From positions 62,001-126,000 of the forward strand of contig JBLDXI010000033.1 in the NCBI GenBank assembly GCA_047495785.1: a stretch of 64,000 nucleotides of DNA, in the 5' to 3' direction. The number at the start of each line of letters is the position of its first letter. Position 1 is the stretch's first letter. Positions 1 through 64,000 of this stretch are shown here, one piece after another. The notes under the pieces were generated by a model. The model saw nothing but the letters and a program-made list of their open reading frames with translations, was not told the origin of the DNA and ran no database searches. Both the position numbers and the translations under genes were made by a program. The stretch is from Lepidodermella squamata (Eukaryota > Animalia > Gastrotricha).

Positions 1-810
1 TGAAAATTAATACTACTGAATGTGTAAATATTGTAATCGGACAAAAAAATCTAGAATGTGTGGATGAAATTAAAGATCTGGGTGTTATTGTTGACAGCCG
101 TCTGACTTTCTCCAGCCAATGTGCCAAAACTGTTGCTAAAGCTAGGAAAATATGCGGTATGATTTTACGCTCGTTCCAAACGAAGAAAACTGAAATATTA
201 ATGAAAGCCTTTGACATTTATGTGTTACCCATCTTACTCTATTGTAGTACTGTTTGGTCTCCAAGACTAATTGGCGACCAAAAGTTATTGGAAGGTGTGC
301 AAAAAACATTTACCTGGCGCGTGATGAAAACGCATGACTACGAAAAAAGACTTCTAAAACTTAGCCGCTTAACTATTATTCAGCGTCACTTGGTTAGAGA
401 TATATGTGTAACTAATGATATATTGAAAGACAATGTTAATCTAGATACGAAATGTTTTTTCGATGTTAAAAAATCAAACTATGATACACGTAGCCATAAA
501 TATTTTCTCCTGATGCGTAAATCTCATCTTGATGTGCTATTTCATTTCTTTAGCTTTAGAGTTGTAAATAATTGGAACAAATTGCCAGCCTTTATAGTAG
601 ATATTAATGATCGACTAATCTTTAAAAACCATATAAAAAATATTATTACAAAAATATAATGTGAGTGGACAGGGCGCATATGTGTCCCTGGCTCCTGATC
701 GACTAATATATAATTTGTTATATATAATTAACTAGTATCTATGTGATAGATACATATATATATTCATCATGTTTACGGAGCAAAATAAAACTAAACTAAA
801 CTAAACTAAC
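1..810 (+). mobile_element. 3' end of a CR1/L2-like non-LTR retrotransposon (RT C-terminus, 3' UTR, tandem-repeat tail)
   Basis: The frame is open from the window edge to the stop at 659. It has CR1-type motifs KDLGVIVDSRLTFS, LLYCSTVWSP, LEGVQKTFT and FFSFRVVNNWNKLP. AATAAA at 784-789 is followed by (CTAAA)3 CTAAC at 791-810. Confidence 0.85.
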
Positions 811-3800
811 AAAAACAAGTTTAGCCTCGATCCTGATTGAATGAAGGGTTGAATTATACCCATACTGCGTTTTCCAGTCTGGTTAGATGAACAATGATTA
901 ACCCTCAAAAATGCACATTTTCACGTCATAATTTAATAACCCAGTGATTCTCAAACCCAGATTTTCCGGCCGGCAGAGGTCTGCCCATCTCCTGCATTGC
1001 GTGCGGCCGGAAGCTCTTTCGAAGGCAATAATTAAAGATATTTCCAACATGTTAGCGAATTTACAGCATGATTAGCCTCATCCGAACAAAAAATAACCAA
1101 ATTTATATGGCTATTTAAATATCCCAAATTAGGTACGTAAAATTATTCTGATCGAAAAATAATTGAAATTCACAACTTTTTTATGTACATGCCTAACATA
1201 AGATTCCCGAAATGGGACAAACTATGCAACAATTTTTCATTCATTTTTGTGTGATCTCGGCTAAATATAATAAGGCTAAATCGATAGACCACACTATCGA
1301 TTTCAGAGCCGATACTGATTTCGATTCGATTCGAGTATCGATTTTGATAATCAATGATTTTTCCGATATCAGAAGCATTGGAACCCAACATCAGATAAAA
1401 ATTATAAATTAAATAAAACTAAAATTCCAGGATTATTTGAGGCATTAAGATCGATAAAAAAGCTAATAATTGGACATTTGACATTTGAATAATTAAATAA
1501 TTGGAAATAATTGGACAAATTTAGGGCAAGAGTGCTTAAACCCTAAATCCTAAATTAGGTAGTGGCGCAACCAATTTTAGACACTTAAAAATTGGAATAA
1601 ACCCTGTTTTAAATAAGCATGAATTCCATATCGAAAGAAGTTAATAATCGATTAAATCAAGGCAAATCGTCAATTTTCCATGATGTCAATCCAACTTACA
1701 TCGACTGTTTTGCCGCTCACAGACTGCATACTGCTTCGCGAGATCGAAGCCCTGGCCGAACCAGCCCCTAACGTTGCCGGCATCATCGACGACTTCCTCA
1801 ACGCAGCCGAACCGGCCGGTCCACCAGGTCGACTCGCCTGGCCACTACCCGCCCTCTGTTGGTCCTTGATCCGCTCGTGATGTCGCTCCACCAACAACGC
1901 AGCTAGGACGTAGATTTTCTTCAACAGCATCGGACTTGTTACTCGCTGCGAGACGATCAGCGCATTTGAACAGCAGTTTAGCAGCGTCGAGGAAACGCTC
2001 GGCACGTCGGAAAAGTTCGGTAGCTGAAATAATTCGATTTTGTTCAATCATTTGTTGAGCCAGACGAGGCAGCATCAGCGGAACGTCAGACAGGCCGTGT
2101 TTCTCGGCTAAATCAACAGCTTTGCTCCATGAATTAAGCTGGATACAACAATCGACAGCCTCCCTAATTTTACCAGCCTGAAATAAATATTTAAAAAATT
2201 AAAAAATTATAGAAAAATTAAGAAAAAATTACTCACCCGAACATAGCAATTAACAGCTTGATCGCACAATCCTACACCTTGAAACATTTGGCCGACTTCC
2301 TAAAAATGACAAATATTGATAGAAATAAATTAGGTATTTATCTCGGATAATGTTGGTTATTTAGCAGCATTTTTTGAGGGGATTTCCTGCCTGGCTATAA
2401 TTCGACTTAGTTTTGAATCTGGATATTGCTTAATTTTTTTGATTTTTAAATTTTTGATATATTTTTTTATTTGCCTTCGCATTCCCCTTCCTCAAACCCG
2501 TGAGGGTATGAAAGATCAGTCGCGGGGAAGAGAAATGAAAATATCAATTTCAAATTATTGCACTAAAAAATTAAACTCAACAGATTGGAGGTAGAAACTT
2601 ACAGGTAGAAGCTTGTGACTATTAGGAAGAGCATTTGCTGCCTGTTCCAAATTAGCGTAATCTTCCAGCATGAAGTAGCATTCGACTAATCGTTCGGAAT
2701 TATGGGCTTGTTGTAAGTAAGTTACGGCTTGAAGCCATTGCTGGCGCTCGGCGTGGAATTCGCCTAAAGCTGTACACGCAGCTTCCAGTTCACGATCGTT
2801 TCCACCGCCCGAATCAGCCTTCAACAAGCTAACAACTCGCGTCCAATCGCCAAGCTTTTTTCGCAAAGCTACCGCCAAATCGCTGTAAAAAAAATACATT
2901 TAAAATTTGAAAAACAACTTTTCTAGTAAGCTTACAGCCGATCAGCTGCTCGAAACATTTGCTCAGCGCTATCGAATCGCTCGAAATAAGCTTCGACCTC
3001 TCCCTTTCGGAGGCGGTCATTTTGAAGCCGCTCGAGGTGTTGGACGAATTTGATGCCCGCATAATCACGGCATCTCACAAAAGCATGTTCTGCCATTTTC
3101 AAATTATTTTGCTCCAGAGCCGCATCAGCAAGTAGCTTCCAGAGTTTGGCATGGGAATTTGACTCGACAAACTTTTGAACATCGTTCAAGCTGCCTTTTT
3201 TCAACAACTCGCGAGCGTCGCGAAGAATTTTGATCTCCAAATTTAGCACGTATTCTGGGTTTGGTTCTTCGGGTGTTCGCAAAATTTCATCCAGCATCGC
3301 GACTCGAACTTGAAGTTCGGAGAATGAGCAAATGTAGCCTGACGTCAGAACAGGTTCTTCGAATTTCTCGTCTCGCAACACGCACAATTTAGTTTTTTCG
3401 AGGCATGTGAACATCGTGTTGTTATCTTCAGCCCACATCATGTCCCAAACGTCTTTTTTCTCATTCGATGCCGGTGGCTGAGCAGCATTTGCAGCAGGTT
3501 GCTCTACCGTGCCTTTAGCGGTGGCGTTATTTGCCGCTGGAGCATCTATTTGAACTGCCATAGGTTCGACTGTTTTCGTTTCAAGATTGTAGAACATCAA
3601 AACGCCACTGGTGTCAAGAATCGCGACTTTCGTGCTTTGAGAATTCAGAGAAAATCGGTATGGTCGAACAGTCAAGACAAATTTGTCAATCAATGCAACT
3701 TGGGGAAGTGAATAACAGTTCACAGTACCACTTTGACGACCCTAAAACGACGATAATAAGGCAAATATTTGCCAAAGGTAGCCAACTCACAATCAAAAGC

Positions 3801-4103
3801 AGCGTATCAGATGCTCCTATAGCAACAATCGGATCCTCGGTGGTCTAGAGGGAGATAACTCTTCAGAAAATTCTTCACAACTTGAAAAATTAACCAACCT
3901 TATAAATCTTATTCATGTCGATAGTATCGCTACCAATACCCGAAGGCGTTTCATCAATGTGATAGAGTTTCTCCGAAACCGTTTTCTGCCGTTCGAGTAA
4001 AAGGATTCTGTTTGGATCCAAATACTGCCAGACGTAAAAAGCCTCCTTCGATGCGCAAATAACGTTGTTTCGAGTCATCGTAAGAAAAACTGGCTCGAGA
4101 TCG

Positions 4104-4341
4104 TGTCACGGAAACATAAAACAGTCAACTGCTACCCTTAATGATTTATTCATTGAAAATAAACTGAACACCAGTCACTGGCAAATTGAGAGCTTAAGTA
4201 CTGACAATACTAGTTTGATAGAACGCACTACATAGCCTAATTAGTTATCACATGATCATATATCACAAGTCCTAGATCACAGCTATGGTTATTCATCTTA
4301 TTAGTCATGACCGGGATGCCGCCGTAACACCAATCGTTACA
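4104..4341 (-). repeat. 3' LTR (238 bp)
   Basis: Direct repeat of 5597-5834. On the minus strand it is preceded by the polypurine tract. Confidence 0.95.
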
Positions 4342-4914
4342 CCACACCCTCCTCAGGCCCCTTCTTCGCCGCGAGAGCAAACCGAAAATCGTAGAGGGCA
4401 ATTCAGGTCGAAAAATCGTAGAAACCATAGAAAACCATGAGCCTTGAACCTTGAATCATAAGCTGAATTGCGAACTCCAGTCGAGACGAAAGCCAGCAAG
4501 CCGAAATCGAGGGCACTGAGAGCAAGGCAGAGTGGAGCGAAAAAGAATCATCGAATCATTGGACATAACCGGAGCAAAATTTCCTGACCGCGTACACTTG
4601 ATAACATTTTGAGGAATATGGAAGAACCAAATAAGTGAAGTAGTTGACCAGTGACCGGCGAACAGAAGGATAGAGTGAAGTTGATGATTGATGAATTCGA
4701 AAGAGGCAAATTGATGAGGAACCTAAAAACTGTTGTTGTAGTGTTCAAAACCGGAAATCAACCAAAATTGAGAAATCCAAAGCATTGAGATCCGAAAGAA
4801 CATTGAAGACGATCACAAGATGAACCGATATCAAACCAGCATTGGCAAATTGATGCGTAAGCTGGAAAGAGACACAAGTACCATGGGTCCGAAAATCACG
4901 AATTCGACGTAGTT

Positions 4915-5270
4915 CCAAGCTTCAAATCCCTGGACCTCGAAGATGTCGTAGCGCCAAAGCGTAAAGAAGACAAGCTTGAGCCGGCGTTTCAACACAGCGA
5001 CTGCAGGGAGAATCAGCAAAACCGAGCGAGAAATTACCAGGCTTCAAACCACTGGACCTCGACAATGTCGCAGCACAATAACTTGGCCAGGCGACAAAGT
5101 GACTACAGCGATAATCAACCAGGTTCCAGAAATTCACGAAACACATCGGGGCCAAGGCTTCAATTCACAGGACCTCGAAGTTGTCGTATCACCAGAACGT
5201 AGCCAGGGCGGACCTTGAGCATTGGCTGGCGACCCGACAGCAGCGACTACAGCGAAAATCAACCAAGACC
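4915..5270. repeat. Three degenerate ~120-bp repeats inside the LTR element
   Basis: The motif gcttcaa...ggacctcga(a/c)..tgtcg recurs near 4915, 5037 and 5152. The motif gact(a/g)cag.ga.aatca recurs near 4998, 5099 and 5243. Confidence 0.7.
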
Positions 5271-5596
5271 ATTTTCCATTGAGCGAAGCCAGGACTTGTC
5301 CAACCAACGACCAAGAAAACAGACGTGCGAGCCGGTTCAGAACCTAGAGCCTTTTGACGCTGGTTTCTAAATTGATCACGACAGTCGGCGACGAACGACA
5401 GAGGGACATAGATCGGCGAAGCGCAAAGCCAGAGAACATTGAGTCGACAAATCGGAGCACCAAACGCGAGCCAGGGCTAGGCCTAGAAAGCAAGGCGTCG
5501 GCGCGATCGGAAAAATCGTTAAACAAAGACTTGGCTAAGCTCGAAGTAAGGGTGGCAGCTGACCGCACGAGAAAAGAAATTAGGTTCAGTTTATTT

Positions 5597-5834
5597 TGTC
5601 ACGGAAACATAAAACAGTCAACTGCTACCCTTAATGATTTATTCATTGAAAATAAACTGAACACCAGTCACTGGCAAATTGAGAGCTTAAGTACTGACAA
5701 TACTAGTTTGATAGAACGCACTACATAGCCTAATTAGTTATCACATGATCATATATCACAAGTCCTAGATCACAGCTATGGTTATTCATCTTATTAGTCA
5801 TGACCGGGATGCCGCCGTAACACCAATCGTTACA
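5597..5834 (-). repeat. 5' LTR (238 bp) with TATA-like TACTTAAG, Inr-like TCAGT and AATAAA
   Basis: The minus strand reads TGTAACG...TACTTAAG...GTTCAGTTTATTTT...AATAAA...CGTGACA. Confidence 0.9.
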
Positions 5835-7513
5835 GATCGGTGTACCGAGTGTCCATAGATATGCCTAGGGCATTGCACAAAAAGAGAGCGTATTGGCTTG
5901 ATGGATCATCAGATCGACAAGCCAAGCAGCAGAAATCGCCTCCGCCAGTCATTCGATACAGTTGACGTACCGGTCGTATTTGACGCTAAATTGTTTACAC
6001 TATTTCATATCTATTATATTTAATTACAAAATCTTACCAGATTTTTGCGAATATTCCAGAACATTACAAATTGCTCTTCAGTATTGGCTTTGTTGAAAGC
6101 ATAGGCCAAAGTATTGGTACAGTAAGCCCACTGAAAATTCCCGAATGAATTCATTATTTGATTATCGGAAACTCAAAATTACTTTGTATTCTGGCCGAAT
6201 ATTGGCGAAGTAAATGTAGGAGTCGATGGCAAGAGCTAGGCGGAGACCAGTCGCTTCCCATGAACAAGCCGTTACGGCTCGTCCGGGTAATTTTACACTT
6301 CGTAGATAGACCCCAGTGTTTGTGTAAAAATTCACAACGTTGATATCTCTATCTCGATCTCGTTCCGTGTCTCGAACGGACTGTTGACCAGTCACGGCGA
6401 GTATTTTACCGTCAGGGCTCCAGCGAGCGCAAGTAGCTTTGACACCAGACTCGACGGCCATGTATGCTAAAAGTGAACATTACCGTTATCGTTCAAGAAG
6501 CTCAATATCGCATGACTTACTTGAGTCTGATTCATTTTTCAGCAAGTAAATGTCACCAGTCTTAAACACTATTGCGAGAACGGCGGCGGCAGGATCCGTT
6601 GAGCGTCCATTAAACCAATGAACTGCTGCTAATTCTCCTGGAGTTTGGTCGAATTCTATCTTGGCAACTTTGTTTCCCTGATTGTCGTACACGAACACCT
6701 CGCCCTCCGAATTTCCAAACAAAATCAATCGACCGTTCGGTGACCACTCGCATTGGTGTAGGCGCATTCCAAGGTCTTTCCCCCAGATGCGATTGCCATC
6801 AACAGAGCCAACAATTACAGTTCCTTTGAAATTATTCCTCTTTCGTCACGGTTTTGACATTCAAATAGGGACATACCGTCTTCGTAAGAGATGCAGATTT
6901 TTTCACCGCTGTAATTCCACCGCATATCGCGAACCATTGACTTGGTGCGATTATTTATCATCTCCTCATAGAGATTTCCTAGAATTATGATGGAACTAAT
7001 CGATAATGCTAGCTCAGTAATTAGTAGGCTTACCCTTGTACACCATCCAAACGATGATGAGGCCATTATCATCACTCGAGGTGAGCTTCTTACTGCGTTC
7101 ATTCCATACCACAACCCTGATTGCGCCTGTTAGCCACATTAGTATTTTCAGGAAAAATTAATATTCTAAGCAGCGTAACCCACCAGTGTGACCCTCGAGC
7201 GTCTGGTTAGTCGAAAGATTTGATGGAGCCGCTAATCCACGCAACCTCGGCTCGTTGCCTGCAAGAGGCAATAAAACAGAGAACTGAAATATTTCTTTAA
7301 TGCAAACATTCTGAACTCACCCGATGATGATTCGAGCTTGAGAACTTTCAATAAGTTCCCTTCGCAGCCGCAAGCAATGTAACCGTCTGTCTGATCCCAA
7401 CATATCGATGACACGTTGGCATTGTTCGGGACGGAGATCTGCAAGGGACTCTCAAATTACACGAGTTACTTCCAATAATGGAAATTTACCTTTTTACTAA
7501 GATACGCAAACAT

Positions 7514-8104
7514 TGCTCAGCAGCAAACAGCTTGAGACTAAGAAACGGGTAATCTGCAGTATCGCCGAACGCTTTCTACAGCATTTCGTTTCGCGTAGCC
7601 AACAACGCTAAAATAAGTCATTTGTAAAAATTTACGATCCAGTCAATTAATATTTTAAATAAAATTAAGTCGAATAAACTGAAAATAAGTTCAAGAAAAA
7701 ATGGCTCAATTAGGTTGCAGTTGGCGCTTTTTCGGCGGCTTTTTTGTTGTTTCCTTCTGATCGGCGCTCGTGGGAAGCGCACTCCGGCGTCTTGCTACCT
7801 GCGGTTTTACTTCTGTATCCAATTTTTCGCATAAATTTCCCATCCAGCCGGTGCAGTGACTCAGATTTTGAGTCTTTTCGAGATGTTGAAAGTGTTGTCT
7901 AACCTATATCCTACTATATTTAAATGCTAATCGTCGTTGCGTCCACGATCGCACCTCAATTTCTGGGCAAACCTGGCATGGAGCTTGAACCTCGAATTGT
8001 GGCCTTGATTTGCCCCTAATTTTTTACCTACTTTCTATTTCATTGAGTGCTTAATCAATTCTTTTACGATCGATAGTGACATTTTTATCAGCAGCTGACC
8101 AAGC
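7514..8104. promoter_or_regulatory. Divergent (probably bidirectional) promoter region between WDR35 and HACD
   Basis: Head-to-head start codons about 590 bp apart. Inferred from gene layout only. Confidence 0.45.
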
Positions 8105-8822
8105 ATGGGATTTTTGAAGCGCGCATACCTTGTTGGCTACAATGTTGTTCTTGTGTATGGCTGGTTCATTATTTTGGCTCAGACCTGCTGGTGTGCTTAT
8201 CGTGCTTACTTGAACAACAGCCTTGTTCCATTTAGCAAGCTATACCCAGCCGTCGAATGGCATCTGCTCGTGTTCCAAACCGCTGCGGTCATGGAAATCT
8301 TGCATGCTGCTCTCGGCTTGGTCAAATCAAACCCGGTGCTAACTGCTTTTCAAGTCTTTTCTCGCCTTCTGGTGACGTGGGGAATTGCTTACTCGGTCAA
8401 GCAGGTTCAGACTCACATCTCGGTTCCCATGTTCTTGTTTGCGTGGTCCGTCACTGAGGTTATCCGGTATTCTTACTACGCATTTGCGCTGTACGATTGC
8501 GTTCCCTATATTTTGACATGGCTACGCTACACCCTCTTCATCGTACTTTACCCTCTTGGCGTCGCTGGAGAAGTTTGGTCTATCCTTTATTCGCTCACCT
8601 TTTCGGCTACTTTATTCCGCCTTTCCTTGCCCAACAAGTACAATTTTGCATTCTATTATCCTTACTTTTTGATTGTCGCGATCGCCATGTACTTCCCGAG
8701 TAAGTTGCTCATTGTGCCACGCATCGCTGGTTTAATTTTAATTCCATTTTTCAGTTTTCCCTCAGCTTTATTTGCACATGTTCGGTCAACGGAAAAAGCA
8801 GCTCAAAGCATCGCGCGACTAA
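8105..8822 (+). CDS. HACD: Very-long-chain 3-hydroxyacyl-CoA dehydratase (PTPLA/HACD family); exons 8105-8699 and 8755-8822
   Basis: Motifs YLVGYN, QTAAVMEILHA, FQVFSRL, WSVTEVIRYSYY and RYTLFIVLYPLGVAGE. Splicing the GT-AG intron 8700-8754 restores FPQLYLHMFGQRKK. Confidence 0.93.
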
Positions 8823-9022
8823 GTCGTATCTGGTTCTTAGTTGTCCTGGAATCGTGAATTGTATCTAATTGATGTCTGTACATCGAAATTGTCGAGATTT
8901 ATGATTTAAGATAACCGGAGTTGAAGTTTCTTAGAAACACTAAATGCCTAACTACGCTGCACGTTTAAAAAATAATTATGGATTGGTTTAATGATAATTT
9001 CCATTGTGTGTAGGTTTTAATC

Positions 9023-10321
9023 ATGAACGCTGAGGGCCGCGTCATTTTGCAGCCTGACTGGGAATCAGTCTCTGTCGGTGAAAAGACCGAAAAAATCTGG
9101 GCCATTTTTGAAAATGCTGGTAATGCTCGATTTTCTTTGGCAGAATCAGATCAGACTGTGTTTCATTTCAGCCGGCACTCGGACCCATTCTTCTCTTGTC
9201 TTGAACGACTACATCTCTGAGAAAAACAACAAAGACTTCAGCGTCAACGACTTTTCGGCTCGCTTCGATCGCAAAAGCGCCGGATCAATCGACGTAACGT
9301 GCAAATGGGGCGACGGTGCCGTTCTTGAGCAGCGTTTTGCTTCGGTCACCAAGCAGTTCGAGAATATTCATTCGTCTGCCAAGTACATTCGAGGTCTAGA
9401 TGTTACTAACGGAGGAATTGGCATCTCATCTGCCTGTGATGATCAATTATTCATTTGGGATACCGCAACTGGCGAAGTTCGCGTAAGTTCTTGCTAAAAT
9501 CGTTTTGAAATTGTTTGATTTAATAACGAAAACAGAGGCAACTGCAAGGCCACTTTGGCGAGATTTACACCTGCCGATTTTTCCCATCCGGTGTCGTTGC
9601 GTTGACTGCTGGAGCTGATTTGACTATCCGTGTCTGGGCGGCTGATACTGGCAACTGCGCCGCTACTTTGGTTGGACATGCCGGTGCTATCAACGAAACC
9701 GCCATCATCGACAAAGGTCGGAATGTGTTGTCCTGCTCTCGCGACGGGACTATCCGTTTGTGGGACGTCTCTACCCAGCAGCCTATTCACATTTACGAGC
9801 TAGCCCCGCTTGAATTCGCGTTGAGCTACCCGTTGAACAGCATTGCTCTAGCTGATTGCCCGCCGAATTGCGAGACTCCGAATGGAAAATTAGTTCTGGC
9901 TGCTTGTGAGTCAGGTCGACTCTTGGGCTGTTTGATTGAGGACGAATTCAGGCAAAAGTTGTTCGACCTGAAGTTGACTGCTCCTGTCAACTGCTGCACG
10001 ACCCTGGGCGACCTTGCGCCATTCCATGTCGTGTGCGGTACTCAGGTCGCTCATGTCGACAACCGTACTCGAGGCGCGATTTTGAGCCTGCAAGTTATCG
10101 ATAATCGTTTGTGGGCTACTTCCTCGGATGGATCTGCGTATTCGGTTGGAAATGCGATGTTTACGAAGCTTGCCTCGGAGAAGGCGAACAAAGGCCCGGT
10201 TATCGAACTGACCGGTGCGGATTGCGAGCCGGTGACACGCCTGGTCAGTGACGGCCGCTACATCTACACGGCTTGCCGCGATGGAGTTATTCGAAAATAT
10301 TTGCTCAATTCGAATTTCTAA
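9023..10321 (+). CDS. PAAF1: Proteasomal ATPase-associated factor 1 (WD40); introns at about 9120-9170 and 9483-9536
   Basis: N-terminal ILQPDW; GHFGEIYTCRFFPSG; LSCSRDGTIRLWD; C-terminal ELTGADCEPV...IYTACRDG. Confidence 0.88.
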
Positions 10322-10513
10322 ACAAGAGCCGCTGAAATTTAAGACTTGAAATTGACGTGTTGCTAATGATCATCACGAGTTCTTTCTTTTGACAAATCAG
10401 AGACGGAGTGTGAATAATCACCTTAATCTCTTCTCTTCTAGTTTGATATAAGTGCATGCTTTTCAAAGCCAACGGTTGAAAATCGTAACAATTTATTGAT
10501 AGAATGCTTTACA

Positions 10514-13422
10514 ATGATTGTTCGTTTTTCGCCTAGACTCATTTTAAGGCGATTTTTAATGACGTCAAGTGAGGTGAAAACCGCGGCTGACCCGCGCCAT
10601 CCCCAGTCAACGATTGGCGACGAAATTACTGAGGGAAAAGCGCGAATTTCGGCTGGTCCGAAAGTTTTCTACAATCCGGTTCAGCAGTTTAATCGTGATT
10701 TAACAATCGCAGTTATTTCACAATTCGTTCGAGAAAAATTGAAAGATGATGCGAAATTCGCTGAGTTGAAACGTGGCGAAAAATCTGAAAAGGGAATTCG
10801 AATCCTGGAACCACTCGCCGCAACTGGGCTGCGGGCGATTCGATTTGCCCTCGAAGCACCAGGTTAATTATCATTCAAAAGTGTTCAGAATTGTTTACCT
10901 CTCACATTATTCAAGGTGTCGAAGAAGTTCATGCGAACGATTTGAGCGCAGATGCTGTCTGCCTTCTGACTGAAAACGTGAAACTGAATAACATTGAAAA
11001 CATGATGAAAATTACGGAGGATGACGCTATTGCTGTGATGTTTGCCTCTCGCCCCACCGCCGCTGTTCGCCGCTACGATGTGATTGATATTGACCCTTTC
11101 GGCACCCCAGCGCCATTCCTCGACTCAGCCGTTCAAGCGGTTGAAGATGGCGGTTTGCTGTGTATTACTGCTACGGATGCTGCGATACTGTGCGGGAAAC
11201 ATGTCGAAACTTGTCATGCGATTTATGGATCGGTATTTTCAAAATATACCTTTGATTTTCGGAATTTTCGGAATTTTTTAGATTGGCTTGAACGCGCCTT
11301 TCTGCCATGAAATGGGTCTTCGAATTTTGCTCAGATCTATCGATTCTCATGCTAACCGATATGGCCGATCAATCGAACCTCTTCTGGCGCTTTCAGCCGA
11401 TTTTTACATGTAAATTGACAACAGATTAACCAGAAGATTAACCAGAGAGGAAACTTACTACAAAAGTTTTCGGAAAAAATTCTTCGAGTTTTTTAATATC
11501 AAGTTTGTATTTTTTAGTTTTTCTCCTACGCGGTGGTTTTCGGGAACTATCTCTTCATTTTCAAGATGATAATGGTTTTGTTGTATCGTATAATTGCCGA
11601 TAGAGATAGCTCAATGAGCAATCCGAAAGCTGCTTTCTTCCTGTTGTTTTCATCAGCCTTCAGGTTATTGAATTATAATCTATCACATATTAAAGAGCCC
11701 GAGTAGCCCTATCGATTTTTCTGCTAATAGATTAATCACGAGTTTGAATGGAAATAGAAGGCCAGAAGACTGTTACAGTGAAAATACGCTAGCTTTTTAA
11801 AAACTCATAAAACACGCAGTTACGGAACAAATTATTAGGGAAAATGGGCTCTGCTAGATAGGCGAAGGGCTATATTCTGCAATCTTGCTTGATTTCCAAA
11901 TTTTAAAACTGAGTAAAATAACTGAAAATGACGTTGGGAACAATTCGGATTGCTCATTGGGATATCTCAATCGGCTATTGGGAGAAATTGCCTTATAAGA
12001 TACGACAGTTTCATTCGGAAATTTATTACGATTCCAACAAGCTAAACCCCGTTCGCTTATTAGCTACCATTCCGGAGATATTCAACCCATAGCGAAAAAA
12101 GTCATTTTTTTCTATGATTCAACCCTATTCAACCCTATAATCTAATCTCTATGCAGCCCTCAACACCGGCAAGCATTCCTTAATTTCCATTTTTTGCGTC
12201 CATTATTTTCGACGGAACAGCAGTGTACCGTAACGGTGGTTGAAGTTTGACTTGGGACTAATAGAGATGGACTCGAAACTTGCTGATAAACACATACAAA
12301 ATTCTTCTTATCGGTCAGCGGGGAGAAAAAACTGTTTAAAATTACACGCGCTGTGGAAAATGCGCCACATGTTTACACGAGGGTAGTTTCGAAAAAATCC
12401 AGCATTTTACAACTTGAATTTTACAAAAATGCAAGTTTTTAATGTTTTCCCATTTCGAAATCGGGAGTTTCCTCTCTGATCAATACGTTCTCTTGTTATA
12501 AATTGTTGGGAAATTTTGATATAGGTAGACTTTTTTAATTTTGAATTCTTCAATTATAGGCGTGTTTTTGTGCGAGTTTGGACCGGTGCGAAACGAGCAA
12601 AATTATCTTGTACGAAATTATCGATGGTCCACCGGTGCATTGGCTGTGGCTCATTCCAATTCCAACCCATGGCTACTATAATAAATGTTGAAAAAGATCA
12701 ATTCGCCCCAACAGTAGACGGCCATCCGCCTGATCGGTGTAAAGACTGCGGTTGGCGTTTCCAAATGGGTGGGCCGATTTGGTCGGCACCAACTTGCAAC
12801 GCTGATTTCTTGAAAGGCCTCAGCGAGTTGATTTCAAGCGAACCTCTATCGAAATTAGCGACGATTAAGCGAATTGAAGGGACTATTGCTCTACTGAGGG
12901 AAGAATTGCCCGATGTGCCGCTCTACCACGTGATTGATCGATTGAGCGGCGTTCTTCACTGCTCATCACCGCCGGCGTTGGCGTTGAAAAGTGCCATTTT
13001 GAACGCGGGCTATCGCGTGTCTTTGTCCCATGCCGAAAAAGCCTCGGTTAAAACGGATGCGCCATCTGAATTAATTTGGGTAATTTTATTTGAAATATTC
13101 AGATTTTCCGTAATTTTATGATTTTTTGTAGGACATCATGCGAACCTGGGTGAAAGACCATCCGATTAGTGCGAATAGAAAAGAGCAGCATACGGCTGGG
13201 AATGCGATTTTAGCAAAAGAGCCGACTCACAAAATTTCGTTTGAAACGCACCCTGAAGCCACGGCGCCGTCTAAATTGTTGAAATTAGTGCGCTATGAAA
13301 TACCGCCACCTTTTTGGGGCCCGGGTTCGAAAAAGCCCGGCAAGGCCAAGTTAAACGGCGGCGCGGTTGAAGATGGCGATGAAAACGCGAAGAAAGCAAA
13401 ATCTTCCGATGAAAATCAGTAG
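10514..13422 (+). CDS. TRMT1: tRNA (guanine26-N2)-dimethyltransferase; 5 exons, long intron 11410-12559
   Basis: Motifs [60 protein letters not shown] (spliced), CxxC pairs, GGPIW and [10 protein letters not shown]...KTDAP. Confidence 0.93.
11443..12478. mobile_element. MITE / non-autonomous DNA transposon in the TRMT1 intron
   Basis: 13-bp perfect terminal inverted repeats CAGAGAGGAAACT (11443-11455) and AGTTTCCTCTCTG (12466-12478). An internal imperfect 32-bp inverted pair lies at 11596-11627 and 11944-11975. No clear TSD. Confidence 0.65.
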
Positions 13423-13551
13423 ATTAAAATTATTCGAATCGCGGCAAAAGAGATGCCTTTATTTTACTGCCTTGTTGTGGTTGAAAAACTAAAAATTGCC
13501 ACCTTAATGTTGGTTTAAATGTTTCGGAATAGGACTTGTTAAAGACTTGAT

Positions 13552-14987
13552 ATGTCGCTGCTCGCCAGATCGTGCGTTGTTCTGTCGCAGCGCCTGGCCA
13601 AGGCTCCGGCCATGCTTGGTAAGTTGAATTTCCGCATACTTATTCTTAATCTTATCGTGGATGGAAGTCAACGAATTGAAAAATCATCAGATATTTTAGA
13701 GGAAATCTAGCTCGATAAGCTTATATTTGCGAGGTGTTCAGTTACCATATTTGTGATAATTAAGTTTGATAATTATGTTTGATCATGTATAAATAAGGAG
13801 GATTTCGAAAAATAAGCATTTCCAGTTTCTATACATCGATGCAGCTGCGGATAAACGGCAAACGTTTATTTTCATAGAAAACTTGGGAAAGAGTTTATTA
13901 TCGTAGAAGCAATGAAAATTTCTCGTCTTATTCGAGCTCGAATGGGCTTGTGCGTTACCGTTGACACTAAAAAGGTTAGAGACCTGTCATTGAGCCTATT
14001 CCAACCCAACCCGGTTTTTCGTTTTGGGTTGAGAAAACCAGAACAGTGGCGGCGCGTCAAGACGTTCCCTGCTCCAGCTGCATCGGTATCAGGGGAGGCT
14101 TCAGTTTGATCGCCATCCTAACTTTTGGTGTAACCCAAAATTCAAGTTTCAAAGGGATTAAGCCGATTCTCGCCGATTCACGAGGCATTTCCGCTAGCTC
14201 TCTTGCTTAACAGCCTCAAATTGCGATGATAGCATCCTCTTTGCCGTTAAATTAATTGTTATTCAAATTTCGATTTTCTCAACAATTTTTCAAAAAATCC
14301 TTGAAAATGATTAAAATTGTGATTTGAAGCTTATTCAAGAACGGGATAAAGTAAAATATGGATTTCATTCTAACGAGCCCTGATAGCTGGAACTTGGAAC
14401 CGAGCCTTGAACTTTCGAGAAGTCAAATTTCGGCAATTTTTAGATTTTGGGTTTCAAGATTGGCTGCAAATCTCTTGTTTCTAGAATTTTCATCATTCGG
14501 GTTATCTGAGTTTTTATTGTTATGCAATTTCCTTTTTAATCGCTTTGAATTTCTGAGCAATATTGGTATTGATTATTCTATTTTAGGCTCGGTTCGCTTT
14601 TCGTCGGCGCATCACGGCGACGGCAAGGCGCCCACCGAAAGCTGGGATGACTTCGACAAGCGCTACATCGGCTATTTCAAGGACCCGAATCTGGACACGT
14701 GGTGGATGCGCAAGCGCCTGCAGGACCTGCACGGCGAGGACTGCGTGCCCGATCCGAAGGTGGCCGCGGAGGCGCTGCGGGCGTGCCGCCGCCTCAACGA
14801 CCTCGGCCTCGCCATCCGCTTCCTCGAGGTGATCCGCTTCAAGGCCGGCCCGAAGGCGAAGGAGATCTGGCCGTTCATGATGCAGGAGCTGAAGCCGACC
14901 ATGGATGAACTCGGCATCCCGACCCTCGAGGAGCTCGTCTACCACAAGCCCGAGCTTGCCTGCCCGGAAGTGCACGACATCCACTAA
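13552..14987 (+). CDS. COX5A: Cytochrome c oxidase subunit 5A; exons 13552-13618 and 14587-14987
   Basis: The Arg/Leu/Ser-rich presequence MSLLARSCVVLSQRLAKAPAML splices in frame to GSVRFSSAHH...ESWDDFDKRY...DCVPDPKV...ALRACRRLND...IRFLE...ELKPTMDELGIPTLEEL. Confidence 0.95.
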
Positions 14988-15241
14988 ATCACCGGCTTCT
15001 TCATAACCCACCGAAACCAATAAATCACAATTGAAAATATAAGAAACCCGCGTAAAATATAGTTCTAATTAATTAACTAATTAATTGCAGGCTGTCGTCG
15101 TTGTTTTATTTCACTTAACAGCCGGTTGAAATTGAAGCGAAAAATTGTATAATTTTAGACTCGACGCACTAGGTTGCTTGCATTTTAGTACTTGCGTATA
15201 GCTACTAAACTGCGAATTCGAAAACTAGCCAACAACTTTGA

Positions 15242-15386
15242 TGTAGCGACTTCTTCACGCTCCTCTCCGTTGATTATAATATTGTCACCGTCTTGAAGTT
15301 GTATAAGAAGTGATATGAACTGTGAACTGTGTATTTGATAAAATGCAAGTGACGGCGGTATCACAATAAAGAACCCTCGTGTGACA
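15242..15386 (+). mobile_element. Possible 145-bp solo LTR at the start of each triplicated unit
   Basis: TGTAGCG...TGTGACA termini resemble the TGTAACG...CGTGACA ends of the WDR35 element. It has internal TATAAG and AATAAA. The flanks TTGA/TCGA are only an imperfect TSD. Confidence 0.35.
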
Positions 15387-16013
15387 TCGATGCTTCTTTG
15401 TTTCAAGTCTCGACATGAATCGAGTTCGATTCAAGCATATATAGTCCGTGTCGATTGTCCGTGTCGATAAATTCGAGAGAAACATGATCTATGATCTATC
15501 TATGAGTAATCTATGGAATCAGGACCAGCAATAACTCGAATTCTACTCGGTTTCTCGATCATGAAGGGATCGCGCGCCCTTATTCCGTGGGTCGCCGAGT
15601 CAGCCGGGGGTCGCGGGGGTCGCCTGATGGTTTTCATAAACTTGAAAATTGCGAAAATTTGGTTTATTTTTAGTCACTCTTCCAGGGAAAATCTTAAAAA
15701 AAAAGCGTTGGCTAAATCGCTTCGCTCGTATCCAATTTTATTCCACTGAAAACGGTCTGAAATTGCGGTTGAGAGCCGAGTTCATGTAAATTTTGAGAAA
15801 AATGCTGTGCATTGGGTGATATTTTATTGCTTGAACAAAAAATGTTTGAAGTTTTGAAACATTTGACACGGCATGTATGTCCATTCGACTCACCATATAA
15901 AAAAGCAGAAATATAACATTGAATATTACCTATCAATTGTTCAACTCAAAATGTAATGATTTCCGATCTTTGAGATGCGAGATGTTTGCAAGGAAATGTT
16001 TTCAGGAAATTAT

Positions 16014-18329
16014 TTACTCCCTCATCTTTTGATATAAGAAAATGGCGAAAGTAGAAGATGAGTAGAACACCAGTCCCATCGCCAACAACAGTATTTTTCC
16101 GCAATCTCGGGCTACATTGGACATGATAACTAGAACCAGGACAAGCGCCATTAGAAGCACAGCTTGATTAAGAGCGGCGAGGATCACTGATTTCAACTCG
16201 CGTTGTAGAATTGCAGAAGTTTCTTTGACTTTCCTTAATCGGTTGCAAATGAACAACGAAGCGATCATAAGAAGGAAATCAATCGAAAACACCAAACTTT
16301 GCATTTGGGTCACATGTGGAGTGACACAAATATGGTCGATATAATCGACGTAGGAGTTCAAACTTGAATCGAAAACAGGCTTTGACGTTGTTATGGAGTG
16401 TCGAGATGTGTAAATGACTGAATATACCACCAAAATGACGAGCTGCCCAAAGCAGTAGCTGATCGCTATGGCAAGGTACTTCCGAACAAGTATTTTGCCA
16501 AGGCTTTCGATTGATAAGAAAAACGCTTGACTTTCGGATTCTTCCTTGCGCTTCTTTTTCTCATTGAAGACTCCCTGCACGTTGACGATAGCATATAACC
16601 GAGATGATGCATTTCTAATTGGAACTTTTTTGACTGCTGAAAAGAACCAAACAGCGTGCAGGAAAACAAAAGCATTCGGCAAGGACATGGCAAAGTTGAA
16701 AACCAAATTGCGAATCGAACATTCGAAATCAAGAAACCAGGTAGCTCCAATTACGATCAGCATTGCAACGGAGTTCATAAAGAGACAGAGCAATAGAAGT
16801 ATCACTACATTCATTTTTCTGAAAATCCCAGATTGACCATTTCGTTTTAACGCAATGATGGTAGCGTAGCACTGAGCGATAGAGATGATGGCTGAAATGA
16901 TTGGAAAAACTTCTTCCCGGTCACAAAATGCAGTTATATTGAGTTCATCTGACAAATCTTTCGGCGCACTGTTACCGGGCCAGTAGGGCTTTTTCATAAT
17001 TGTGAATTCGTAGCTGCTCAGATTGAAAATTGCCCTATTTTTCTTGACAAGTTTCGCAAGAAGATCGGGCTTTCCCTTCCGCATTTGAACAATCCACAAG
17101 TCATCCCCAAATACATCTCCGAGTTTGCTAAAGGCAAGTCTGCCCAGCCTGAGTCCGTTAATATCAGTGTTTTCAGATACGGCTCGTACAACATCCGCAA
17201 CAAGTTCAGGATCCTTTTTAAAACTAGCTAGGCTTTCGTTGTAATTCGATCGCAGAATCCTGTCTGCTTTATCAGCGTTCATAATTGCTGTCAAAATCGC
17301 GTCATGACATAGGTATCGTGTGGAAAAATCTGTGCTATTAGTATAAGATGTCATGTAGGCGTCGAATTCTGCTACGGAGTAGCCTAGACTCGTTCGGCCG
17401 GTAGACTTATTTACCGGAAAAGGAAGCGACCCTGTGAAGAAGTATATCTCTAGCTGCTCCATAACCATTGACATAGTACATCCTGCAGGTAGGGCAGGGT
17501 CTGGCTGATCGATTTCGAAAGCGCACCATAGCAAATTGATGAAAGCATAGTAGGGCGCGCGCATTCCGACAACGTGAGACAGGCATAAGAACTTCAAACA
17601 AGTCGCTCCAGAGGACAAGGATAAGACAATTATTCTTGCATCACTGGGTTTCAACTCGTTCGCGACTTCTAAATCAATGTCATAGACGCTGTCGTAGTGA
17701 AGAACGGATATGTCGTTCGCAGAAGCAATTTCATTCATTCTTTCCGCTACAAGGTATTCGTTAGAGTTGTTGGCGTTAGTCAAAATCGCTATTTCTCTCC
17801 AATTTCCGATTAATTTGAGAAAAGCTAACCCAGCTATTACGTTTGCATCGGTAGCTGTTGACACCGTGAACAAGGACGAGTAAAGCTGCGATCTTCTAAA
17901 GAGAGGTGGACCACTGCAACGGGGTGAGTATTCAGTGAGCTGAAGATGTTTTAATGTCAATGCAACATTATTACACGAACCTGATGGGCCAAACACAAGC
18001 GGAGCCATAATACTGTTCGGACTCTCCTCCTGCTTTCGATAGAAATCAATAGCTGCTGCATTAGCTTTATCTGCACCAATTCCCTCATCCTCGCTTTGCA
18101 CTTGGAAAACATAATTTCCAAGAATATCTTTTCGAGGATTCACCACATCAATAACGAACTGTACAGCGGCTTCACAGGCTGATGATGGAGCCGAATTAGT
18201 CGCGTTACTTCTAGGCAGTAATGCCAGCATTGTAAGGTAAACGGTAGAGTTGTCATCCTGAGCGAGAATTGGACGGTCACTCCATAAAGCCATCACCAAA
18301 ACGAAGAAACTTTGAAACATGCGAGCCAT
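16014..18329 (-). CDS. Intronless divergent class C (GABA-B-like) GPCR, copy 1
   Basis: 771 aa. Signal peptide, then a Venus-flytrap-like domain (EAAVQFVIDVVNPRKDILGNY, GNWREIAIL, LKPSDARIIV, CHDAIL), no Cys-rich domain, seven hydrophobic segments, and a stop about 5 aa after TM7. Confidence 0.8.
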   Translation of the reverse strand: MARMFQSFFVLVMALWSDRPILAQDDNSTVYLTMLALLPRSNATNSAPSSACEAAVQFVIDVVNPRKDILGNYVFQVQSEDEGIGADKANAAAIDFYRKQEESPNSIMAPLVFGPSGSCNNVALTLKHLQLTEYSPRCSGPPLFRRSQLYSSLFTVSTATDANVIAGLAFLKLIGNWREIAILTNANNSNEYLVAERMNEIASANDISVLHYDSVYDIDLEVANELKPSDARIIVLSLSSGATCLKFLCLSHVVGMRAPYYAFINLLWCAFEIDQPDPALPAGCTMSMVMEQLEIYFFTGSLPFPVNKSTGRTSLGYSVAEFDAYMTSYTNSTDFSTRYLCHDAILTAIMNADKADRILRSNYNESLASFKKDPELVADVVRAVSENTDINGLRLGRLAFSKLGDVFGDDLWIVQMRKGKPDLLAKLVKKNRAIFNLSSYEFTIMKKPYWPGNSAPKDLSDELNITAFCDREEVFPIISAIISIAQCYATIIALKRNGQSGIFRKMNVVILLLLCLFMNSVAMLIVIGATWFLDFECSIRNLVFNFAMSLPNAFVFLHAVWFFSAVKKVPIRNASSRLYAIVNVQGVFNEKKKRKEESESQAFFLSIESLGKILVRKYLAIAISYCFGQLVILVVYSVIYTSRHSITTSKPVFDSSLNSYVDYIDHICVTPHVTQMQSLVFSIDFLLMIASLFICNRLRKVKETSAILQRELKSVILAALNQAVLLMALVLVLVIMSNVARDCGKILLLAMGLVFYSSSTFAIFLYQKMRE

Positions 18330-19456
18330 TTGAAAACGCAGTAAAATGAATTGTTTGAATTGTACGCGATCTGTCCTATTGAAACGTGAATGAGCTAAAT
18401 CGAATCAACTTTACGACCTATATACTTGTTTACCAAGCAAGGTATTAAATTTCAGCAAAAGCGGAAGCTTTCATCATATACCGTACCAAATTGATTTCCG
18501 AAATCACCTGTGTCTTTATGTTAATTCTTATGGCTGTCAAAGGAAAAAGCAGTCATGCATTACTAACTAATTGGAAAGTGGGCGGTGACTGCCACGCATT
18601 CTTCGTATCGAATTCAGCACTGTCCACTTTAAAAATCTAATCCTATCAAATCCGAATCCGATAAAGTCCTAATGACCCATTTGATGTAGCGACTTCTTCA
18701 CGCTCCTCTCCGTTGATTATAATATTGTCACCGTCTTGAAGTTGTATAAGAAGTGATATGAACTGTGAACTGTGTATTTGATAAAATGCAAGTGACGGCG
18801 GTATCACAATAAAGAACCCTCGTGTGACATCGATGCTTCTTTGTTTCAAGTCTCGACATGAATCGAGTTCGATTCAAGCATATATAGTCCGTGTCGATTG
18901 TCCGTGTCGATAAATTCGAGAGAAACATGATCTATGATCTATCTATGAGTAATCTATGGAATCAGGACCAGCAATAACTCGAATTCTACTCGGTTTCTCG
19001 ATCATGAAGGGATCGCGCGCCCTTATTCCGTGGGTCGCCGAGTCAGCCGGGGGTCGCGGGGGTCGCCTGATGGTTTTCATAAACTTGAAAATTGCGAAAA
19101 TTTGGTTTATTTTTAGTCACTCTTCCAGGGAAAATCTTAAAAAAAAAGCGTTGGCTAAATCGCTTCGCTCGTATCCAATTTTATTCCACTGAAAACGGTC
19201 TGAAATTGCGGTTGAGAGCCGAGTTCATGTAAATTTTGAGAAAAATGCTGTGCATTGGGTGATATTTTATTGCTTGAACAAAAAATGTTTGAAGTTTTGA
19301 AACATTTGACACGGCATGTATGTCCATTCGACTCACCATATAAAAAAGCAGAAATATAACATTGAATATTACCTATCAATTGTTCAACTCAAAATGTAAT
19401 GATTTCCGATCTTTGAGATGCGAGATGTTTGCAAGGAAATGTTTTCAGGAAATTAT

Positions 19457-21772
19457 TTACTCCCTCATCTTTTGATATAAGAAAATGGCGAAAGTAGAAG
19501 ATGAGTAGAACACCAGTCCCATCGCCAACAACAGTATTTTTCCGCAATCTCGGGCTACATTGGACATGATAACTAGAACCAGGACAAGCGCCATTAGAAG
19601 CACAGCTTGATTAAGAGCGGCGAGGATCACTGATTTCAACTCGCGTTGTAGAATTGCAGAAGTTTCTTTGACTTTCCTTAATCGGTTGCAAATGAACAAC
19701 GAAGCGATCATAAGAAGGAAATCAATCGAAAACACCAAACTTTGCATTTGGGTCACATGTGGAGTGACACAAATATGGTCGATATAATCGACGTAGGAGT
19801 TCAAACTTGAATCGAAAACAGGCTTTGACGTTGTTATGGAGTGTCGAGATGTGTAAATGACTGAATATACCACCAAAATGACGAGCTGCCCAAAGCAGTA
19901 GCTGATCGCTATGGCAAGGTACTTCCGAACAAGTATTTTGCCAAGGCTTTCGATTGATAAGAAAAACGCTTGACTTTCGGATTCTTCCTTGCGCTTCTTT
20001 TTCTCATTGAAGACTCCCTGCACGTTGACGATAGCATATAACCGAGATGATGCATTTCTAATTGGAACTTTTTTGACTGCTGAAAAGAACCAAACAGCGT
20101 GCAGGAAAACAAAAGCATTCGGCAAGGACATGGCAAAGTTGAAAACCAAATTGCGAATCGAACATTCGAAATCAAGAAACCAGGTAGCTCCAATTACGAT
20201 CAGCATTGCAACGGAGTTCATAAAGAGACAGAGCAATAGAAGTATCACTACATTCATTTTTCTGAAAATCCCAGATTGACCATTTCGTTTTAACGCAATG
20301 ATGGTAGCGTAGCACTGAGCGATAGAGATGATGGCTGAAATGATTGGAAAAACTTCTTCCCGGTCACAAAATGCAGTTATATTGAGTTCATCTGACAAAT
20401 CTTTCGGCGCACTGTTACCGGGCCAGTAGGGCTTTTTCATAATTGTGAATTCGTAGCTGCTCAGATTGAAAATTGCCCTATTTTTCTTGACAAGTTTCGC
20501 AAGAAGATCGGGCTTTCCCTTCCGCATTTGAACAATCCACAAGTCATCCCCAAATACATCTCCGAGTTTGCTAAAGGCAAGTCTGCCCAGCCTGAGTCCG
20601 TTAATATCAGTGTTTTCAGATACGGCTCGTACAACATCCGCAACAAGTTCAGGATCCTTTTTAAAACTAGCTAGGCTTTCGTTGTAATTCGATCGCAGAA
20701 TCCTGTCTGCTTTATCAGCGTTCATAATTGCTGTCAAAATCGCGTCATGACATAGGTATCGTGTGGAAAAATCTGTGCTATTAGTATAAGATGTCATGTA
20801 GGCGTCGAATTCTGCTACGGAGTAGCCTAGACTCGTTCGGCCGGTAGACTTATTTACCGGAAAAGGAAGCGACCCTGTGAAGAAGTATATCTCTAGCTGC
20901 TCCATAACCATTGACATAGTACATCCTGCAGGTAGGGCAGGGTCTGGCTGATCGATTTCGAAAGCGCACCATAGCAAATTGATGAAAGCATAGTAGGGCG
21001 CGCGCATTCCGACAACGTGAGACAGGCATAAGAACTTCAAACAAGTCGCTCCAGAGGACAAGGATAAGACAATTATTCTTGCATCACTGGGTTTCAACTC
21101 GTTCGCGACTTCTAAATCAATGTCATAGACGCTGTCGTAGTGAAGAACGGATATGTCGTTCGCAGAAGCAATTTCATTCATTCTTTCCGCTACAAGGTAT
21201 TCGTTAGAGTTGTTGGCGTTAGTCAAAATCGCTATTTCTCTCCAATTTCCGATTAATTTGAGAAAAGCTAACCCAGCTATTACGTTTGCATCGGTAGCTG
21301 TTGACACCGTGAACAAGGACGAGTAAAGCTGCGATCTTCTAAAGAGAGGTGGACCACTGCAACGGGGTGAGTATTCAGTGAGCTGAAGATGTTTTAATGT
21401 CAATGCAACATTATTACACGAACCTGATGGGCCAAACACAAGCGGAGCCATAATACTGTTCGGACTCTCCTCCTGCTTTCGATAGAAATCAATAGCTGCT
21501 GCATTAGCTTTATCTGCACCAATTCCCTCATCCTCGCTTTGCACTTGGAAAACATAATTTCCAAGAATATCTTTTCGAGGATTCACCACATCAATAACGA
21601 ACTGTACAGCGGCTTCACAGGCTGATGATGGAGCCGAATTAGTCGCGTTACTTCTAGGCAGTAATGCCAGCATTGTAAGGTAAACGGTAGAGTTGTCATC
21701 CTGAGCGAGAATTGGACGGTCACTCCATAAAGCCATCACCAAAACGAAGAAACTTTGAAACATGCGAGCCAT
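19457..21772 (-). CDS. Class C GPCR, copy 2
   Basis: Translation identical to copy 1. Confidence 0.8.
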   Translation of the reverse strand: MARMFQSFFVLVMALWSDRPILAQDDNSTVYLTMLALLPRSNATNSAPSSACEAAVQFVIDVVNPRKDILGNYVFQVQSEDEGIGADKANAAAIDFYRKQEESPNSIMAPLVFGPSGSCNNVALTLKHLQLTEYSPRCSGPPLFRRSQLYSSLFTVSTATDANVIAGLAFLKLIGNWREIAILTNANNSNEYLVAERMNEIASANDISVLHYDSVYDIDLEVANELKPSDARIIVLSLSSGATCLKFLCLSHVVGMRAPYYAFINLLWCAFEIDQPDPALPAGCTMSMVMEQLEIYFFTGSLPFPVNKSTGRTSLGYSVAEFDAYMTSYTNSTDFSTRYLCHDAILTAIMNADKADRILRSNYNESLASFKKDPELVADVVRAVSENTDINGLRLGRLAFSKLGDVFGDDLWIVQMRKGKPDLLAKLVKKNRAIFNLSSYEFTIMKKPYWPGNSAPKDLSDELNITAFCDREEVFPIISAIISIAQCYATIIALKRNGQSGIFRKMNVVILLLLCLFMNSVAMLIVIGATWFLDFECSIRNLVFNFAMSLPNAFVFLHAVWFFSAVKKVPIRNASSRLYAIVNVQGVFNEKKKRKEESESQAFFLSIESLGKILVRKYLAIAISYCFGQLVILVVYSVIYTSRHSITTSKPVFDSSLNSYVDYIDHICVTPHVTQMQSLVFSIDFLLMIASLFICNRLRKVKETSAILQRELKSVILAALNQAVLLMALVLVLVIMSNVARDCGKILLLAMGLVFYSSSTFAIFLYQKMRE

Positions 21773-22899
21773 TTGAAAACGCAGTAAAATGAATTGTTTG
21801 AATTGTACGCGATCTGTCCTATTGAAACGTGAATGAGCTAAATCGAATCAACTTTACGACCTATATACTTGTTTACCAAGCAAGGTATTAAATTTCAGCA
21901 AAAGCGGAAGCTTTCATCATATACCGTACCAAATTGATTTCCGAAATCACCTGTGTCTTTATGTTAATTCTTATGGCTGTCAAAGGAAAAAGCAGTCATG
22001 CATTACTAACTAATTGGAAAGTGGGCGGTGACTGCCACGCATTCTTCGTATCGAATTCAGCACTGTCCACTTTAAAAATCTAATCCTATCAAATCCGAAT
22101 CCGATAAAGTCCTAATGACCCATTTGATGTAGCGACTTCTTCACGCTCCTCTCCGTTGATTATAATATTGTCACCGTCTTGAAGTTGTATAAGAAGTGAT
22201 ATGAACTGTGAACTGTGTATTTGATAAAATGCAAGTGACGGCGGTATCACAATAAAGAACCCTCGTGTGACATCGATGCTTCTTTGTTTCAAGTCTCGAC
22301 ATGAATCGAGTTCGATTCAAGCATATATAGTCCGTGTCGATTGTCCGTGTCGATAAATTCGAGAGAAACATGATCTATGATCTATCTATGAGTAATCTAT
22401 GGAATCAGGACCAGCAATAACTCGAATTCTACTCGGTTTCTCGATCATGAAGGGATCGCGCGCCCTTATTCCGTGGGTCGCCGAGTCAGCCGGGGGTCGC
22501 GGGGGTCGCCTGATGGTTTTCATAAACTTGAAAATTGCGAAAATTTGGTTTATTTTTAGTCACTCTTCCAGGGAAAATCTTAAAAAAAAAGCGTTGGCTA
22601 AATCGCTTCGCTCGTATCCAATTTTATTCCACTGAAAACGGTCTGAAATTGCGGTTGAGAGCCGAGTTCATGTAAATTTTGAGAAAAATGCTGTGCATTG
22701 GGTGATATTTTATTGCTTGAACAAAAAATGTTTGAAGTTTTGAAACATTTGACACGGCATGTATGTCCATTCGACTCACCATATAAAAAAGCAGAAATAT
22801 AACATTGAATATTACCTATCAATTGTTCAACTCAAAATGTAATGATTTCCGATCTTTGAGATGCGAGATGTTTGCAAGGAAATGTTTTCAGGAAATTAT

Positions 22900-25215
22900 T
22901 TACTCCCTCATCTTTTGATATAAGAAAATGGCGAAAGTAGAAGATGAGTAGAACACCAGTCCCATCGCCAACAACAGTATTTTTCCGCAATCTCGGGCTA
23001 CATTGGACATGATAACTAGAACCAGGACAAGCGCCATTAGAAGCACAGCTTGATTAAGAGCGGCGAGGATCACTGATTTCAACTCGCGTTGTAGAATTGC
23101 AGAAGTTTCTTTGACTTTCCTTAATCGGTTGCAAATGAACAACGAAGCGATCATAAGAAGGAAATCAATCGAAAACACCAAACTTTGCATTTGGGTCACA
23201 TGTGGAGTGACACAAATATGGTCGATATAATCGACGTAGGAGTTCAAACTTGAATCGAAAACAGGCTTTGACGTTGTTATGGAGTGTCGAGATGTGTAAA
23301 TGACTGAATATACCACCAAAATGACGAGCTGCCCAAAGCAGTAGCTGATCGCTATGGCAAGGTACTTCCGAACAAGTATTTTGCCAAGGCTTTCGATTGA
23401 TAAGAAAAACGCTTGACTTTCGGATTCTTCCTTGCGCTTCTTTTTCTCATTGAAGACTCCCTGCACGTTGACGATAGCATATAACCGAGATGATGCATTT
23501 CTAATTGGAACTTTTTTGACTGCTGAAAAGAACCAAACAGCGTGCAGGAAAACAAAAGCATTCGGCAAGGACATGGCAAAGTTGAAAACCAAATTGCGAA
23601 TCGAACATTCGAAATCAAGAAACCAGGTAGCTCCAATTACGATCAGCATTGCAACGGAGTTCATAAAGAGACAGAGCAATAGAAGTATCACTACATTCAT
23701 TTTTCTGAAAATCCCAGATTGACCATTTCGTTTTAACGCAATGATGGTAGCGTAGCACTGAGCGATAGAGATGATGGCTGAAATGATTGGAAAAACTTCT
23801 TCCCGGTCACAAAATGCAGTTATATTGAGTTCATCTGACAAATCTTTCGGCGCACTGTTACCGGGCCAGTAGGGCTTTTTCATAATTGTGAATTCGTAGC
23901 TGCTCAGATTGAAAATTGCCCTATTTTTCTTGACAAGTTTCGCAAGAAGATCGGGCTTTCCCTTCCGCATTTGAACAATCCACAAGTCATCCCCAAATAC
24001 ATCTCCGAGTTTGCTAAAGGCAAGTCTGCCCAGCCTGAGTCCGTTAATATCAGTGTTTTCAGATACGGCTCGTACAACATCCGCAACAAGTTCAGGATCC
24101 TTTTTAAAACTAGCTAGGCTTTCGTTGTAATTCGATCGCAGAATCCTGTCTGCTTTATCAGCGTTCATAATTGCTGTCAAAATCGCGTCATGACATAGGT
24201 ATCGTGTGGAAAAATCTGTGCTATTAGTATAAGATGTCATGTAGGCGTCGAATTCTGCTACGGAGTAGCCTAGACTCGTTCGGCCGGTAGACTTATTTAC
24301 CGGAAAAGGAAGCGACCCTGTGAAGAAGTATATCTCTAGCTGCTCCATAACCATTGACATAGTACATCCTGCAGGTAGGGCAGGGTCTGGCTGATCGATT
24401 TCGAAAGCGCACCATAGCAAATTGATGAAAGCATAGTAGGGCGCGCGCATTCCGACAACGTGAGACAGGCATAAGAACTTCAAACAAGTCGCTCCAGAGG
24501 ACAAGGATAAGACAATTATTCTTGCATCACTGGGTTTCAACTCGTTCGCGACTTCTAAATCAATGTCATAGACGCTGTCGTAGTGAAGAACGGATATGTC
24601 GTTCGCAGAAGCAATTTCATTCATTCTTTCCGCTACAAGGTATTCGTTAGAGTTGTTGGCGTTAGTCAAAATCGCTATTTCTCTCCAATTTCCGATTAAT
24701 TTGAGAAAAGCTAACCCAGCTATTACGTTTGCATCGGTAGCTGTTGACACCGTGAACAAGGACGAGTAAAGCTGCGATCTTCTAAAGAGAGGTGGACCAC
24801 TGCAACGGGGTGAGTATTCAGTGAGCTGAAGATGTTTTAATGTCAATGCAACATTATTACACGAACCTGATGGGCCAAACACAAGCGGAGCCATAATACT
24901 GTTCGGACTCTCCTCCTGCTTTCGATAGAAATCAATAGCTGCTGCATTAGCTTTATCTGCACCAATTCCCTCATCCTCGCTTTGCACTTGGAAAACATAA
25001 TTTCCAAGAATATCTTTTCGAGGATTCACCACATCAATAACGAACTGTACAGCGGCTTCACAGGCTGATGATGGAGCCGAATTAGTCGCGTTACTTCTAG
25101 GCAGTAATGCCAGCATTGTAAGGTAAACGGTAGAGTTGTCATCCTGAGCGAGAATTGGACGGTCACTCCATAAAGCCATCACCAAAACGAAGAAACTTTG
25201 AAACATGCGAGCCAT
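22900..25215 (-). CDS. Class C GPCR, copy 3
   Basis: Translation identical to copy 1. Confidence 0.8.
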   Translation of the reverse strand: MARMFQSFFVLVMALWSDRPILAQDDNSTVYLTMLALLPRSNATNSAPSSACEAAVQFVIDVVNPRKDILGNYVFQVQSEDEGIGADKANAAAIDFYRKQEESPNSIMAPLVFGPSGSCNNVALTLKHLQLTEYSPRCSGPPLFRRSQLYSSLFTVSTATDANVIAGLAFLKLIGNWREIAILTNANNSNEYLVAERMNEIASANDISVLHYDSVYDIDLEVANELKPSDARIIVLSLSSGATCLKFLCLSHVVGMRAPYYAFINLLWCAFEIDQPDPALPAGCTMSMVMEQLEIYFFTGSLPFPVNKSTGRTSLGYSVAEFDAYMTSYTNSTDFSTRYLCHDAILTAIMNADKADRILRSNYNESLASFKKDPELVADVVRAVSENTDINGLRLGRLAFSKLGDVFGDDLWIVQMRKGKPDLLAKLVKKNRAIFNLSSYEFTIMKKPYWPGNSAPKDLSDELNITAFCDREEVFPIISAIISIAQCYATIIALKRNGQSGIFRKMNVVILLLLCLFMNSVAMLIVIGATWFLDFECSIRNLVFNFAMSLPNAFVFLHAVWFFSAVKKVPIRNASSRLYAIVNVQGVFNEKKKRKEESESQAFFLSIESLGKILVRKYLAIAISYCFGQLVILVVYSVIYTSRHSITTSKPVFDSSLNSYVDYIDHICVTPHVTQMQSLVFSIDFLLMIASLFICNRLRKVKETSAILQRELKSVILAALNQAVLLMALVLVLVIMSNVARDCGKILLLAMGLVFYSSSTFAIFLYQKMRE

Positions 25216-26062
25216 TTGAAAACGCAGTAAAATGAATTGTTTGAATTGTACGCGATCTGTCCTATTGAAACGTGAATGAGCTAAATCGAATCAACTTTAC
25301 GACCTATATACTTGTTTACCAAGCAAGGTATTAAATTTCAGCAAAAGCGGAAGCTTTCATCATATACCGTACCAAATTGATTTCCGAAATCACCTGTGTC
25401 TTTATGTTAATTCTTATGGCTGTCAAAGGAAAAAGCAGTCATGCATTACTAACTAATTGGAAAGTGGGCGGTGACTGCCACGCATTCTTCGTATCGAATT
25501 CAGCACTGTCCACTTTAAAAATCTAATCCTATCAAATCCGAATCCGATAAAGTCCTAATGACCCATTTGAGGTCAATTGTATGTATCGAACTTGGCAGCC
25601 GAGTAAATTTTGAATTACCGAACGGAAAAGTAATGTTGGTCGGGTCATACTTGCATCGATTTCCCTGGTTGGTTGGCTATTTTCACTCCGTTTCACCGCC
25701 TTCGGAGATGAAATTATGTCGCGATGAGGAATTTTTCAGTGGGAGGCTAGAAACTCGCATGCAAAGTCTAGACCAGATTTTCAACAGCTACTGAACTTTT
25801 ATTTTCAAGAATGTCACGAAATGAAGCTGCAACAGTTTAAAACGGAGTTAGTAATTCGATAAACAAAATCGTCAGTCGCTGGTTAAATCGTTGTACAATC
25901 GACGAGACATGAATAGACAACAGCCTGAGACTGGAGGTAACAATCAAAATTTGCTTTCAAACTAGGAAACTGTTGGTCAGAAATGTACTTCAATAAATGA
26001 TCTGATATAAAACACAGCTAAAACAAGTTCCAGAACATGGAAGCATGCAAACAGAGTCGATC

Positions 26063-28872
26063 CTATAAAACCCATTTCTGCATGTTACTTCGAATTTTCG
26101 AAGGAAGGGCGTCATCTCTGCTGGCCATCTGAAACGGCGTAACACCATCCTTATCAGCCTGGTTGATGAAGAAAGCGGCTTCAGGACGCTCGGTCAAATA
26201 TGACATCATGTCGTAACGTTTATCAATCACTGCTAAATGTAACACGTTTTCGCCTTCGTTACTCAGCGCTTTCACGCTAGCGCCTTTTTCGAGCAAATAT
26301 TTGAAAGCTTCAATGTGACCGTTCCGCGCAACTAGCAAAAGAGGGGTCAACTTATCGGGCTCAGTTGGAATTTCAATAGCGTGGCTGACACGGTCGAGTA
26401 GGACTTTCAAGCAATCAATAGAGGATTCACATCCAAAAGCAGCGCAGTGAAGAGTCGTGAACCCATAACCATCCGGTAGCAACTCACAGCCAGGAAATAG
26501 TTCCAAGGCCAATTTCATCAAGTCGCCATTTCCAGACTGAGCGCAAACGTGGTAGAATTTTTCCATCTCGGATGTTTCGGAATGAACGTCAGCACCGCGC
26601 TCAATTAGAATTTTAGCGGATTCGAAATATCCGTATCTAGCGGCTTGTAACAGAGCGGTTTCACCGCAGTTGTCTTTGCGCTCCATTTCAAGACGTTTCT
26701 TGAGAAGCCACCTGAAATAATCAAGAAGTAAACAATGGCGTAATATGCGAAATGCGCAGTAGGAAGGTATCGTTATAAGCTGGATTAACTTACTTCAAGG
26801 TATCGACTTTAAGACTTTCGACTGCATGGTGGAGAAGCGACTGGCCGTCAAAGTCGACCTGGTTTAGAAAATCAGGATTCTTCTTCAACAGAAACTTCAC
26901 CACGTCCAATTTATCATTTGATACAGCGTGCATTACAGGCAAAACGCCACAAGCAGACCGGTGGGAAAAGTTAGCATTCCGCTCTAGCAAATATTTCACA
27001 ACATCACAGTCGCCTTGAATCGCGGCTAAACATGCAGCGGTATTGCCGTTCTCGTCACTATCTACAGCTTCAAGGTCAGCGTTTTCATTTTCAACAATGA
27101 ACTTTACGACATTTAAGCGGCCATTCTTCGCAGCTTCGTGCAGCAAAGTTAGCCCGTTACTTTCACGGACGTTCTTTAAAGTTGGCTCGCGTGTCAGCAA
27201 GATTTTCAGGACTTCAAGATGACCACCATTCGAAGCGATATGCGCTGCTGTCTTCCCATCGGAATCAGTTGCTAAAATATCGATTCCAGATTTGGACAGC
27301 AGATAGTTGATTTTGCTCAGCGAACCAGATTCTGCAGCTTGCAGCAAAAGCGTTCTTTTGCTATCTCGTTCATCTTGATGCTCGATGACAAGCGGTTCGC
27401 AACCTTTTGGAATTTGATCGAAAAGCAGTTCGAGACACAGGCACGAAGACATTTTAGCAGCGTCATGCATTTTGTGGTACTCAGAATTCTGAAATGCAAT
27501 TAGAAATGTGACAGTGAAGCAGTGATCCGACTAGGTCCAGCTCTGAGGGAGGTAACTCGAGCATTTTGAGCCCAAAATTTGCAAATCAACAGGGGGAACC
27601 CTTACGTTTTACAGAAATTTTCTGACGCCAGGGGGGTTCGTTTTTTACCCCCCCCCCCCCTTTTACCCCCCGTTCTCGGAACACTGCAGTGAAGAAAACG
27701 GAATCTCATAGGTAATCAATTTTACCTTTAAATGGGCTTCTTCAGGCGCAGAAGACTTGGTAAAACTGACGTCAGTCACCTTCTGAAGCATATCGGTAAA
27801 TTCGACGGTAAGAGACTTGTCAGTCCACGTCAGCTCGATCTTAGAAAATTCAGATTTTCCGACTTCGAACTGCAGCAACTCATCGTACTATACATTTCAA
27901 AACATGACATACATATTGCATTTTCAATCTTCCTAAATTCCGTTCAGTTTCAAACCTTGATCCGTGCCTTCCTCGATAAGTCATGGAATTTTAAAACATT
28001 ACTGTCCGACGCGAATAGGAGAGAGGCACCATCGCAGTCAGAAGACAACTTATTAATTTCATCCAACCCATCCAAAGATTTAGTGGAAACAACTTTCTTC
28101 AACATCTCAAGCTGTTTTGCTTTGAGTTCAGAGGTTTTTTCTTTAAGCTGCTGAGCCCGCTGCGCAACGGCCTTTTGCAAGGCATCCAAAAGCTCTTTGC
28201 AGTTGGTTTCGATTTTCTCGTTGATTTCACGAGCGTCCTTTTCGATATCAGCTCGAATGGTGTCAGCCTGATTACTGATGCGGGAGATCGATGAGTCGAA
28301 TGATTCACGGAGCTAATAAATACAAATGCCGTTATACGTTGAAACCAATTTTTTCCCTTTTTAGGTCGAAAAAGGTATTCACATTATGGCTGGCAAATCT
28401 GGCCTCGAGTCGTATCCTTTCCAGGTGAAAACGATAGCACATTGAGCAGAAGTTACCATCACAGTGATTGCATTGCGTGACTTCGTCTTTCCCCACAAAT
28501 GTCAAATGACGACAACCTTCGCCCAGCTTTTTCTTCTTCGAATCCATCATATCGTCGCTTTTCAAAGCTTCGACCGCTCTTTTCACAGCGTAATTTGTAC
28601 GCACGGCTGCGAGGCCATTTTTCGGCAGAGTTGTCACAGTTCTGCATTCAGGGCACGAGATCGTCGTTCTATCGTTGCCCTCATTCAGCTTTGAGAGACA
28701 AGCGGCGCAAATCGAATGGCCGCATTCGTTTAGAATTTTAGCTTCTGGGCAAAGCTCCAAGCAGACGGCACAGCTTAAAGCCTAAGAAATTCAAGTTACG
28801 TGGAATTTACGGCGTTTCAATAAATTAAACCTCAAGAATTGAAGCCCTGATAGACTTTGAGCTTCCAGCCAT
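26063..28872 (-). CDS. RING-B-box-coiled-coil-ankyrin protein A (subfamily 1)
   Basis: Six exons. MAGSSKSIRASILE | ALSCAVCLEL...CGHSICAAC...CPEC (C3HC4 RING), then a B-box-like CRH...CNHC...CSMC...H, a coiled-coil exon, a linker exon and two ankyrin exons. All GT-AG junctions are in frame. Confidence 0.88.
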
Positions 28873-28994
28873 TGTAAATAGATTTAAGGTACTACAAGAC
28901 AAACAAAAATTAGCCAGAGAACAATTTATTTAACTTCAGCATGCAAGCAATATCTTTACAAGAGCTTGGATGTTGCGCGTTATTCAAAAACTGC

Positions 28995-31900
28995 TCAAGC
29001 TGATGTAAGTTGTGAGATTTTACGGATAAGTTCTTCGGGCAAACAGAAAACTTCCTTAGCGATTTGATTGATAGTCTCTTTGTTTTTGTTCCGATGCGTA
29101 ACCAAGAATTTAGATTCGGGCAGGTCAAGTAAATGTGACACGACAGAGAAAGATTTATCCCTCAGTGCCACGCCGAGAACATTGTCACCATTGTCGGCCG
29201 TCGCCCAAAGACTAGCACCTTTCGACAGTAGATATTTGAAAATATTCAAGTTGTCAGTTCTCGATGACACAAGAAGTGGTGTCAGATGGTCAGACGTGCA
29301 TGATTCGATCATATGCCAAGTTTTTTGAAGCAAATAATCGACACAGTCAGTCCCTTTCAGACCCGCCGCTGCTGAGTGGAGTGGGGTCCACAGAAAATCA
29401 TCGACAACTTTTTCGCTTTCAGGGTAGAGATCCATGGCATACTTCAACAGTTCAAGATTTCCAGACCATGCGCAATGGTGAATTAGGGTTTCCCCGTTAG
29501 AATCTCTAGCTTTTAAATCAGCCCCACGCTCGAGCAACAACTTAACTACATCCAAATGCCCGCTTTCAGCCGCTATCAGGAGAGGGGTGACACCCTCACC
29601 ATTAACGACTTCGAGCAAATCTGGAAATGTCTCGCATAGTTTCTGAACAATTTCAACATGACCGTTGTCAGCAGCGAGAGATAGCAACGACTGGCCGAAC
29701 TTATCTCGTTGCAATGCGGCATCTGGCGAATGATTAAGCAAAAATTTAACTATTTCCGACTTTCCCGTCGAGCATGCCACGGCTATTGGCGTACGCTCTT
29801 TTTCCAAGTCAGCTATTTTAAAATCGGCACCTTTATCAATTAGGTATTTGACGACTTCAAGATTGCCACTACTGCAAGCCAAATGAGCAGCAGTTTGCGC
29901 AGCAACCCCACTGTCTCTTGCGTTCAAGTCAAAAGAACAATCCTCGACCAAATACTTGACTACATCTAATTGCCCCGCCAGAGCGGCATCATGAAGGCAA
30001 TTTGATCCGTGGTGATCTGTTTGTTCCATCAACTCCGGCTTCTTCTCAAGAGCAACTTTCATCACGTCTAAACGACCGTGCTTAGCTGCGATATGAGAGG
30101 TCGCCCTTTGGTTCGAATCAATAGCTAATGGGTCGGCACCAAGCGCCAGAAGGTAGTTAATTGCTTCAAGCGAACCAGAAGCAGCAGCCTGAAGCAGAGG
30201 GGTTCGTTCGGAATCTCGTTTGTCGCGGTGTTCAATGACCAATTTGACAAAGTTTTTCGGAATTCGGCCAATGACGTCCTTGAGGGCTTCGATTTCTCCA
30301 CGGGAAGCGGCTGCGTGAAATTCGTGGTATGGATCAGTCTAGATTAGGAAAACGTTGAGAAAAATTAAATTAGGAATATCGAAACTTCAATTTCGCTCAA
30401 CAAATCGACAACATATATGCTTTCAAGGGGTCTGACTACCGTGCTCATCGCCCCGGCTATCGGCTATCGGGTGCTCATCTACGCTGTTGCTGATCTGCGG
30501 GATCACCCCTCGCCTGCCTATGTCGTGGTTTGCGCGCAAAAGGCGCTCAGGAGCACCCGGCTGTGAAGGTTGAAGCCTCGAGGAATCTCATTGATCTACA
30601 CGCTATCGTTCCTTTGTACCAGCGTATCTTTAAATACTGGCCAACAACAACTAACCGATGAGCAAATGGACGATTTGCAGGCAATAGTCGTCGCCGAAGT
30701 AATACATTTGAGAAACGCGTTCAGCTTCATAAAGCGGCTGAACAAGTTGTGGTTTAGTGCGCTCACCCTGGCGCGCTGTTGGTAGGAAAGGTTCCGCTAC
30801 CTGGAAGTTATCGTTGGAGCGATAAAACGGCATATGGCAAGGGAGATACAAAGTTGGAAATTGACAACACCGATTGCTACAGCGCTGCAACAAAGAAACA
30901 AGCTGCAGCGCCTTCATCCACATACGGAAAAAGCTTATATTAAAACCACCCTGAATGCCGCCATCTCAAAGCAAATAGAAAATCTGGTCGCGAAGAAAAT
31001 TGCAATGACTGTGAGCTCTGCCTCCGAGCTATGACAGAAAACTTCAACAGCAAAACCGGCATGGGTCTGATCTAATGAATCTACTGAAAAAACACGAGGT
31101 GCAAACGCAGTTGTTGGCCGCAAGACAAGACCGCAAAAGGCAAATCCATCACCGACGGCAAGGCAAAAGCTGAACTCATTGCCAAGACATTCGCCAAAGC
31201 AGTCTCAACTCCTGTTGTGACATCAGCATTCAGCTCAGATCACGATTTCTGGCGTGCGATAGAGGATGGGATCGAGTCTAACCCAGCCGCACAGCCAATA
31301 TGCATGCCAGAAAAGCTGAATCTCGAAATCTTCAATGAAAGAATTGTTTAAAAAGCTATAATAATTCAATGCTCTCGGTCATGAAGAAATATCAAACAAT
31401 GTGATTAAAATGGTGGTCCAAGCCTCTCACTTACGCCTTATGAACAGAGCCTGAATTGCGGCTATGTACTATGTACCAAAGACTTGGAAGATCGGGATTA
31501 TAAGTTAATAGTTAATAGAAACTTGCCATCCAGCCACCAGTTCGGATTTTGGCGAGGCAAAAGCGCCACAGATACCCCATTCCGTCTGGTCAACGACGTG
31601 GTCATAGCCCTTTCCGTCACGACACTGGAAGCTAGTCACTATAGCCCTGAACTTCAATAGCACATTTGACGTAGTATCGTAATCATGATCGCCTCTAGAT
31701 GATCGCCTCTAGAATTTTGCCGTCGGTCGGGCCCGTGGCTTACGAGAAGTGTAGTAGACATTGCCTATGCCATGAAGCCGGGGTGCCTAGAAAGGCTGCA
31801 GCCGAGCTATCTCGAGCTGGAGCATGTGTTGGGTCGTATTCTTACCTCAAAATTGTTGCGTTTCACTACTCTGACAATCGATGTATCTTCGCAATATCGA

Positions 31901-33231
31901 CTGTTTTCGTTTCTCTAGTGATAACAAACAAATCAACAGAATGAACGTAAATTTCTGCAAGTCGTAATGTCTAATGTAAACTACGAACCACTACTACGCT
32001 GAACCGACACGGCCTCGACTCCAAAAACCACGAACTGTGATTCCCGATTGCACGATCGGTTCATCTCCATTCTGATTTCCTAACTCCTAACTCTCTCAGG
32101 TCGCACCGCAATTAAGCCGTATAAAGTAAAACAATACCTCAGAACCGATATCCTTGAACTTGTCAGTTTCCGCAGTAACACTCGTGCTTTCCGAAATGAC
32201 AGTAGTTAAACGCTCAATGATGGATTGATTCTCGAAAGCAAAAGAGATTCTCGACAGAGCTGCATCGCATTTCCCGATGTTTAAGAATTCGCCCAACTGA
32301 AAAAACCCGTTGATATTAGATTTTACATTGATAAGTGCTAACCTTGCATCTCTGCTCTTTAGCTAGAAAATGCAATGATATAACATCTTCAGCGGACTGG
32401 CACAACGGCGACGAGCTTACGAGTGTTGACGCCAGAGTTTCCACCTCGTCCAACTTGCTCATCCAGTCTTTCGACATGACATCGTTGAAACGTTCATGTA
32501 AGCGACCCCGCATTCCTTCAACTTTAGCAATCAGTTCGTCGCATCGATTATCAATCACATTCTTGAACCATTCCACCAAGGCTTCGCCGGATGATTTTAT
32601 CGAACTTTTGACCGAATCAGCGTTTTCGTCAATTTTATGGCGAATCAAATCAGCTTGTTTGTCAACCTCAGCAGTGTTACACTCAAATTTCTCGCGAATC
32701 TGAAAAACAGAGAAATATCACAGGGCGTTTCAGATTGTAAATTTCGGATCACCTTGTGACACGAAAATAAAGCTTCGAGTTTGACGCACTCAATGTGAAG
32801 CAAGTAACATAACGAACAGTAGCTTTCTTCACAATGGGGACATATCGTCATATCATTTCTCGCCACAAAGTGAGCATGATTACATTTTTCGCCCGGTTTC
32901 GACCACTTTGCGTGCTTCGATTTCGCTTCATTGCAAACCTCGGCAACTCGTTTCACGGCGTAATTTGTACACAAACCAGACGATGGGATTTTAGTCTCTT
33001 TTCTGCACTCCGGACAAATTGCCGATTTTTTCGACTTGTCGAGAATTTTGGCAAGACATTCAGCGCAAATAGAATGACCGCAATTTGTCAAAACCTTTGC
33101 ATCAGAGGATAATTCGAGACAAACAGCGCAACACAGAGCCTGATATAAATGAATAATGAGAAAACTCGTTTATAATCAAAGTGAAGGGGAACAACTTCAA
33201 GAATGGCACTATTCGATGTGTCGTTCACCAT
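28995..33231 (-). CDS. RING-B-box-coiled-coil-ankyrin protein B (subfamily 2)
   Basis: MVNDTSNSAILE | RING/B-box exon | coiled-coil | linker ending KDIGSE | 1.8-kb intron | a single ~450-aa ankyrin exon starting TDPYHEF. Confidence 0.85.
30550..31680 (+). mobile_element. Degenerate LINE ORF2 (RT) fragment in the gene B intron
   Basis: Fragmented frames contain KAKAELIAKTF, PKTWKIGII, QFGFWRGKSATD (about 31538-31573), LVNDV and ALNFNSTFDVV, interrupted by stops and frameshifts. Confidence 0.75.
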
Positions 33232-33416
33232 TCTGAATGAATAATTTCACGTAAAGGCCGCTCCTAAATGGTAAAAAGGCAGAAAAATGTAGGTTCTGGG
33301 TTCCAGTCGCAAACATAGCAAGCATTAAGAAGACAAACAAAAATTAGACAAAGAATAATTTATTCAACTTCAAAATTGTTCGGCATATGCGGAAATTGCC
33401 TGTAATTGAAAACTGC

Positions 33417-36400
33417 TCAGGCTGATGCAAGCTGTGAGATTTTACGGAAAAGGTCTTCGGGCAAACGGTTGACCTCCTTAGCAATTTGATTGATAGTCTC
33501 TTTGTTTTTGTTCTGATGCACAACCAAGAATTTACCTTCTGGCAGGTCAAGTAAATGTGACACAATGGAGAAAGATTTATTCCTCAGTGCCACGCCGAGA
33601 ACATTGTCACCATTGTCGGCCGTCGCCCAAAGACTAGCACCTTTCGACAGTAGATATTTGAAAATATTCAAGTTGTCAGTTCTCGATGACACAAGAAGTG
33701 GTGTCAGATGGTCAGACGTGCATGATTCGATCATATGCCAAGTTTTTTGAAGCAAATAATCGACACAGTCAGTCCCTTTCAGACCCGCCGCTGCTGAGTG
33801 GAGTGGGGTCCAAAGAAAATCATCGATAACCTCGTCGCTTGCTGGGTATAAATCCATGGCATATTTCAGCAGTTCAAGATTTCCAGACCTTGCGCACTGA
33901 TGAATTATGGTTTCGCCATTATTATCTCTAGCTTTTGTATCAGCTCCAAACGTGACCAGAAGCTTAACTACATCCAATTGACCGTATTTAGCAGCTATCA
34001 GAAGAGGCGTGAAGCCGTCGCAATTAACGATTTCAAGCAAATCTGGAAGTGTCTCACATAGTTTCTGGACGATTTCAACATAACCGTTACCAGCAGCAAG
34101 ATATTGCAACGACTGGCCGAACTTATCTCGTAGCAAAGCAGCCTTTGGCGCATGATCGAGCAAAATTTGAAACAGTTTAGAATTTCCTCTTGCGCATGCG
34201 ACGGCTATTGGTGTACGGGCAAGTTCGAAGTCAGCTATTTTAAAATTGGCACCTTTGTGAATAAGATAATTTATGACTTCAAAATTGCCACTTATGCAAG
34301 CCAAATGTGCAGCAGTTTGCCCAGTAACCCCACTGTCTCTTGCGTTCAAGTCAAAAGAACAATCCTCGACCAAATACTTGACTACATCTAATTGCCCCGC
34401 CAGAGCGGCATCATGAAGGCAATTCAAACCGTATCGATCTCTTTGCTCCATCATCTCGGGCTTTTTCTCGAGAGACATTTTTAACACACCTAAATGACCA
34501 TGCTTAGCTGCGATATGGAAGATGGCTTTTTTGTTCAAATCAACAGCTAATGGGTCGGCACCAAGCGCCACGAGGTAATCAGCTGCTTCGACTGAACCAG
34601 AAGCAGCAGCCTGAAGCAGAGGAGTTCGTTCGGAATCTCGTTTGTCGTGGTGATCAACGACCAATTTTACGAAGTTTTTCGGAATTCGGCTGATCAGGCC
34701 CTTGAGCGCTTCGACGTCTCCAAGGGATGCGGCTGCGTGAAATTCATGGTATGCATCACCCTAGATTAGGAAGCAAACAAAGGGATAAATTAAGATTAGA
34801 ACTGTAATTTGAAATCGAAAACTGAAAAACTATAATAATATCTATATCTGGGCTTTGAATTGACGATCGTAGTTTTTACACGACGGAGGCGTTCTTTAAT
34901 GCCATATCGCTCAATATCCTCTATATAAAGGCTCTGATAAGAATACTTCAAACGTTTCCGCATTTAAGAATTAACGATCAAATTCGTCATGATGGACGAC
35001 GTCGCGGTCGCAACGACCGCGGTGGAGCAGCCTCACACTAAACTCACACTCAACTGATTTTGAGTCAAGTTTCAACACTGTATATTTTAATTATCTCTCG
35101 ATCAACGATTACTTCACGCCCTACCTCATTACCGCAGCATCTTGACGGCATGGTCATTGCCTATCTAGAGCAGCTGGGGGCTGCGCGTCGTTTATAAAGC
35201 CGCTACATGCGGCCTGCATGGTCAAAGCTATCTCTTCGATACAACAGACAGATCTTGTTAAAAAATCCCTTCAAAAGTGCAGCTTGACTCAATCTAGGCA
35301 CCGGAGAGAAAGGAACGAGCTCAACGAAAGAAATCTGATTCATCGCCGAACAGCGGCACCAGGCTGAGGAGAAGACATGCTTGGCATAAGCCGCTATTCC
35401 TGAAATTCCACGCTAGCCGTTTAAGAGGCGCTATCCTTAGGGGTTCAAACCTTGCCCTGGAAAAGATCTGTGAGTTGCTGAACTGAGACCCGATAAAATC
35501 TTCAACTGGATTGTAAGTCTACCTTTTCACTGTTTTTTTGCACTTCGAACTCAAAAAGGACAAATACAGAAATATTCCACTTGAGTTATAACCAACCTAA
35601 TTACAGTCGGTTATTCGTTGGATTCAGCAAAAATATTTCATTGGGCTTTATTCAACAGCCGGCTCGTCTATTTGAACTCTTGCGAAGCGTCTTATGGCCC
35701 TGCCGCTTATACCTGCTCGAAAAGTGCCGACCGCATTTCAACTAATATCAAAGACCAATTGTCGAATGCTGAATCAACAAGCATAAATTCAACAAGTCTA
35801 TGAGTACTTCAAAACACAGTGGTTTGGCAAGGTGAAGATTCAGGACTGGCGAAGATCAACCGAAAACTGAGGCCGTCTCATTCATAATTTTACAAAGAAA
35901 ATATATTTAATAATGAATTTACTGACATATTGACTGATATTGGCTCTATATCTAGACCAGCTCGATGAAGTTCGATGCTCTGTTACGTCGCAAGTGGTAA
36001 TTACGTTGTTTAGTTGCGTTCGCTGTTTCGCGTTAACGTTATTCTGTCGGGCTATTGATGAGTTCTATCTAATTGTCTAAAAACTTAAACAAATGCTTCC
36101 CTTTATCTATGGCCTGAGCTAATTAATAAAAATGTATTCTGTTATATGGCCGTGTCATTTTATTGTTGGTTTCTGTCTTTCAAGCTTTTTCATAGCTTTA
36201 ATTAATTTACAAAAAGGGCAGAATAAGAGCAATTCCTTTCAAATTTAGAAATCAAGCTATCTACGTTTTGAACAGCTGATAACAGCGCTGGTGGGAATTT
36301 TCAAATTTTGTTGGCAAGAAAAACCAAGCCGTTAGCGAAATTGATGGCGATATTAGTTTCGTCGGCGAAAAAACTAAATTGATAGCAGGAAAATGTACAC

Positions 36401-37506
36401 CCACAGAAATTACCTCAAAATCGATCTCTGGGACTTTGTCTCTTTCAACGGTGACATTCGTGCATTCCGAAATGACAGTAGCTAAACGCTCCTTGATGGA
36501 TTGATTGTAAGCAAAAGAGATTTTCGACTTAGCCGCGTCGCATTTCTCGATGTTTAAGAATTCGCCCAACTGCAAAACACCCATTAATATTAGTTTTTAT
36601 ATCGATAACTCCCAACCTTGCTTCTCTGTTCTTTCGCTAGAAAATGCAATGATATAACATCTTCAGCGGACTGGCACAACGGCGACGAGCTTACGAGTGT
36701 TGAAGCCAGAGTTCCCACCTCCTCCAACTTGCCCATCCAGTCTTTCGACATAAACTCATTAAAACATTCATGTGTACGACCCCGCATTCCTTCAACTTTA
36801 GCAATCAGTTCGTCGCAGCGATTATCAATCACATTCTTGAACCATTCCACCAAAGCTTCGCCGGATGACTTAATCTGACCTTTGACAGAATCAGCGTTTT
36901 CGTCAATTTTACGGCGTATCGAATCAGCTTGTTTGTCAACCTCAGCAGTGTTACACTCAAATTTCTCGCGAATCTGAAAAACAGAGAAATATCACAGGGC
37001 GTTTCAGATTGTAAATTTCGGATCACCTTGTGACACGAAAATAACGCCTTCAGTTTAACCCGCTCAATATGAAGCAAGTAACATAATGAGCAGTAGCTTT
37101 CTTCACAATGCGGACAAATCTCCACATCACATTTAGCGATGAAGTGAGCGTGGCTACATTTTTCGCCCGGTTTGAAGCGAAGGGCAGGTTTTGTTTTTTC
37201 TTTCATCACCATTTCGGCGACTCGTTTGACAGCATAATTTGTACGTAAGCCGGCTTTGGGAATCTTAGTCTGCTCTCTGCATTCCGGGCATATTGCCGAA
37301 TTATTCGATTTTTCGACAAGCTTGGCTAGACATTCAGTACAAATAGTATGCCCGCAATTTGTCAAAATTTTCGCATTAGGTGATAATTCGAGACAAACAG
37401 CGCAACACAGAGCCTGATACATACTGAATAATAAGAAATCTTGTTTATGATCAAATTGAAGTGGAGCAACCTCAAAAATTGCAGTACGCGATGTGTCGTT
37501 CACCAT
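33417..37506 (-). CDS. RING-B-box-coiled-coil-ankyrin protein C (subfamily 2)
   Basis: Same exon structure as gene B, with a ~1.65-kb intron between the linker (EIDFE) and the ankyrin exon (GDAYHEF). Confidence 0.85.
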
Positions 37507-37760
37507 TTTGCGCGAATATTTTCCAAGTAAAATCCAAATCTAAATTTGAAAAAAGTTTTAGGCCCCTGGTTCCAGTCTGGAACATTTTCAACAATTTAAG
37601 CAATACTGGCTGCCGGTAACGTGCAATTTATTCTAATTGATGATATCAACAAATTAAATCCAACAAATTCGTTCAAATCAAATCGAGTTCACATAGTGCA
37701 TATGAAAGGAAACCAATCAAGGATTCTCTTAAGACTCAAGATTTTCTGTAGCCATCGATT

Positions 37761-40700
37761 CTACAATACCCTTTGCTGCATTTTACTCAACGTTTCAGAC
37801 GGAAAATGGTCATCGTTGCTGGCCAGCTGAAACGGCGTAACACCATCGTTATCTGCCTGATTAATGAAGAAAGCGGCGTCCTGACGCTCGATTATATACG
37901 AGACCATGTTGTAATGTTTTTCATCCACGGCTAGATGTAACATGTTTCTGCCGTCGTTATCGAGCGCCTTTATATCGGCGCCATTTTCAAGCAGAAAATT
38001 CACACTTGCAGTATTACCGCTCCGCGCAGCTAGCAACAAAGGGGTCCATTTATTGGGCTCGGTTGGCATGTCGATAGCATGACCGACACGTTCGACAAGG
38101 AGTTTCAAGCAATCTAGTGCATTTTTCCGATAAGAAGCACAGTGTAGACTCGTGAATCCGTAACCATCGGGTATCAATTCGGAGCCAGGAAACAACTCAA
38201 GTGCCAATTTCAGTAAATCGGCATTGCCAGACTCGGCGCACACATGGTAGAATTTTTCTTTCTCGGCTGTTTCAGCGGTGAGATCTGCTCCATGATCCAT
38301 CAACAGCTTTACAATGTCGAAATACCCTTGCCTCGCAGCTCGTAACAGGGCAGTTTCACCTTCGTCATTTTTGTGTTCTATTGCAACGGGTTTATCAAGC
38401 AGCCACCTGGAATTTGGAAGAAAAGCCAAGTTCTTCTAATTCAAGGGCCTGAAGGACAATGATCAGAATATGAAAACACAGGCTGTAATCACTTATGATT
38501 AGCGCATCGGAAAAAATTCATTCGTAACTTTAAGTTATTACGCAAATGCACCTTGCACGCGCACAGCCACCGATTTGAAATAAACGTAAATCTACAACAT
38601 TATTATAAACTTGCTTACCTCACAACATCGATACGACCGCTCAAGACAGCGTAATTGAGAAGTGACGCTCCGTTTGAATCAACCTGGTTCAAATATTCAG
38701 GTTTCTTCATAACGAGCAGCTGAACCACGTCCAATTTATTGTTTGCAGCAGCGCGCATTACGGGTAGTGTTCCATCTTTAGACCGGTGAGCGAAATTTGC
38801 TCCTCGTTCGAATAAATAACTGACAACATCGAGGACTCCCCGAAAAGCTGCTATAAAAGCAGCGGTATTGTCGTTTGTTCCAACAGTCGCTTCAAGGTCG
38901 AATTTCTCATCCTCCACCAGGAATTTGACGACATCAAGGCGACCTCCGAAACAAGCCTGATGAAGCAAATTGAACCCTTCGTTGTCCCGCAATGATTTTA
39001 ATTTAGGTTCCTTTGTTAGCAACATTTTCAGTACTTCTTTGTGACCATTCTGCGAAGCCATGTGAGCAGCAGTTCTACCAGCAGCGTCAATTACTCGGTA
39101 GTCAATTCCAGGTTTTTGCAGTAGATAATTTGTCATTTCAATGGAACCAACAGCAGCTGCTTGAAGCAACAGTGTTCTATTGAAGTCACGAGGATCCCGA
39201 TGTTCGATTAACAAGGGTTCACAGCATTTCGGAATCTGATCGAATAGCCGTTTGAGCGCGGTGAAATCACCAGTACGAGCAGCGTCATGCACCTCGTGGT
39301 ACTCAATGTTCTAATATATTAGTAACCAAATGCCATTTCACGATGGAATATCAATTTTTTACCTTCAAATAGGTTATGCACTCGGTCACAGGCTGCTTGA
39401 AACCGACGGCAGAAAATTTAGTCAGCGTGTCCGAAAATTTGCCGAGCAGATCATTTTCGAACCATGAAAATTCGATTTTCGAATATTCCGATTCCCCGTG
39501 TTCATATTGCAACTGTTCATGGCACTAGTATTTGGGAAACAAATAGAAATTATAAAGCAGCAATGATTAATTGAATGGTTGTTTTACTATAATCTGATTT
39601 TTACATTAATTTACATTAACTACTTGGCTAATTGTATGAATGGCAACGCCCTAAACAATCGCCGTTTGGGCACGGATTTTGAGAACGCAGACGCTTTTAA
39701 TCTGTTGTTTCGAAGAAAAAACGGGAATTGGTATGATTTCTAGCTCCACATTTTCCATTCACGTAACACAGTTCTTATGTTCTCTGCTGACAGTAATGGC
39801 GCGAAGAAGGATAAGTCAATAAAAGTCGTCTATGACCTGACTGAAAACGCCCCCATAATTCCCGAATGTTGAAAATGAGTTGAAAATGATACTTCGCAGC
39901 TGGTATATCAGTTCTGCCCGGTGGGTGTGCCTAACAAGAAAACTGTGTAGGTGGGCGTCTCAATTTTCTACACCCTTTTCTCAACAATCGTAAAATCGCG
40001 GCTTTATTCATCATGAGAGCCATTTTTCTCATAACTTCGTCGAAACTTCGTCCAGCTAACAAGGGAATTCCGATGTTACTAGGGCGAAAACCGCCGCCCA
40101 AGGCGAAGGAGACATTTGTTATCATCGATTATGAAGACTGGCCCAAAATCTGCCGTGAAATCGAGCAAAGGCGTTCAACTGTTCAGCTATACGGCACTAT
40201 TTCGACCTGGTATCTTCAGCGTTGCAACTCGTAAATTTTGATAAGAAACAGATCCAATGCGAATCTACCGCAAAGCGGCCTTCGACTGAACACGAAGAAA
40301 AGGGTAAGTTTTTGTTTCATTTTACACTGTGTCTCTTTTACCTAAAATAAAATTTTCCTTGGGTTTTCATGAAGAAGGTCACTACACAAGGCTTGCTCGT
40401 CTGGGCGAGGTGCGATTACTGTTAAGGCTACCGCTCCAGCTAATGGCATATTTCTAACGCCTGGTAAGATCTTCAAGGGAACCGGCAATCGTCTGATTTG
40501 GCGGCTTATCTGCCCGCTGGCTCTCAACATCGGCTTCCAGGATTTCATCGATTTCAAAGCAAAGCCGAACTTCTCCAGCCAGTTGAAAAACAAGAAAGGC
40601 AAATCACCTCTGTGTTCGCGAGTTGTCTGCTTGGAAATGAGCAAGTGAGACATAAATAAACTGAAAGTTCGCATAAGATTCGGCGCTGGAATGCCGTGGC

Positions 40701-42271
40701 AAGAATTCTGCCCGAAATGGCGCGGGCGACAGGTCGAAGCTCCGATTGATAAATTAATTCACGACGAATTATTCCGAATGGGACGAATAATTCAATACTA
40801 TCTTTCATACATAATCTTTTTTCACATTATTTAGACTGTTCCGCGATCTTCCTTCAACTATTTACGATACACATTGTGGCAGGGTTGGGAAAAGTGATTC
40901 CGAAAATATTCGTCCGTAAGACGTCCAAGAAGGAGCCGTGCTATCGAGCGTTGAAAGCAATATTTAATGGTAAGATCCAAACCACTTATTGGACAGAACG
41001 CCACATATTTTTATTTCCGCCACACTGTTCTGGCGCGCAAGTCGCGATATTTGAATGGCTTGACTCGAAGCGCTAAACCCACGTCGCAACACTGCTGATC
41101 CTCGACGGCCTTATATCCCACATCAGCTACGAAGCTCTCTGTTACTTGACAAAAAGGACACCAACATACTTCTATTTATATTTTTTCGTCAGACGTTTGC
41201 AACGACAAAAAATATCGCAAACACTTGCTCATTTTAGCGGTGGGCTATATCGGCAAGACGAAAGCTTGAGTTTATCAGAAAAATCATAAATACTTTTCCT
41301 TTGCTCTACTTTTCTCTCCAATTCAAGCCCAAATAGAAATACAAAACATAACGCTGCAGGTACCTTGCGGCGTGTCGCTTTCGATAGTTCATAAAATTTC
41401 AAGACGCTGCTGTCGGAGACGTATAACAGCGACTGATCAATGCACTGCGTGGCCAACTTTTCAGTTTCTTCCAATCCATCAAGCTGCTTGTTTGAAATTA
41501 CTTTCTCCAGATGTTCAAGTTGAATCTTTTTTAGATCTCCAGTTTTCGTCTTAAGCTGCAAAGCCCGCTCCATCACAGCTTTTTCAAGTGCGCCAATCAG
41601 CGCCTTGCAACTCGCATCAATTTTCTCGTAGATTTCGTTAGCTTCCTTTTCAATTTTCGAACGAATTTCTTCATACTGATCGTTCATGCGGGAAATTGAT
41701 GAATCATACATTTCTCGAAGCTGAAATAACAGATTTTTCAGGTCAATGGCCTCTAGAATATCAATCAACGGAAAAGCTCACATTATAACTGTCATATCTG
41801 GCCTCGAGCCTTATCCTTTCCAAATGAAACCGGTAGCACATTGAGCAGAAGTTCCCTCCGCAGTGCTTGCATTGCGTGATAGCGTCTTTTTGAGCAAACG
41901 CCAAATGGTTGCAACATTCGCCCAATTTCGCCGTCCTCGTAGCGGTTGTTTCATTACTACGCAGAGCTTCGATTGCCCGTTTCACGGCGAAATTTGTGCG
42001 TAGGGCTGCGAGTCCACTTTTTGGCAAAACAGTCTCGGATCTGCATTCAGGGCACTTCACAGATCTTTTCTTATCGTCAATCAGCTTTGTAAGACATGCG
42101 GAACAAATCGAATGACCGCATTCATTCAGCATTTTAGCTTCAGAGCTCAGTTCCAAGCATACGGCACAGCTTAAAGCCTGAAGAATGAGCGCTAAATTTA
42201 ATTTGCTGAGGGTTGTCGAAAATTACCTCGGCAATCGAACTCCGGACAGTCTTCGGTTTTGAATCAGCCAT
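37761..42271 (-). CDS. RING-B-box-coiled-coil-ankyrin protein D (subfamily 1)
   Basis: MADSKPKTVRSSIAE | RING/B-box | coiled-coil | ~1.83-kb intron | linker CHEQLQY | two ankyrin exons. Confidence 0.85.
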
Positions 42272-42374
42272 TACAAATAAAATAAATAAATAAGAAAAAC
42301 TATAGAAAAGAGCTAATTATGTTTGCTCTCATTCCATTTATTCTACTTCGTAGCATAATTTGTAGCCAAAAAAC

Positions 42375-42410
42375 CTCAAAAATTGCACTGTTTGGCAGGT
42401 CGTTTACCAT
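42375..42410 (-). pseudogene. Orphan first exon of a subfamily-2 gene (MVNDLPNSAIFE|GT)
   Basis: Near copy of the first exons of genes B and C, with an intact ATG and phase-0 donor but no subfamily-2 body after it. Confidence 0.7.
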
Positions 42411-42673
42411 GTCGACTGGAGAGCTTCAGCTAATAAAATGCAGTTCTAGAATGGCAGAAATGTGATGATACGTTTCAAGATAAACCAGCAGTAGGCCGTA
42501 GAGAGAAATCAATAATATCTGGAATCGGATCCTCAACAATTATTCATTATTAACTCAACTTTGAAATGGTTAAAACTATTCGCAGTATTCCAAATCTTAA
42601 ACAAGTTTTGGGCCCGTAAGAATTGCCGAAAATGTATTCAGAAAGAATCTCTTTTGCCCCTACTTCATTTTCG

Positions 42674-45182
42674 CTAAAAAATAATCTGCGCCTTGACGAT
42701 TTGACGCATCCGTTTGACAAGATCGTTAGCGTAGTTAGCTTTCGCAACACCGATTGGCGTCAGACCGGATGCATTTTTGCACCGCAACAGCTGTCCAGCG
42801 ACGGGAAGTCCCAGAATGCAGTCGATCACGGCCTGTGACTGCTTTTCAACCGCGATATGAAGGGCGTTGTACCCGCAATCATCAACAAGAGCAGGGTCGG
42901 CTCCCTTGCTGATCAAGTATTCTAACGATAGCGGATGGTTAGCGGAAGCGCAAATCATCAATGCTGTCGGCGGTGAGTATGGATATTTCGAATTAACCGG
43001 GGTGGAGAATGTCTCAACGAAATAAGAAATCATCAACTTGGCATCGGCGTCACTTTTGCATCTGGCAGCATGGCGCAACGCCGCGTCGCTGTAAGCTGCA
43101 GGGCATTTTTCGAGCATGTATTTGACAATAGGTAAACACCCTGCTTCAACAGCGCGAGAAAATGGTGACAGGCTGGAGCCTTTGGTGCATTTCACATCGA
43201 AGCCGTTATCTATGAGAAACGCTGCCGCTTTCACATTACCTCTGATTATGGCTACATGGATCGCGGAATAATCATTAACCCTTTGATCACGGCATGTCGC
43301 TAACAACTCCTTCATCACCTCAACTTTGCCCTTGAAGCAAGCCGCGAGAAAAGCAGTATAGCCATTCCAAGAAGTGGCATTCAACATGGTTACATCTCTG
43401 CTCGCTATCAGTCTAACAGCTTCAACATGATTATTAGACGCAGCGACGTGAATCGGCAAAATGCCTTCCTCAGCAAGCGACATATTTGCGTGCAAATCAA
43501 GGAGAAACTTTACCATAGCTGTGTTGCAGTTTCTACAAGCTTCAATTAGAGCAGTGGTCTTCTTGGAATCGATCACATCAACTATTGCGCCGAATTCTTT
43601 ACCGGTGCTAATGGGAACGTTGCCATTAGTAGCCATCAAATGCAAAACTGTTCGGCCATTTTCATCTAACACGCCCACGATTGATGGCTCGACTGTCAAG
43701 ATATAATCTAGTATTTCTGGGAAACCGGCTGCAAGATGGCAAATGGTTTGACCAGTCGAATCAGCTAATTTCAGTTCGTCCGATGAAAAGCGAGGCAATA
43801 GAAGTTTGACGATTTCCATTGATCCTGAAGCCACTGCTTGATGCAAAACAGTTCTTCCTTGATCAGTTTCATCAAAATGACGAATTATCAAATTCAGTCC
43901 AGCTTCCGGGACCTTGCTAAGCAAATCTTTAAATTCCTCGGCCTTTCCATTTTTTGCTGCCTGATGAAATTCGCGGTATATCAATTCCTGGTTAAAGGCA
44001 ATACATCTGAATATTTTGTGTGTTTAATGGTTAAATTTGACCTTGGCATCCGTTTTCTCCCTTGTCGGTAGTTGATTGACAAACAAGAAACTTTGCTCCA
44101 ATTTACTCTTAATTGTATCCACAAAATTTTCCTCGAAGAGAACCGCCATGAATCTCCGGCTCGCTATTTCACTGCTCTCAATGGTCAGCATATTAGCAAC
44201 CTGGAAATCAACAACTGGTAAAAAATGAGAAAGCTGATAATCAATCATACATTCTGAGCCTGTCTTGTTACAGTTTTATGTAGCCGCGTGAATTTTTCCC
44301 CAGAGTTAAATAAAAGCGAAGCCGATTGCACATCCTTGAGCAATTCGGCAATATCAGCTTCTTCGGCCATCGGTCCCGCAATACTCTCCAATGAACGCAG
44401 TTGATCAGCCTTAAGTTGCCCGAGTTGGCTAATCAGAAAATCGCAACGCTGTTTAATGGCATCTTTGAACAATGCCACCAAATTTTCTCCCGTCTTTTGA
44501 ATTTCCTTCTCAAAATATTCTGCATCCTTGCTGACTGCCGTGCGAATAACATCAAGTTGACTCTGGGCATGGCATCGTGCAGCTTCACGCCTGGTTTCGA
44601 TCTGTAATAGCAAAAGTAAAGGTCCAGTTGATATTTTTGAAACAATCTAACCCAATAGTGGGAGAGAAATATCTCGCCACGAATGTGTTCCAGATGAGCG
44701 ACGAAACAAGATGGGCAAAATTGTGTGGCGCAATGGCCACATATTTCGGCGTTAGATCGCGATAAATTAGACAGATGCAGGCAAGATTCGCCCAGCTTCG
44801 ATTTTTTCATGTTTTCATTTTCTTCCCTCAACACTTGAACAGCTCGCTTCACTGCAATATTTGCTATAAAAAATATGAATCAATAATGTAAACGATGAAC
44901 AAATATTGCAGATGTCACGCTTGATAGAATCCATGGATACATTGGCCTTACAGCGGCACTCTGGGCATGCAAATTGAGCGAATTTCGGCGTTTTCTTCAA
45001 TATTGATTCGACGCATTTTGAGCAGAATGAATGACCGCATTGTGGGAGCATTTTTGGGTCAGTTGCCAATTCGAGGCAGACTGCACACGTAAGTTTTAAA
45101 ATTAAAGAATGATCATTAACATTAATGCACATACCGCCTCCACTGGACAACTTGTATTCGAGGAATTCACGCGAACTTCCAT
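42674..45182 (-). CDS. RING-B-box-coiled-coil-ankyrin protein E (subfamily 3); the first-intron acceptor appears lost
   Basis: MEVRVNSSNTSCPVEA | LTCAVCLELA...CGHSFCSKC...CPEC | B-box | coiled-coil | linker | 436-aa ankyrin ORF. Paralog of gene H. Confidence 0.75.
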
Positions 45183-45580
45183 TAGACAATTCGATAGATA
45201 AAGTATTTATCACAAATCTTAGACGAAGCAATAAATTGAACACAACATCATCATCACTTTTTACCCTTTTTCGTAATGAACTAGGAACTATGGGCATGTA
45301 TTTGCACCAATATGTCAGTCATATTCGGTGCTTCAGAATCACCAAACATTATTAATATCTTCCAACTCTAAAACTCTAGGCTCAAAATCGAAATGAAATA
45401 AATAAATATATGCCAATCGTGTTAATCTTTAACCAAAATGAATGCTTCGGTAAATAATTTGGAGATTTATTCGATTGGAAATTGGAGGTTTATCAACTTT
45501 TAGCTTTGAAAATTGGGTAAGAAAGATCGAGAATAATTAGCTGCTTGTTCACATTTCTCACATTTCTCGTAGTAATGAGC

Positions 45581-48217
45581 CTATAATTCCCATTTCTGCA
45601 TTTTACCAAACGTTTCTGGCGGAAAATCGTCATCGTTGCTAGCCAGTTTTAACGGCGTATCCCCATTTTCATCAGTCTGGTTCAATAAGAAAGCGGCTTC
45701 AGAACGTTCGATCATAAATGATACTATGTTGTATCGTGATTCTTCAATGGCTACATGTAACACGTTTTTCCCGTCATTATTGCGCGCCTTAATATCAGCT
45801 CCACTTTCAAGCAGAAATTCCACATTTCCAATGTTTCCTCGTCGCGCAGCTAACAACAGAGGGGTCCAATTACCAGGCTCATTTGGCATATCGATAGCAT
45901 GACCGACGCGTTCAAGAAGGAGTTTCAAGCAATCTATAGCATCTTTCCCATGAGATGCACAGTGCAAACTTGTGTATCCGTAACCATCGGGTGTCAATTC
46001 CGAGCCAGGAAACAACCCAAGGGCCAATTTCAGTAAATCGACATCACCAGACTCGGCGCACACATGGTAGAATTTCTCCGCCTTCGACGTTTCAGCACGG
46101 ACATCAGCTCCGTGATCGATCATAATTTCAACAATGTCGTAATATCCCTCCCTAGCAGCTCGTAACAGAGCGGTTTCGCCATAGCCATCTCGGCGGTCAA
46201 TTTCGACAGGTTTCTTGAGGAGCCATCTAGAAGAGGGAAGATAAATAAAAATTTCAAAATTTGGGTTACCCTGCCCCCCCCTTAGTTACGCCCCTGCTTT
46301 TTGACTAATTTTTTGTTTGGCTAACCTTACGAGATCCACGTCACCGCTCCCAACTGCATGCCGCAGCAGCGACCTCCCTTTTGAGTCAACCTGGTTCAGA
46401 AAATCAGGGTTCTTCTTCAACAGCAGCTTTACCACATCAATGTGTATATTCGCAGCAGCATGCATTATCGGTAAGACGCCAGCTGTAGAGCCACGATGGG
46501 CGAAATTAGCACCCCGCTCAAGCATATACTTTACAACATCGCAATTGCCGTTAATCGCAGCCAAACATGCAGCAGTATAACCGTTTGTTTCGTCGGTGGC
46601 TTCTAGGTCGAATTTCACATCTTCCACTAGGAATTTTACGACATTCAGGTGACCGCCATTCGCAGCCTCATGTAGCAAATTGAACCCTTCGTTGCTACGT
46701 AATTCTTTCAGCCTAGGCTCCCTAGCCAGCAAAACCTTTAGGACATCCAAGTTGCCATACTGCGAAGCAAGGTGAGATGCTGTTCTGCCATCTGCATCAG
46801 TTGCTAGCGTATCAATTCCAAGTCTTGACAGAAGGAAGTTTAGTTTTTCAGCCGAGCCTTCAGCTGCAACTTGCAGCAACAATGTTTTATCATCATCTCG
46901 CGCATCCTGATGTTGAATTACGATGGGTTCGCAGCCGGTCGGTATTTTCTCGAAGAGCGATTGAAGAGAATCGAAAGTACCAGTCCGAGCAGCGTCATGT
47001 ATTTCGTGATATTCAGTGTTCTAGAATTCAAATGACCACACTCTTAATTTAATAGCAGCATTATCGAAGTCGGTGAAGAGAAAAATATCAGAAACTGATT
47101 TTTACCTCCGATTGTGCTTCATCTATTGCCACAGTTGTACAACTGATATCAGTTGCCTTAGTCAAGATGTCAGAAATTTTTTTGACAAGATCGGTTTCAG
47201 GCCACGTTAACTTGACCACCGAGGAAGTCCATTCACCATTTTCGAATCGCAACAGTTCGTCGCACTAGCAGTTGGAGAAATGATCAAATCAAAAAGTGAA
47301 GCATGGTTTCAAACTTTAAACCTTCCGTCGAGTATCTTTTGATAGTTCATAAAATTTTAAAATACTGCTGTCTGAGACGAATAACAGAGAGGCGTTGATG
47401 CATTCAGAAGCTAACTTTTCCAGTTCATCCAGTCCATCCAACTCATCATTTGAAACCATTTTCTCAAAAATTTCCAGCTGGGTCTTTTTTAATTCTGCCA
47501 TTTTTGCCTTAAGCTGTCCAGCCCGCTTCTGAATAGTTTTCTCCATAACTTCCAAGAGCGCTCTGCAACTGCTGTCAATCTTTTCATTGATTTCATCGAC
47601 AACGCTTTCAATTTTGGAGCGAACGATATGACACCGCTTTCTGACGCGGGTAATCGACGAGTTGTAAGTTTCTCGAAGCTGAATAAATAAAAATATATTT
47701 ACTGAGATGTTAAGCTGAGATTTTACATTATAACTGGCGTATCTAGCCTCCAGGCGAATTCTTTCCAGATGAAATCGATAGCAATTTTCACAGAAGTTCT
47801 CTTCGCAGTGTTTGCACTGTGTGATCTCATCTTTCTGAACGAAGGCCAGATGGTTGCACCCTTCGCCTAATTTTCTCTTCTTCGCACCAATCGGCCCGTC
47901 GCTTTCTAAAGCTTCGATTGCCCTTTTCACGGCGAAATTTGTGCGCAGAGCTGCGAGACCATTCTTCGGCAGAACAGTCTCGGTTCTGCATTCAGGGCAA
48001 AAGACCGATTTTTTGTTATTTTTATTCAGATTCGGAAGACAAGTGGCACAGATCGAATGGCCGCATTCGTTAAGAATCTTAGCTTCAGGTCTCAGTTCCA
48101 AGCACACGGCGCAGCTTAAAGCCTGAAAACATAAGAACTGATGTTTCCAACAGGTTTATAATGATTAGGTACCTCAAAAATCGAACTCCGGACAGACTTC
48201 GGTTTAGCATCAGCCAT
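45581..48217 (-). CDS. RING-B-box-coiled-coil-ankyrin protein F (subfamily 1)
   Basis: MADAKPKSVRSSIFE, with the six-exon structure of genes A and D and in-frame junctions. Confidence 0.87.
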
Positions 48218-49971
48218 TATCCACAATATCAATAATAGACTAAAATTAGGAATAAACTACAAAATTTTCCTCACAGGAAGTGGGGCACGTGAACTATGCC
48301 CAGATCCAGATGGTGATGTAGGATGCTAAATCCTCTATCTGTGCCTATGCATGGAGGTGATACTAACATTTAAATCCAGGACTCATTTTGAAATTTTCGG
48401 TACTATAATGTACTATGCGCGGCCTTATGCTGCTGTTTTCGCTGTACATAGCTGTACATCCTCCGTGCCTCTCACGTTTTTTTGTTAATGCCGTCGAATC
48501 ATTTCGATTCGTGGATATTTTATAATTCCGTATTTTCCGGCAATGCCAGCGCCATCGGTGGCGCTTTTCTCCGACGATTTCTGCCTGGCGTAAGCCCTGT
48601 GGCTTATTCCGGCGGCCTCTCTGGCGGTGCGAGCCTGCCCGACTTGGGGCGGGCTGCCTTTCGTTCTGAATTCTGAAGCTGCCGTACACTGGCCTGCTCT
48701 GGCGGCTAAGCGGCCGTTGCCTGTCGACCTATTCAAGTTTCATGTTTGACCCGTTTGACCCGGCGCGGGTCGGTGCTGTTCGGGAGCCGGTGCCGGCCCG
48801 CGACCTGGATGAGGCGGGCGGCGGATGGCTGGCTGTCGGTGCGGTGTCGGTTTGGCGGTGGTGGATGGGCGGCGGGTGGCTTGCCGCATTTCGGCGCCTC
48901 GACTCGGCCGGCGTTGGCGGCCATGGACGCTTAGATTTTTATGTACATAATTTTTGTGATCAATTGATTGTTATGGTTGTGGTTGCTAACTCGCTTCGTT
49001 GCCGCCCATGTTTAGCCTGCGGGCTGGTGGGCTGGAATTATACCCGAACTAGATTAATAATAAACCACACATTTCTCTCTACAGTTTCATGAATGTCCCT
49101 GCGACTGTCACGGGTGTTCGCCTTTGCTGAGTCCCACATCGAAGCTACATCATCATCTAGTCACTCAATTTCGGCTTGATCCTTAGATCGACCCGGCGCA
49201 ACCTGTTCACTACCTTGGAGACCAACATTGACGAAGAAAATTAACTTAATTCGGGATCAAATTAGTGCCCAGCCAATTTGAGGCCAACTGCGAAATGATA
49301 TTACGACTTGCCTACAAATCGCACGCTCCCCGAACGTCTTTTTCTTTCTATGAAGACTTGTTTCTAGCTAAATGGTCGAATTTCGCCGAGGCTGAGCCAT
49401 TTATCGCCCACGTTCGAGGAAAATGGCTAGACTACAAGTGACATAACACGTGGATCGAAGGTATCGCACCTGGTTTACCGTCAGCCAACAACGGCAACAA
49501 AAACTACAATGCAGTTATCAAACGCGACTTCGCGCATCGCGATCAAATGCCATTGGACGGGACGACGGAAACAAAAATACACTGAGATTATTTGCAACAA
49601 CAAAGTTGAATGCGACGATGGCGCTGAAAAAACGCAGCAACCACATCGACAGCGGAGACAGCTGAAGACGCGGAAGAACAGGAACAGGTCCGTTCGGACC
49701 CTAAGTTGGCGTTGACATATTTACCTCAAGGGCTCTTCCGGCCCGGCGCCGCAATCGCCACCCTCACAACTCGAGCAGACAAGTTAGCCACGGCCTTATG
49801 CCCGGGGTAGTCAGAAACGCAGCTTCCCTTTACCTATCCTAATGTTCCGATGCGGCATCGGCGAAGCCCCCGATCATTGACGAGTTCACAGTCAGTCTTG
49901 AGTTGCCCGAGTTGGTTAACCTAAAATTCGCAAAACTGAATGACATATAATGACATATAATAAATATACCG

Positions 49972-50021
49972 CTTTCCACTGCTGAACCACTCGTATTTGA
50001 CGAATTCATACCAACTTCCAT
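49972..50021 (-). pseudogene. Remnant first exon of a subfamily-3 gene (MEVGMNSSNTSGSAVE...)
   Basis: Homologous to the first exons of E and H, and its upstream region matches 45183-45580. It has a 1-nt extra base before the donor and no RING exon follows. Confidence 0.65.
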
Positions 50022-50374
50022 TTGACAACTTGATGGATAAAGTATTCAATTAATAATCTTAGAAGAATCAATAAATTTCACAAAACTTCATCACTTGTTA
50101 CCCTTCGTTATGCCCTATGAGCATGTATTTGCACCAGTATGTCAAAAGTCAATCACATTCCGCGCTTCAGAACCACAAAAACACTATCTCTAAACACTAA
50201 AATTGAAATAAAATAAAAATACGCCAATAGAGTTCATGATTAACCAAAAAGAGTGACTGTGTCATTGCTTCAGATATTTATTAATTTACAAAGAATGTAG
50301 TAGCTTTATAAATCGGGTAGAAAAGAGCGAAGAAAATCATCTGCATATACATATTTCTCCTCATAGTTATGGAC

Positions 50375-53077
50375 CTATAATTGCCATTTCAGCATTTCAT
50401 CATCCAGTTCTGACGGAAAACACTCATCATCGTAAGCCAGTTTTAACGGCGTGTACCCATTTTCATCAGCCTGGTTCAACAAAAAAGCAGCTTCTGGACG
50501 TTTGATCAAGAACGATACAACTCTGTATTGCTCTTCTTCAATGGCTACATGTAACACGTTTTTCCCGTTACTATTGCGTGCCTTGATATCAGCGCCGTTT
50601 TCGAGCAGAAATGCCAAATTTCCAATGTTTCCCCGTCGCGCAGCTAACAACAGAGGGGTCCACTTCATAGGCTCAGTTGGCATATCGATGGCGTGACCGA
50701 CGCGTTCGAGAAGGAATTTCAAGCAATCTATAGCATCTTTCCCATAAGAAGCAGCGTGCAAACTCGTGAATCCGTAATTATCAGGCAACAATTCGGAGCC
50801 AGGAAACAGCTCAAATGCCAATTTTAATAAATCAACATTACCAGACTCGGCACAAACGTGGTAGAATTTCTCCGCATTCGTATTTTCAGCCTGGATATTT
50901 GCTCCGTGATCGATCAGAATTTTAACAACATCGTAATATCCTTCCCTGGCAGCTTGTAACAGAGCAGTTTCGCCATTTTCATCAAGGCGGTCTATTTCGA
51001 CAGGTTTCTTGAGGAGCCATCTAAATTAGAGGAGAGGCAGGGAAAATTGAAAATTTGCCCAAATGAAATACAATCACGACTACTTGAATAATTATTCGAA
51101 TTTAGGGCCACGGGGCCATTTTGTCGAAAACATCTGGCTCATTTGACTTACTTTATGACATTAATATCACCGCCATCAACTGCATGCCGCAGCAGCGACC
51201 TCCCTTTTGAGTCAACCTGGTTCAGGAAATCAGGGTTCTTCTTCAACAGCAGCTTCACCACATCAAGGTTTTTATTCGAGGCAGCATGCATTATTGGCAG
51301 TGCGCCATCTGTAGAGTCACGATGGGCGAAATTAGCACCCCGCTCAAGCAAATACTTTACAACATCGCAATTGCCGTTAATCGCAGCCAAAATTGCAGCA
51401 GTATATCCATTCAATTCGTCAGTGGCTTCCAAGTCGAATTTCTCATCTTCCACCAAGAATTTTACGACATTCAGATGACCGCCACTCGCAGCCTCGTGTA
51501 GCAAATTGAACCATTTGCAGCTACGTAATCCTTTCAAACTAGGCTCCCTTGCCAGCAAAAGCTTTAGGACATCCAAGTTGCCATTTCGCGAAGCAAGGTG
51601 TGCCGCCGTTCGCTGTTCGAAATCCATCGCTAGCGTATCGATTTTAGGTCTTGACAGAAGAAATTCGACTTTTTCAATCGAACTGTCAGCTGCAGCTTGG
51701 AGCAGCAATGTTTTATAGCCATCTCGCGCATCCTGATGATCAATAACGATGGGTTCGCAGCCGGCTGGTATTTGCTGGAAGAGCACTTGAAGCGATTCAA
51801 AACTACCAGTTCGAGCAGCGTCATGGATTACGTGGTATTCAGTGCCCTGAAATGCAAAAACAATAGAAAATCAAATTTACTCTAGCTATAATGAAATCGC
51901 GAATCGCGCTATTGAACCAGATATAGAGAGAAAAGATCAGGAAAAGCCGTAAAATGTACCGTCCTTATTGCTTCATATATAGCCACAGGTGTAGAATCAA
52001 CGTCGGTTGTCTTGGTCAGGATGTCCGCAAATGTTTTGACAAGATCAGATTCAGGCCACGTTAATTTGACCTCAGAAGGATTCCATTCGTCACGCTCGTA
52101 TCGCATCAGCTTACCGCACTAAAATTAGAAAAATGTGTAAAACCCAAGTTGTAAAGCAGGGTTTCCAACCTTTCGTCGAATCGCTCCTGATAATTCATGA
52201 AATTTCAAAATACTTTTGTCTGAGACGAATAACAGAGAAGCATTGATGCATTCGGAAGCCAACTTTTCAAGTTCTTGCAATCCATCCGCTTCATCGTTTG
52301 AAATCATTTTCTCGAATATTTCGAGCTGGGCCATTTTGAACTCAGCCGTTTTTGCCTTAAGCTGTCCAGCCCGCTTCTGAATAGTTTTCTCCAAAGCTTC
52401 TAAGAGCGCTCTGCAACTGCTGTCAATCTCCGCATTGACCGCATCGGAAACGCTTTCAATTTTCGAGCGAATGATTTGGCACCGTTTTCTAACGCAGGTC
52501 ACCGACGAGGTGAAAGTTTCTCGAAGCTGAATATAAATGAATATAGGTATATTTTGATATTTTAAGCTAGGTTTTTACGTTATAACTGGCATATCTAGCC
52601 TCTAGGCGTATTCTTTCCAGGTGACACCGGTAGCAGTTCTCGCAGAAGTCCTTTTTGCAGTGTTTGCACCGTGTGATCTCATCTTTCTCAACAAACGCCA
52701 GATGATTGCACCCTTTGCCTAATTTTCTCTTCTTCGCACCAATCGGCCCGTCGCTTTCTAAAGCTTCGATTGCTCTTTTCACGGCGAAATTTGTCCGCAG
52801 AGCTGCGAGACCATTCTTTGGCAGAACAGTCTCAGTTCTGCATTCAGGGCAAAATACCGATTTCTTGTTATCTTCATTCAGCTTAGAAAGACATGTGGCA
52901 CAAATCGAATGGCCGCATTCGTTCAGCATTTTAACTTCGGGGCTCAGTTCCAAGCATACGGTGCACCTCAAAGCCTGAAAACATAAGAACTGAATGTTTG
53001 CAACATATTTTTAATGATTAATGATTAGTTACCTCAACAATCGAACTCCGGACAGACTTCGGTTTTGCATCGGTCAT
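50375..53077 (-). CDS. RING-B-box-coiled-coil-ankyrin protein G (subfamily 1, closest to F)
   Basis: MTDAKPKSVRSSIVE, with a six-exon structure. Flanking non-coding DNA aligns with that of F. Confidence 0.87.
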
Positions 53078-54142
53078 TATCCCCAATATCAATAATAAAC
53101 TAGATTAGGAATCAACTAGATAAATTTCCTCATAGGAAGTGGGGCACGTGAAATTATGTCCAGAACCATGCTGATGTGGGATGCTAAATCCTCTATCTGT
53201 GTCTATGCATGGAAGTGATAGTAAGATTCAAATCCAGGAAAGCACAAGGCATTACAAAGTGCTGATTATCTCAAATGCTATAAATAATCAACAGGACCTT
53301 ACGTTACGGGGCCTATTAAAACTTTCTTCCATTCGCCCGGGGTAGACTTCTCAACTCGGAACTCGTGTCTAACATGGGCGAGGAACAAAAAGAACAAGCC
53401 CATAAAATAATCACACAAATACTTGACAAGGAGCTTCTAAAAAAGCTCAATCTAACCGACCATTTGAAAAATAATTTAAATGTATTTGAAATTTTCAGCC
53501 AATCCAGTTTGCGAAATTTTCAATCGGTGCCGAAAATCCGACAGTCCCACGCGCTCGTCTTTGCCGAGTCCCACATCGAAGCTACATCATCATCATCTAG
53601 TCAGCCAATTTCGGCCTGGTCTTTAAAACGATTCGACGCACCACATTGAGCTTTTCAAAGCGGAGACAGCAGAAGACGAGGATAAACAGGTACACGGCCG
53701 GTCGGGCCCTAGTTGGGGCTGACATACCGTATTGCTGCAACTACTAACCCGGGCTGATGCAAAGTTCGAGGGCTGAAAATCCCCCAAAACTGGGCTTCTA
53801 TTTGAGAGTGGGGTTATACAACTAGAGCTCTCATATACCAACACGTCTCGAATTTTGGATTACTCCTAATTTTTTTACTACAGTCGTTGTTCGTTGTATA
53901 ATTGATTGTTGCGACTCATATAACGGCCTTAATAGACATTGTCTCCCAGCCTTAATGTTATTTTAATCGTCCCTTTTCACACCGATCTCTCAACAATTGA
54001 CGTATGCCGCTTAGGAACTACGGGCCGATATAAGGAATTAGCTGAGAAAATACATTATTGCACTTTTAATTTTTGATTCAAGTACACAGTAATATTACAG
54101 AGAAATGGGAAACAATGTAGTTCAGTAAAAAAATAAGTAAAT

Positions 54143-56681
54143 TTAAGCCGCGATGATTTGACGCATTCGTTCGAGAAGATCAGCGGGAAAATTAGGCTTT
54201 GCAGCAACGATTGGCAAGACGCCAGAGCCATTTTTGCATTGCAACAGCTGTCCAGCAACAGGAAGCTTCAGAATACTGTCAATCACATCAGGAGATAAAT
54301 GTTCAATCGCAATATGAAGAGCGTTGTTCCCGCTATCGTCAACAATAGCTGGATCGGCTCCTTTGCTGATGAGGTATTCAAAGGCTGAAACGTGATTAGC
54401 TTCGGCACAAATCATCAACGCAGTAGTTGGCGGCTGCTTTTTTACAGAAGCTTTCAGATTAACAGGCGTGGAATGAGACTCTATGAAATAGGACATCATT
54501 GCCGTAGCAGCATCGTCATTTTTACATGAAGCGGCGTAGTGCAGCGCCGTTTCGTTGTAAGCCGTTGGGAATTTCTCGATCATGTATTTCACAACAGGCA
54601 AGCTACCACTCTCAACAGCGCGGAAGAAGGCAGTCATTTTGGAATTTTGCTTGCAATTCACATCGAAGCCGTTTTCGACGAGAAGCGCAACAGCTTCCAC
54701 GTTGCAACTATAAGCGACAACATGGATCGCAGAAAGCGTATTGAGCTCTTGATTTCGACAGGTTGCCATCAATTCCTTCATTACATCAACACTACCCTTG
54801 AAGCAAGCAGCCAGAAAAGCAGTGTAGCCAGCTTCAGTAGTAGCATTCAACATGGTAGCATCCCTACTCGCTATAATTCTCACGGCTTCAACCTGATTAT
54901 TGGTGGCGGCAACGTGAATCGGCATCATGTCTTTCCTTGTCAACCGCATGTTTGCTCCCAGTTCCAGAAGAAACTTGACCATCTGCGAGTTCCCCTTTTC
55001 ACACGCAACATGAAGAGCAGTGTTCCTACTGGAATCGGCTATGTCAACTATTGCTTTGAATTGCTCAACAGCACCAATAGGGACCTTGCCGTTGGAAGCC
55101 ATCAAATGCAAAACTGTTCGGCCCTTTCTATCAAGAACTTTCACGATTGAAGGGTCTATTTTCAGGATATGATCAAGTACTTCTGGGAAACTAGCCGCCA
55201 GATGGCAGATTGTTTCGCCGTTGGTATCGCCCAGTTTCAAGTCTTCCAATGACAAGCGAGGCGTCAACGTTTGAAAAATTTCCATAGATCCTGAAGCCAC
55301 CGCTTGATGAAGAACCGTTCTTCCTTGATCAGTTTCATCAACATGCCGAATTATCAAATCAAGTCCAGCTTCCGGAACCTTGCTTAGCAAATCTTCGAAG
55401 TTTTCAGTTTTCCCATTTTTCGCTGATTGATGAAATTCCCAGTACATATATTCCTGGGTATTGTAGGGAATACATTTTTGATACGAAATAAGCGAGAATA
55501 ACTGACCTTTGCATCCAATTTCTCCACTTGAGTAACGACGCGGTGAAACGTGAAACTTTTGCTCAATAGGCGTTTCGTTGATTCTACAAAGCTGACGTCA
55601 ATGAGTGTCGCGTAATTTGAATTGGCAGCTTCGCTGTTCTCAATCGCCAGCATTTCGACAACCTCAAAATGGAAATGGCAATACGAGCATAATTAGTGTT
55701 CTATTATGACTCATCTGAATGACACAAGCTTACATTTTGACACTGTTCTGTTACAGTCGCATGGAGACGGATAAATTTCGCGCCTGAGTTGAACAAAAGT
55801 GGGGCTGATTGTACATCTTTGATCAGTCCATCAAAATCGCCTGTGGCGTCCATCAGCTCGGCACTGTTTTCCAACGAGTGCAGTTGATCCGCTATGAAAT
55901 GGTCAACTTGGCTGGTTAAATGATCACAATGCTGTTTAATGGCATCCTGTAATGAAGCAATCAAATTTTCTCCGGTTTTTCGAATTTCCTCCTTGATTTG
56001 CACAGCGCTATTTTTGATTTTCGACCGAATAACATCAAGTTGGCCCAGGGCATGCGAGCGAGCATTTTCGCGTTTAGATTCAAGCTGAAAGTTCGAAAGA
56101 GATATATCGCAGTTTGAAACTAAACTGTTAAGATTTACTAACCCAGCTGTGAGCGAAGAAAATCTCACTTCGCATGTGTTCAAGATGAGCAACGAAACAA
56201 GATGGACAAAATTGAGCGTCGCAATGGCCGCATAGTTTCGCGTTAGATCGTGACAAGTTGGAAAGATGCATACAAGATTCGCCCAGCTTTGACTTTTTCA
56301 TGTTGTCATTTTCCTCCTTCAAAACTTGTACGGCTTGTTTCACTGCGATATTGGCTAAAAAATTCGATTTAAGGTAAGACTATTTCAAATTTACTGCGCT
56401 TACACTTGATTGTATCCATCGTAACATTCGCCTTACTGCGGCACTCTGGGCAAACAACTTGGGTGAATTTCGGCATTTTGATCAATATCGATTCGATGCA
56501 TTTGGAGCAGAATGAATGACCACATTGCGGAAGAATTTTCGGGTCGTTTGCCAATTCGAGACATATTGTGCACGTAAGAGCCTGAAGTCATAAAAGAGAA
56601 ACGGTCATTCAAGATAGACCTCACTAGACATACCGCTTCCACTGGGCAGCCAGTATTAGACGAATTCGTGCCAATGTCCAT
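54143..56681 (-). CDS. RING-B-box-coiled-coil-ankyrin protein H (subfamily 3)
   Basis: MDIGTNSSNTGCPVEA | ALTCTICLELANDPKILPQCGHSFCSKC...CPEC | B-box | coiled-coil | linker | 434-aa ankyrin ORF. Confidence 0.85.
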
Positions 56682-56944
56682 TTAATGGTTCGATATAATA
56701 ACAAATGAGTTGTTACTTCTAAATAAAATGCGAATAACATAGCTTTTTCGGGGCAAGATATCAAGGCTTTTCGTTTGACTTTACGTGAATTGATATAACA
56801 ATTATTAAAAAAAAACACTGGTGTAAAACTGAATAGTTTCAATACCCTCGAATGGGTCAAAGTTAACAAACATTTACTGCAAAAATTTAAAAAGGATAAA
56901 GTAACAGGAAATACTGAGATGCAAGGATTTTTCTGCAACTTGTC

Positions 56945-59509
56945 TCAATTTGATGCAAGCAAAACAAATTTGCGCCCAATATCTTCCGGCAAGTTCGCAT
57001 CCTTCTGGGCGATTTGAATAGGCGTATTGCCCGCATTGTTCTTGCGCATAGCAAGAAACTTGGCTTCGGGTAGGTCAAGCAAATAGGTCACCAAGTCATA
57101 CGCTTTTTCCTGGAGAGCTTTGCCTAGGACATTGAAACCATTTTTGTCCGTCGCCCAAATGCTGGCACCCTTCGATAGAAGGTGTTTGAGCATTTGCAAA
57201 TTTGGATACGTAGCTGCAATCATAAGCGGCGTTCCTTCAGCGCTTGGCAACTCTATATCCTGCCAATTAAGCTGAAGTAAATAATCGACGCAGGAGGTTC
57301 CTTGAGAGCTATATGCAGCTGAGTGCAGCGGCGTCCATTTCAGATTATCCACTACCCGCTCAGAATTCGGACATAGCGACAAGGCGTATTTCAGCAGCTC
57401 AACATTGCCAGATTGCGCACAAAGGTGAACTAAGCTTTCGCCGATATTCGTTTTCGCCTGCAAATTAGCACCACGTTCAATCAAAAACTTGACCACATCG
57501 AAATGACCATTTTTAGCGGCGAGAAGCAGCGGAGTGTAACTGGTTTTATCAACGATTTCCAGTAAATTTGGCATTGTCTCTATAATTTTGCCCACAGCTT
57601 CCAGATGACCGAATGCAGCAGCGAGAGCCAAAATAGAGTTATCTTCCTTATCTTTGATCGAGCTAACGTTCCCGGAACGCTCAAGCAGATAGTCAATCAC
57701 AGCTAAATTCCCACTCGACGCCGCAGCAAGTATCGGAGTACGACCTTCTTGTGTTTCGCCAATATCGAACTTCGCACCCTTTTCGTAGAGGTACGCAACG
57801 AATTCGACATGTCCTTCAAATGCGGCAAAATAGGCAGCAGTTCGCCGAGTCTTTTCACTGTCTATTGCATCCAAGTCCACAGAGAATTTTTCGACCAGAT
57901 ATTTTGCAACTTCCACTTTGCCGAAAGACGCCGCTGTGTGTAACAAAGTGAGCCCTTGTTTATCCCTGAGATCTTTGAGTTGGGGTTTACGCTCAAGAAC
58001 CAATGCCAGAATATCTAGATGACCCTGCTCAGCTGCGATATGAGCCACGGTCATGCCCTCTGAATCACGCGCCAAGATATCGGCGGCTTGTGATAGAATA
58101 TAGCTCACCAGGTCTGCAGAGCCGTCAGCAGCAGCTTGTAGAAGGACGGTTCGATTGTTATCACAATTATCAGTATGCTCTAACACAAATCTGATCCACT
58201 TCTTTTGAAGTCCGTTAATCAAATCTTTGAAACTTTTCGAATTCCCCTCTGTGGCAGCCAAGTGAAACTTTTGATATGAATCAGCCTTGATGGGTTACAT
58301 AAAAGAATGTATGATAATCAGGTGATTTAGCTGAAGAAATCACCTCGGCATGATCATTTTCAGCATTATCCGAACATTCTAGGGCAACATTGGTATTTTC
58401 AGACAGCACAGAAGCCATGGCTTCACGGATAGATTCTTTCCACGTCATCCCAATCTTTGACTTGCCAGGTTGAGATTCGCCCAAGCTCAGCAGCTTGCAT
58501 AACTGAACATACATTCTTAGATATTAACCAAAGATGCCATACAAGGAGTTTAATTAGACAAAAACTGTCGTAATTGAGCGCTGGACCCTCATCGATTATT
58601 TTTTAATACGTTTTTTAATAATAATTACCTCGTTTCTCATTTCCTTCGCAAGACTGTGAAGCGCTATTACGTCTTCACAAGTCGTGTTCAGCATTGATGA
58701 GTTCTCAAGCGTTCCAGACAGCTTTTCTAGCTCATCGAGCTTTTCACGCCAGTCTTCCGATGTTACCTTACACAACGTTTCGCGTCGCTGATATCGTAAG
58801 TCCTCCGCAGCTTTAATCAATGCATCACAGCGCTGATTAACCATGCCTCTAAACCAGTTGACCAAAGCTTCGCCCGAGGAGTTTATTTCCCCTTTTATCG
58901 AACTCAAACTTGAGTCAATCTCATTTTGAATCGCATTAGCTGAAGCGTTAGTCTTATTTATGTTGCTTTCAAACTGCTCCCTTATCTAAAAAATGGACAA
59001 CTCGGCAGTTCACTTTTAAATTGCAGTGGCAAAAATTACGTCGTGACATGAGAAAATAGCTTCCAGCTTAACGCGTTCCAAGTGAAGAAGGTAGCACGAT
59101 GAGCAGAAAAATTCTTTACAATGTGGACAAAGCTCTCGTTCATCTTTCGCGAGAAAATGAACATGCCCACAATTTTCACCAGGTTTTGACCGCTTGGTGC
59201 GTTTAGATTGCGCCTCGTGGTAAACCTCAGCGACTCGCTTCACAGCGTAATTTGTGCGCAAGCCCATGGGAGGAATCTTGGTCTCCTCCCTGCATTCTGG
59301 GCAATTCACCGATGTTTTCGATTGTTCAGTCAGCTTAGCGAGGCACTCAGCGCAGATTGTATGACCGCAGGCAGAAAGAATTTTCGTGTCAGAAGGCACT
59401 TCTAGGCAGACAGCACAGCAAACAGCCTAAAATTAAGGCAAAATGTTGCAGCAAAATTGCTGAAAAAGTGTCAAACCTCAAAAATAGCATTGCTGGACGA
59501 GCTAGCCAT
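56945..59509 (-). CDS. RING-B-box-coiled-coil-ankyrin protein I (subfamily 2)
   Basis: MASSSSNAIFE | AVCCAVCLE...CGHTICAEC...CPEC, B-box CGH...CPHC...CSSC...H | coiled-coil | linker | 438-aa ankyrin ORF. All introns are short. Confidence 0.87.
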
Positions 59510-59615
59510 TCGATCAATATGAAATAATCCTAAAATTTCCGCAAAGAAAATGCAGCTTGAACTTCGATATATTAAAAATGAATCATGCAAATTAGAACAA
59601 AAAAGTTTTGTTACT

Positions 59616-60908
59616 TCAATCAATATTTGGTCGAAGGTGCATCAAGTGGACTTGGCCACTATCAGCCGCTACAACGATTGGTAAAGTAGGATGGCAGGAG
59701 ACGAAATTCAGTTTTGAGCGATCACTCATTTCATGCCTTAGTTGAGTACCTCGAAAATTCGGGAACTTTTGCCCGATTTCTCGCTGGGCTGAGTACAGCA
59801 GTATTCCGCCGTCAAACCAGCCTTTGCCCATGCCGAATAAGTAAGAATCAGGACCGCTAGGCTGCCAGGTAGGAGGGTATCGCCCATTGTCATTGGCGGC
59901 TTGGTAAAATGGAACCAATTTCGATTCATCCCACCGCCATAAGTTAAGAAATTTTCCGCCGGCTGATAAAATAATTGACGGATCATCAGGGTGAATGAAA
60001 GCCCGGAAATTCTGGTCCTTTCTCACATCAATTGAAATGAGATTACTTTTCTTGGCATCGCCTGAAGAAGACATTTTTCGCACATCATACAGTTCCATCA
60101 GCCCCATTGTACCAGTGCAAAGCAAATTTGCGCCTGAGTGAACAGAAACTGAGTTGTAGGTTTTTCGACCGATTTTGAATTCTCGCGAAGTTTTTGAACG
60201 TCTGTCGTAATGACAGATAACACCATCATCAAGCGAATACCATAGGTCATTAGACGAAGCGATGCTTATCGAATTAATGCGATGGTCACGGTGATAATTC
60301 AACTCCTGGAAGCCGCGATCAAGTCGATCCAGATTCATCTGAAATGCGGGAAATTTATAAAATTATAGAATGAATTAGTTATCCCTTACTTGATAAAGAC
60401 ATCCATCCCTGCCCGTTGCGAGCAATTCACGTGAAGAAACCAATGCTAATTGATAAATCGGTTCGGAGCAGATATCAAAGCTGTATCGCTGAATCCCGAT
60501 TGTCGGACCGAATCTAGGTGACTCGACGACCACCGCGACTTTTCCTGATTTGCAACCAACAAATGCAATAATAGCCTCTTGGCTAGGGTAGACGAGTAAG
60601 GACGAAATGGAAGTGACATACGGCAGGCGGAACCTCGTCACCGATGAAATGTGATAATTTTGAGGATAACCGGCGGTGTCTTTGTTCAAATTCACCGCTC
60701 CATCTGGTTCGTAGCAGTATTTTCCTAAAGAGTCACTGACTTCTTCAAATGAGTTGAATTTCGCGACTCTACTCGAAGAGGGCTTCTTTGAACCGGATGG
60801 CTGTATTTCAGCTCTCAATTCAGCTGCGATACTTCCAATATTTAGCGACCCCAAAAATTCTCGTCTGGCTTTCAAAATGTCATCGGTCCAGTTTATGTAA
60901 TCACCCAT
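59616..60908 (-). CDS. WDR76: WD40 protein, WDR76/Cmr1-like; intron 60339-60389
   Basis: N-terminal ILKARREFLGSLNI; LVYPSQ...VGCKSGKV; ELYDVRKM; NDNGRY...TWQP; C-terminal CHPTLPIVVAADSGQVH. These resemble WDR76/Cmr1 from memory, but the protein is divergent. Confidence 0.65.
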
Positions 60909-61031
60909 CTTTAAAATCCCTATAGCATACGAATTCACGACAGTTTTTCATAAGCTCATCGAGTAGGTCAGGGCATCCAATTTTCGCACGCCGTTTAAAC
61001 AAAAATATGGTATAAAACCTTTTTTATTTAT

Positions 61032-62186
61032 TCAAAACACACCGTGCTTAAACATCGTATCAAAAGCGTAAATAAGGATTCCAAGAAAACTCAGAAAAGC
61101 AACAGCAAACATAGCTTTGTCGAGCAATCGATGAAGCGGAATAGTAAACCGAAAACACTGCAGTTTCACCGGAGTTAAGAAGTGGTCTCTCTTCGCTTTT
61201 GAATAGCCGCAGCTGATCAAAAAATAAACTGTACAGGCCCAGGAGAATAGCTGACACAAATCAGCGAAATTCAGGATGAAAATTTGCTCAGATTTAGGCG
61301 GCACCCTGTCTAAAATCACACCTTGGAAGAACGTATGGGCAAGGACGATGGAGATGCCAAACATGGGTCTATCAGGAAGGGATGGCGACATAGCGAAAGC
61401 TACTAGCACGAGGAAAGATAGAAATATGCACGGAATCATTATGTGAAATATGTAGTATGTAGGCTTCCGACGAAACTCAATGATGAAAGCAACTTCACTA
61501 TGGTTGGAATGATCAATTTCAACCCAAGTGCGCTCATGATCCAGATTAAAAACCTGCCATTTTTCATTCGAGTTGGGAAATTCCGCTGCGGTAAGAATTT
61601 CAGGTTTTTCAGTAAAAATAACAGATTCAGCTGCTTCTTGCATAGTGAAGACGAGCTTGCATCTTTGTTTATCGAAAGGAAAATAAGTGTAGTCCATTTT
61701 ACAATGAGATTGAAAGGCGCCGTGACGTATCCACGTGAAGCTGAGAGATGAATCACTCTCCGAAGTTTCCAGAAAGAACCGATTCGAAAATCCTTCATCC
61801 ACGCCAAAATTTCTCGGCGCCTGTTGCTGGTTGATTATAGGTTTCCAAATCGCGTCCTTATCAACGTAAAGTAACTTTGAACTGTTGACTTGGTAATCCG
61901 AACAAACAACGGGCCACTCAAGCTCCAAGTAGGCAGTCAAAGTGAAGTGTTCAGAAATGTCGTCAATTTCACCTAGATGTTCAGGTTCGAAAGATATCGC
62001 CACATTGGTGGAGTCACATATACCACCTTCACCAGGGCCGAATACACAGGATGGAGCGCAAACTTCTCTCGACAAATTCGGGCACTTCTTTAGTAAATCT
62101 ATCGTCCAGCGATTAGAGACATGTACCAACTCGTTAGCCATCCCCAATGTCATCAAAAGCGAGTACAAGATCAATGCCCTACTCAT
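61032..62186 (-). CDS. Intronless atypical Cys-loop ligand-gated ion channel subunit 1
   Basis: 384 aa with a signal peptide, IWKP, Cys-loop CKMDYTYFPFDKQRC, FRRKP-M1, four TM segments and a short M3-M4 loop. Confidence 0.9.
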   Translation of the reverse strand: MSRALILYSLLMTLGMANELVHVSNRWTIDLLKKCPNLSREVCAPSCVFGPGEGGICDSTNVAISFEPEHLGEIDDISEHFTLTAYLELEWPVVCSDYQVNSSKLLYVDKDAIWKPIINQQQAPRNFGVDEGFSNRFFLETSESDSSLSFTWIRHGAFQSHCKMDYTYFPFDKQRCKLVFTMQEAAESVIFTEKPEILTAAEFPNSNEKWQVFNLDHERTWVEIDHSNHSEVAFIIEFRRKPTYYIFHIMIPCIFLSFLVLVAFAMSPSLPDRPMFGISIVLAHTFFQGVILDRVPPKSEQIFILNFADLCQLFSWACTVYFLISCGYSKAKRDHFLTPVKLQCFRFTIPLHRLLDKAMFAVAFLSFLGILIYAFDTMFKHGVF

Positions 62187-62706
62187 CTTCTGACGAATAT
62201 GAAGGACTTATTAATGGAACCGCAGCTTTTAGCATCTAGATGTGCTTACGCATCTGCGCAAAAAACGTATCTATTATGTGCGCTTACAGACAGGTCCTTC
62301 GTCGTGTTCTGTCGTGTCAAGAGGCGTATTTACCCAGACATCAAAAACCAGAAAATGCTTATAGCGGTTAACCATTGCACTATTGTTACCAGAAGAAAAC
62401 AAACTAGAACGAGGGACACATGCATAACTTGTGTTTAACCTCAGAATAGTCTTGGGCTGTTCCACGGAGGCCTTAACTAGTGGCTCGAGTACAGAATTTT
62501 GAGTTCTACAAATTCCAAGGAGCTTTCATCGCTTTTCATCAAAACGAATCCTTATAGTGCAAGAGGACCGAATCAGTGAAATATCTGAGATTTCGAGATT
62601 ATTTAGAAAAATAGATAAACACGAGGTAGAGGAATTATCGAAGCAGTCAAATCAAAAAAAAAAATTTCGAACGTAAATCAAGTTTATTCAACTAATCACC
62701 GAGTAA

Positions 62707-63876
62707 CTAGCTTGTAGATGCTACCGAAAATGCGTACACATTAACACCGATGAGACTAGCTAACACAATCATAGCGGCAACAAAATCTATAACTGAACAG
62801 TGTTTAATTCTCAACGGTTTTCCTTTCCATGAAATGAACCGAAATTCAAACTTCCCTAAGAACCATTTAAAATCATTCGCAAAGCCGCATGTTAACAAGG
62901 CGTAGATAGTACAAGCCCATGAGATAATCACACAAATATCGCAATAATTGCTCAGAAGAATTCGAGTCGGTTTTTTAGGCACTTCACTCGAAATTTGCGC
63001 TTGTAGAAAAGTTAGCGCAAGAAGAATTGTCATTGTAAAAGCTGGCCGGTCCGGAAATTCCGCGTTCATTGCAAATGAAAATAATTCCAGAGAAGTCAGT
63101 AGCAAAGTAGGCGCCATCAAGTTGTAGATGAAGTATTCCGGTTGCCTTCTGAAAAATAACGTGAAAATTGCGACGCTTCGATTGCCCTGCATGTCCATAA
63201 TCGACCGACGAACGGTGGAATTCAGTACAGTCCAGCCTTGTCCCGGTCTGATAAAATCTGGCTGGAATTTCAGGGTGGGCTGAAGAAATCGCGCACCATT
63301 ATACGCCTCTTGCAGCATGAGAATGATCGAACATTGCTGCTTGTCAAACGGGAAATCGTCGAGATCCATCGAGCATGACGAAGAGAAAATACCGTATCGT
63401 TGCCAGACAAATAGTAATGTGTAATTTTTAACCATGTCACAATACATCCTGCTCGAAAAGCCTTCGATCATTCCGTAATTATTCGCCGTATTTTTGTGGT
63501 TCACTCGCGGCTTCCACACCTGATTTTCGTCAACGTAAAAAATCATTTGCAACCCGGGCCAAAAGAAATTCGGACAAGGAGCTTCCCAGCTGAGACGGAG
63601 AGACCCAGTGACAGTCCATGTTTCATGAACCTCGTCGATTCCGTAGAAATTTTCGATTATTAGAACAGATGTTATGTTTGTTAGATTGCACCTCGGCCAA
63701 CCGATTCCGAAGTCAAAATCGCAGTCAAAACAGTTGGGCACGTAAGATTGAGTCGCAACATGGCTACAGTTGGTCAGAAGTTCATTTAACCGATTTGGAG
63801 GGCCAATTTCAAACAACTGGCCCGATGATAATCGAAAAAATATGAACAGAAAGGTATGTATGACGGGCGATGCCAT
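62707..63876 (-). CDS. Intronless atypical Cys-loop ligand-gated ion channel subunit 2
   Basis: 389 aa with a signal peptide, VWKP, Cys-loop CSMDLDDFPFDKQQC, FRRQP-M1, four TM segments and a short M3-M4 loop. Confidence 0.9.
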   Translation of the reverse strand: MASPVIHTFLFIFFRLSSGQLFEIGPPNRLNELLTNCSHVATQSYVPNCFDCDFDFGIGWPRCNLTNITSVLIIENFYGIDEVHETWTVTGSLRLSWEAPCPNFFWPGLQMIFYVDENQVWKPRVNHKNTANNYGMIEGFSSRMYCDMVKNYTLLFVWQRYGIFSSSCSMDLDDFPFDKQQCSIILMLQEAYNGARFLQPTLKFQPDFIRPGQGWTVLNSTVRRSIMDMQGNRSVAIFTLFFRRQPEYFIYNLMAPTLLLTSLELFSFAMNAEFPDRPAFTMTILLALTFLQAQISSEVPKKPTRILLSNYCDICVIISWACTIYALLTCGFANDFKWFLGKFEFRFISWKGKPLRIKHCSVIDFVAAMIVLASLIGVNVYAFSVASTS

Positions 63877-64000
63877 AAGTTCTTAGGTTATAATAGCAAT
63901 CAAATATGGTAATCTTCACTAATTTTTAGTCGTAGGATTTGATGGTAATGCGATGTCATGTTAATGACCATAATTAAACATTAAACAATTCATTAAACAA

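Follow-up and report, generated by a model that had tools for sequence, protein, structure and literature searches.

A non-coding LTR retrotransposon of the gastrotrich Lepidodermella squamata with a predicted self-priming site, and its candidate autonomous helper clade

A recent, non-coding LTR element in an intron

The window, by which we mean the whole stretch of 64,000 nucleotides of Lepidodermella squamata DNA that was analysed, contains at 4104–5834 a complete LTR element of 1731 bp whose sense strand is the minus strand. Its two LTRs, each 238 nt long, are 100% identical in the repeat search and have TG...CA ends (TGT...ACA), and the 5-bp duplication GATCG (TSD) is present at either side, so that LTRs, ends and TSD are all as in an LTR retrotransposon (Table 1). 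The same holds for the polypurine tract (PPT), and an identical PPT/LTR junction occurs at the putative helper element in contig C20 that is described below. We classify the element, hereafter the mini-element, as a recently inserted non-autonomous LTR retrotransposon that is larger than a classic TRIM. The surrounding gene has an exon at 3893–4078 (minus strand) that shows a match to WDR35, in its second beta-propeller. The mini-element lies between exons of this gene and is therefore intronic, and it has the same orientation as the gene.

Table 1 Features of the mini-element and its target site in the window. Strand is left empty for the target-site duplications.
Feature	Position	Strand	Basis
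TSD GATCG, left copy	4099–4103		Direct reading; identical to 5835–5839; the empty-site contig of run X1 keeps one copy
3' LTR, 238 nt, TG...CA	4104–4341	-	Repeat family D1, 100% identical to 5597–5834
Second copy of the R motif, inside the 3' LTR	4156–4169	-	Inverted pair I21
Polypurine tract GAGGAGGGTGTGG	4342–4354	-	Direct reading; abuts the 3' LTR on its 5' side
Non-coding internal region, 1255 nt	4342–5596	-	ORF scan; tblastx against the helper
Tandem units, about 3, each ~120 nt	4919–5265	-	Repeat families D2 and D3
Leader arm of a possible U5-leader stem; partner 5615–5632	5548–5565	-	MFE folds; alignment A2
Predicted PBS AAAATAAACTGAAC; first base is the last LTR base; no TGG	5584–5597	-	Pair I22, 14/14; pair table; covariation
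5' LTR, 238 nt	5597–5834	-	Repeat family D1
U5 arm of a possible U5-leader stem, AAGGGTAGCAGTTGACTG	5615–5632	-	MFE folds; alignment A2
AATAAA polyadenylation signal, 20 nt into predicted R	5638–5643	-	Direct reading
Self-primer motif GTTCAGTTTATTTT, predicted first 14 nt of the transcript; predicted R start 5662	5649–5662	-	Pair I22; shuffles
TATA-like box TACTTAAG, starting 31 nt before the motif	5686–5693	-	Direct reading; boxes of the other lineages
TSD GATCG, right copy	5835–5839		Direct reading

The interior of the mini-element gave no sign of coding capacity. Five of its longest ORFs (66–124 aa) had no Pfam match, and no similarity to the gag-pol of the putative helper was found by tblastx, in agreement with the preliminary description of this DNA, in which the element had been called non-coding. 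Rfam gave no match in or around it.

Evidence on the age of the insertion comes from assembled sequencing runs. In DNA run X1, probably of the same species, one Logan contig covers 3813 to 4097 and then resumes at 5834, so that 1736 bp are missing, exactly the length of the element plus one copy of the TSD. Other X1 contigs cross into the mini-element, and the filled site is thus present in the same run. The shorter side of the empty-site joint measures 30 letters, one below the bridging rule, and depths in X1 are not readable as allele shares. Because filled and precise empty sites occur together in X1, we regard the insertion as recent, and their coexistence reads as heterozygosity or population polymorphism. 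In run X2, from a differently coded organism with flanks that are ~2% different, the family is found beside different flanking sequence. The recent activity claimed in the preliminary description is thereby borne out: identical LTRs and an intact TSD are accompanied by a precise empty site beside the filled one in X1. Taken with the X2 contigs, these observations support recent mobility of the mini-element.

Searching the genome (121 Mb in 151 contigs) revealed that the family to which the window copy belongs, mini1, is small and consists of two full copies, a truncated one and several solo LTRs. The second full copy, in C23, is 4051 bp long, includes a 2.2-kb extra insert and is flanked by the TSD GCTAC. 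The truncated copy, in C11, lacks its 5' end, and several of the solo LTRs are flanked by 5-bp duplications. A second subfamily, mini2, is ~75% identical to mini1 and is represented by a full copy of 1790 bp in C29, with identical 255-nt LTRs and the TSD GCAGC, and by a solo LTR in C16. Altogether, 5-bp TSDs were observed at at least seven other insertions of the family. The sequence CTGAAC, which follows a variant LTR at C20:56942, was considered as a degenerate PBS and rejected, as this copy is a solo LTR with the TSD ATATC and CTGAAC is flank sequence.

Pairing between the LTR and the site that follows it

On the minus strand of the window copy, AAAATAAACTGAAC runs from 5597 to 5584, its first A being the last base of the 5' LTR (...GTGACA). 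Its reverse complement, GTTCAGTTTATTTT, is located inside the same LTR, from 5662 to 5649. The two were recovered by the repeat search as pair I22, 14 nt long and 100% complementary, with arms 51 nt apart. No TGG follows the 5' LTR of the mini-element. The exact 14-nt complement and the missing TGG, both claimed in the preliminary description, thus read as it had them. The motif stands in a promoter-like setting, as TACTTAAG (5693 to 5686) begins 31 nt before it and AATAAA (5643 to 5638) begins 20 nt into it. In the following, R denotes the LTR segment that begins with this motif and PBS the predicted site at the LTR end.

None of 5000 shuffles of the LTR gave a complement of at least 14 nt to the 19 nt at the junction. 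As a further control, 16 other genomic places that carry a 16-mer one mismatch away from the junction/PBS of the helper clade were searched for complements in the 130 nt upstream, and the best ones found were 4–8 nt long. Fifteen of these 16 places are chance matches without LTR context, which were rejected as candidates and served as the negative control; the remaining one, in C25, is a real LTR context. Judged by these comparisons, the R/PBS complementarity of the mini-element is not a product of chance. Moreover, GTTCAGTTTATTTT is exact in every mini1 LTR copy that covers the motif, with the exception of a solo LTR in C34 that has one change, at base 9.

In order to follow the pairing beyond one family, seven lineages of this single genome were compared. 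They include the two mini-element subfamilies, mini1 (window and C23) and mini2 (C29), and five autonomous elements of one clade, designated autA (C20), autB (C32), autC (C16), autE (C3) and autF (C46). In all seven, a motif in the LTR pairs with a site located 0–3 nt after the element's own 5' LTR. The complements are 11–14 nt long, a length reached by 0–5 of 5000 shuffles per lineage, and the seven lineages hold five different R/PBS sequence pairs. The mini2 motif is GCTCAGTCTATCGT and its post-LTR site ACAATAGACTGAGC. It differs from the mini1 motif at four positions, three of which are changed on both sides with pairing kept, while position 12 is mismatched. In autA the motif is ATTCTGGTTATTTT and the LTR-end site AAAATAACCAGAAT, complementary at 14 of 14 positions; all three positions that differ from mini1 are changed on both sides. 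autB and autC retain ATTCTGGTTATTT and its complement in LTRs that are otherwise diverged. The motifs of autE (AATTGTAATAT) and autF (AGTTTGTATTAT) are each matched by their own post-LTR site.

A direct pair table of eight copies shows that positions 1–11 are Watson-Crick paired in all eight, and that mismatches or wobbles occur only at positions 12–14. This table was used for the counts in place of the eight-row MAFFT alignment (A3), which misregisters the PBS of autE and autF. In a five-row alignment (A1), 98.6% of the cells pair and six of the 14 pairs change on both sides. The observed pairing and double changes were reached by none of 500 shuffles of A1, and sliding the partner by 1–3 columns left 33–48% pairing and zero double changes. 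In the autB row of A1, MAFFT pairs a T that lies two bases further on at position 14, the true duplex being 13 bp.

Compensatory changes between R and PBS across subfamilies, which the preliminary description had put forward as a check, are thus present, with six of 14 pairs double-changed and positions 1–11 perfect in the eight copies. The covariation supports a primer relation between the two segments. It comes from few lineages in one genome, and it would in part be expected mechanically from copying of the primer, so that we do not regard it as independent evidence of selection. A further family (C25/C26) has a candidate R motif ~150 nt from the LTR end that pairs through one or two G.U, and we regard this family as tentative. 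Two older helper-type copies (C1:1564818 and C4:2693749) have one mismatch inside positions 1–11.

The position of the motif relative to promoter signals is also conserved. TATA-like boxes (TACTTAAG, TATTTAAG, TATAATAA, TATAAG, TTTAAAG and TATATAAA) start 30–32 nt before the first paired base, a geometry that is kept in all seven lineages although the flanking LTR sequence differs, and AATAAA is found 20–30 nt after the first paired base, again in seven of seven. Given the box at -30 to -32 and the place of AATAAA in all lineages, we predict that the RNA begins with the motif. The A of the Inr-like TCAGT is the first paired base in autF, and only there does it coincide with base 1. In mini1 this A is base 5 of the motif, and a +1 at that base would leave 10 paired bases. 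The register across lineages favours an RNA start at 5662 (base 1) or a few bases upstream; for mini1, we infer the 5' end from promoter geometry.

Folding of short segments from R to PBS returned the R/PBS helix as the MFE structure in all five lineages that were folded, with z from -2.5 to -3.7, and small hairpins were seen inside the loop. In extended leaders of both mini-element subfamilies an 18-bp U5-leader stem is preferred, whose leader arm lies ~25 nt past the PBS. This stem is mostly conserved in alignment A2 and shows no clean compensatory change there. Tf1 has a further U5 stem-loop near its PBS, the U5-IR-like stem; the candidates for such a structure here are the small loop hairpins and the 18-bp stem. 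The 18-bp stem brackets the PBS in the manner of retroviral U5-leader stems; within a single molecule, it and the R/PBS helix could not both form as nested structures. Accordingly, a pseudoknot, alternative conformers or pairing between two RNAs are possible.

A candidate autonomous helper clade

A genome search with the LTR and the internal region of the mini-element found no integrase-coding element that carries the mini-element LTR. The matches consisted only of mini-element copies, solo LTRs and fragments, none of them beside an integrase match. A putative helper was located by means of the PPT/LTR-junction pattern, as an identical 18-mer occurs beside an integrase match in C20. This element, autA (locus L041), is 4869 bp long, with 214-nt LTRs that have one difference, the TSD ACATC and a single intact gag-pol ORF of 1454 aa. 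Pfam domains in the ORF are Retrotrans_gag, DUF4939, Ty3_capsid, zf-CCHC, protease, RVT_1, RT_RNaseH, Integrase_H2C2, rve, SH3_Tf2-1 and Chromo (residues 1394–1444). Compared with solved structures, the ORF is closest to Ty3 Gag-Pol (E 1.6e-145); for the gag part the best match is the PEG10 capsid (4.5e-10). The DUF4939 and PEG10 capsid matches are taken by us as pointing to a sushi-type origin of the helper gag.

By its predicted domains autA belongs to the Ty3/gypsy elements that bear a chromodomain, and like Tf1 it has gag and pol in one frame. The order that defines chromoviruses, gag-PR-RT-RNase H-IN followed by a C-terminal chromodomain, is found in this helper and not in the non-coding mini-element. 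The assembly contains autA once, among roughly 150 integrase-bearing elements in the genome. When the Pol of the helper was used as a protein query against the genome, its clade came out at 57–100% identity, compared with 30–43% for other gypsy elements. Within the clade, autB has identical 188-nt LTRs and the TSD GTAAT, and autE identical 245-nt LTRs and the TSD GAGCG. The integrase of the clade ends in SH3_Tf2-1 and a chromodomain, and its members carry the same R/PBS arrangement as the mini-element.

What the mini-element and autA have in common is the 10 nt with which the LTR opens, a stretch of ~30 nt (90%) around the motif and AATAAA, 25 nt spanning the PPT and the LTR start (96%), and the LTR end. 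Their likeness is limited to these cis-acting parts, which integrase, strand transfer and plus-strand priming require. Additional evidence comes from two solo LTRs, C20:56942 (TSD ATATC) and C42:141407 (TSD GATAG), which consist of mini1 U3 and R bases 1–28 followed by U5 of the autA type. The switch lies inside the R core common to mini-element and helper. We infer that such chimeras are the product to be expected if strong-stop DNA made on helper RNA moved to the 3' R of mini-element RNA, and both RNAs would therefore have been in one particle. Their first R bases are of the mini type, which would be expected if the cleaved-off primer bases were absent from the strong-stop DNA.

Considering the shared cis parts and the chimeric LTRs, autA is the likely helper. 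An autonomous partner of the kind envisaged in the preliminary description is present: autA has an intact gag-pol and a 14/14 R/PBS complement. No autonomous element shares the LTR of the mini-element. The self-priming arrangement expected of the partner is present, and autA shares the LTR tips, the R core and the PPT with the mini-element.

Self-priming, its alternatives and its relatives

The overall best explanation of these data, to which we give a probability of roughly 0.8, is that the mini-element replicates by self-priming of the Tf1 type. According to this model, transcription would start in the 5' LTR ~31 nt after the TATA-like box, at 5662 or a few bases from it. The first 11–14 nt of the RNA would fold back onto 5597–5584, or pair with that site between two packaged copies. 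The RT/RNase H of the helper would cut the duplexed 5' end to give a short RNA primer, from which minus-strand strong-stop DNA would be made through U5 and R. This DNA would be transferred to the 3' R, the core of which, TTATTTTCAATGAATAAATCA, is common to the helper. The polypurine tract would prime the plus strand, and integrase would produce the 5-bp duplication. The autonomous single-ORF Ty3/gypsy clade would supply Gag, protease, RT/RNase H and integrase in trans. During plus-strand strong-stop synthesis the primer would be copied back into the PBS, and any change in the first bases of R would pass to the PBS. Such copying would explain why each lineage has a matching primer/PBS pair of its own, and the mini-element would therefore need no PBS sequence from the helper. 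The confinement of imperfections to positions beyond base 11 fits primer copying as well.

By default LTR elements are primed by a tRNA, and among copia-type elements half-tRNA or internal-tRNA priming is also known (PMC6317226); the post-LTR site might accordingly bind a host tRNA, a tRNA fragment or a small RNA, its match in the LTR being incidental. The genome-wide search that bears on this covered the exact 14-mer, which has 16 copies in the 121 Mb. Thirteen are in LTRs or PBSs of the mini-element family and three are elsewhere, in places without a tRNA gene, and no tRNA was found in the window or at the loci examined. Besides the missing TGG and the lack of an Rfam match, each of the five PBS sequences has its counterpart in its own LTR, at the same place relative to the promoter, and five host RNAs would be needed to account for them. 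We consider host-RNA priming the least probable of the alternatives, and the tRNA-independent priming proposed at the outset is upheld by the absence of the 14-mer from tRNA genes and by R/PBS pairing in seven lineages. Hardly more credible is that the mini-element is an old, dead relic whose LTRs were made identical by gene conversion or assembly collapse. The small size of the family would suit a relic. On the other side stand LTRs that are 100% identical, a perfect TSD, cis signals and helper ORFs that are all intact, filled and precise empty sites together in X1, and the family at a different site in X2.

The R/PBS helix may also be real and serve some other purpose, for example to hide the promoter-proximal AAUAAA or to act in packaging or dimerisation, with priming achieved by another route. 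AAUAAA does lie in the loop closed by the helix, this signal is covered by an alternative local hairpin in the extended folds, and priming is unexplained in the chromovirus relatives Skipper and SM-Tcn1 (PMC5006619, PMC2864245). Nevertheless, the 3' arm lies 0–3 nt after the LTR in all lineages, which is the place required of a PBS, and no other PBS candidate is present. Furthermore, a perfect block at 1–11 with mismatches only beyond it matches the 11-nt primer of Tf1 (PMC7175516) and is also what primer copying into the PBS would yield. A purely structural role is in our view unlikely. Somewhat less so, though still improbable, is self-priming that takes place between two packaged RNAs and not by fold-back in cis. 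The need for a pseudoknot, if the U5-leader stem and the R/PBS helix of the mini-element leaders were to form in one molecule, speaks for pairing in trans, and the chimeric LTRs would fit two RNAs packaged together. Against it, the helix is the MFE structure of the short segments in each of the five lineages folded, and the mini-element PBS differs from the helper primer at three positions, so that only another mini-element RNA could serve. Self-priming by the element's own transcript thus accounts best for the observations.

Self-priming was established in fission yeast. In Tf1, the RNA's first 11 bases are the primer, with the cut between bases 11 and 12 (PMC7175516, PMC4600332; further Tf1 facts in PMC5341516). 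The mechanism is proven for Tf1/Tf2 only; proposals extend it to fungal relatives, to vertebrate sushi-type elements and to the plant elements Tcn1 and TAR (PMC4600332, PMC6317226, PMC6934838). Like Tf1/Tf2 of S. pombe and Tj1 of S. japonicus, the elements described here have a PBS after the 5' LTR that is complementary, with an 11-base perfect core, to an LTR segment regarded as the RNA 5' end. They resemble Tf1 also in their 5-bp TSDs and, by arrangement and domains, in the single gag-pol ORF, SH3_Tf2-1 and integrase chromodomain of the helper. They differ in that the host is an animal, that the element in the window is non-coding and helper-dependent, and that the duplex is 13–14 bp long in several lineages; RNA start and cleavage are here predictions.

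For the vertebrate Tf1/sushi group (sushi-ichi), self-priming was proposed by Butler et al. 2001, as relayed in PMC4600332 and PMC6317226. That group too consists of animal chromodomain Ty3/gypsy elements, and the helper gag matches DUF4939 and the PEG10 capsid. Here, in contrast, the host is an invertebrate, and the members described in those accounts are autonomous; the helper is likened to them by domain content. In plants, self-priming of Tcn1 and TAR was predicted from LTR/PBS complementarity alone, and Tcn1 groups with Tf1/sushi (PMC6317226). These plant and fungal elements are autonomous, and that survey included no cross-lineage covariation or polymorphism evidence (PMC6317226).

As a short non-coding element, the mini-element also invites comparison with TRIMs, known from plants as well as animals, which are under ~1 kb, with 100–250-bp repeats and a tRNA-complementary PBS (PMC6934838, PMC3532108). 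Animal TRIMs have been described from ants and bivalves, and those of bivalves are without an identifiable PBS or a proposed mechanism (PMC6934838). Short LTRs around a non-coding interior, a predicted PBS and a PPT, probable mobilisation in trans and cis ends shared with a helper are all features that the mini-element has in common with TRIMs and LARDs. While its 238-bp LTRs fit the TRIM range, its total length of 1731 bp is too long, its sister copy reaches 4051 bp, and its PBS pairs with its own LTR and not with a tRNA. On present sequence evidence, the best description is that of a non-autonomous element derived from a chromodomain clade with predicted self-priming.

A literature search, incomplete in coverage and thus no proof of absence, found no invertebrate and no non-autonomous case of self-priming. 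The mini-element very probably represents an animal, non-autonomous form of Tf1-type self-priming. A broader reading joins all of these points, and we offer it tentatively, with somewhat less than an even chance of being right as a whole. The mini-element would be the first non-autonomous self-priming LTR retrotransposon, and its helpers the first invertebrate self-priming chromodomain clade. Private primer/PBS pairs would be rewritten in every cycle, the parasite could drift from the PBS of its helper and yet use its enzymes, the 11-base primer rule would extend from fission yeast to animals, and the chimeric LTRs would record co-packaging and strand transfer.

This one genome combines a small series of young lineages with five different primer/PBS pairs, helpers that are intact, a non-coding passenger family, chimeric LTRs and a recent polymorphic insertion. 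It therefore offers a compact system in which to study whether the enzyme reads the structure or the sequence of a self-primer, what length the primer has, and in what way the RNAs of parasite and helper share particles. Elements of this kind will be missed or misfiled by LTR-annotation pipelines that require a PBS of the tRNA type, and the bivalve TRIMs without an identifiable PBS may merit re-examination for self-priming.

Chimeric solo LTRs and the region around the primer-binding site

Two solo LTRs, on contigs C20 and C42, join a U5 of the type found in the helper (the autonomous chromodomain gag-pol clade) to the U3 and the start of R of the non-coding mini-element. In both, the junction lies in the R core that is common to mini-element and helper. 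We read these chimeras as traces of strand transfer between helper and passenger RNAs. A near-palindrome of two head-to-head 5' LTR fragments of the mini-element family, 42 and 67 nt long, was also found (L014, G000:C9:3056652-3056766).

In both mini-element subfamilies, an 18-bp stem could form by pairing of U5 with a part of the leader that lies some 25 nt beyond the PBS; such a stem would bracket the PBS as a retroviral U5-leader stem does. The arms of this possible stem show mostly conservation, not covariation; the stem and the R/PBS helix cannot nest together.

Features located in the window and at compared genomic loci (L-numbers; G000:C-numbers are contigs of the same assembly, all other coordinates refer to the window)
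Feature	Position	Strand	Remarks
Chimeric solo LTR	L027 6943-7174 (G000:C20:56942...)		TSD ATATC
Chimeric solo LTR	L029 about 6575-6340 (G000:C42:141407...)		TSD GATAG
Possible U5-leader stem arms	5548-5565 with 5615-5632	minus	also in L023, L030
Non-family repeat with 14-mer	L061 = G000:C28:363435-363648; L062 = G000:C34:1358747-1358960		mutually reverse-complementary; contain CAAAATAAACAAAATAAACTGAAC
Further, tentative LTR family	L066, L046/L070 (G000:C26:348303...; G000:C25:2079640-2080050)
WDR35/IFT121-like gene	exon 3893-4078; exons up to about 7500	minus	Pfam match for exon 3893-4078
Three tandem ORFs, each exactly 771 aa	16014-18329, 19457-21772, 22900-25215	minus	spacing 3443 bp
Two 415-aa ORFs	28995-30242, 33417-34664		4422 bp apart

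Candidate primer motifs and related elements elsewhere in the genome

The 14-mer predicted as self-primer occurs at three places outside the mini-element family, two of which are copies of one other repeat; tRNA genes were ruled out for both copies. In a further, tentative LTR family, the LTR ends in ...ACTGACA and is followed by the helper-type PBS, with A>G in one copy. The best candidate for an R motif in this family is ATTTTGGTTATTT, located some 150 nt away from the LTR end; it would pair with the PBS through one or two G.U.

In the C23 sister of the mini-element, the interior contains an additional stretch of about 2.2 kb (L023 2381-4579 = G000:C23:760880-763078), possibly a captured fragment or a piece of a nested transposon. 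An 88-aa ORF within this stretch weakly matches helix-turn-helix families (HTH_Tnp_IS630, BrkDBD), with scores under the Pfam cut-offs. By eye, the helper copy autB (C32) seems to have landed within or next to coding sequence; this sequence, upstream of the autB 5' LTR (L043 about 430-1200 in G000:C32, minus strand), is rich in Cys/Asp repeats that resemble LDL-receptor class A.

Coding sequences of the window and the host gene

Both the 771-aa ORF trio and the 415-aa ORF pair have the appearance of recent tandem gene duplications. For the first 771-aa ORF, no record of an exact product was found.

The mini-element lies within an intron of a WDR35/IFT121-like gene, one exon of which matches Beta-prop_WDR35_2nd (Pfam, E 4.7e-10), and has the same orientation as the gene. 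Since AATAAA is present in both of its LTRs, the insertion could affect the transcripts of the WDR35/IFT121-like gene.

What the first reader, a model, noticed from the sequence alone, without database searches (positions are those of the whole stretch)
26063..59509. Tandem array of nine TRIM-type (RING-B-box-coiled-coil) genes ending in ankyrin repeats: candidate new TRIM class and diversifying recognition system
Seen: once spliced by hand, the scattered ORFs form nine co-oriented genes. Each has a C3HC4 RING, a B-box-2-like motif (CxH-x11-CxHC-x4-CxxC-x3-H), a coiled-coil, a short linker exon and roughly 11-13 ankyrin repeats. They fall into three subfamilies by sequence and intron pattern: A/D/F/G, B/C/I and E/H. 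Known: the standard TRIM classes end in PRY/SPRY, COS/FN3, PHD-bromo, NHL/filamin, MATH, ARF or TM domains, and I know of no ankyrin class. Clustered, fast-evolving TRIMs (TRIM5, fish finTRIMs) are often antiviral. Inference: a lineage-specific family of E3 ligases that uses variable ankyrin surfaces for substrate or pathogen recognition and evolves by birth-and-death.
Basis: partly seen in the sequence, partly recalled or inferred. Interest (0 to 1): 0.88.

Follow-up and report, generated by a model that had tools for sequence, protein, structure and literature searches.

The report
Tandem TRIM-like ligases with ankyrin tails
An unidentified invertebrate genome carries nine neighbouring, intact genes for ubiquitin ligases built like TRIM proteins but ending in a long ankyrin-repeat arm; the design is real and rare, but nothing yet shows an immune role.

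Summary
On the minus strand, 26063-59509, I built nine complete GT-AG gene models of 749-767 aa. Each has a small first exon, a C3HC4 RING, the zinc motif C-x-H-x11-C-x-H-C-x4-C-x2-C-x3-H, a helical exon of 117-119 aa, a linker exon of about 53 aa and 11-13 ankyrin repeats. The three subfamilies (A/D/F/G, B/C/I, E/H) are confirmed. A tenth, truncated E/H-type 5' remnant lies at 49953-50144.

The RBCC half comes from TRIM-NHL-like ligases. Its best relatives are amphioxus, Pomacea, Tachypleus and Ptychodera nhl-1-like proteins, and the RING model fits the TRIM2 RING. The zinc motif fails Pfam's B-box model and fold searches, but it matches those relatives' B-boxes profile-to-profile (97.8%).

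None of the 150 best RBCC relatives has ankyrin repeats, and none of the 120 best ankyrin relatives has a RING or B-box. TRIM surveys in the paper library never mention ankyrin.

A related species in metagenomes has its own tandem array, with the intron after the B-box at the same position and coiled-coil, linker and ankyrin in one ORF. That argues strongly for single genes. No RNA data exist for this organism.

All parts are under purifying selection (dN/dS 0.07-0.43). Canonical ankyrin contact positions reach 0.7-0.9 in the youngest pairs, never above 1. An immune role is untested.

Scan notes list six more such arrays elsewhere in this genome.

The parts
56945..59509 (-). Gene I (B/C/I subfamily), 758 aa, 5 coding exons: 59477-59509, 59040-59426 (RING + B-box-like), 58629-58985 (helical/coiled-coil), 58344-58502 (linker), 56948-58285 (12 ankyrin repeats)
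   Evidence: Model with GT-AG introns of 50-126 nt and no stop. Pfam RING and Ank hits. Repeat count.
54143..56681 (-). Gene H (E/H subfamily), 751 aa, 6 coding exons; the RING (56404-56581) and the B-box-like motif (56143-56354) are on separate exons; linker exon 55507-55662; ankyrin exon 54146-55453
   Evidence: model; Pfam; motif, here followed by H-x2-H.
50375..53077 (-). Gene G (A/D/F/G subfamily), 765 aa, 6 coding exons; the ankyrin domain is split by a phase-2 intron
49953..50144 (-). Remnant of the 5' end of an E/H-type gene (promoter-proximal DNA plus an exon-1-like ORF 'MEVGMNSSNTSGSAVE'); no RING or later exons follow it
   Evidence: blastn gives 76.6% identity to the 5' end of gene E, 45119-45317. 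The ORF is seen.
45581..48217 (-). Gene F (A/D/F/G), 765 aa. Exons: 48173-48217 (Met exon), 47727-48122 (RING + B-box-like), 47322-47678 (helical/coiled-coil), 47106-47264 (linker), 46326-47020 and 45584-46226 (13 ankyrin repeats)
   Evidence: model; Pfam; RING model, mean pLDDT 87, fits the TRIM2 RING at 36% identity, rmsd 1.8.
42674..45132 (-). Gene E (E/H), 749 aa from the ATG at 45132. The ancestral exon-1 ATG is now ATC and the exon-2 acceptor is gone. An alternative upstream in-frame ATG lies at 45297.
37761..42271 (-). Gene D (A/D/F/G), 765 aa, with a 1839-nt intron between the coiled-coil and linker exons
33417..37506 (-). Gene C (B/C/I), 759 aa, with a 1653-nt intron between the linker and ankyrin exons
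28995..33231 (-). Gene B (B/C/I), 760 aa, with a 1799-nt intron between the linker and ankyrin exons
   Evidence: A gene-conversion tract is shared with C.
26063..28872 (-). Gene A (A/D/F/G), 767 aa, 6 coding exons

Best explanation
This is a tandem array of nine intact, co-oriented genes, plus one truncated remnant. The genes encode RING-type E3 ubiquitin ligases of the TRIM (RING / B-box / coiled-coil) kind. The RBCC half descends from TRIM-NHL-like ligases. The usual C-terminal target-binding domain (NHL, SPRY and so on) is replaced by a solenoid of 11-13 ankyrin repeats.

Inferred mechanism: the RING has all eight zinc ligands and an Arg right after the last Cys, and it recruits an E2~ubiquitin. 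The helical exon dimerises the protein as in other TRIMs. The concave ankyrin surface selects the protein to be ubiquitinated. Paralogues differ most at the canonical ankyrin contact positions, so they probably have different targets.

The array grows by tandem and block duplication (E/H-type plus A/D/F/G-type pairs H-G, remnant-F and E-D). It is patched by gene conversion and loses copies. What the targets are, and whether they are foreign or self, is unknown.
For: Shown:
- Nine complete GT-AG models of 749-767 aa have splice positions and phases conserved within subfamilies.
- Pfam finds the RING and the ankyrin repeats, with 11-13 repeats per gene.
- The RING-B-box model (mean pLDDT 87) best fits the human TRIM2 RING, at 36% identity and rmsd 1.8 A.
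- The best sequence relatives of the RBCC part among 1.84 billion proteins are RING-(B-box)-CC-NHL proteins of amphioxus, Pomacea, Tachypleus and Ptychodera. Their alignments run through the zinc motif and into the helical region.
- The zinc motif matches those relatives' B-boxes by hhalign (probability 97.8%, E 1e-12). One of those B-boxes passes Pfam's zf-B_box cut-off.
- Every region is under purifying selection (dN/dS 0.07-0.43), so both halves are functional.

Single-gene reading (inferred):
- RBCC exons are followed by ankyrin exons in 9 of 9 genes.
- In no gene does the in-frame extension upstream of the ankyrin exon hold a Met. In 7 of 9 the first Met inside that exon is 57-166 residues in.
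- A related species in ENA metagenomes has microsynteny PTPLA-PAAF1-TRMT1-COX5A with this window, and COX5A is 75% identical. It has its own tandem array.
- In that array a canonical donor sits at the homologous position after the B-box. Coiled-coil, linker and ankyrin lie in one uninterrupted ORF, and one alignment is colinear across that junction.

Evolution of the array:
- Subfamily identities are given.
- The remnant and shared upstream DNA are seen.
- B and C share a 100% identical intron 2 and a 92% identical exon 3, next to a 77% identical exon 2.
- The window genes and the relative's genes form separate clades.
- dN at canonical contact positions is 2-3 times that of framework positions.
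Against: - There is no transcript evidence. The only runs holding this DNA look like DNA, since they also cover introns and spacers. They hold the housekeeping neighbours to the same degree.
- Pfam zf-B_box, a PDB sequence profile and two fold searches of the isolated zinc motif gave no B-box match.
- Seven of nine genes lack an obvious eighth zinc ligand.
- The coiled coil is inferred from position, Pro/Gly-poor composition and homology. A heptad-periodicity test was not significant.
- Ligase activity, dimerisation and target binding are all untested.
Confidence: 0.78

Rival explanations
1. The genes are the architecture described above, and they also form a diversifying intracellular immune-recognition repertoire. 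On this reading the ankyrin surfaces are under positive selection to bind pathogen proteins, like the TRIM5 or finTRIM SPRY domains.
For: - The family sits in tandem arrays and is expanded independently in two related species.
- Scan notes report six more arrays in this genome (I did not check them).
- Canonical contact positions evolve 2-3 times faster than framework positions and reach dN/dS 0.69-0.87 in the youngest pairs, B-C and F-G.
- Copies are born and lost.
Against: - No class of sites exceeds dN/dS 1.
- Surface positions of any ankyrin protein are less constrained than framework positions, so the pattern is not specific.
- There are no expression or induction data.
- No immune gene or domain is linked to the array. 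The neighbours are WD-like, Cys-loop-like and GPCR-like genes.
Confidence: 0.2
2. The RBCC genes and the ankyrin genes are separate, merely adjacent transcription units (gene pairs), so no RBCC-ankyrin protein exists.
For: - No RNA evidence joins them.
- In A and H a Met lies within the first 7 residues of the ankyrin exon.
Against: - The order is kept in 9 of 9 genes here and in at least four units of the related species.
- The junctions are introns of 52-237 nt (1.65-1.8 kb in B and C) with GT-AG ends and a phase conserved within each subfamily.
- In 7 of 9 genes a stand-alone ankyrin ORF would lose 57-166 conserved residues.
- In the related species, coiled-coil, linker and ankyrin are one continuous ORF.
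Confidence: 0.04
3. The array is decaying: duplicated, no longer functional copies.
For: - One truncated remnant exists.
- Gene E has lost its ancestral start codon and an acceptor.
- Three genes carry long, unrelated intron insertions.
Against: - All nine models are open over 749-767 codons.
- dN/dS is 0.07-0.43 in every region of every pair tested, at dS up to above 1.
Confidence: 0.03

Closest known systems
TRIM-NHL ligases (class VII: TRIM2, TRIM3, TRIM71, C. elegans NHL-1 and the many invertebrate 'nhl-1-like' proteins)
   Same: - They are the best sequence relatives of the RING, zinc-motif and helical part.
- The RING model is closest to the TRIM2 RING.
- The zinc motif is homologous to their B-box.
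- The domain order RING, B-box, coiled coil is the same.
   Different: - There are no NHL or filamin repeats. The C-terminus is 11-13 ankyrin repeats.
- The first ligand pair of the B-box is C-x-H with an 11-residue loop.
- The family sits in tandem arrays of diverged paralogues.
Clustered, fast-evolving TRIM-SPRY genes (TRIM5/6/22/34 cluster, fish finTRIMs)
   Same: - Both are tandem clusters of RBCC ligases.
- Copies differ most in the presumed target-binding module.
- Both show duplication, gene conversion and loss.
   Different: - The binding module is an ankyrin solenoid, not PRY/SPRY.
- Positive selection and an antiviral role are shown for those families (my own knowledge, and the TRIM reviews listed). 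Neither is shown here.
Other ligases that use ankyrin repeats to pick substrates: MIB1/2 and plant XB3/XBAT (ankyrin then C-terminal RING), ASB (ankyrin + SOCS box) and FEM1 (Cullin receptors), BARD1 (RING, ankyrin, BRCT)
   Same: A ubiquitin-ligase module is combined with ankyrin repeats as the likely substrate-binding surface.
   Different: - Here the RING is N-terminal and is followed by a B-box and a long helical region.
- Pfam finds no SOCS box, BRCT or second RING.
- P0083, a RING+ANK protein seen, has the opposite order and no sequence similarity to the RBCC part.

Membership tests
TRIM / RBCC family | N-terminal C3HC4 RING finger | tested here: met
   - Pfam hits zf-C3HC4 and zf-RING_UBOX above their cut-offs.
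- The eight ligands are invariant in the seven aligned genes and are also present in the E and H models.
- The model fits TRIM2, TRIM23, TRIM21 and TRIM25 RINGs.
TRIM / RBCC family | B-box zinc finger directly after the RING | tested here: inconclusive
   For:
- hhalign of the motif against the aligned segment of ten TRIM-NHL-like relatives gives probability 97.8%, E 1e-12.
- That segment passes Pfam zf-B_box in P0121 (37.4 bits) and is just under the cut-off in P0124.

Against:
- The nine genes give no zf-B_box hit, only sub-threshold ANCHR-like_BBOX.
- The PDB profile search gives only PML B-box 1 at E 0.55.
- Foldseek and VIA-align on the isolated motif (mean pLDDT 82.5) find no B-box.

My reading is a divergent B-box.
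TRIM / RBCC family | Coiled-coil region after the B-box | tested here: inconclusive
   - The exon is 117-119 aa with 2-7 Pro+Gly and 26-37% charged residues.
- The predicted helix starts inside the zinc motif and runs to the exon end.
- phmmer alignments to TRIM-NHL relatives extend to query residue about 206-260.
- The heptad-periodicity test is not significant.
- The full region could not be folded, because spliced sequences have no reference.
TRIM / RBCC family | All modules on one polypeptide, in the order RING, B-box, CC, C-terminal domain | tested here: inconclusive
   Gene models, splice phases, missing start codons and the related species all support it. No RNA data are available.
TRIM-NHL (class VII) | C-terminal NHL repeats (with or without filamin) | tested here: not met
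   Pfam finds only ankyrin families in the C-terminal exons. The genes are therefore not members of class VII, although the RBCC half is most similar to it.
Known TRIM classes I-XI | C-terminal domain is one of COS/FN3/SPRY, PHD-bromo, NHL/filamin, MATH, ARF, TM or none | tested here: not met
   - The C-terminus is 11-13 ankyrin repeats.
- The list of classes is from my own knowledge.
- The word 'ankyrin' occurs 0 times in three TRIM evolution surveys held in the library: PMC2533329, PMC3503706 and PMC3137616.
MIB / XB3-XBAT type RING-ankyrin ligases | Ankyrin repeats N-terminal or central, RING at the C-terminus | tested here: not met
   The RING is at residues about 15-60 and the ankyrin repeats at about 320-750. 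P0083, which is of that type, shows no similarity.
ASB (ankyrin + SOCS box) substrate receptors | C-terminal SOCS box | tested here: not met
   No SOCS-box family appears among the Pfam hits of the ankyrin exons at E <= 0.01.

The most novel reading that the evidence does not exclude
A large, lineage-specific family of TRIM-derived ligases (this array plus the others noted in the same genome) acts as a germline-encoded repertoire of intracellular binders. Variable, DARPin-like ankyrin surfaces recognise pathogen or selfish-element proteins and mark them for ubiquitination. This would be an invertebrate counterpart of TRIM5 and finTRIMs built on a different recognition fold.
Probability: 0.18. 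Interest if true: 0.8.

Novelty: new variant of a known kind. Interest (0 to 1): 0.55.

Why it matters
TRIM ligases are classified by their C-terminal target-binding domain, and their clustered, fast-evolving members are a major arm of intracellular immunity in vertebrates. A TRIM-derived family that has swapped its NHL propeller for a long ankyrin solenoid would add a new class to the family. It has expanded independently in at least two related invertebrates.

It would also be a natural example of ankyrin repeats used as a diversifiable recognition surface on an E3 ligase. That is the design protein engineers build by fusing DARPins to ligase domains. If the paralogues bind different targets, the family offers a ready-made set of binder-ligase pairs. 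It also allows a test of whether invertebrates use such arrays in defence.

Tried and rejected
- RNA evidence: two run searches and one lay of reads (5,401 letters, under the 6,000 limit) found only DNA-like runs. X1 covers introns and spacers and shows hairpin joints. The housekeeping neighbours give the same picture, so expression cannot be judged.
- Ankyrin exon against 5.8 billion proteins: only generic ankyrin proteins at or below 35% identity were found. None of the 120 listed has a RING or B-box pattern or RBCC similarity.
- Full-length architecture search: not possible, because spliced proteins have no reference and read-through of stops is not accepted. InterPro/CDART is not available.
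- JGI metagenome scan with the RING-B-box alignment: the first alignment was too diverse. The second gave 97 pattern matches, but none was confirmed.
- B-box by Pfam, PDB profile, Foldseek and VIA-align: no support. Only the profile-profile comparison worked.
- Heptad periodicity for the coiled coil: not significant.
- Linker and helical exons against Pfam: nothing.
- Rfam on the whole window: nothing.
- Long introns of B, C and D: no similarity to each other or to anything in the window.
- Taxon: COX5A points to arthropods, PAAF1 to a mollusc, and the Atlas hit to arthropods. The taxon is unresolved beyond 'bilaterian invertebrate, probably protostome'.
- Sample name of the related contigs: not found in the paper library.
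- Viral or mobile-element origin: rejected because of the conserved spliceosomal introns and the host-gene context.


Full report
**What is there.** The window has about 42% G+C. All pieces of the finding lie on the minus strand. Stop-to-stop ORFs between 26066 and 59426 repeat one series nine times: a RING piece, a Cys/His-rich piece, a charged helical piece, a short piece, and one or two long ankyrin pieces.

I enumerated frame-compatible GT...AG pairs at each boundary and kept the junctions shared by paralogues. This gave nine complete coding models with no internal stop.

| Gene | Span (with stop codon) | Length |
|---|---|---|
| A | 26063-28872 | 767 aa |
| B | 28995-33231 | 760 aa |
| C | 33417-37506 | 759 aa |
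| D | 37761-42271 | 765 aa |
| E | 42674-45132 | 749 aa |
| F | 45581-48217 | 765 aa |
| G | 50375-53077 | 765 aa |
| H | 54143-56681 | 751 aa |
| I | 56945-59509 | 758 aa |

Introns are 46-237 nt. The exceptions are three long ones: 1799 nt in B and 1653 nt in C (both linker to ankyrin), and 1839 nt in D (coiled coil to linker).

Except for E, every gene starts with a tiny exon (M...E) and an intron of about 50 nt that ends ...cag|GCT, just before 'A-L-x-C-x-V-C-L-E'.

- A/D/F/G: 58-78% identity, ankyrin domain split by a phase-2 intron.
- B/C/I: 49-80% identity, one ankyrin exon.
- E/H: 64% identity, RING and zinc motif on separate exons.
- Between groups: 26-38% identity.

**Domains.** Pfam finds RING families above their cut-offs and very strong ankyrin hits, with Ank_2 E-values down to 1e-79. 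An iterated repeat HMM places 11-13 repeats at a spacing of about 33 residues, from residue about 320 to about 750.

The motif C-x-H-x11-C-x-H-C-x4-C-x2-C-x3-H is present in all nine genes and in the metagenome relatives. Eight positions are invariant.

**Is the zinc motif a B-box?** Direct tests fail:
- There is no Pfam zf-B_box hit, only sub-threshold ANCHR-like_BBOX in 5 of 15 sequences.
- A PDB profile search gives nothing significant. PML B-box 1 scores E 0.55.
- A confident model of the motif alone (mean pLDDT 82.5: two short strands and a long helix) finds no B-box with Foldseek or VIA-align.

Indirect tests succeed:
- In an alignment with the closest outside relatives, six ligand positions line up with theirs.
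- That segment is recognised by Pfam as a B-box in those relatives. P0121 scores 37.4 bits, above the cut-off. P0124 scores 23.7 bits. Most of the others have B-box families among their top sub-threshold hits.
- A profile-profile comparison of the two sets gives probability 97.8%, E 1e-12.

I read it as a divergent B-box. Its spacing is nearer the C-x2-C type of the nhl-1-like proteins than a classical B-box 2. Only E and H have the terminal H-x2-H.

**Where the RBCC half comes from.** A full HMMER search of 1.84 billion representatives with the 279-aa RING-to-coiled-coil ORF of gene F found no close homologue. The best hit had E 4e-26 at 28% identity, and only 19 hits fell below 1e-10.

The long hits are RING-(B-box)-CC-NHL or filamin proteins. 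They include Branchiostoma C3Z055, Pomacea LOC112555240, Tachypleus LOC143234321 and Ptychodera 'RING finger protein nhl-1-like'. Their alignments run through the zinc motif and into the helical region, up to query residue about 254.

The RING-B-box exon folds confidently (mean pLDDT 87.4). Its best structural matches are human TRIM2 RING structures (36% identity, rmsd 1.8 A), followed by TRIM23, TRIM21 and TRIM25. The RBCC half is therefore a TRIM-NHL-like module.

**Is the architecture known?**
- None of the 150 best RBCC relatives has ankyrin similarity.
- None of the 120 best ankyrin relatives has a RING or B-box pattern or RBCC similarity.
- The one RING+ANK protein seen, P0083, has the reverse order and is unrelated.
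- In the paper library, three TRIM evolution surveys contain the word 'ankyrin' zero times (PMC2533329, PMC3503706, PMC3137616). Three other papers I opened do not describe such proteins.

I could not query InterPro, so the absence is not proven.

**One gene or two?** No RNA evidence can be had. The only runs holding this DNA are a likely source run and a low-coverage run that also covers introns and spacers. The housekeeping neighbours (PAAF1, TRMT1, COX5A) are held to the same extent.

The structural case is strong nonetheless:
1. The order is kept in 9 of 9 genes, with GT-AG junctions and conserved phases.
2. Upstream of each ankyrin exon the frame is closed or holds no Met. In 7 of 9 genes the first Met inside the exon is 57-166 residues in.
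3. Short fragments at 36-39% identity led to ENA metagenome contigs L001-L003. These hold their own tandem array of RING-B-box ORFs, each followed by a 400-490-aa ORF with ankyrin hits.
4. The same sample yields contig L005, with the gene order PTPLA-PAAF1-TRMT1-COX5A, as in this window at 8105-14987. COX5A is 75% identical and PAAF1 59% identical. This is a related species.
5. In that species the RING-B-box exon ends at the homologous residue with GTAAGT or GTAGGT. After 55-67 nt comes an acceptor, and then coiled coil, linker and ankyrin follow in one uninterrupted ORF.
6. One alignment is colinear across that junction: L002 g1 residues 59-329 against gene C residues 215-458.

**Selection and turnover.** Nei-Gojobori estimates give the following.

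| Region | dN/dS |
|---|---|
| RING | 0.19-0.28 |
| Zinc motif | 0.07-0.10 |
| Coiled coil + linker | 0.22-0.43 |
| Ankyrin | 0.23-0.39 |

Both halves are therefore constrained and the genes are functional.

I then split the ankyrin codons into two classes. The first holds the six canonical contact positions per repeat, those randomised in designed ankyrin proteins (from my own knowledge). The second holds the framework. Contact positions have 2-3 times the dN of framework positions. Against pooled dS they give 0.87 (F-G) and 0.69 (B-C), against 0.31-0.32 for the framework. This fits either relaxed constraint or diversifying selection on some sites. It does not exceed 1.

The array shows birth and death:
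- F and G share 85-87% identical upstream DNA.
- An E/H-type 5' remnant lies between G and F. This suggests duplicated pairs H-G, remnant-F and E-D.
- B and C share a 100% identical intron 2 and a 92% identical exon 3 beside a 77% identical exon 2, a gene-conversion tract. Regional dS agrees, at 0.21 against 0.87-1.19.
- In a tree of the RING-B-box exon, the window genes (support 86/90) and the relative's genes (99/97) form separate clades. Expansion or homogenisation happened within each lineage.

**Earlier notes of this scan.** Six other windows of the same genome were flagged for the same kind of array. One follow-up reached the same verdict: real and rare, with no immune evidence. I did not see those windows. 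If the notes hold, the family has several dozen members.

**Verdict.** The 'new TRIM class' reading is reasonable as a new variant of a known kind. The 'diversifying immune recognition' reading remains a hypothesis.

Noticed in passing
window 15236-25571 (ORFs 16014-18329, 19457-21772, 22900-25215, minus strand): There are three copies of a 771-aa class-C-GPCR-like intronless ORF. They are 100% identical at the nucleotide level and sit in a perfect tandem repeat with a 3443-bp period. This is either a very recent triplication or an assembly artefact.
   Followed up: partly
window 45040-45330: Gene E has lost the ancestral exon-1 start (ATG to ATC) and the exon-2 acceptor. The old donor gtATGtg now supplies an in-frame ATG, and the former intron is read as coding.
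   Followed up: partly
window 32343-32752 vs 36617-37026: There is a gene-conversion tract between B and C. Intron 2 is 53/53 identical and exon 3 is 92% identical, next to a 77% identical exon 2.
   Followed up: partly
window 30339-32137, 34761-36413, 39525-41363: The long introns of B, C and D (1.65-1.84 kb) have no similarity to each other or to anything else in the window, although B and C are otherwise 80% identical. They are probably independent insertions. Their content is unidentified.
   Followed up: partly
window 48366-48970: A G+C-rich stretch with Pro/Arg-rich ORFs in three frames lies in the enlarged F-G spacer. Its origin is unknown.
   Followed up: no
window 26063-59509: Spacers between co-oriented genes are very short: 122, 185, 254, 263, 402 and 448 bp. 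I did not test it.
   Followed up: no
window 8105-14987 and L005 1-4450: The microsynteny PTPLA-PAAF1-TRMT1-COX5A is conserved with an ENA metagenome contig of a related species. There PAAF1 is a single 405-aa ORF.
   Followed up: partly
window 59616-60938, 61035-62207, 62710-63882: Upstream neighbours on the same strand are a two-exon WD-like gene and two intronless Cys-loop-receptor-like ORFs of 391 aa.
   Followed up: no
window 54470-55926 (run X2): Besides contigs identical to the window (depth about 64), run X2 holds 90-95% similar contigs at depth about 23 over parts of gene H. These are a second haplotype or a near-identical paralogue elsewhere.
   Followed up: no
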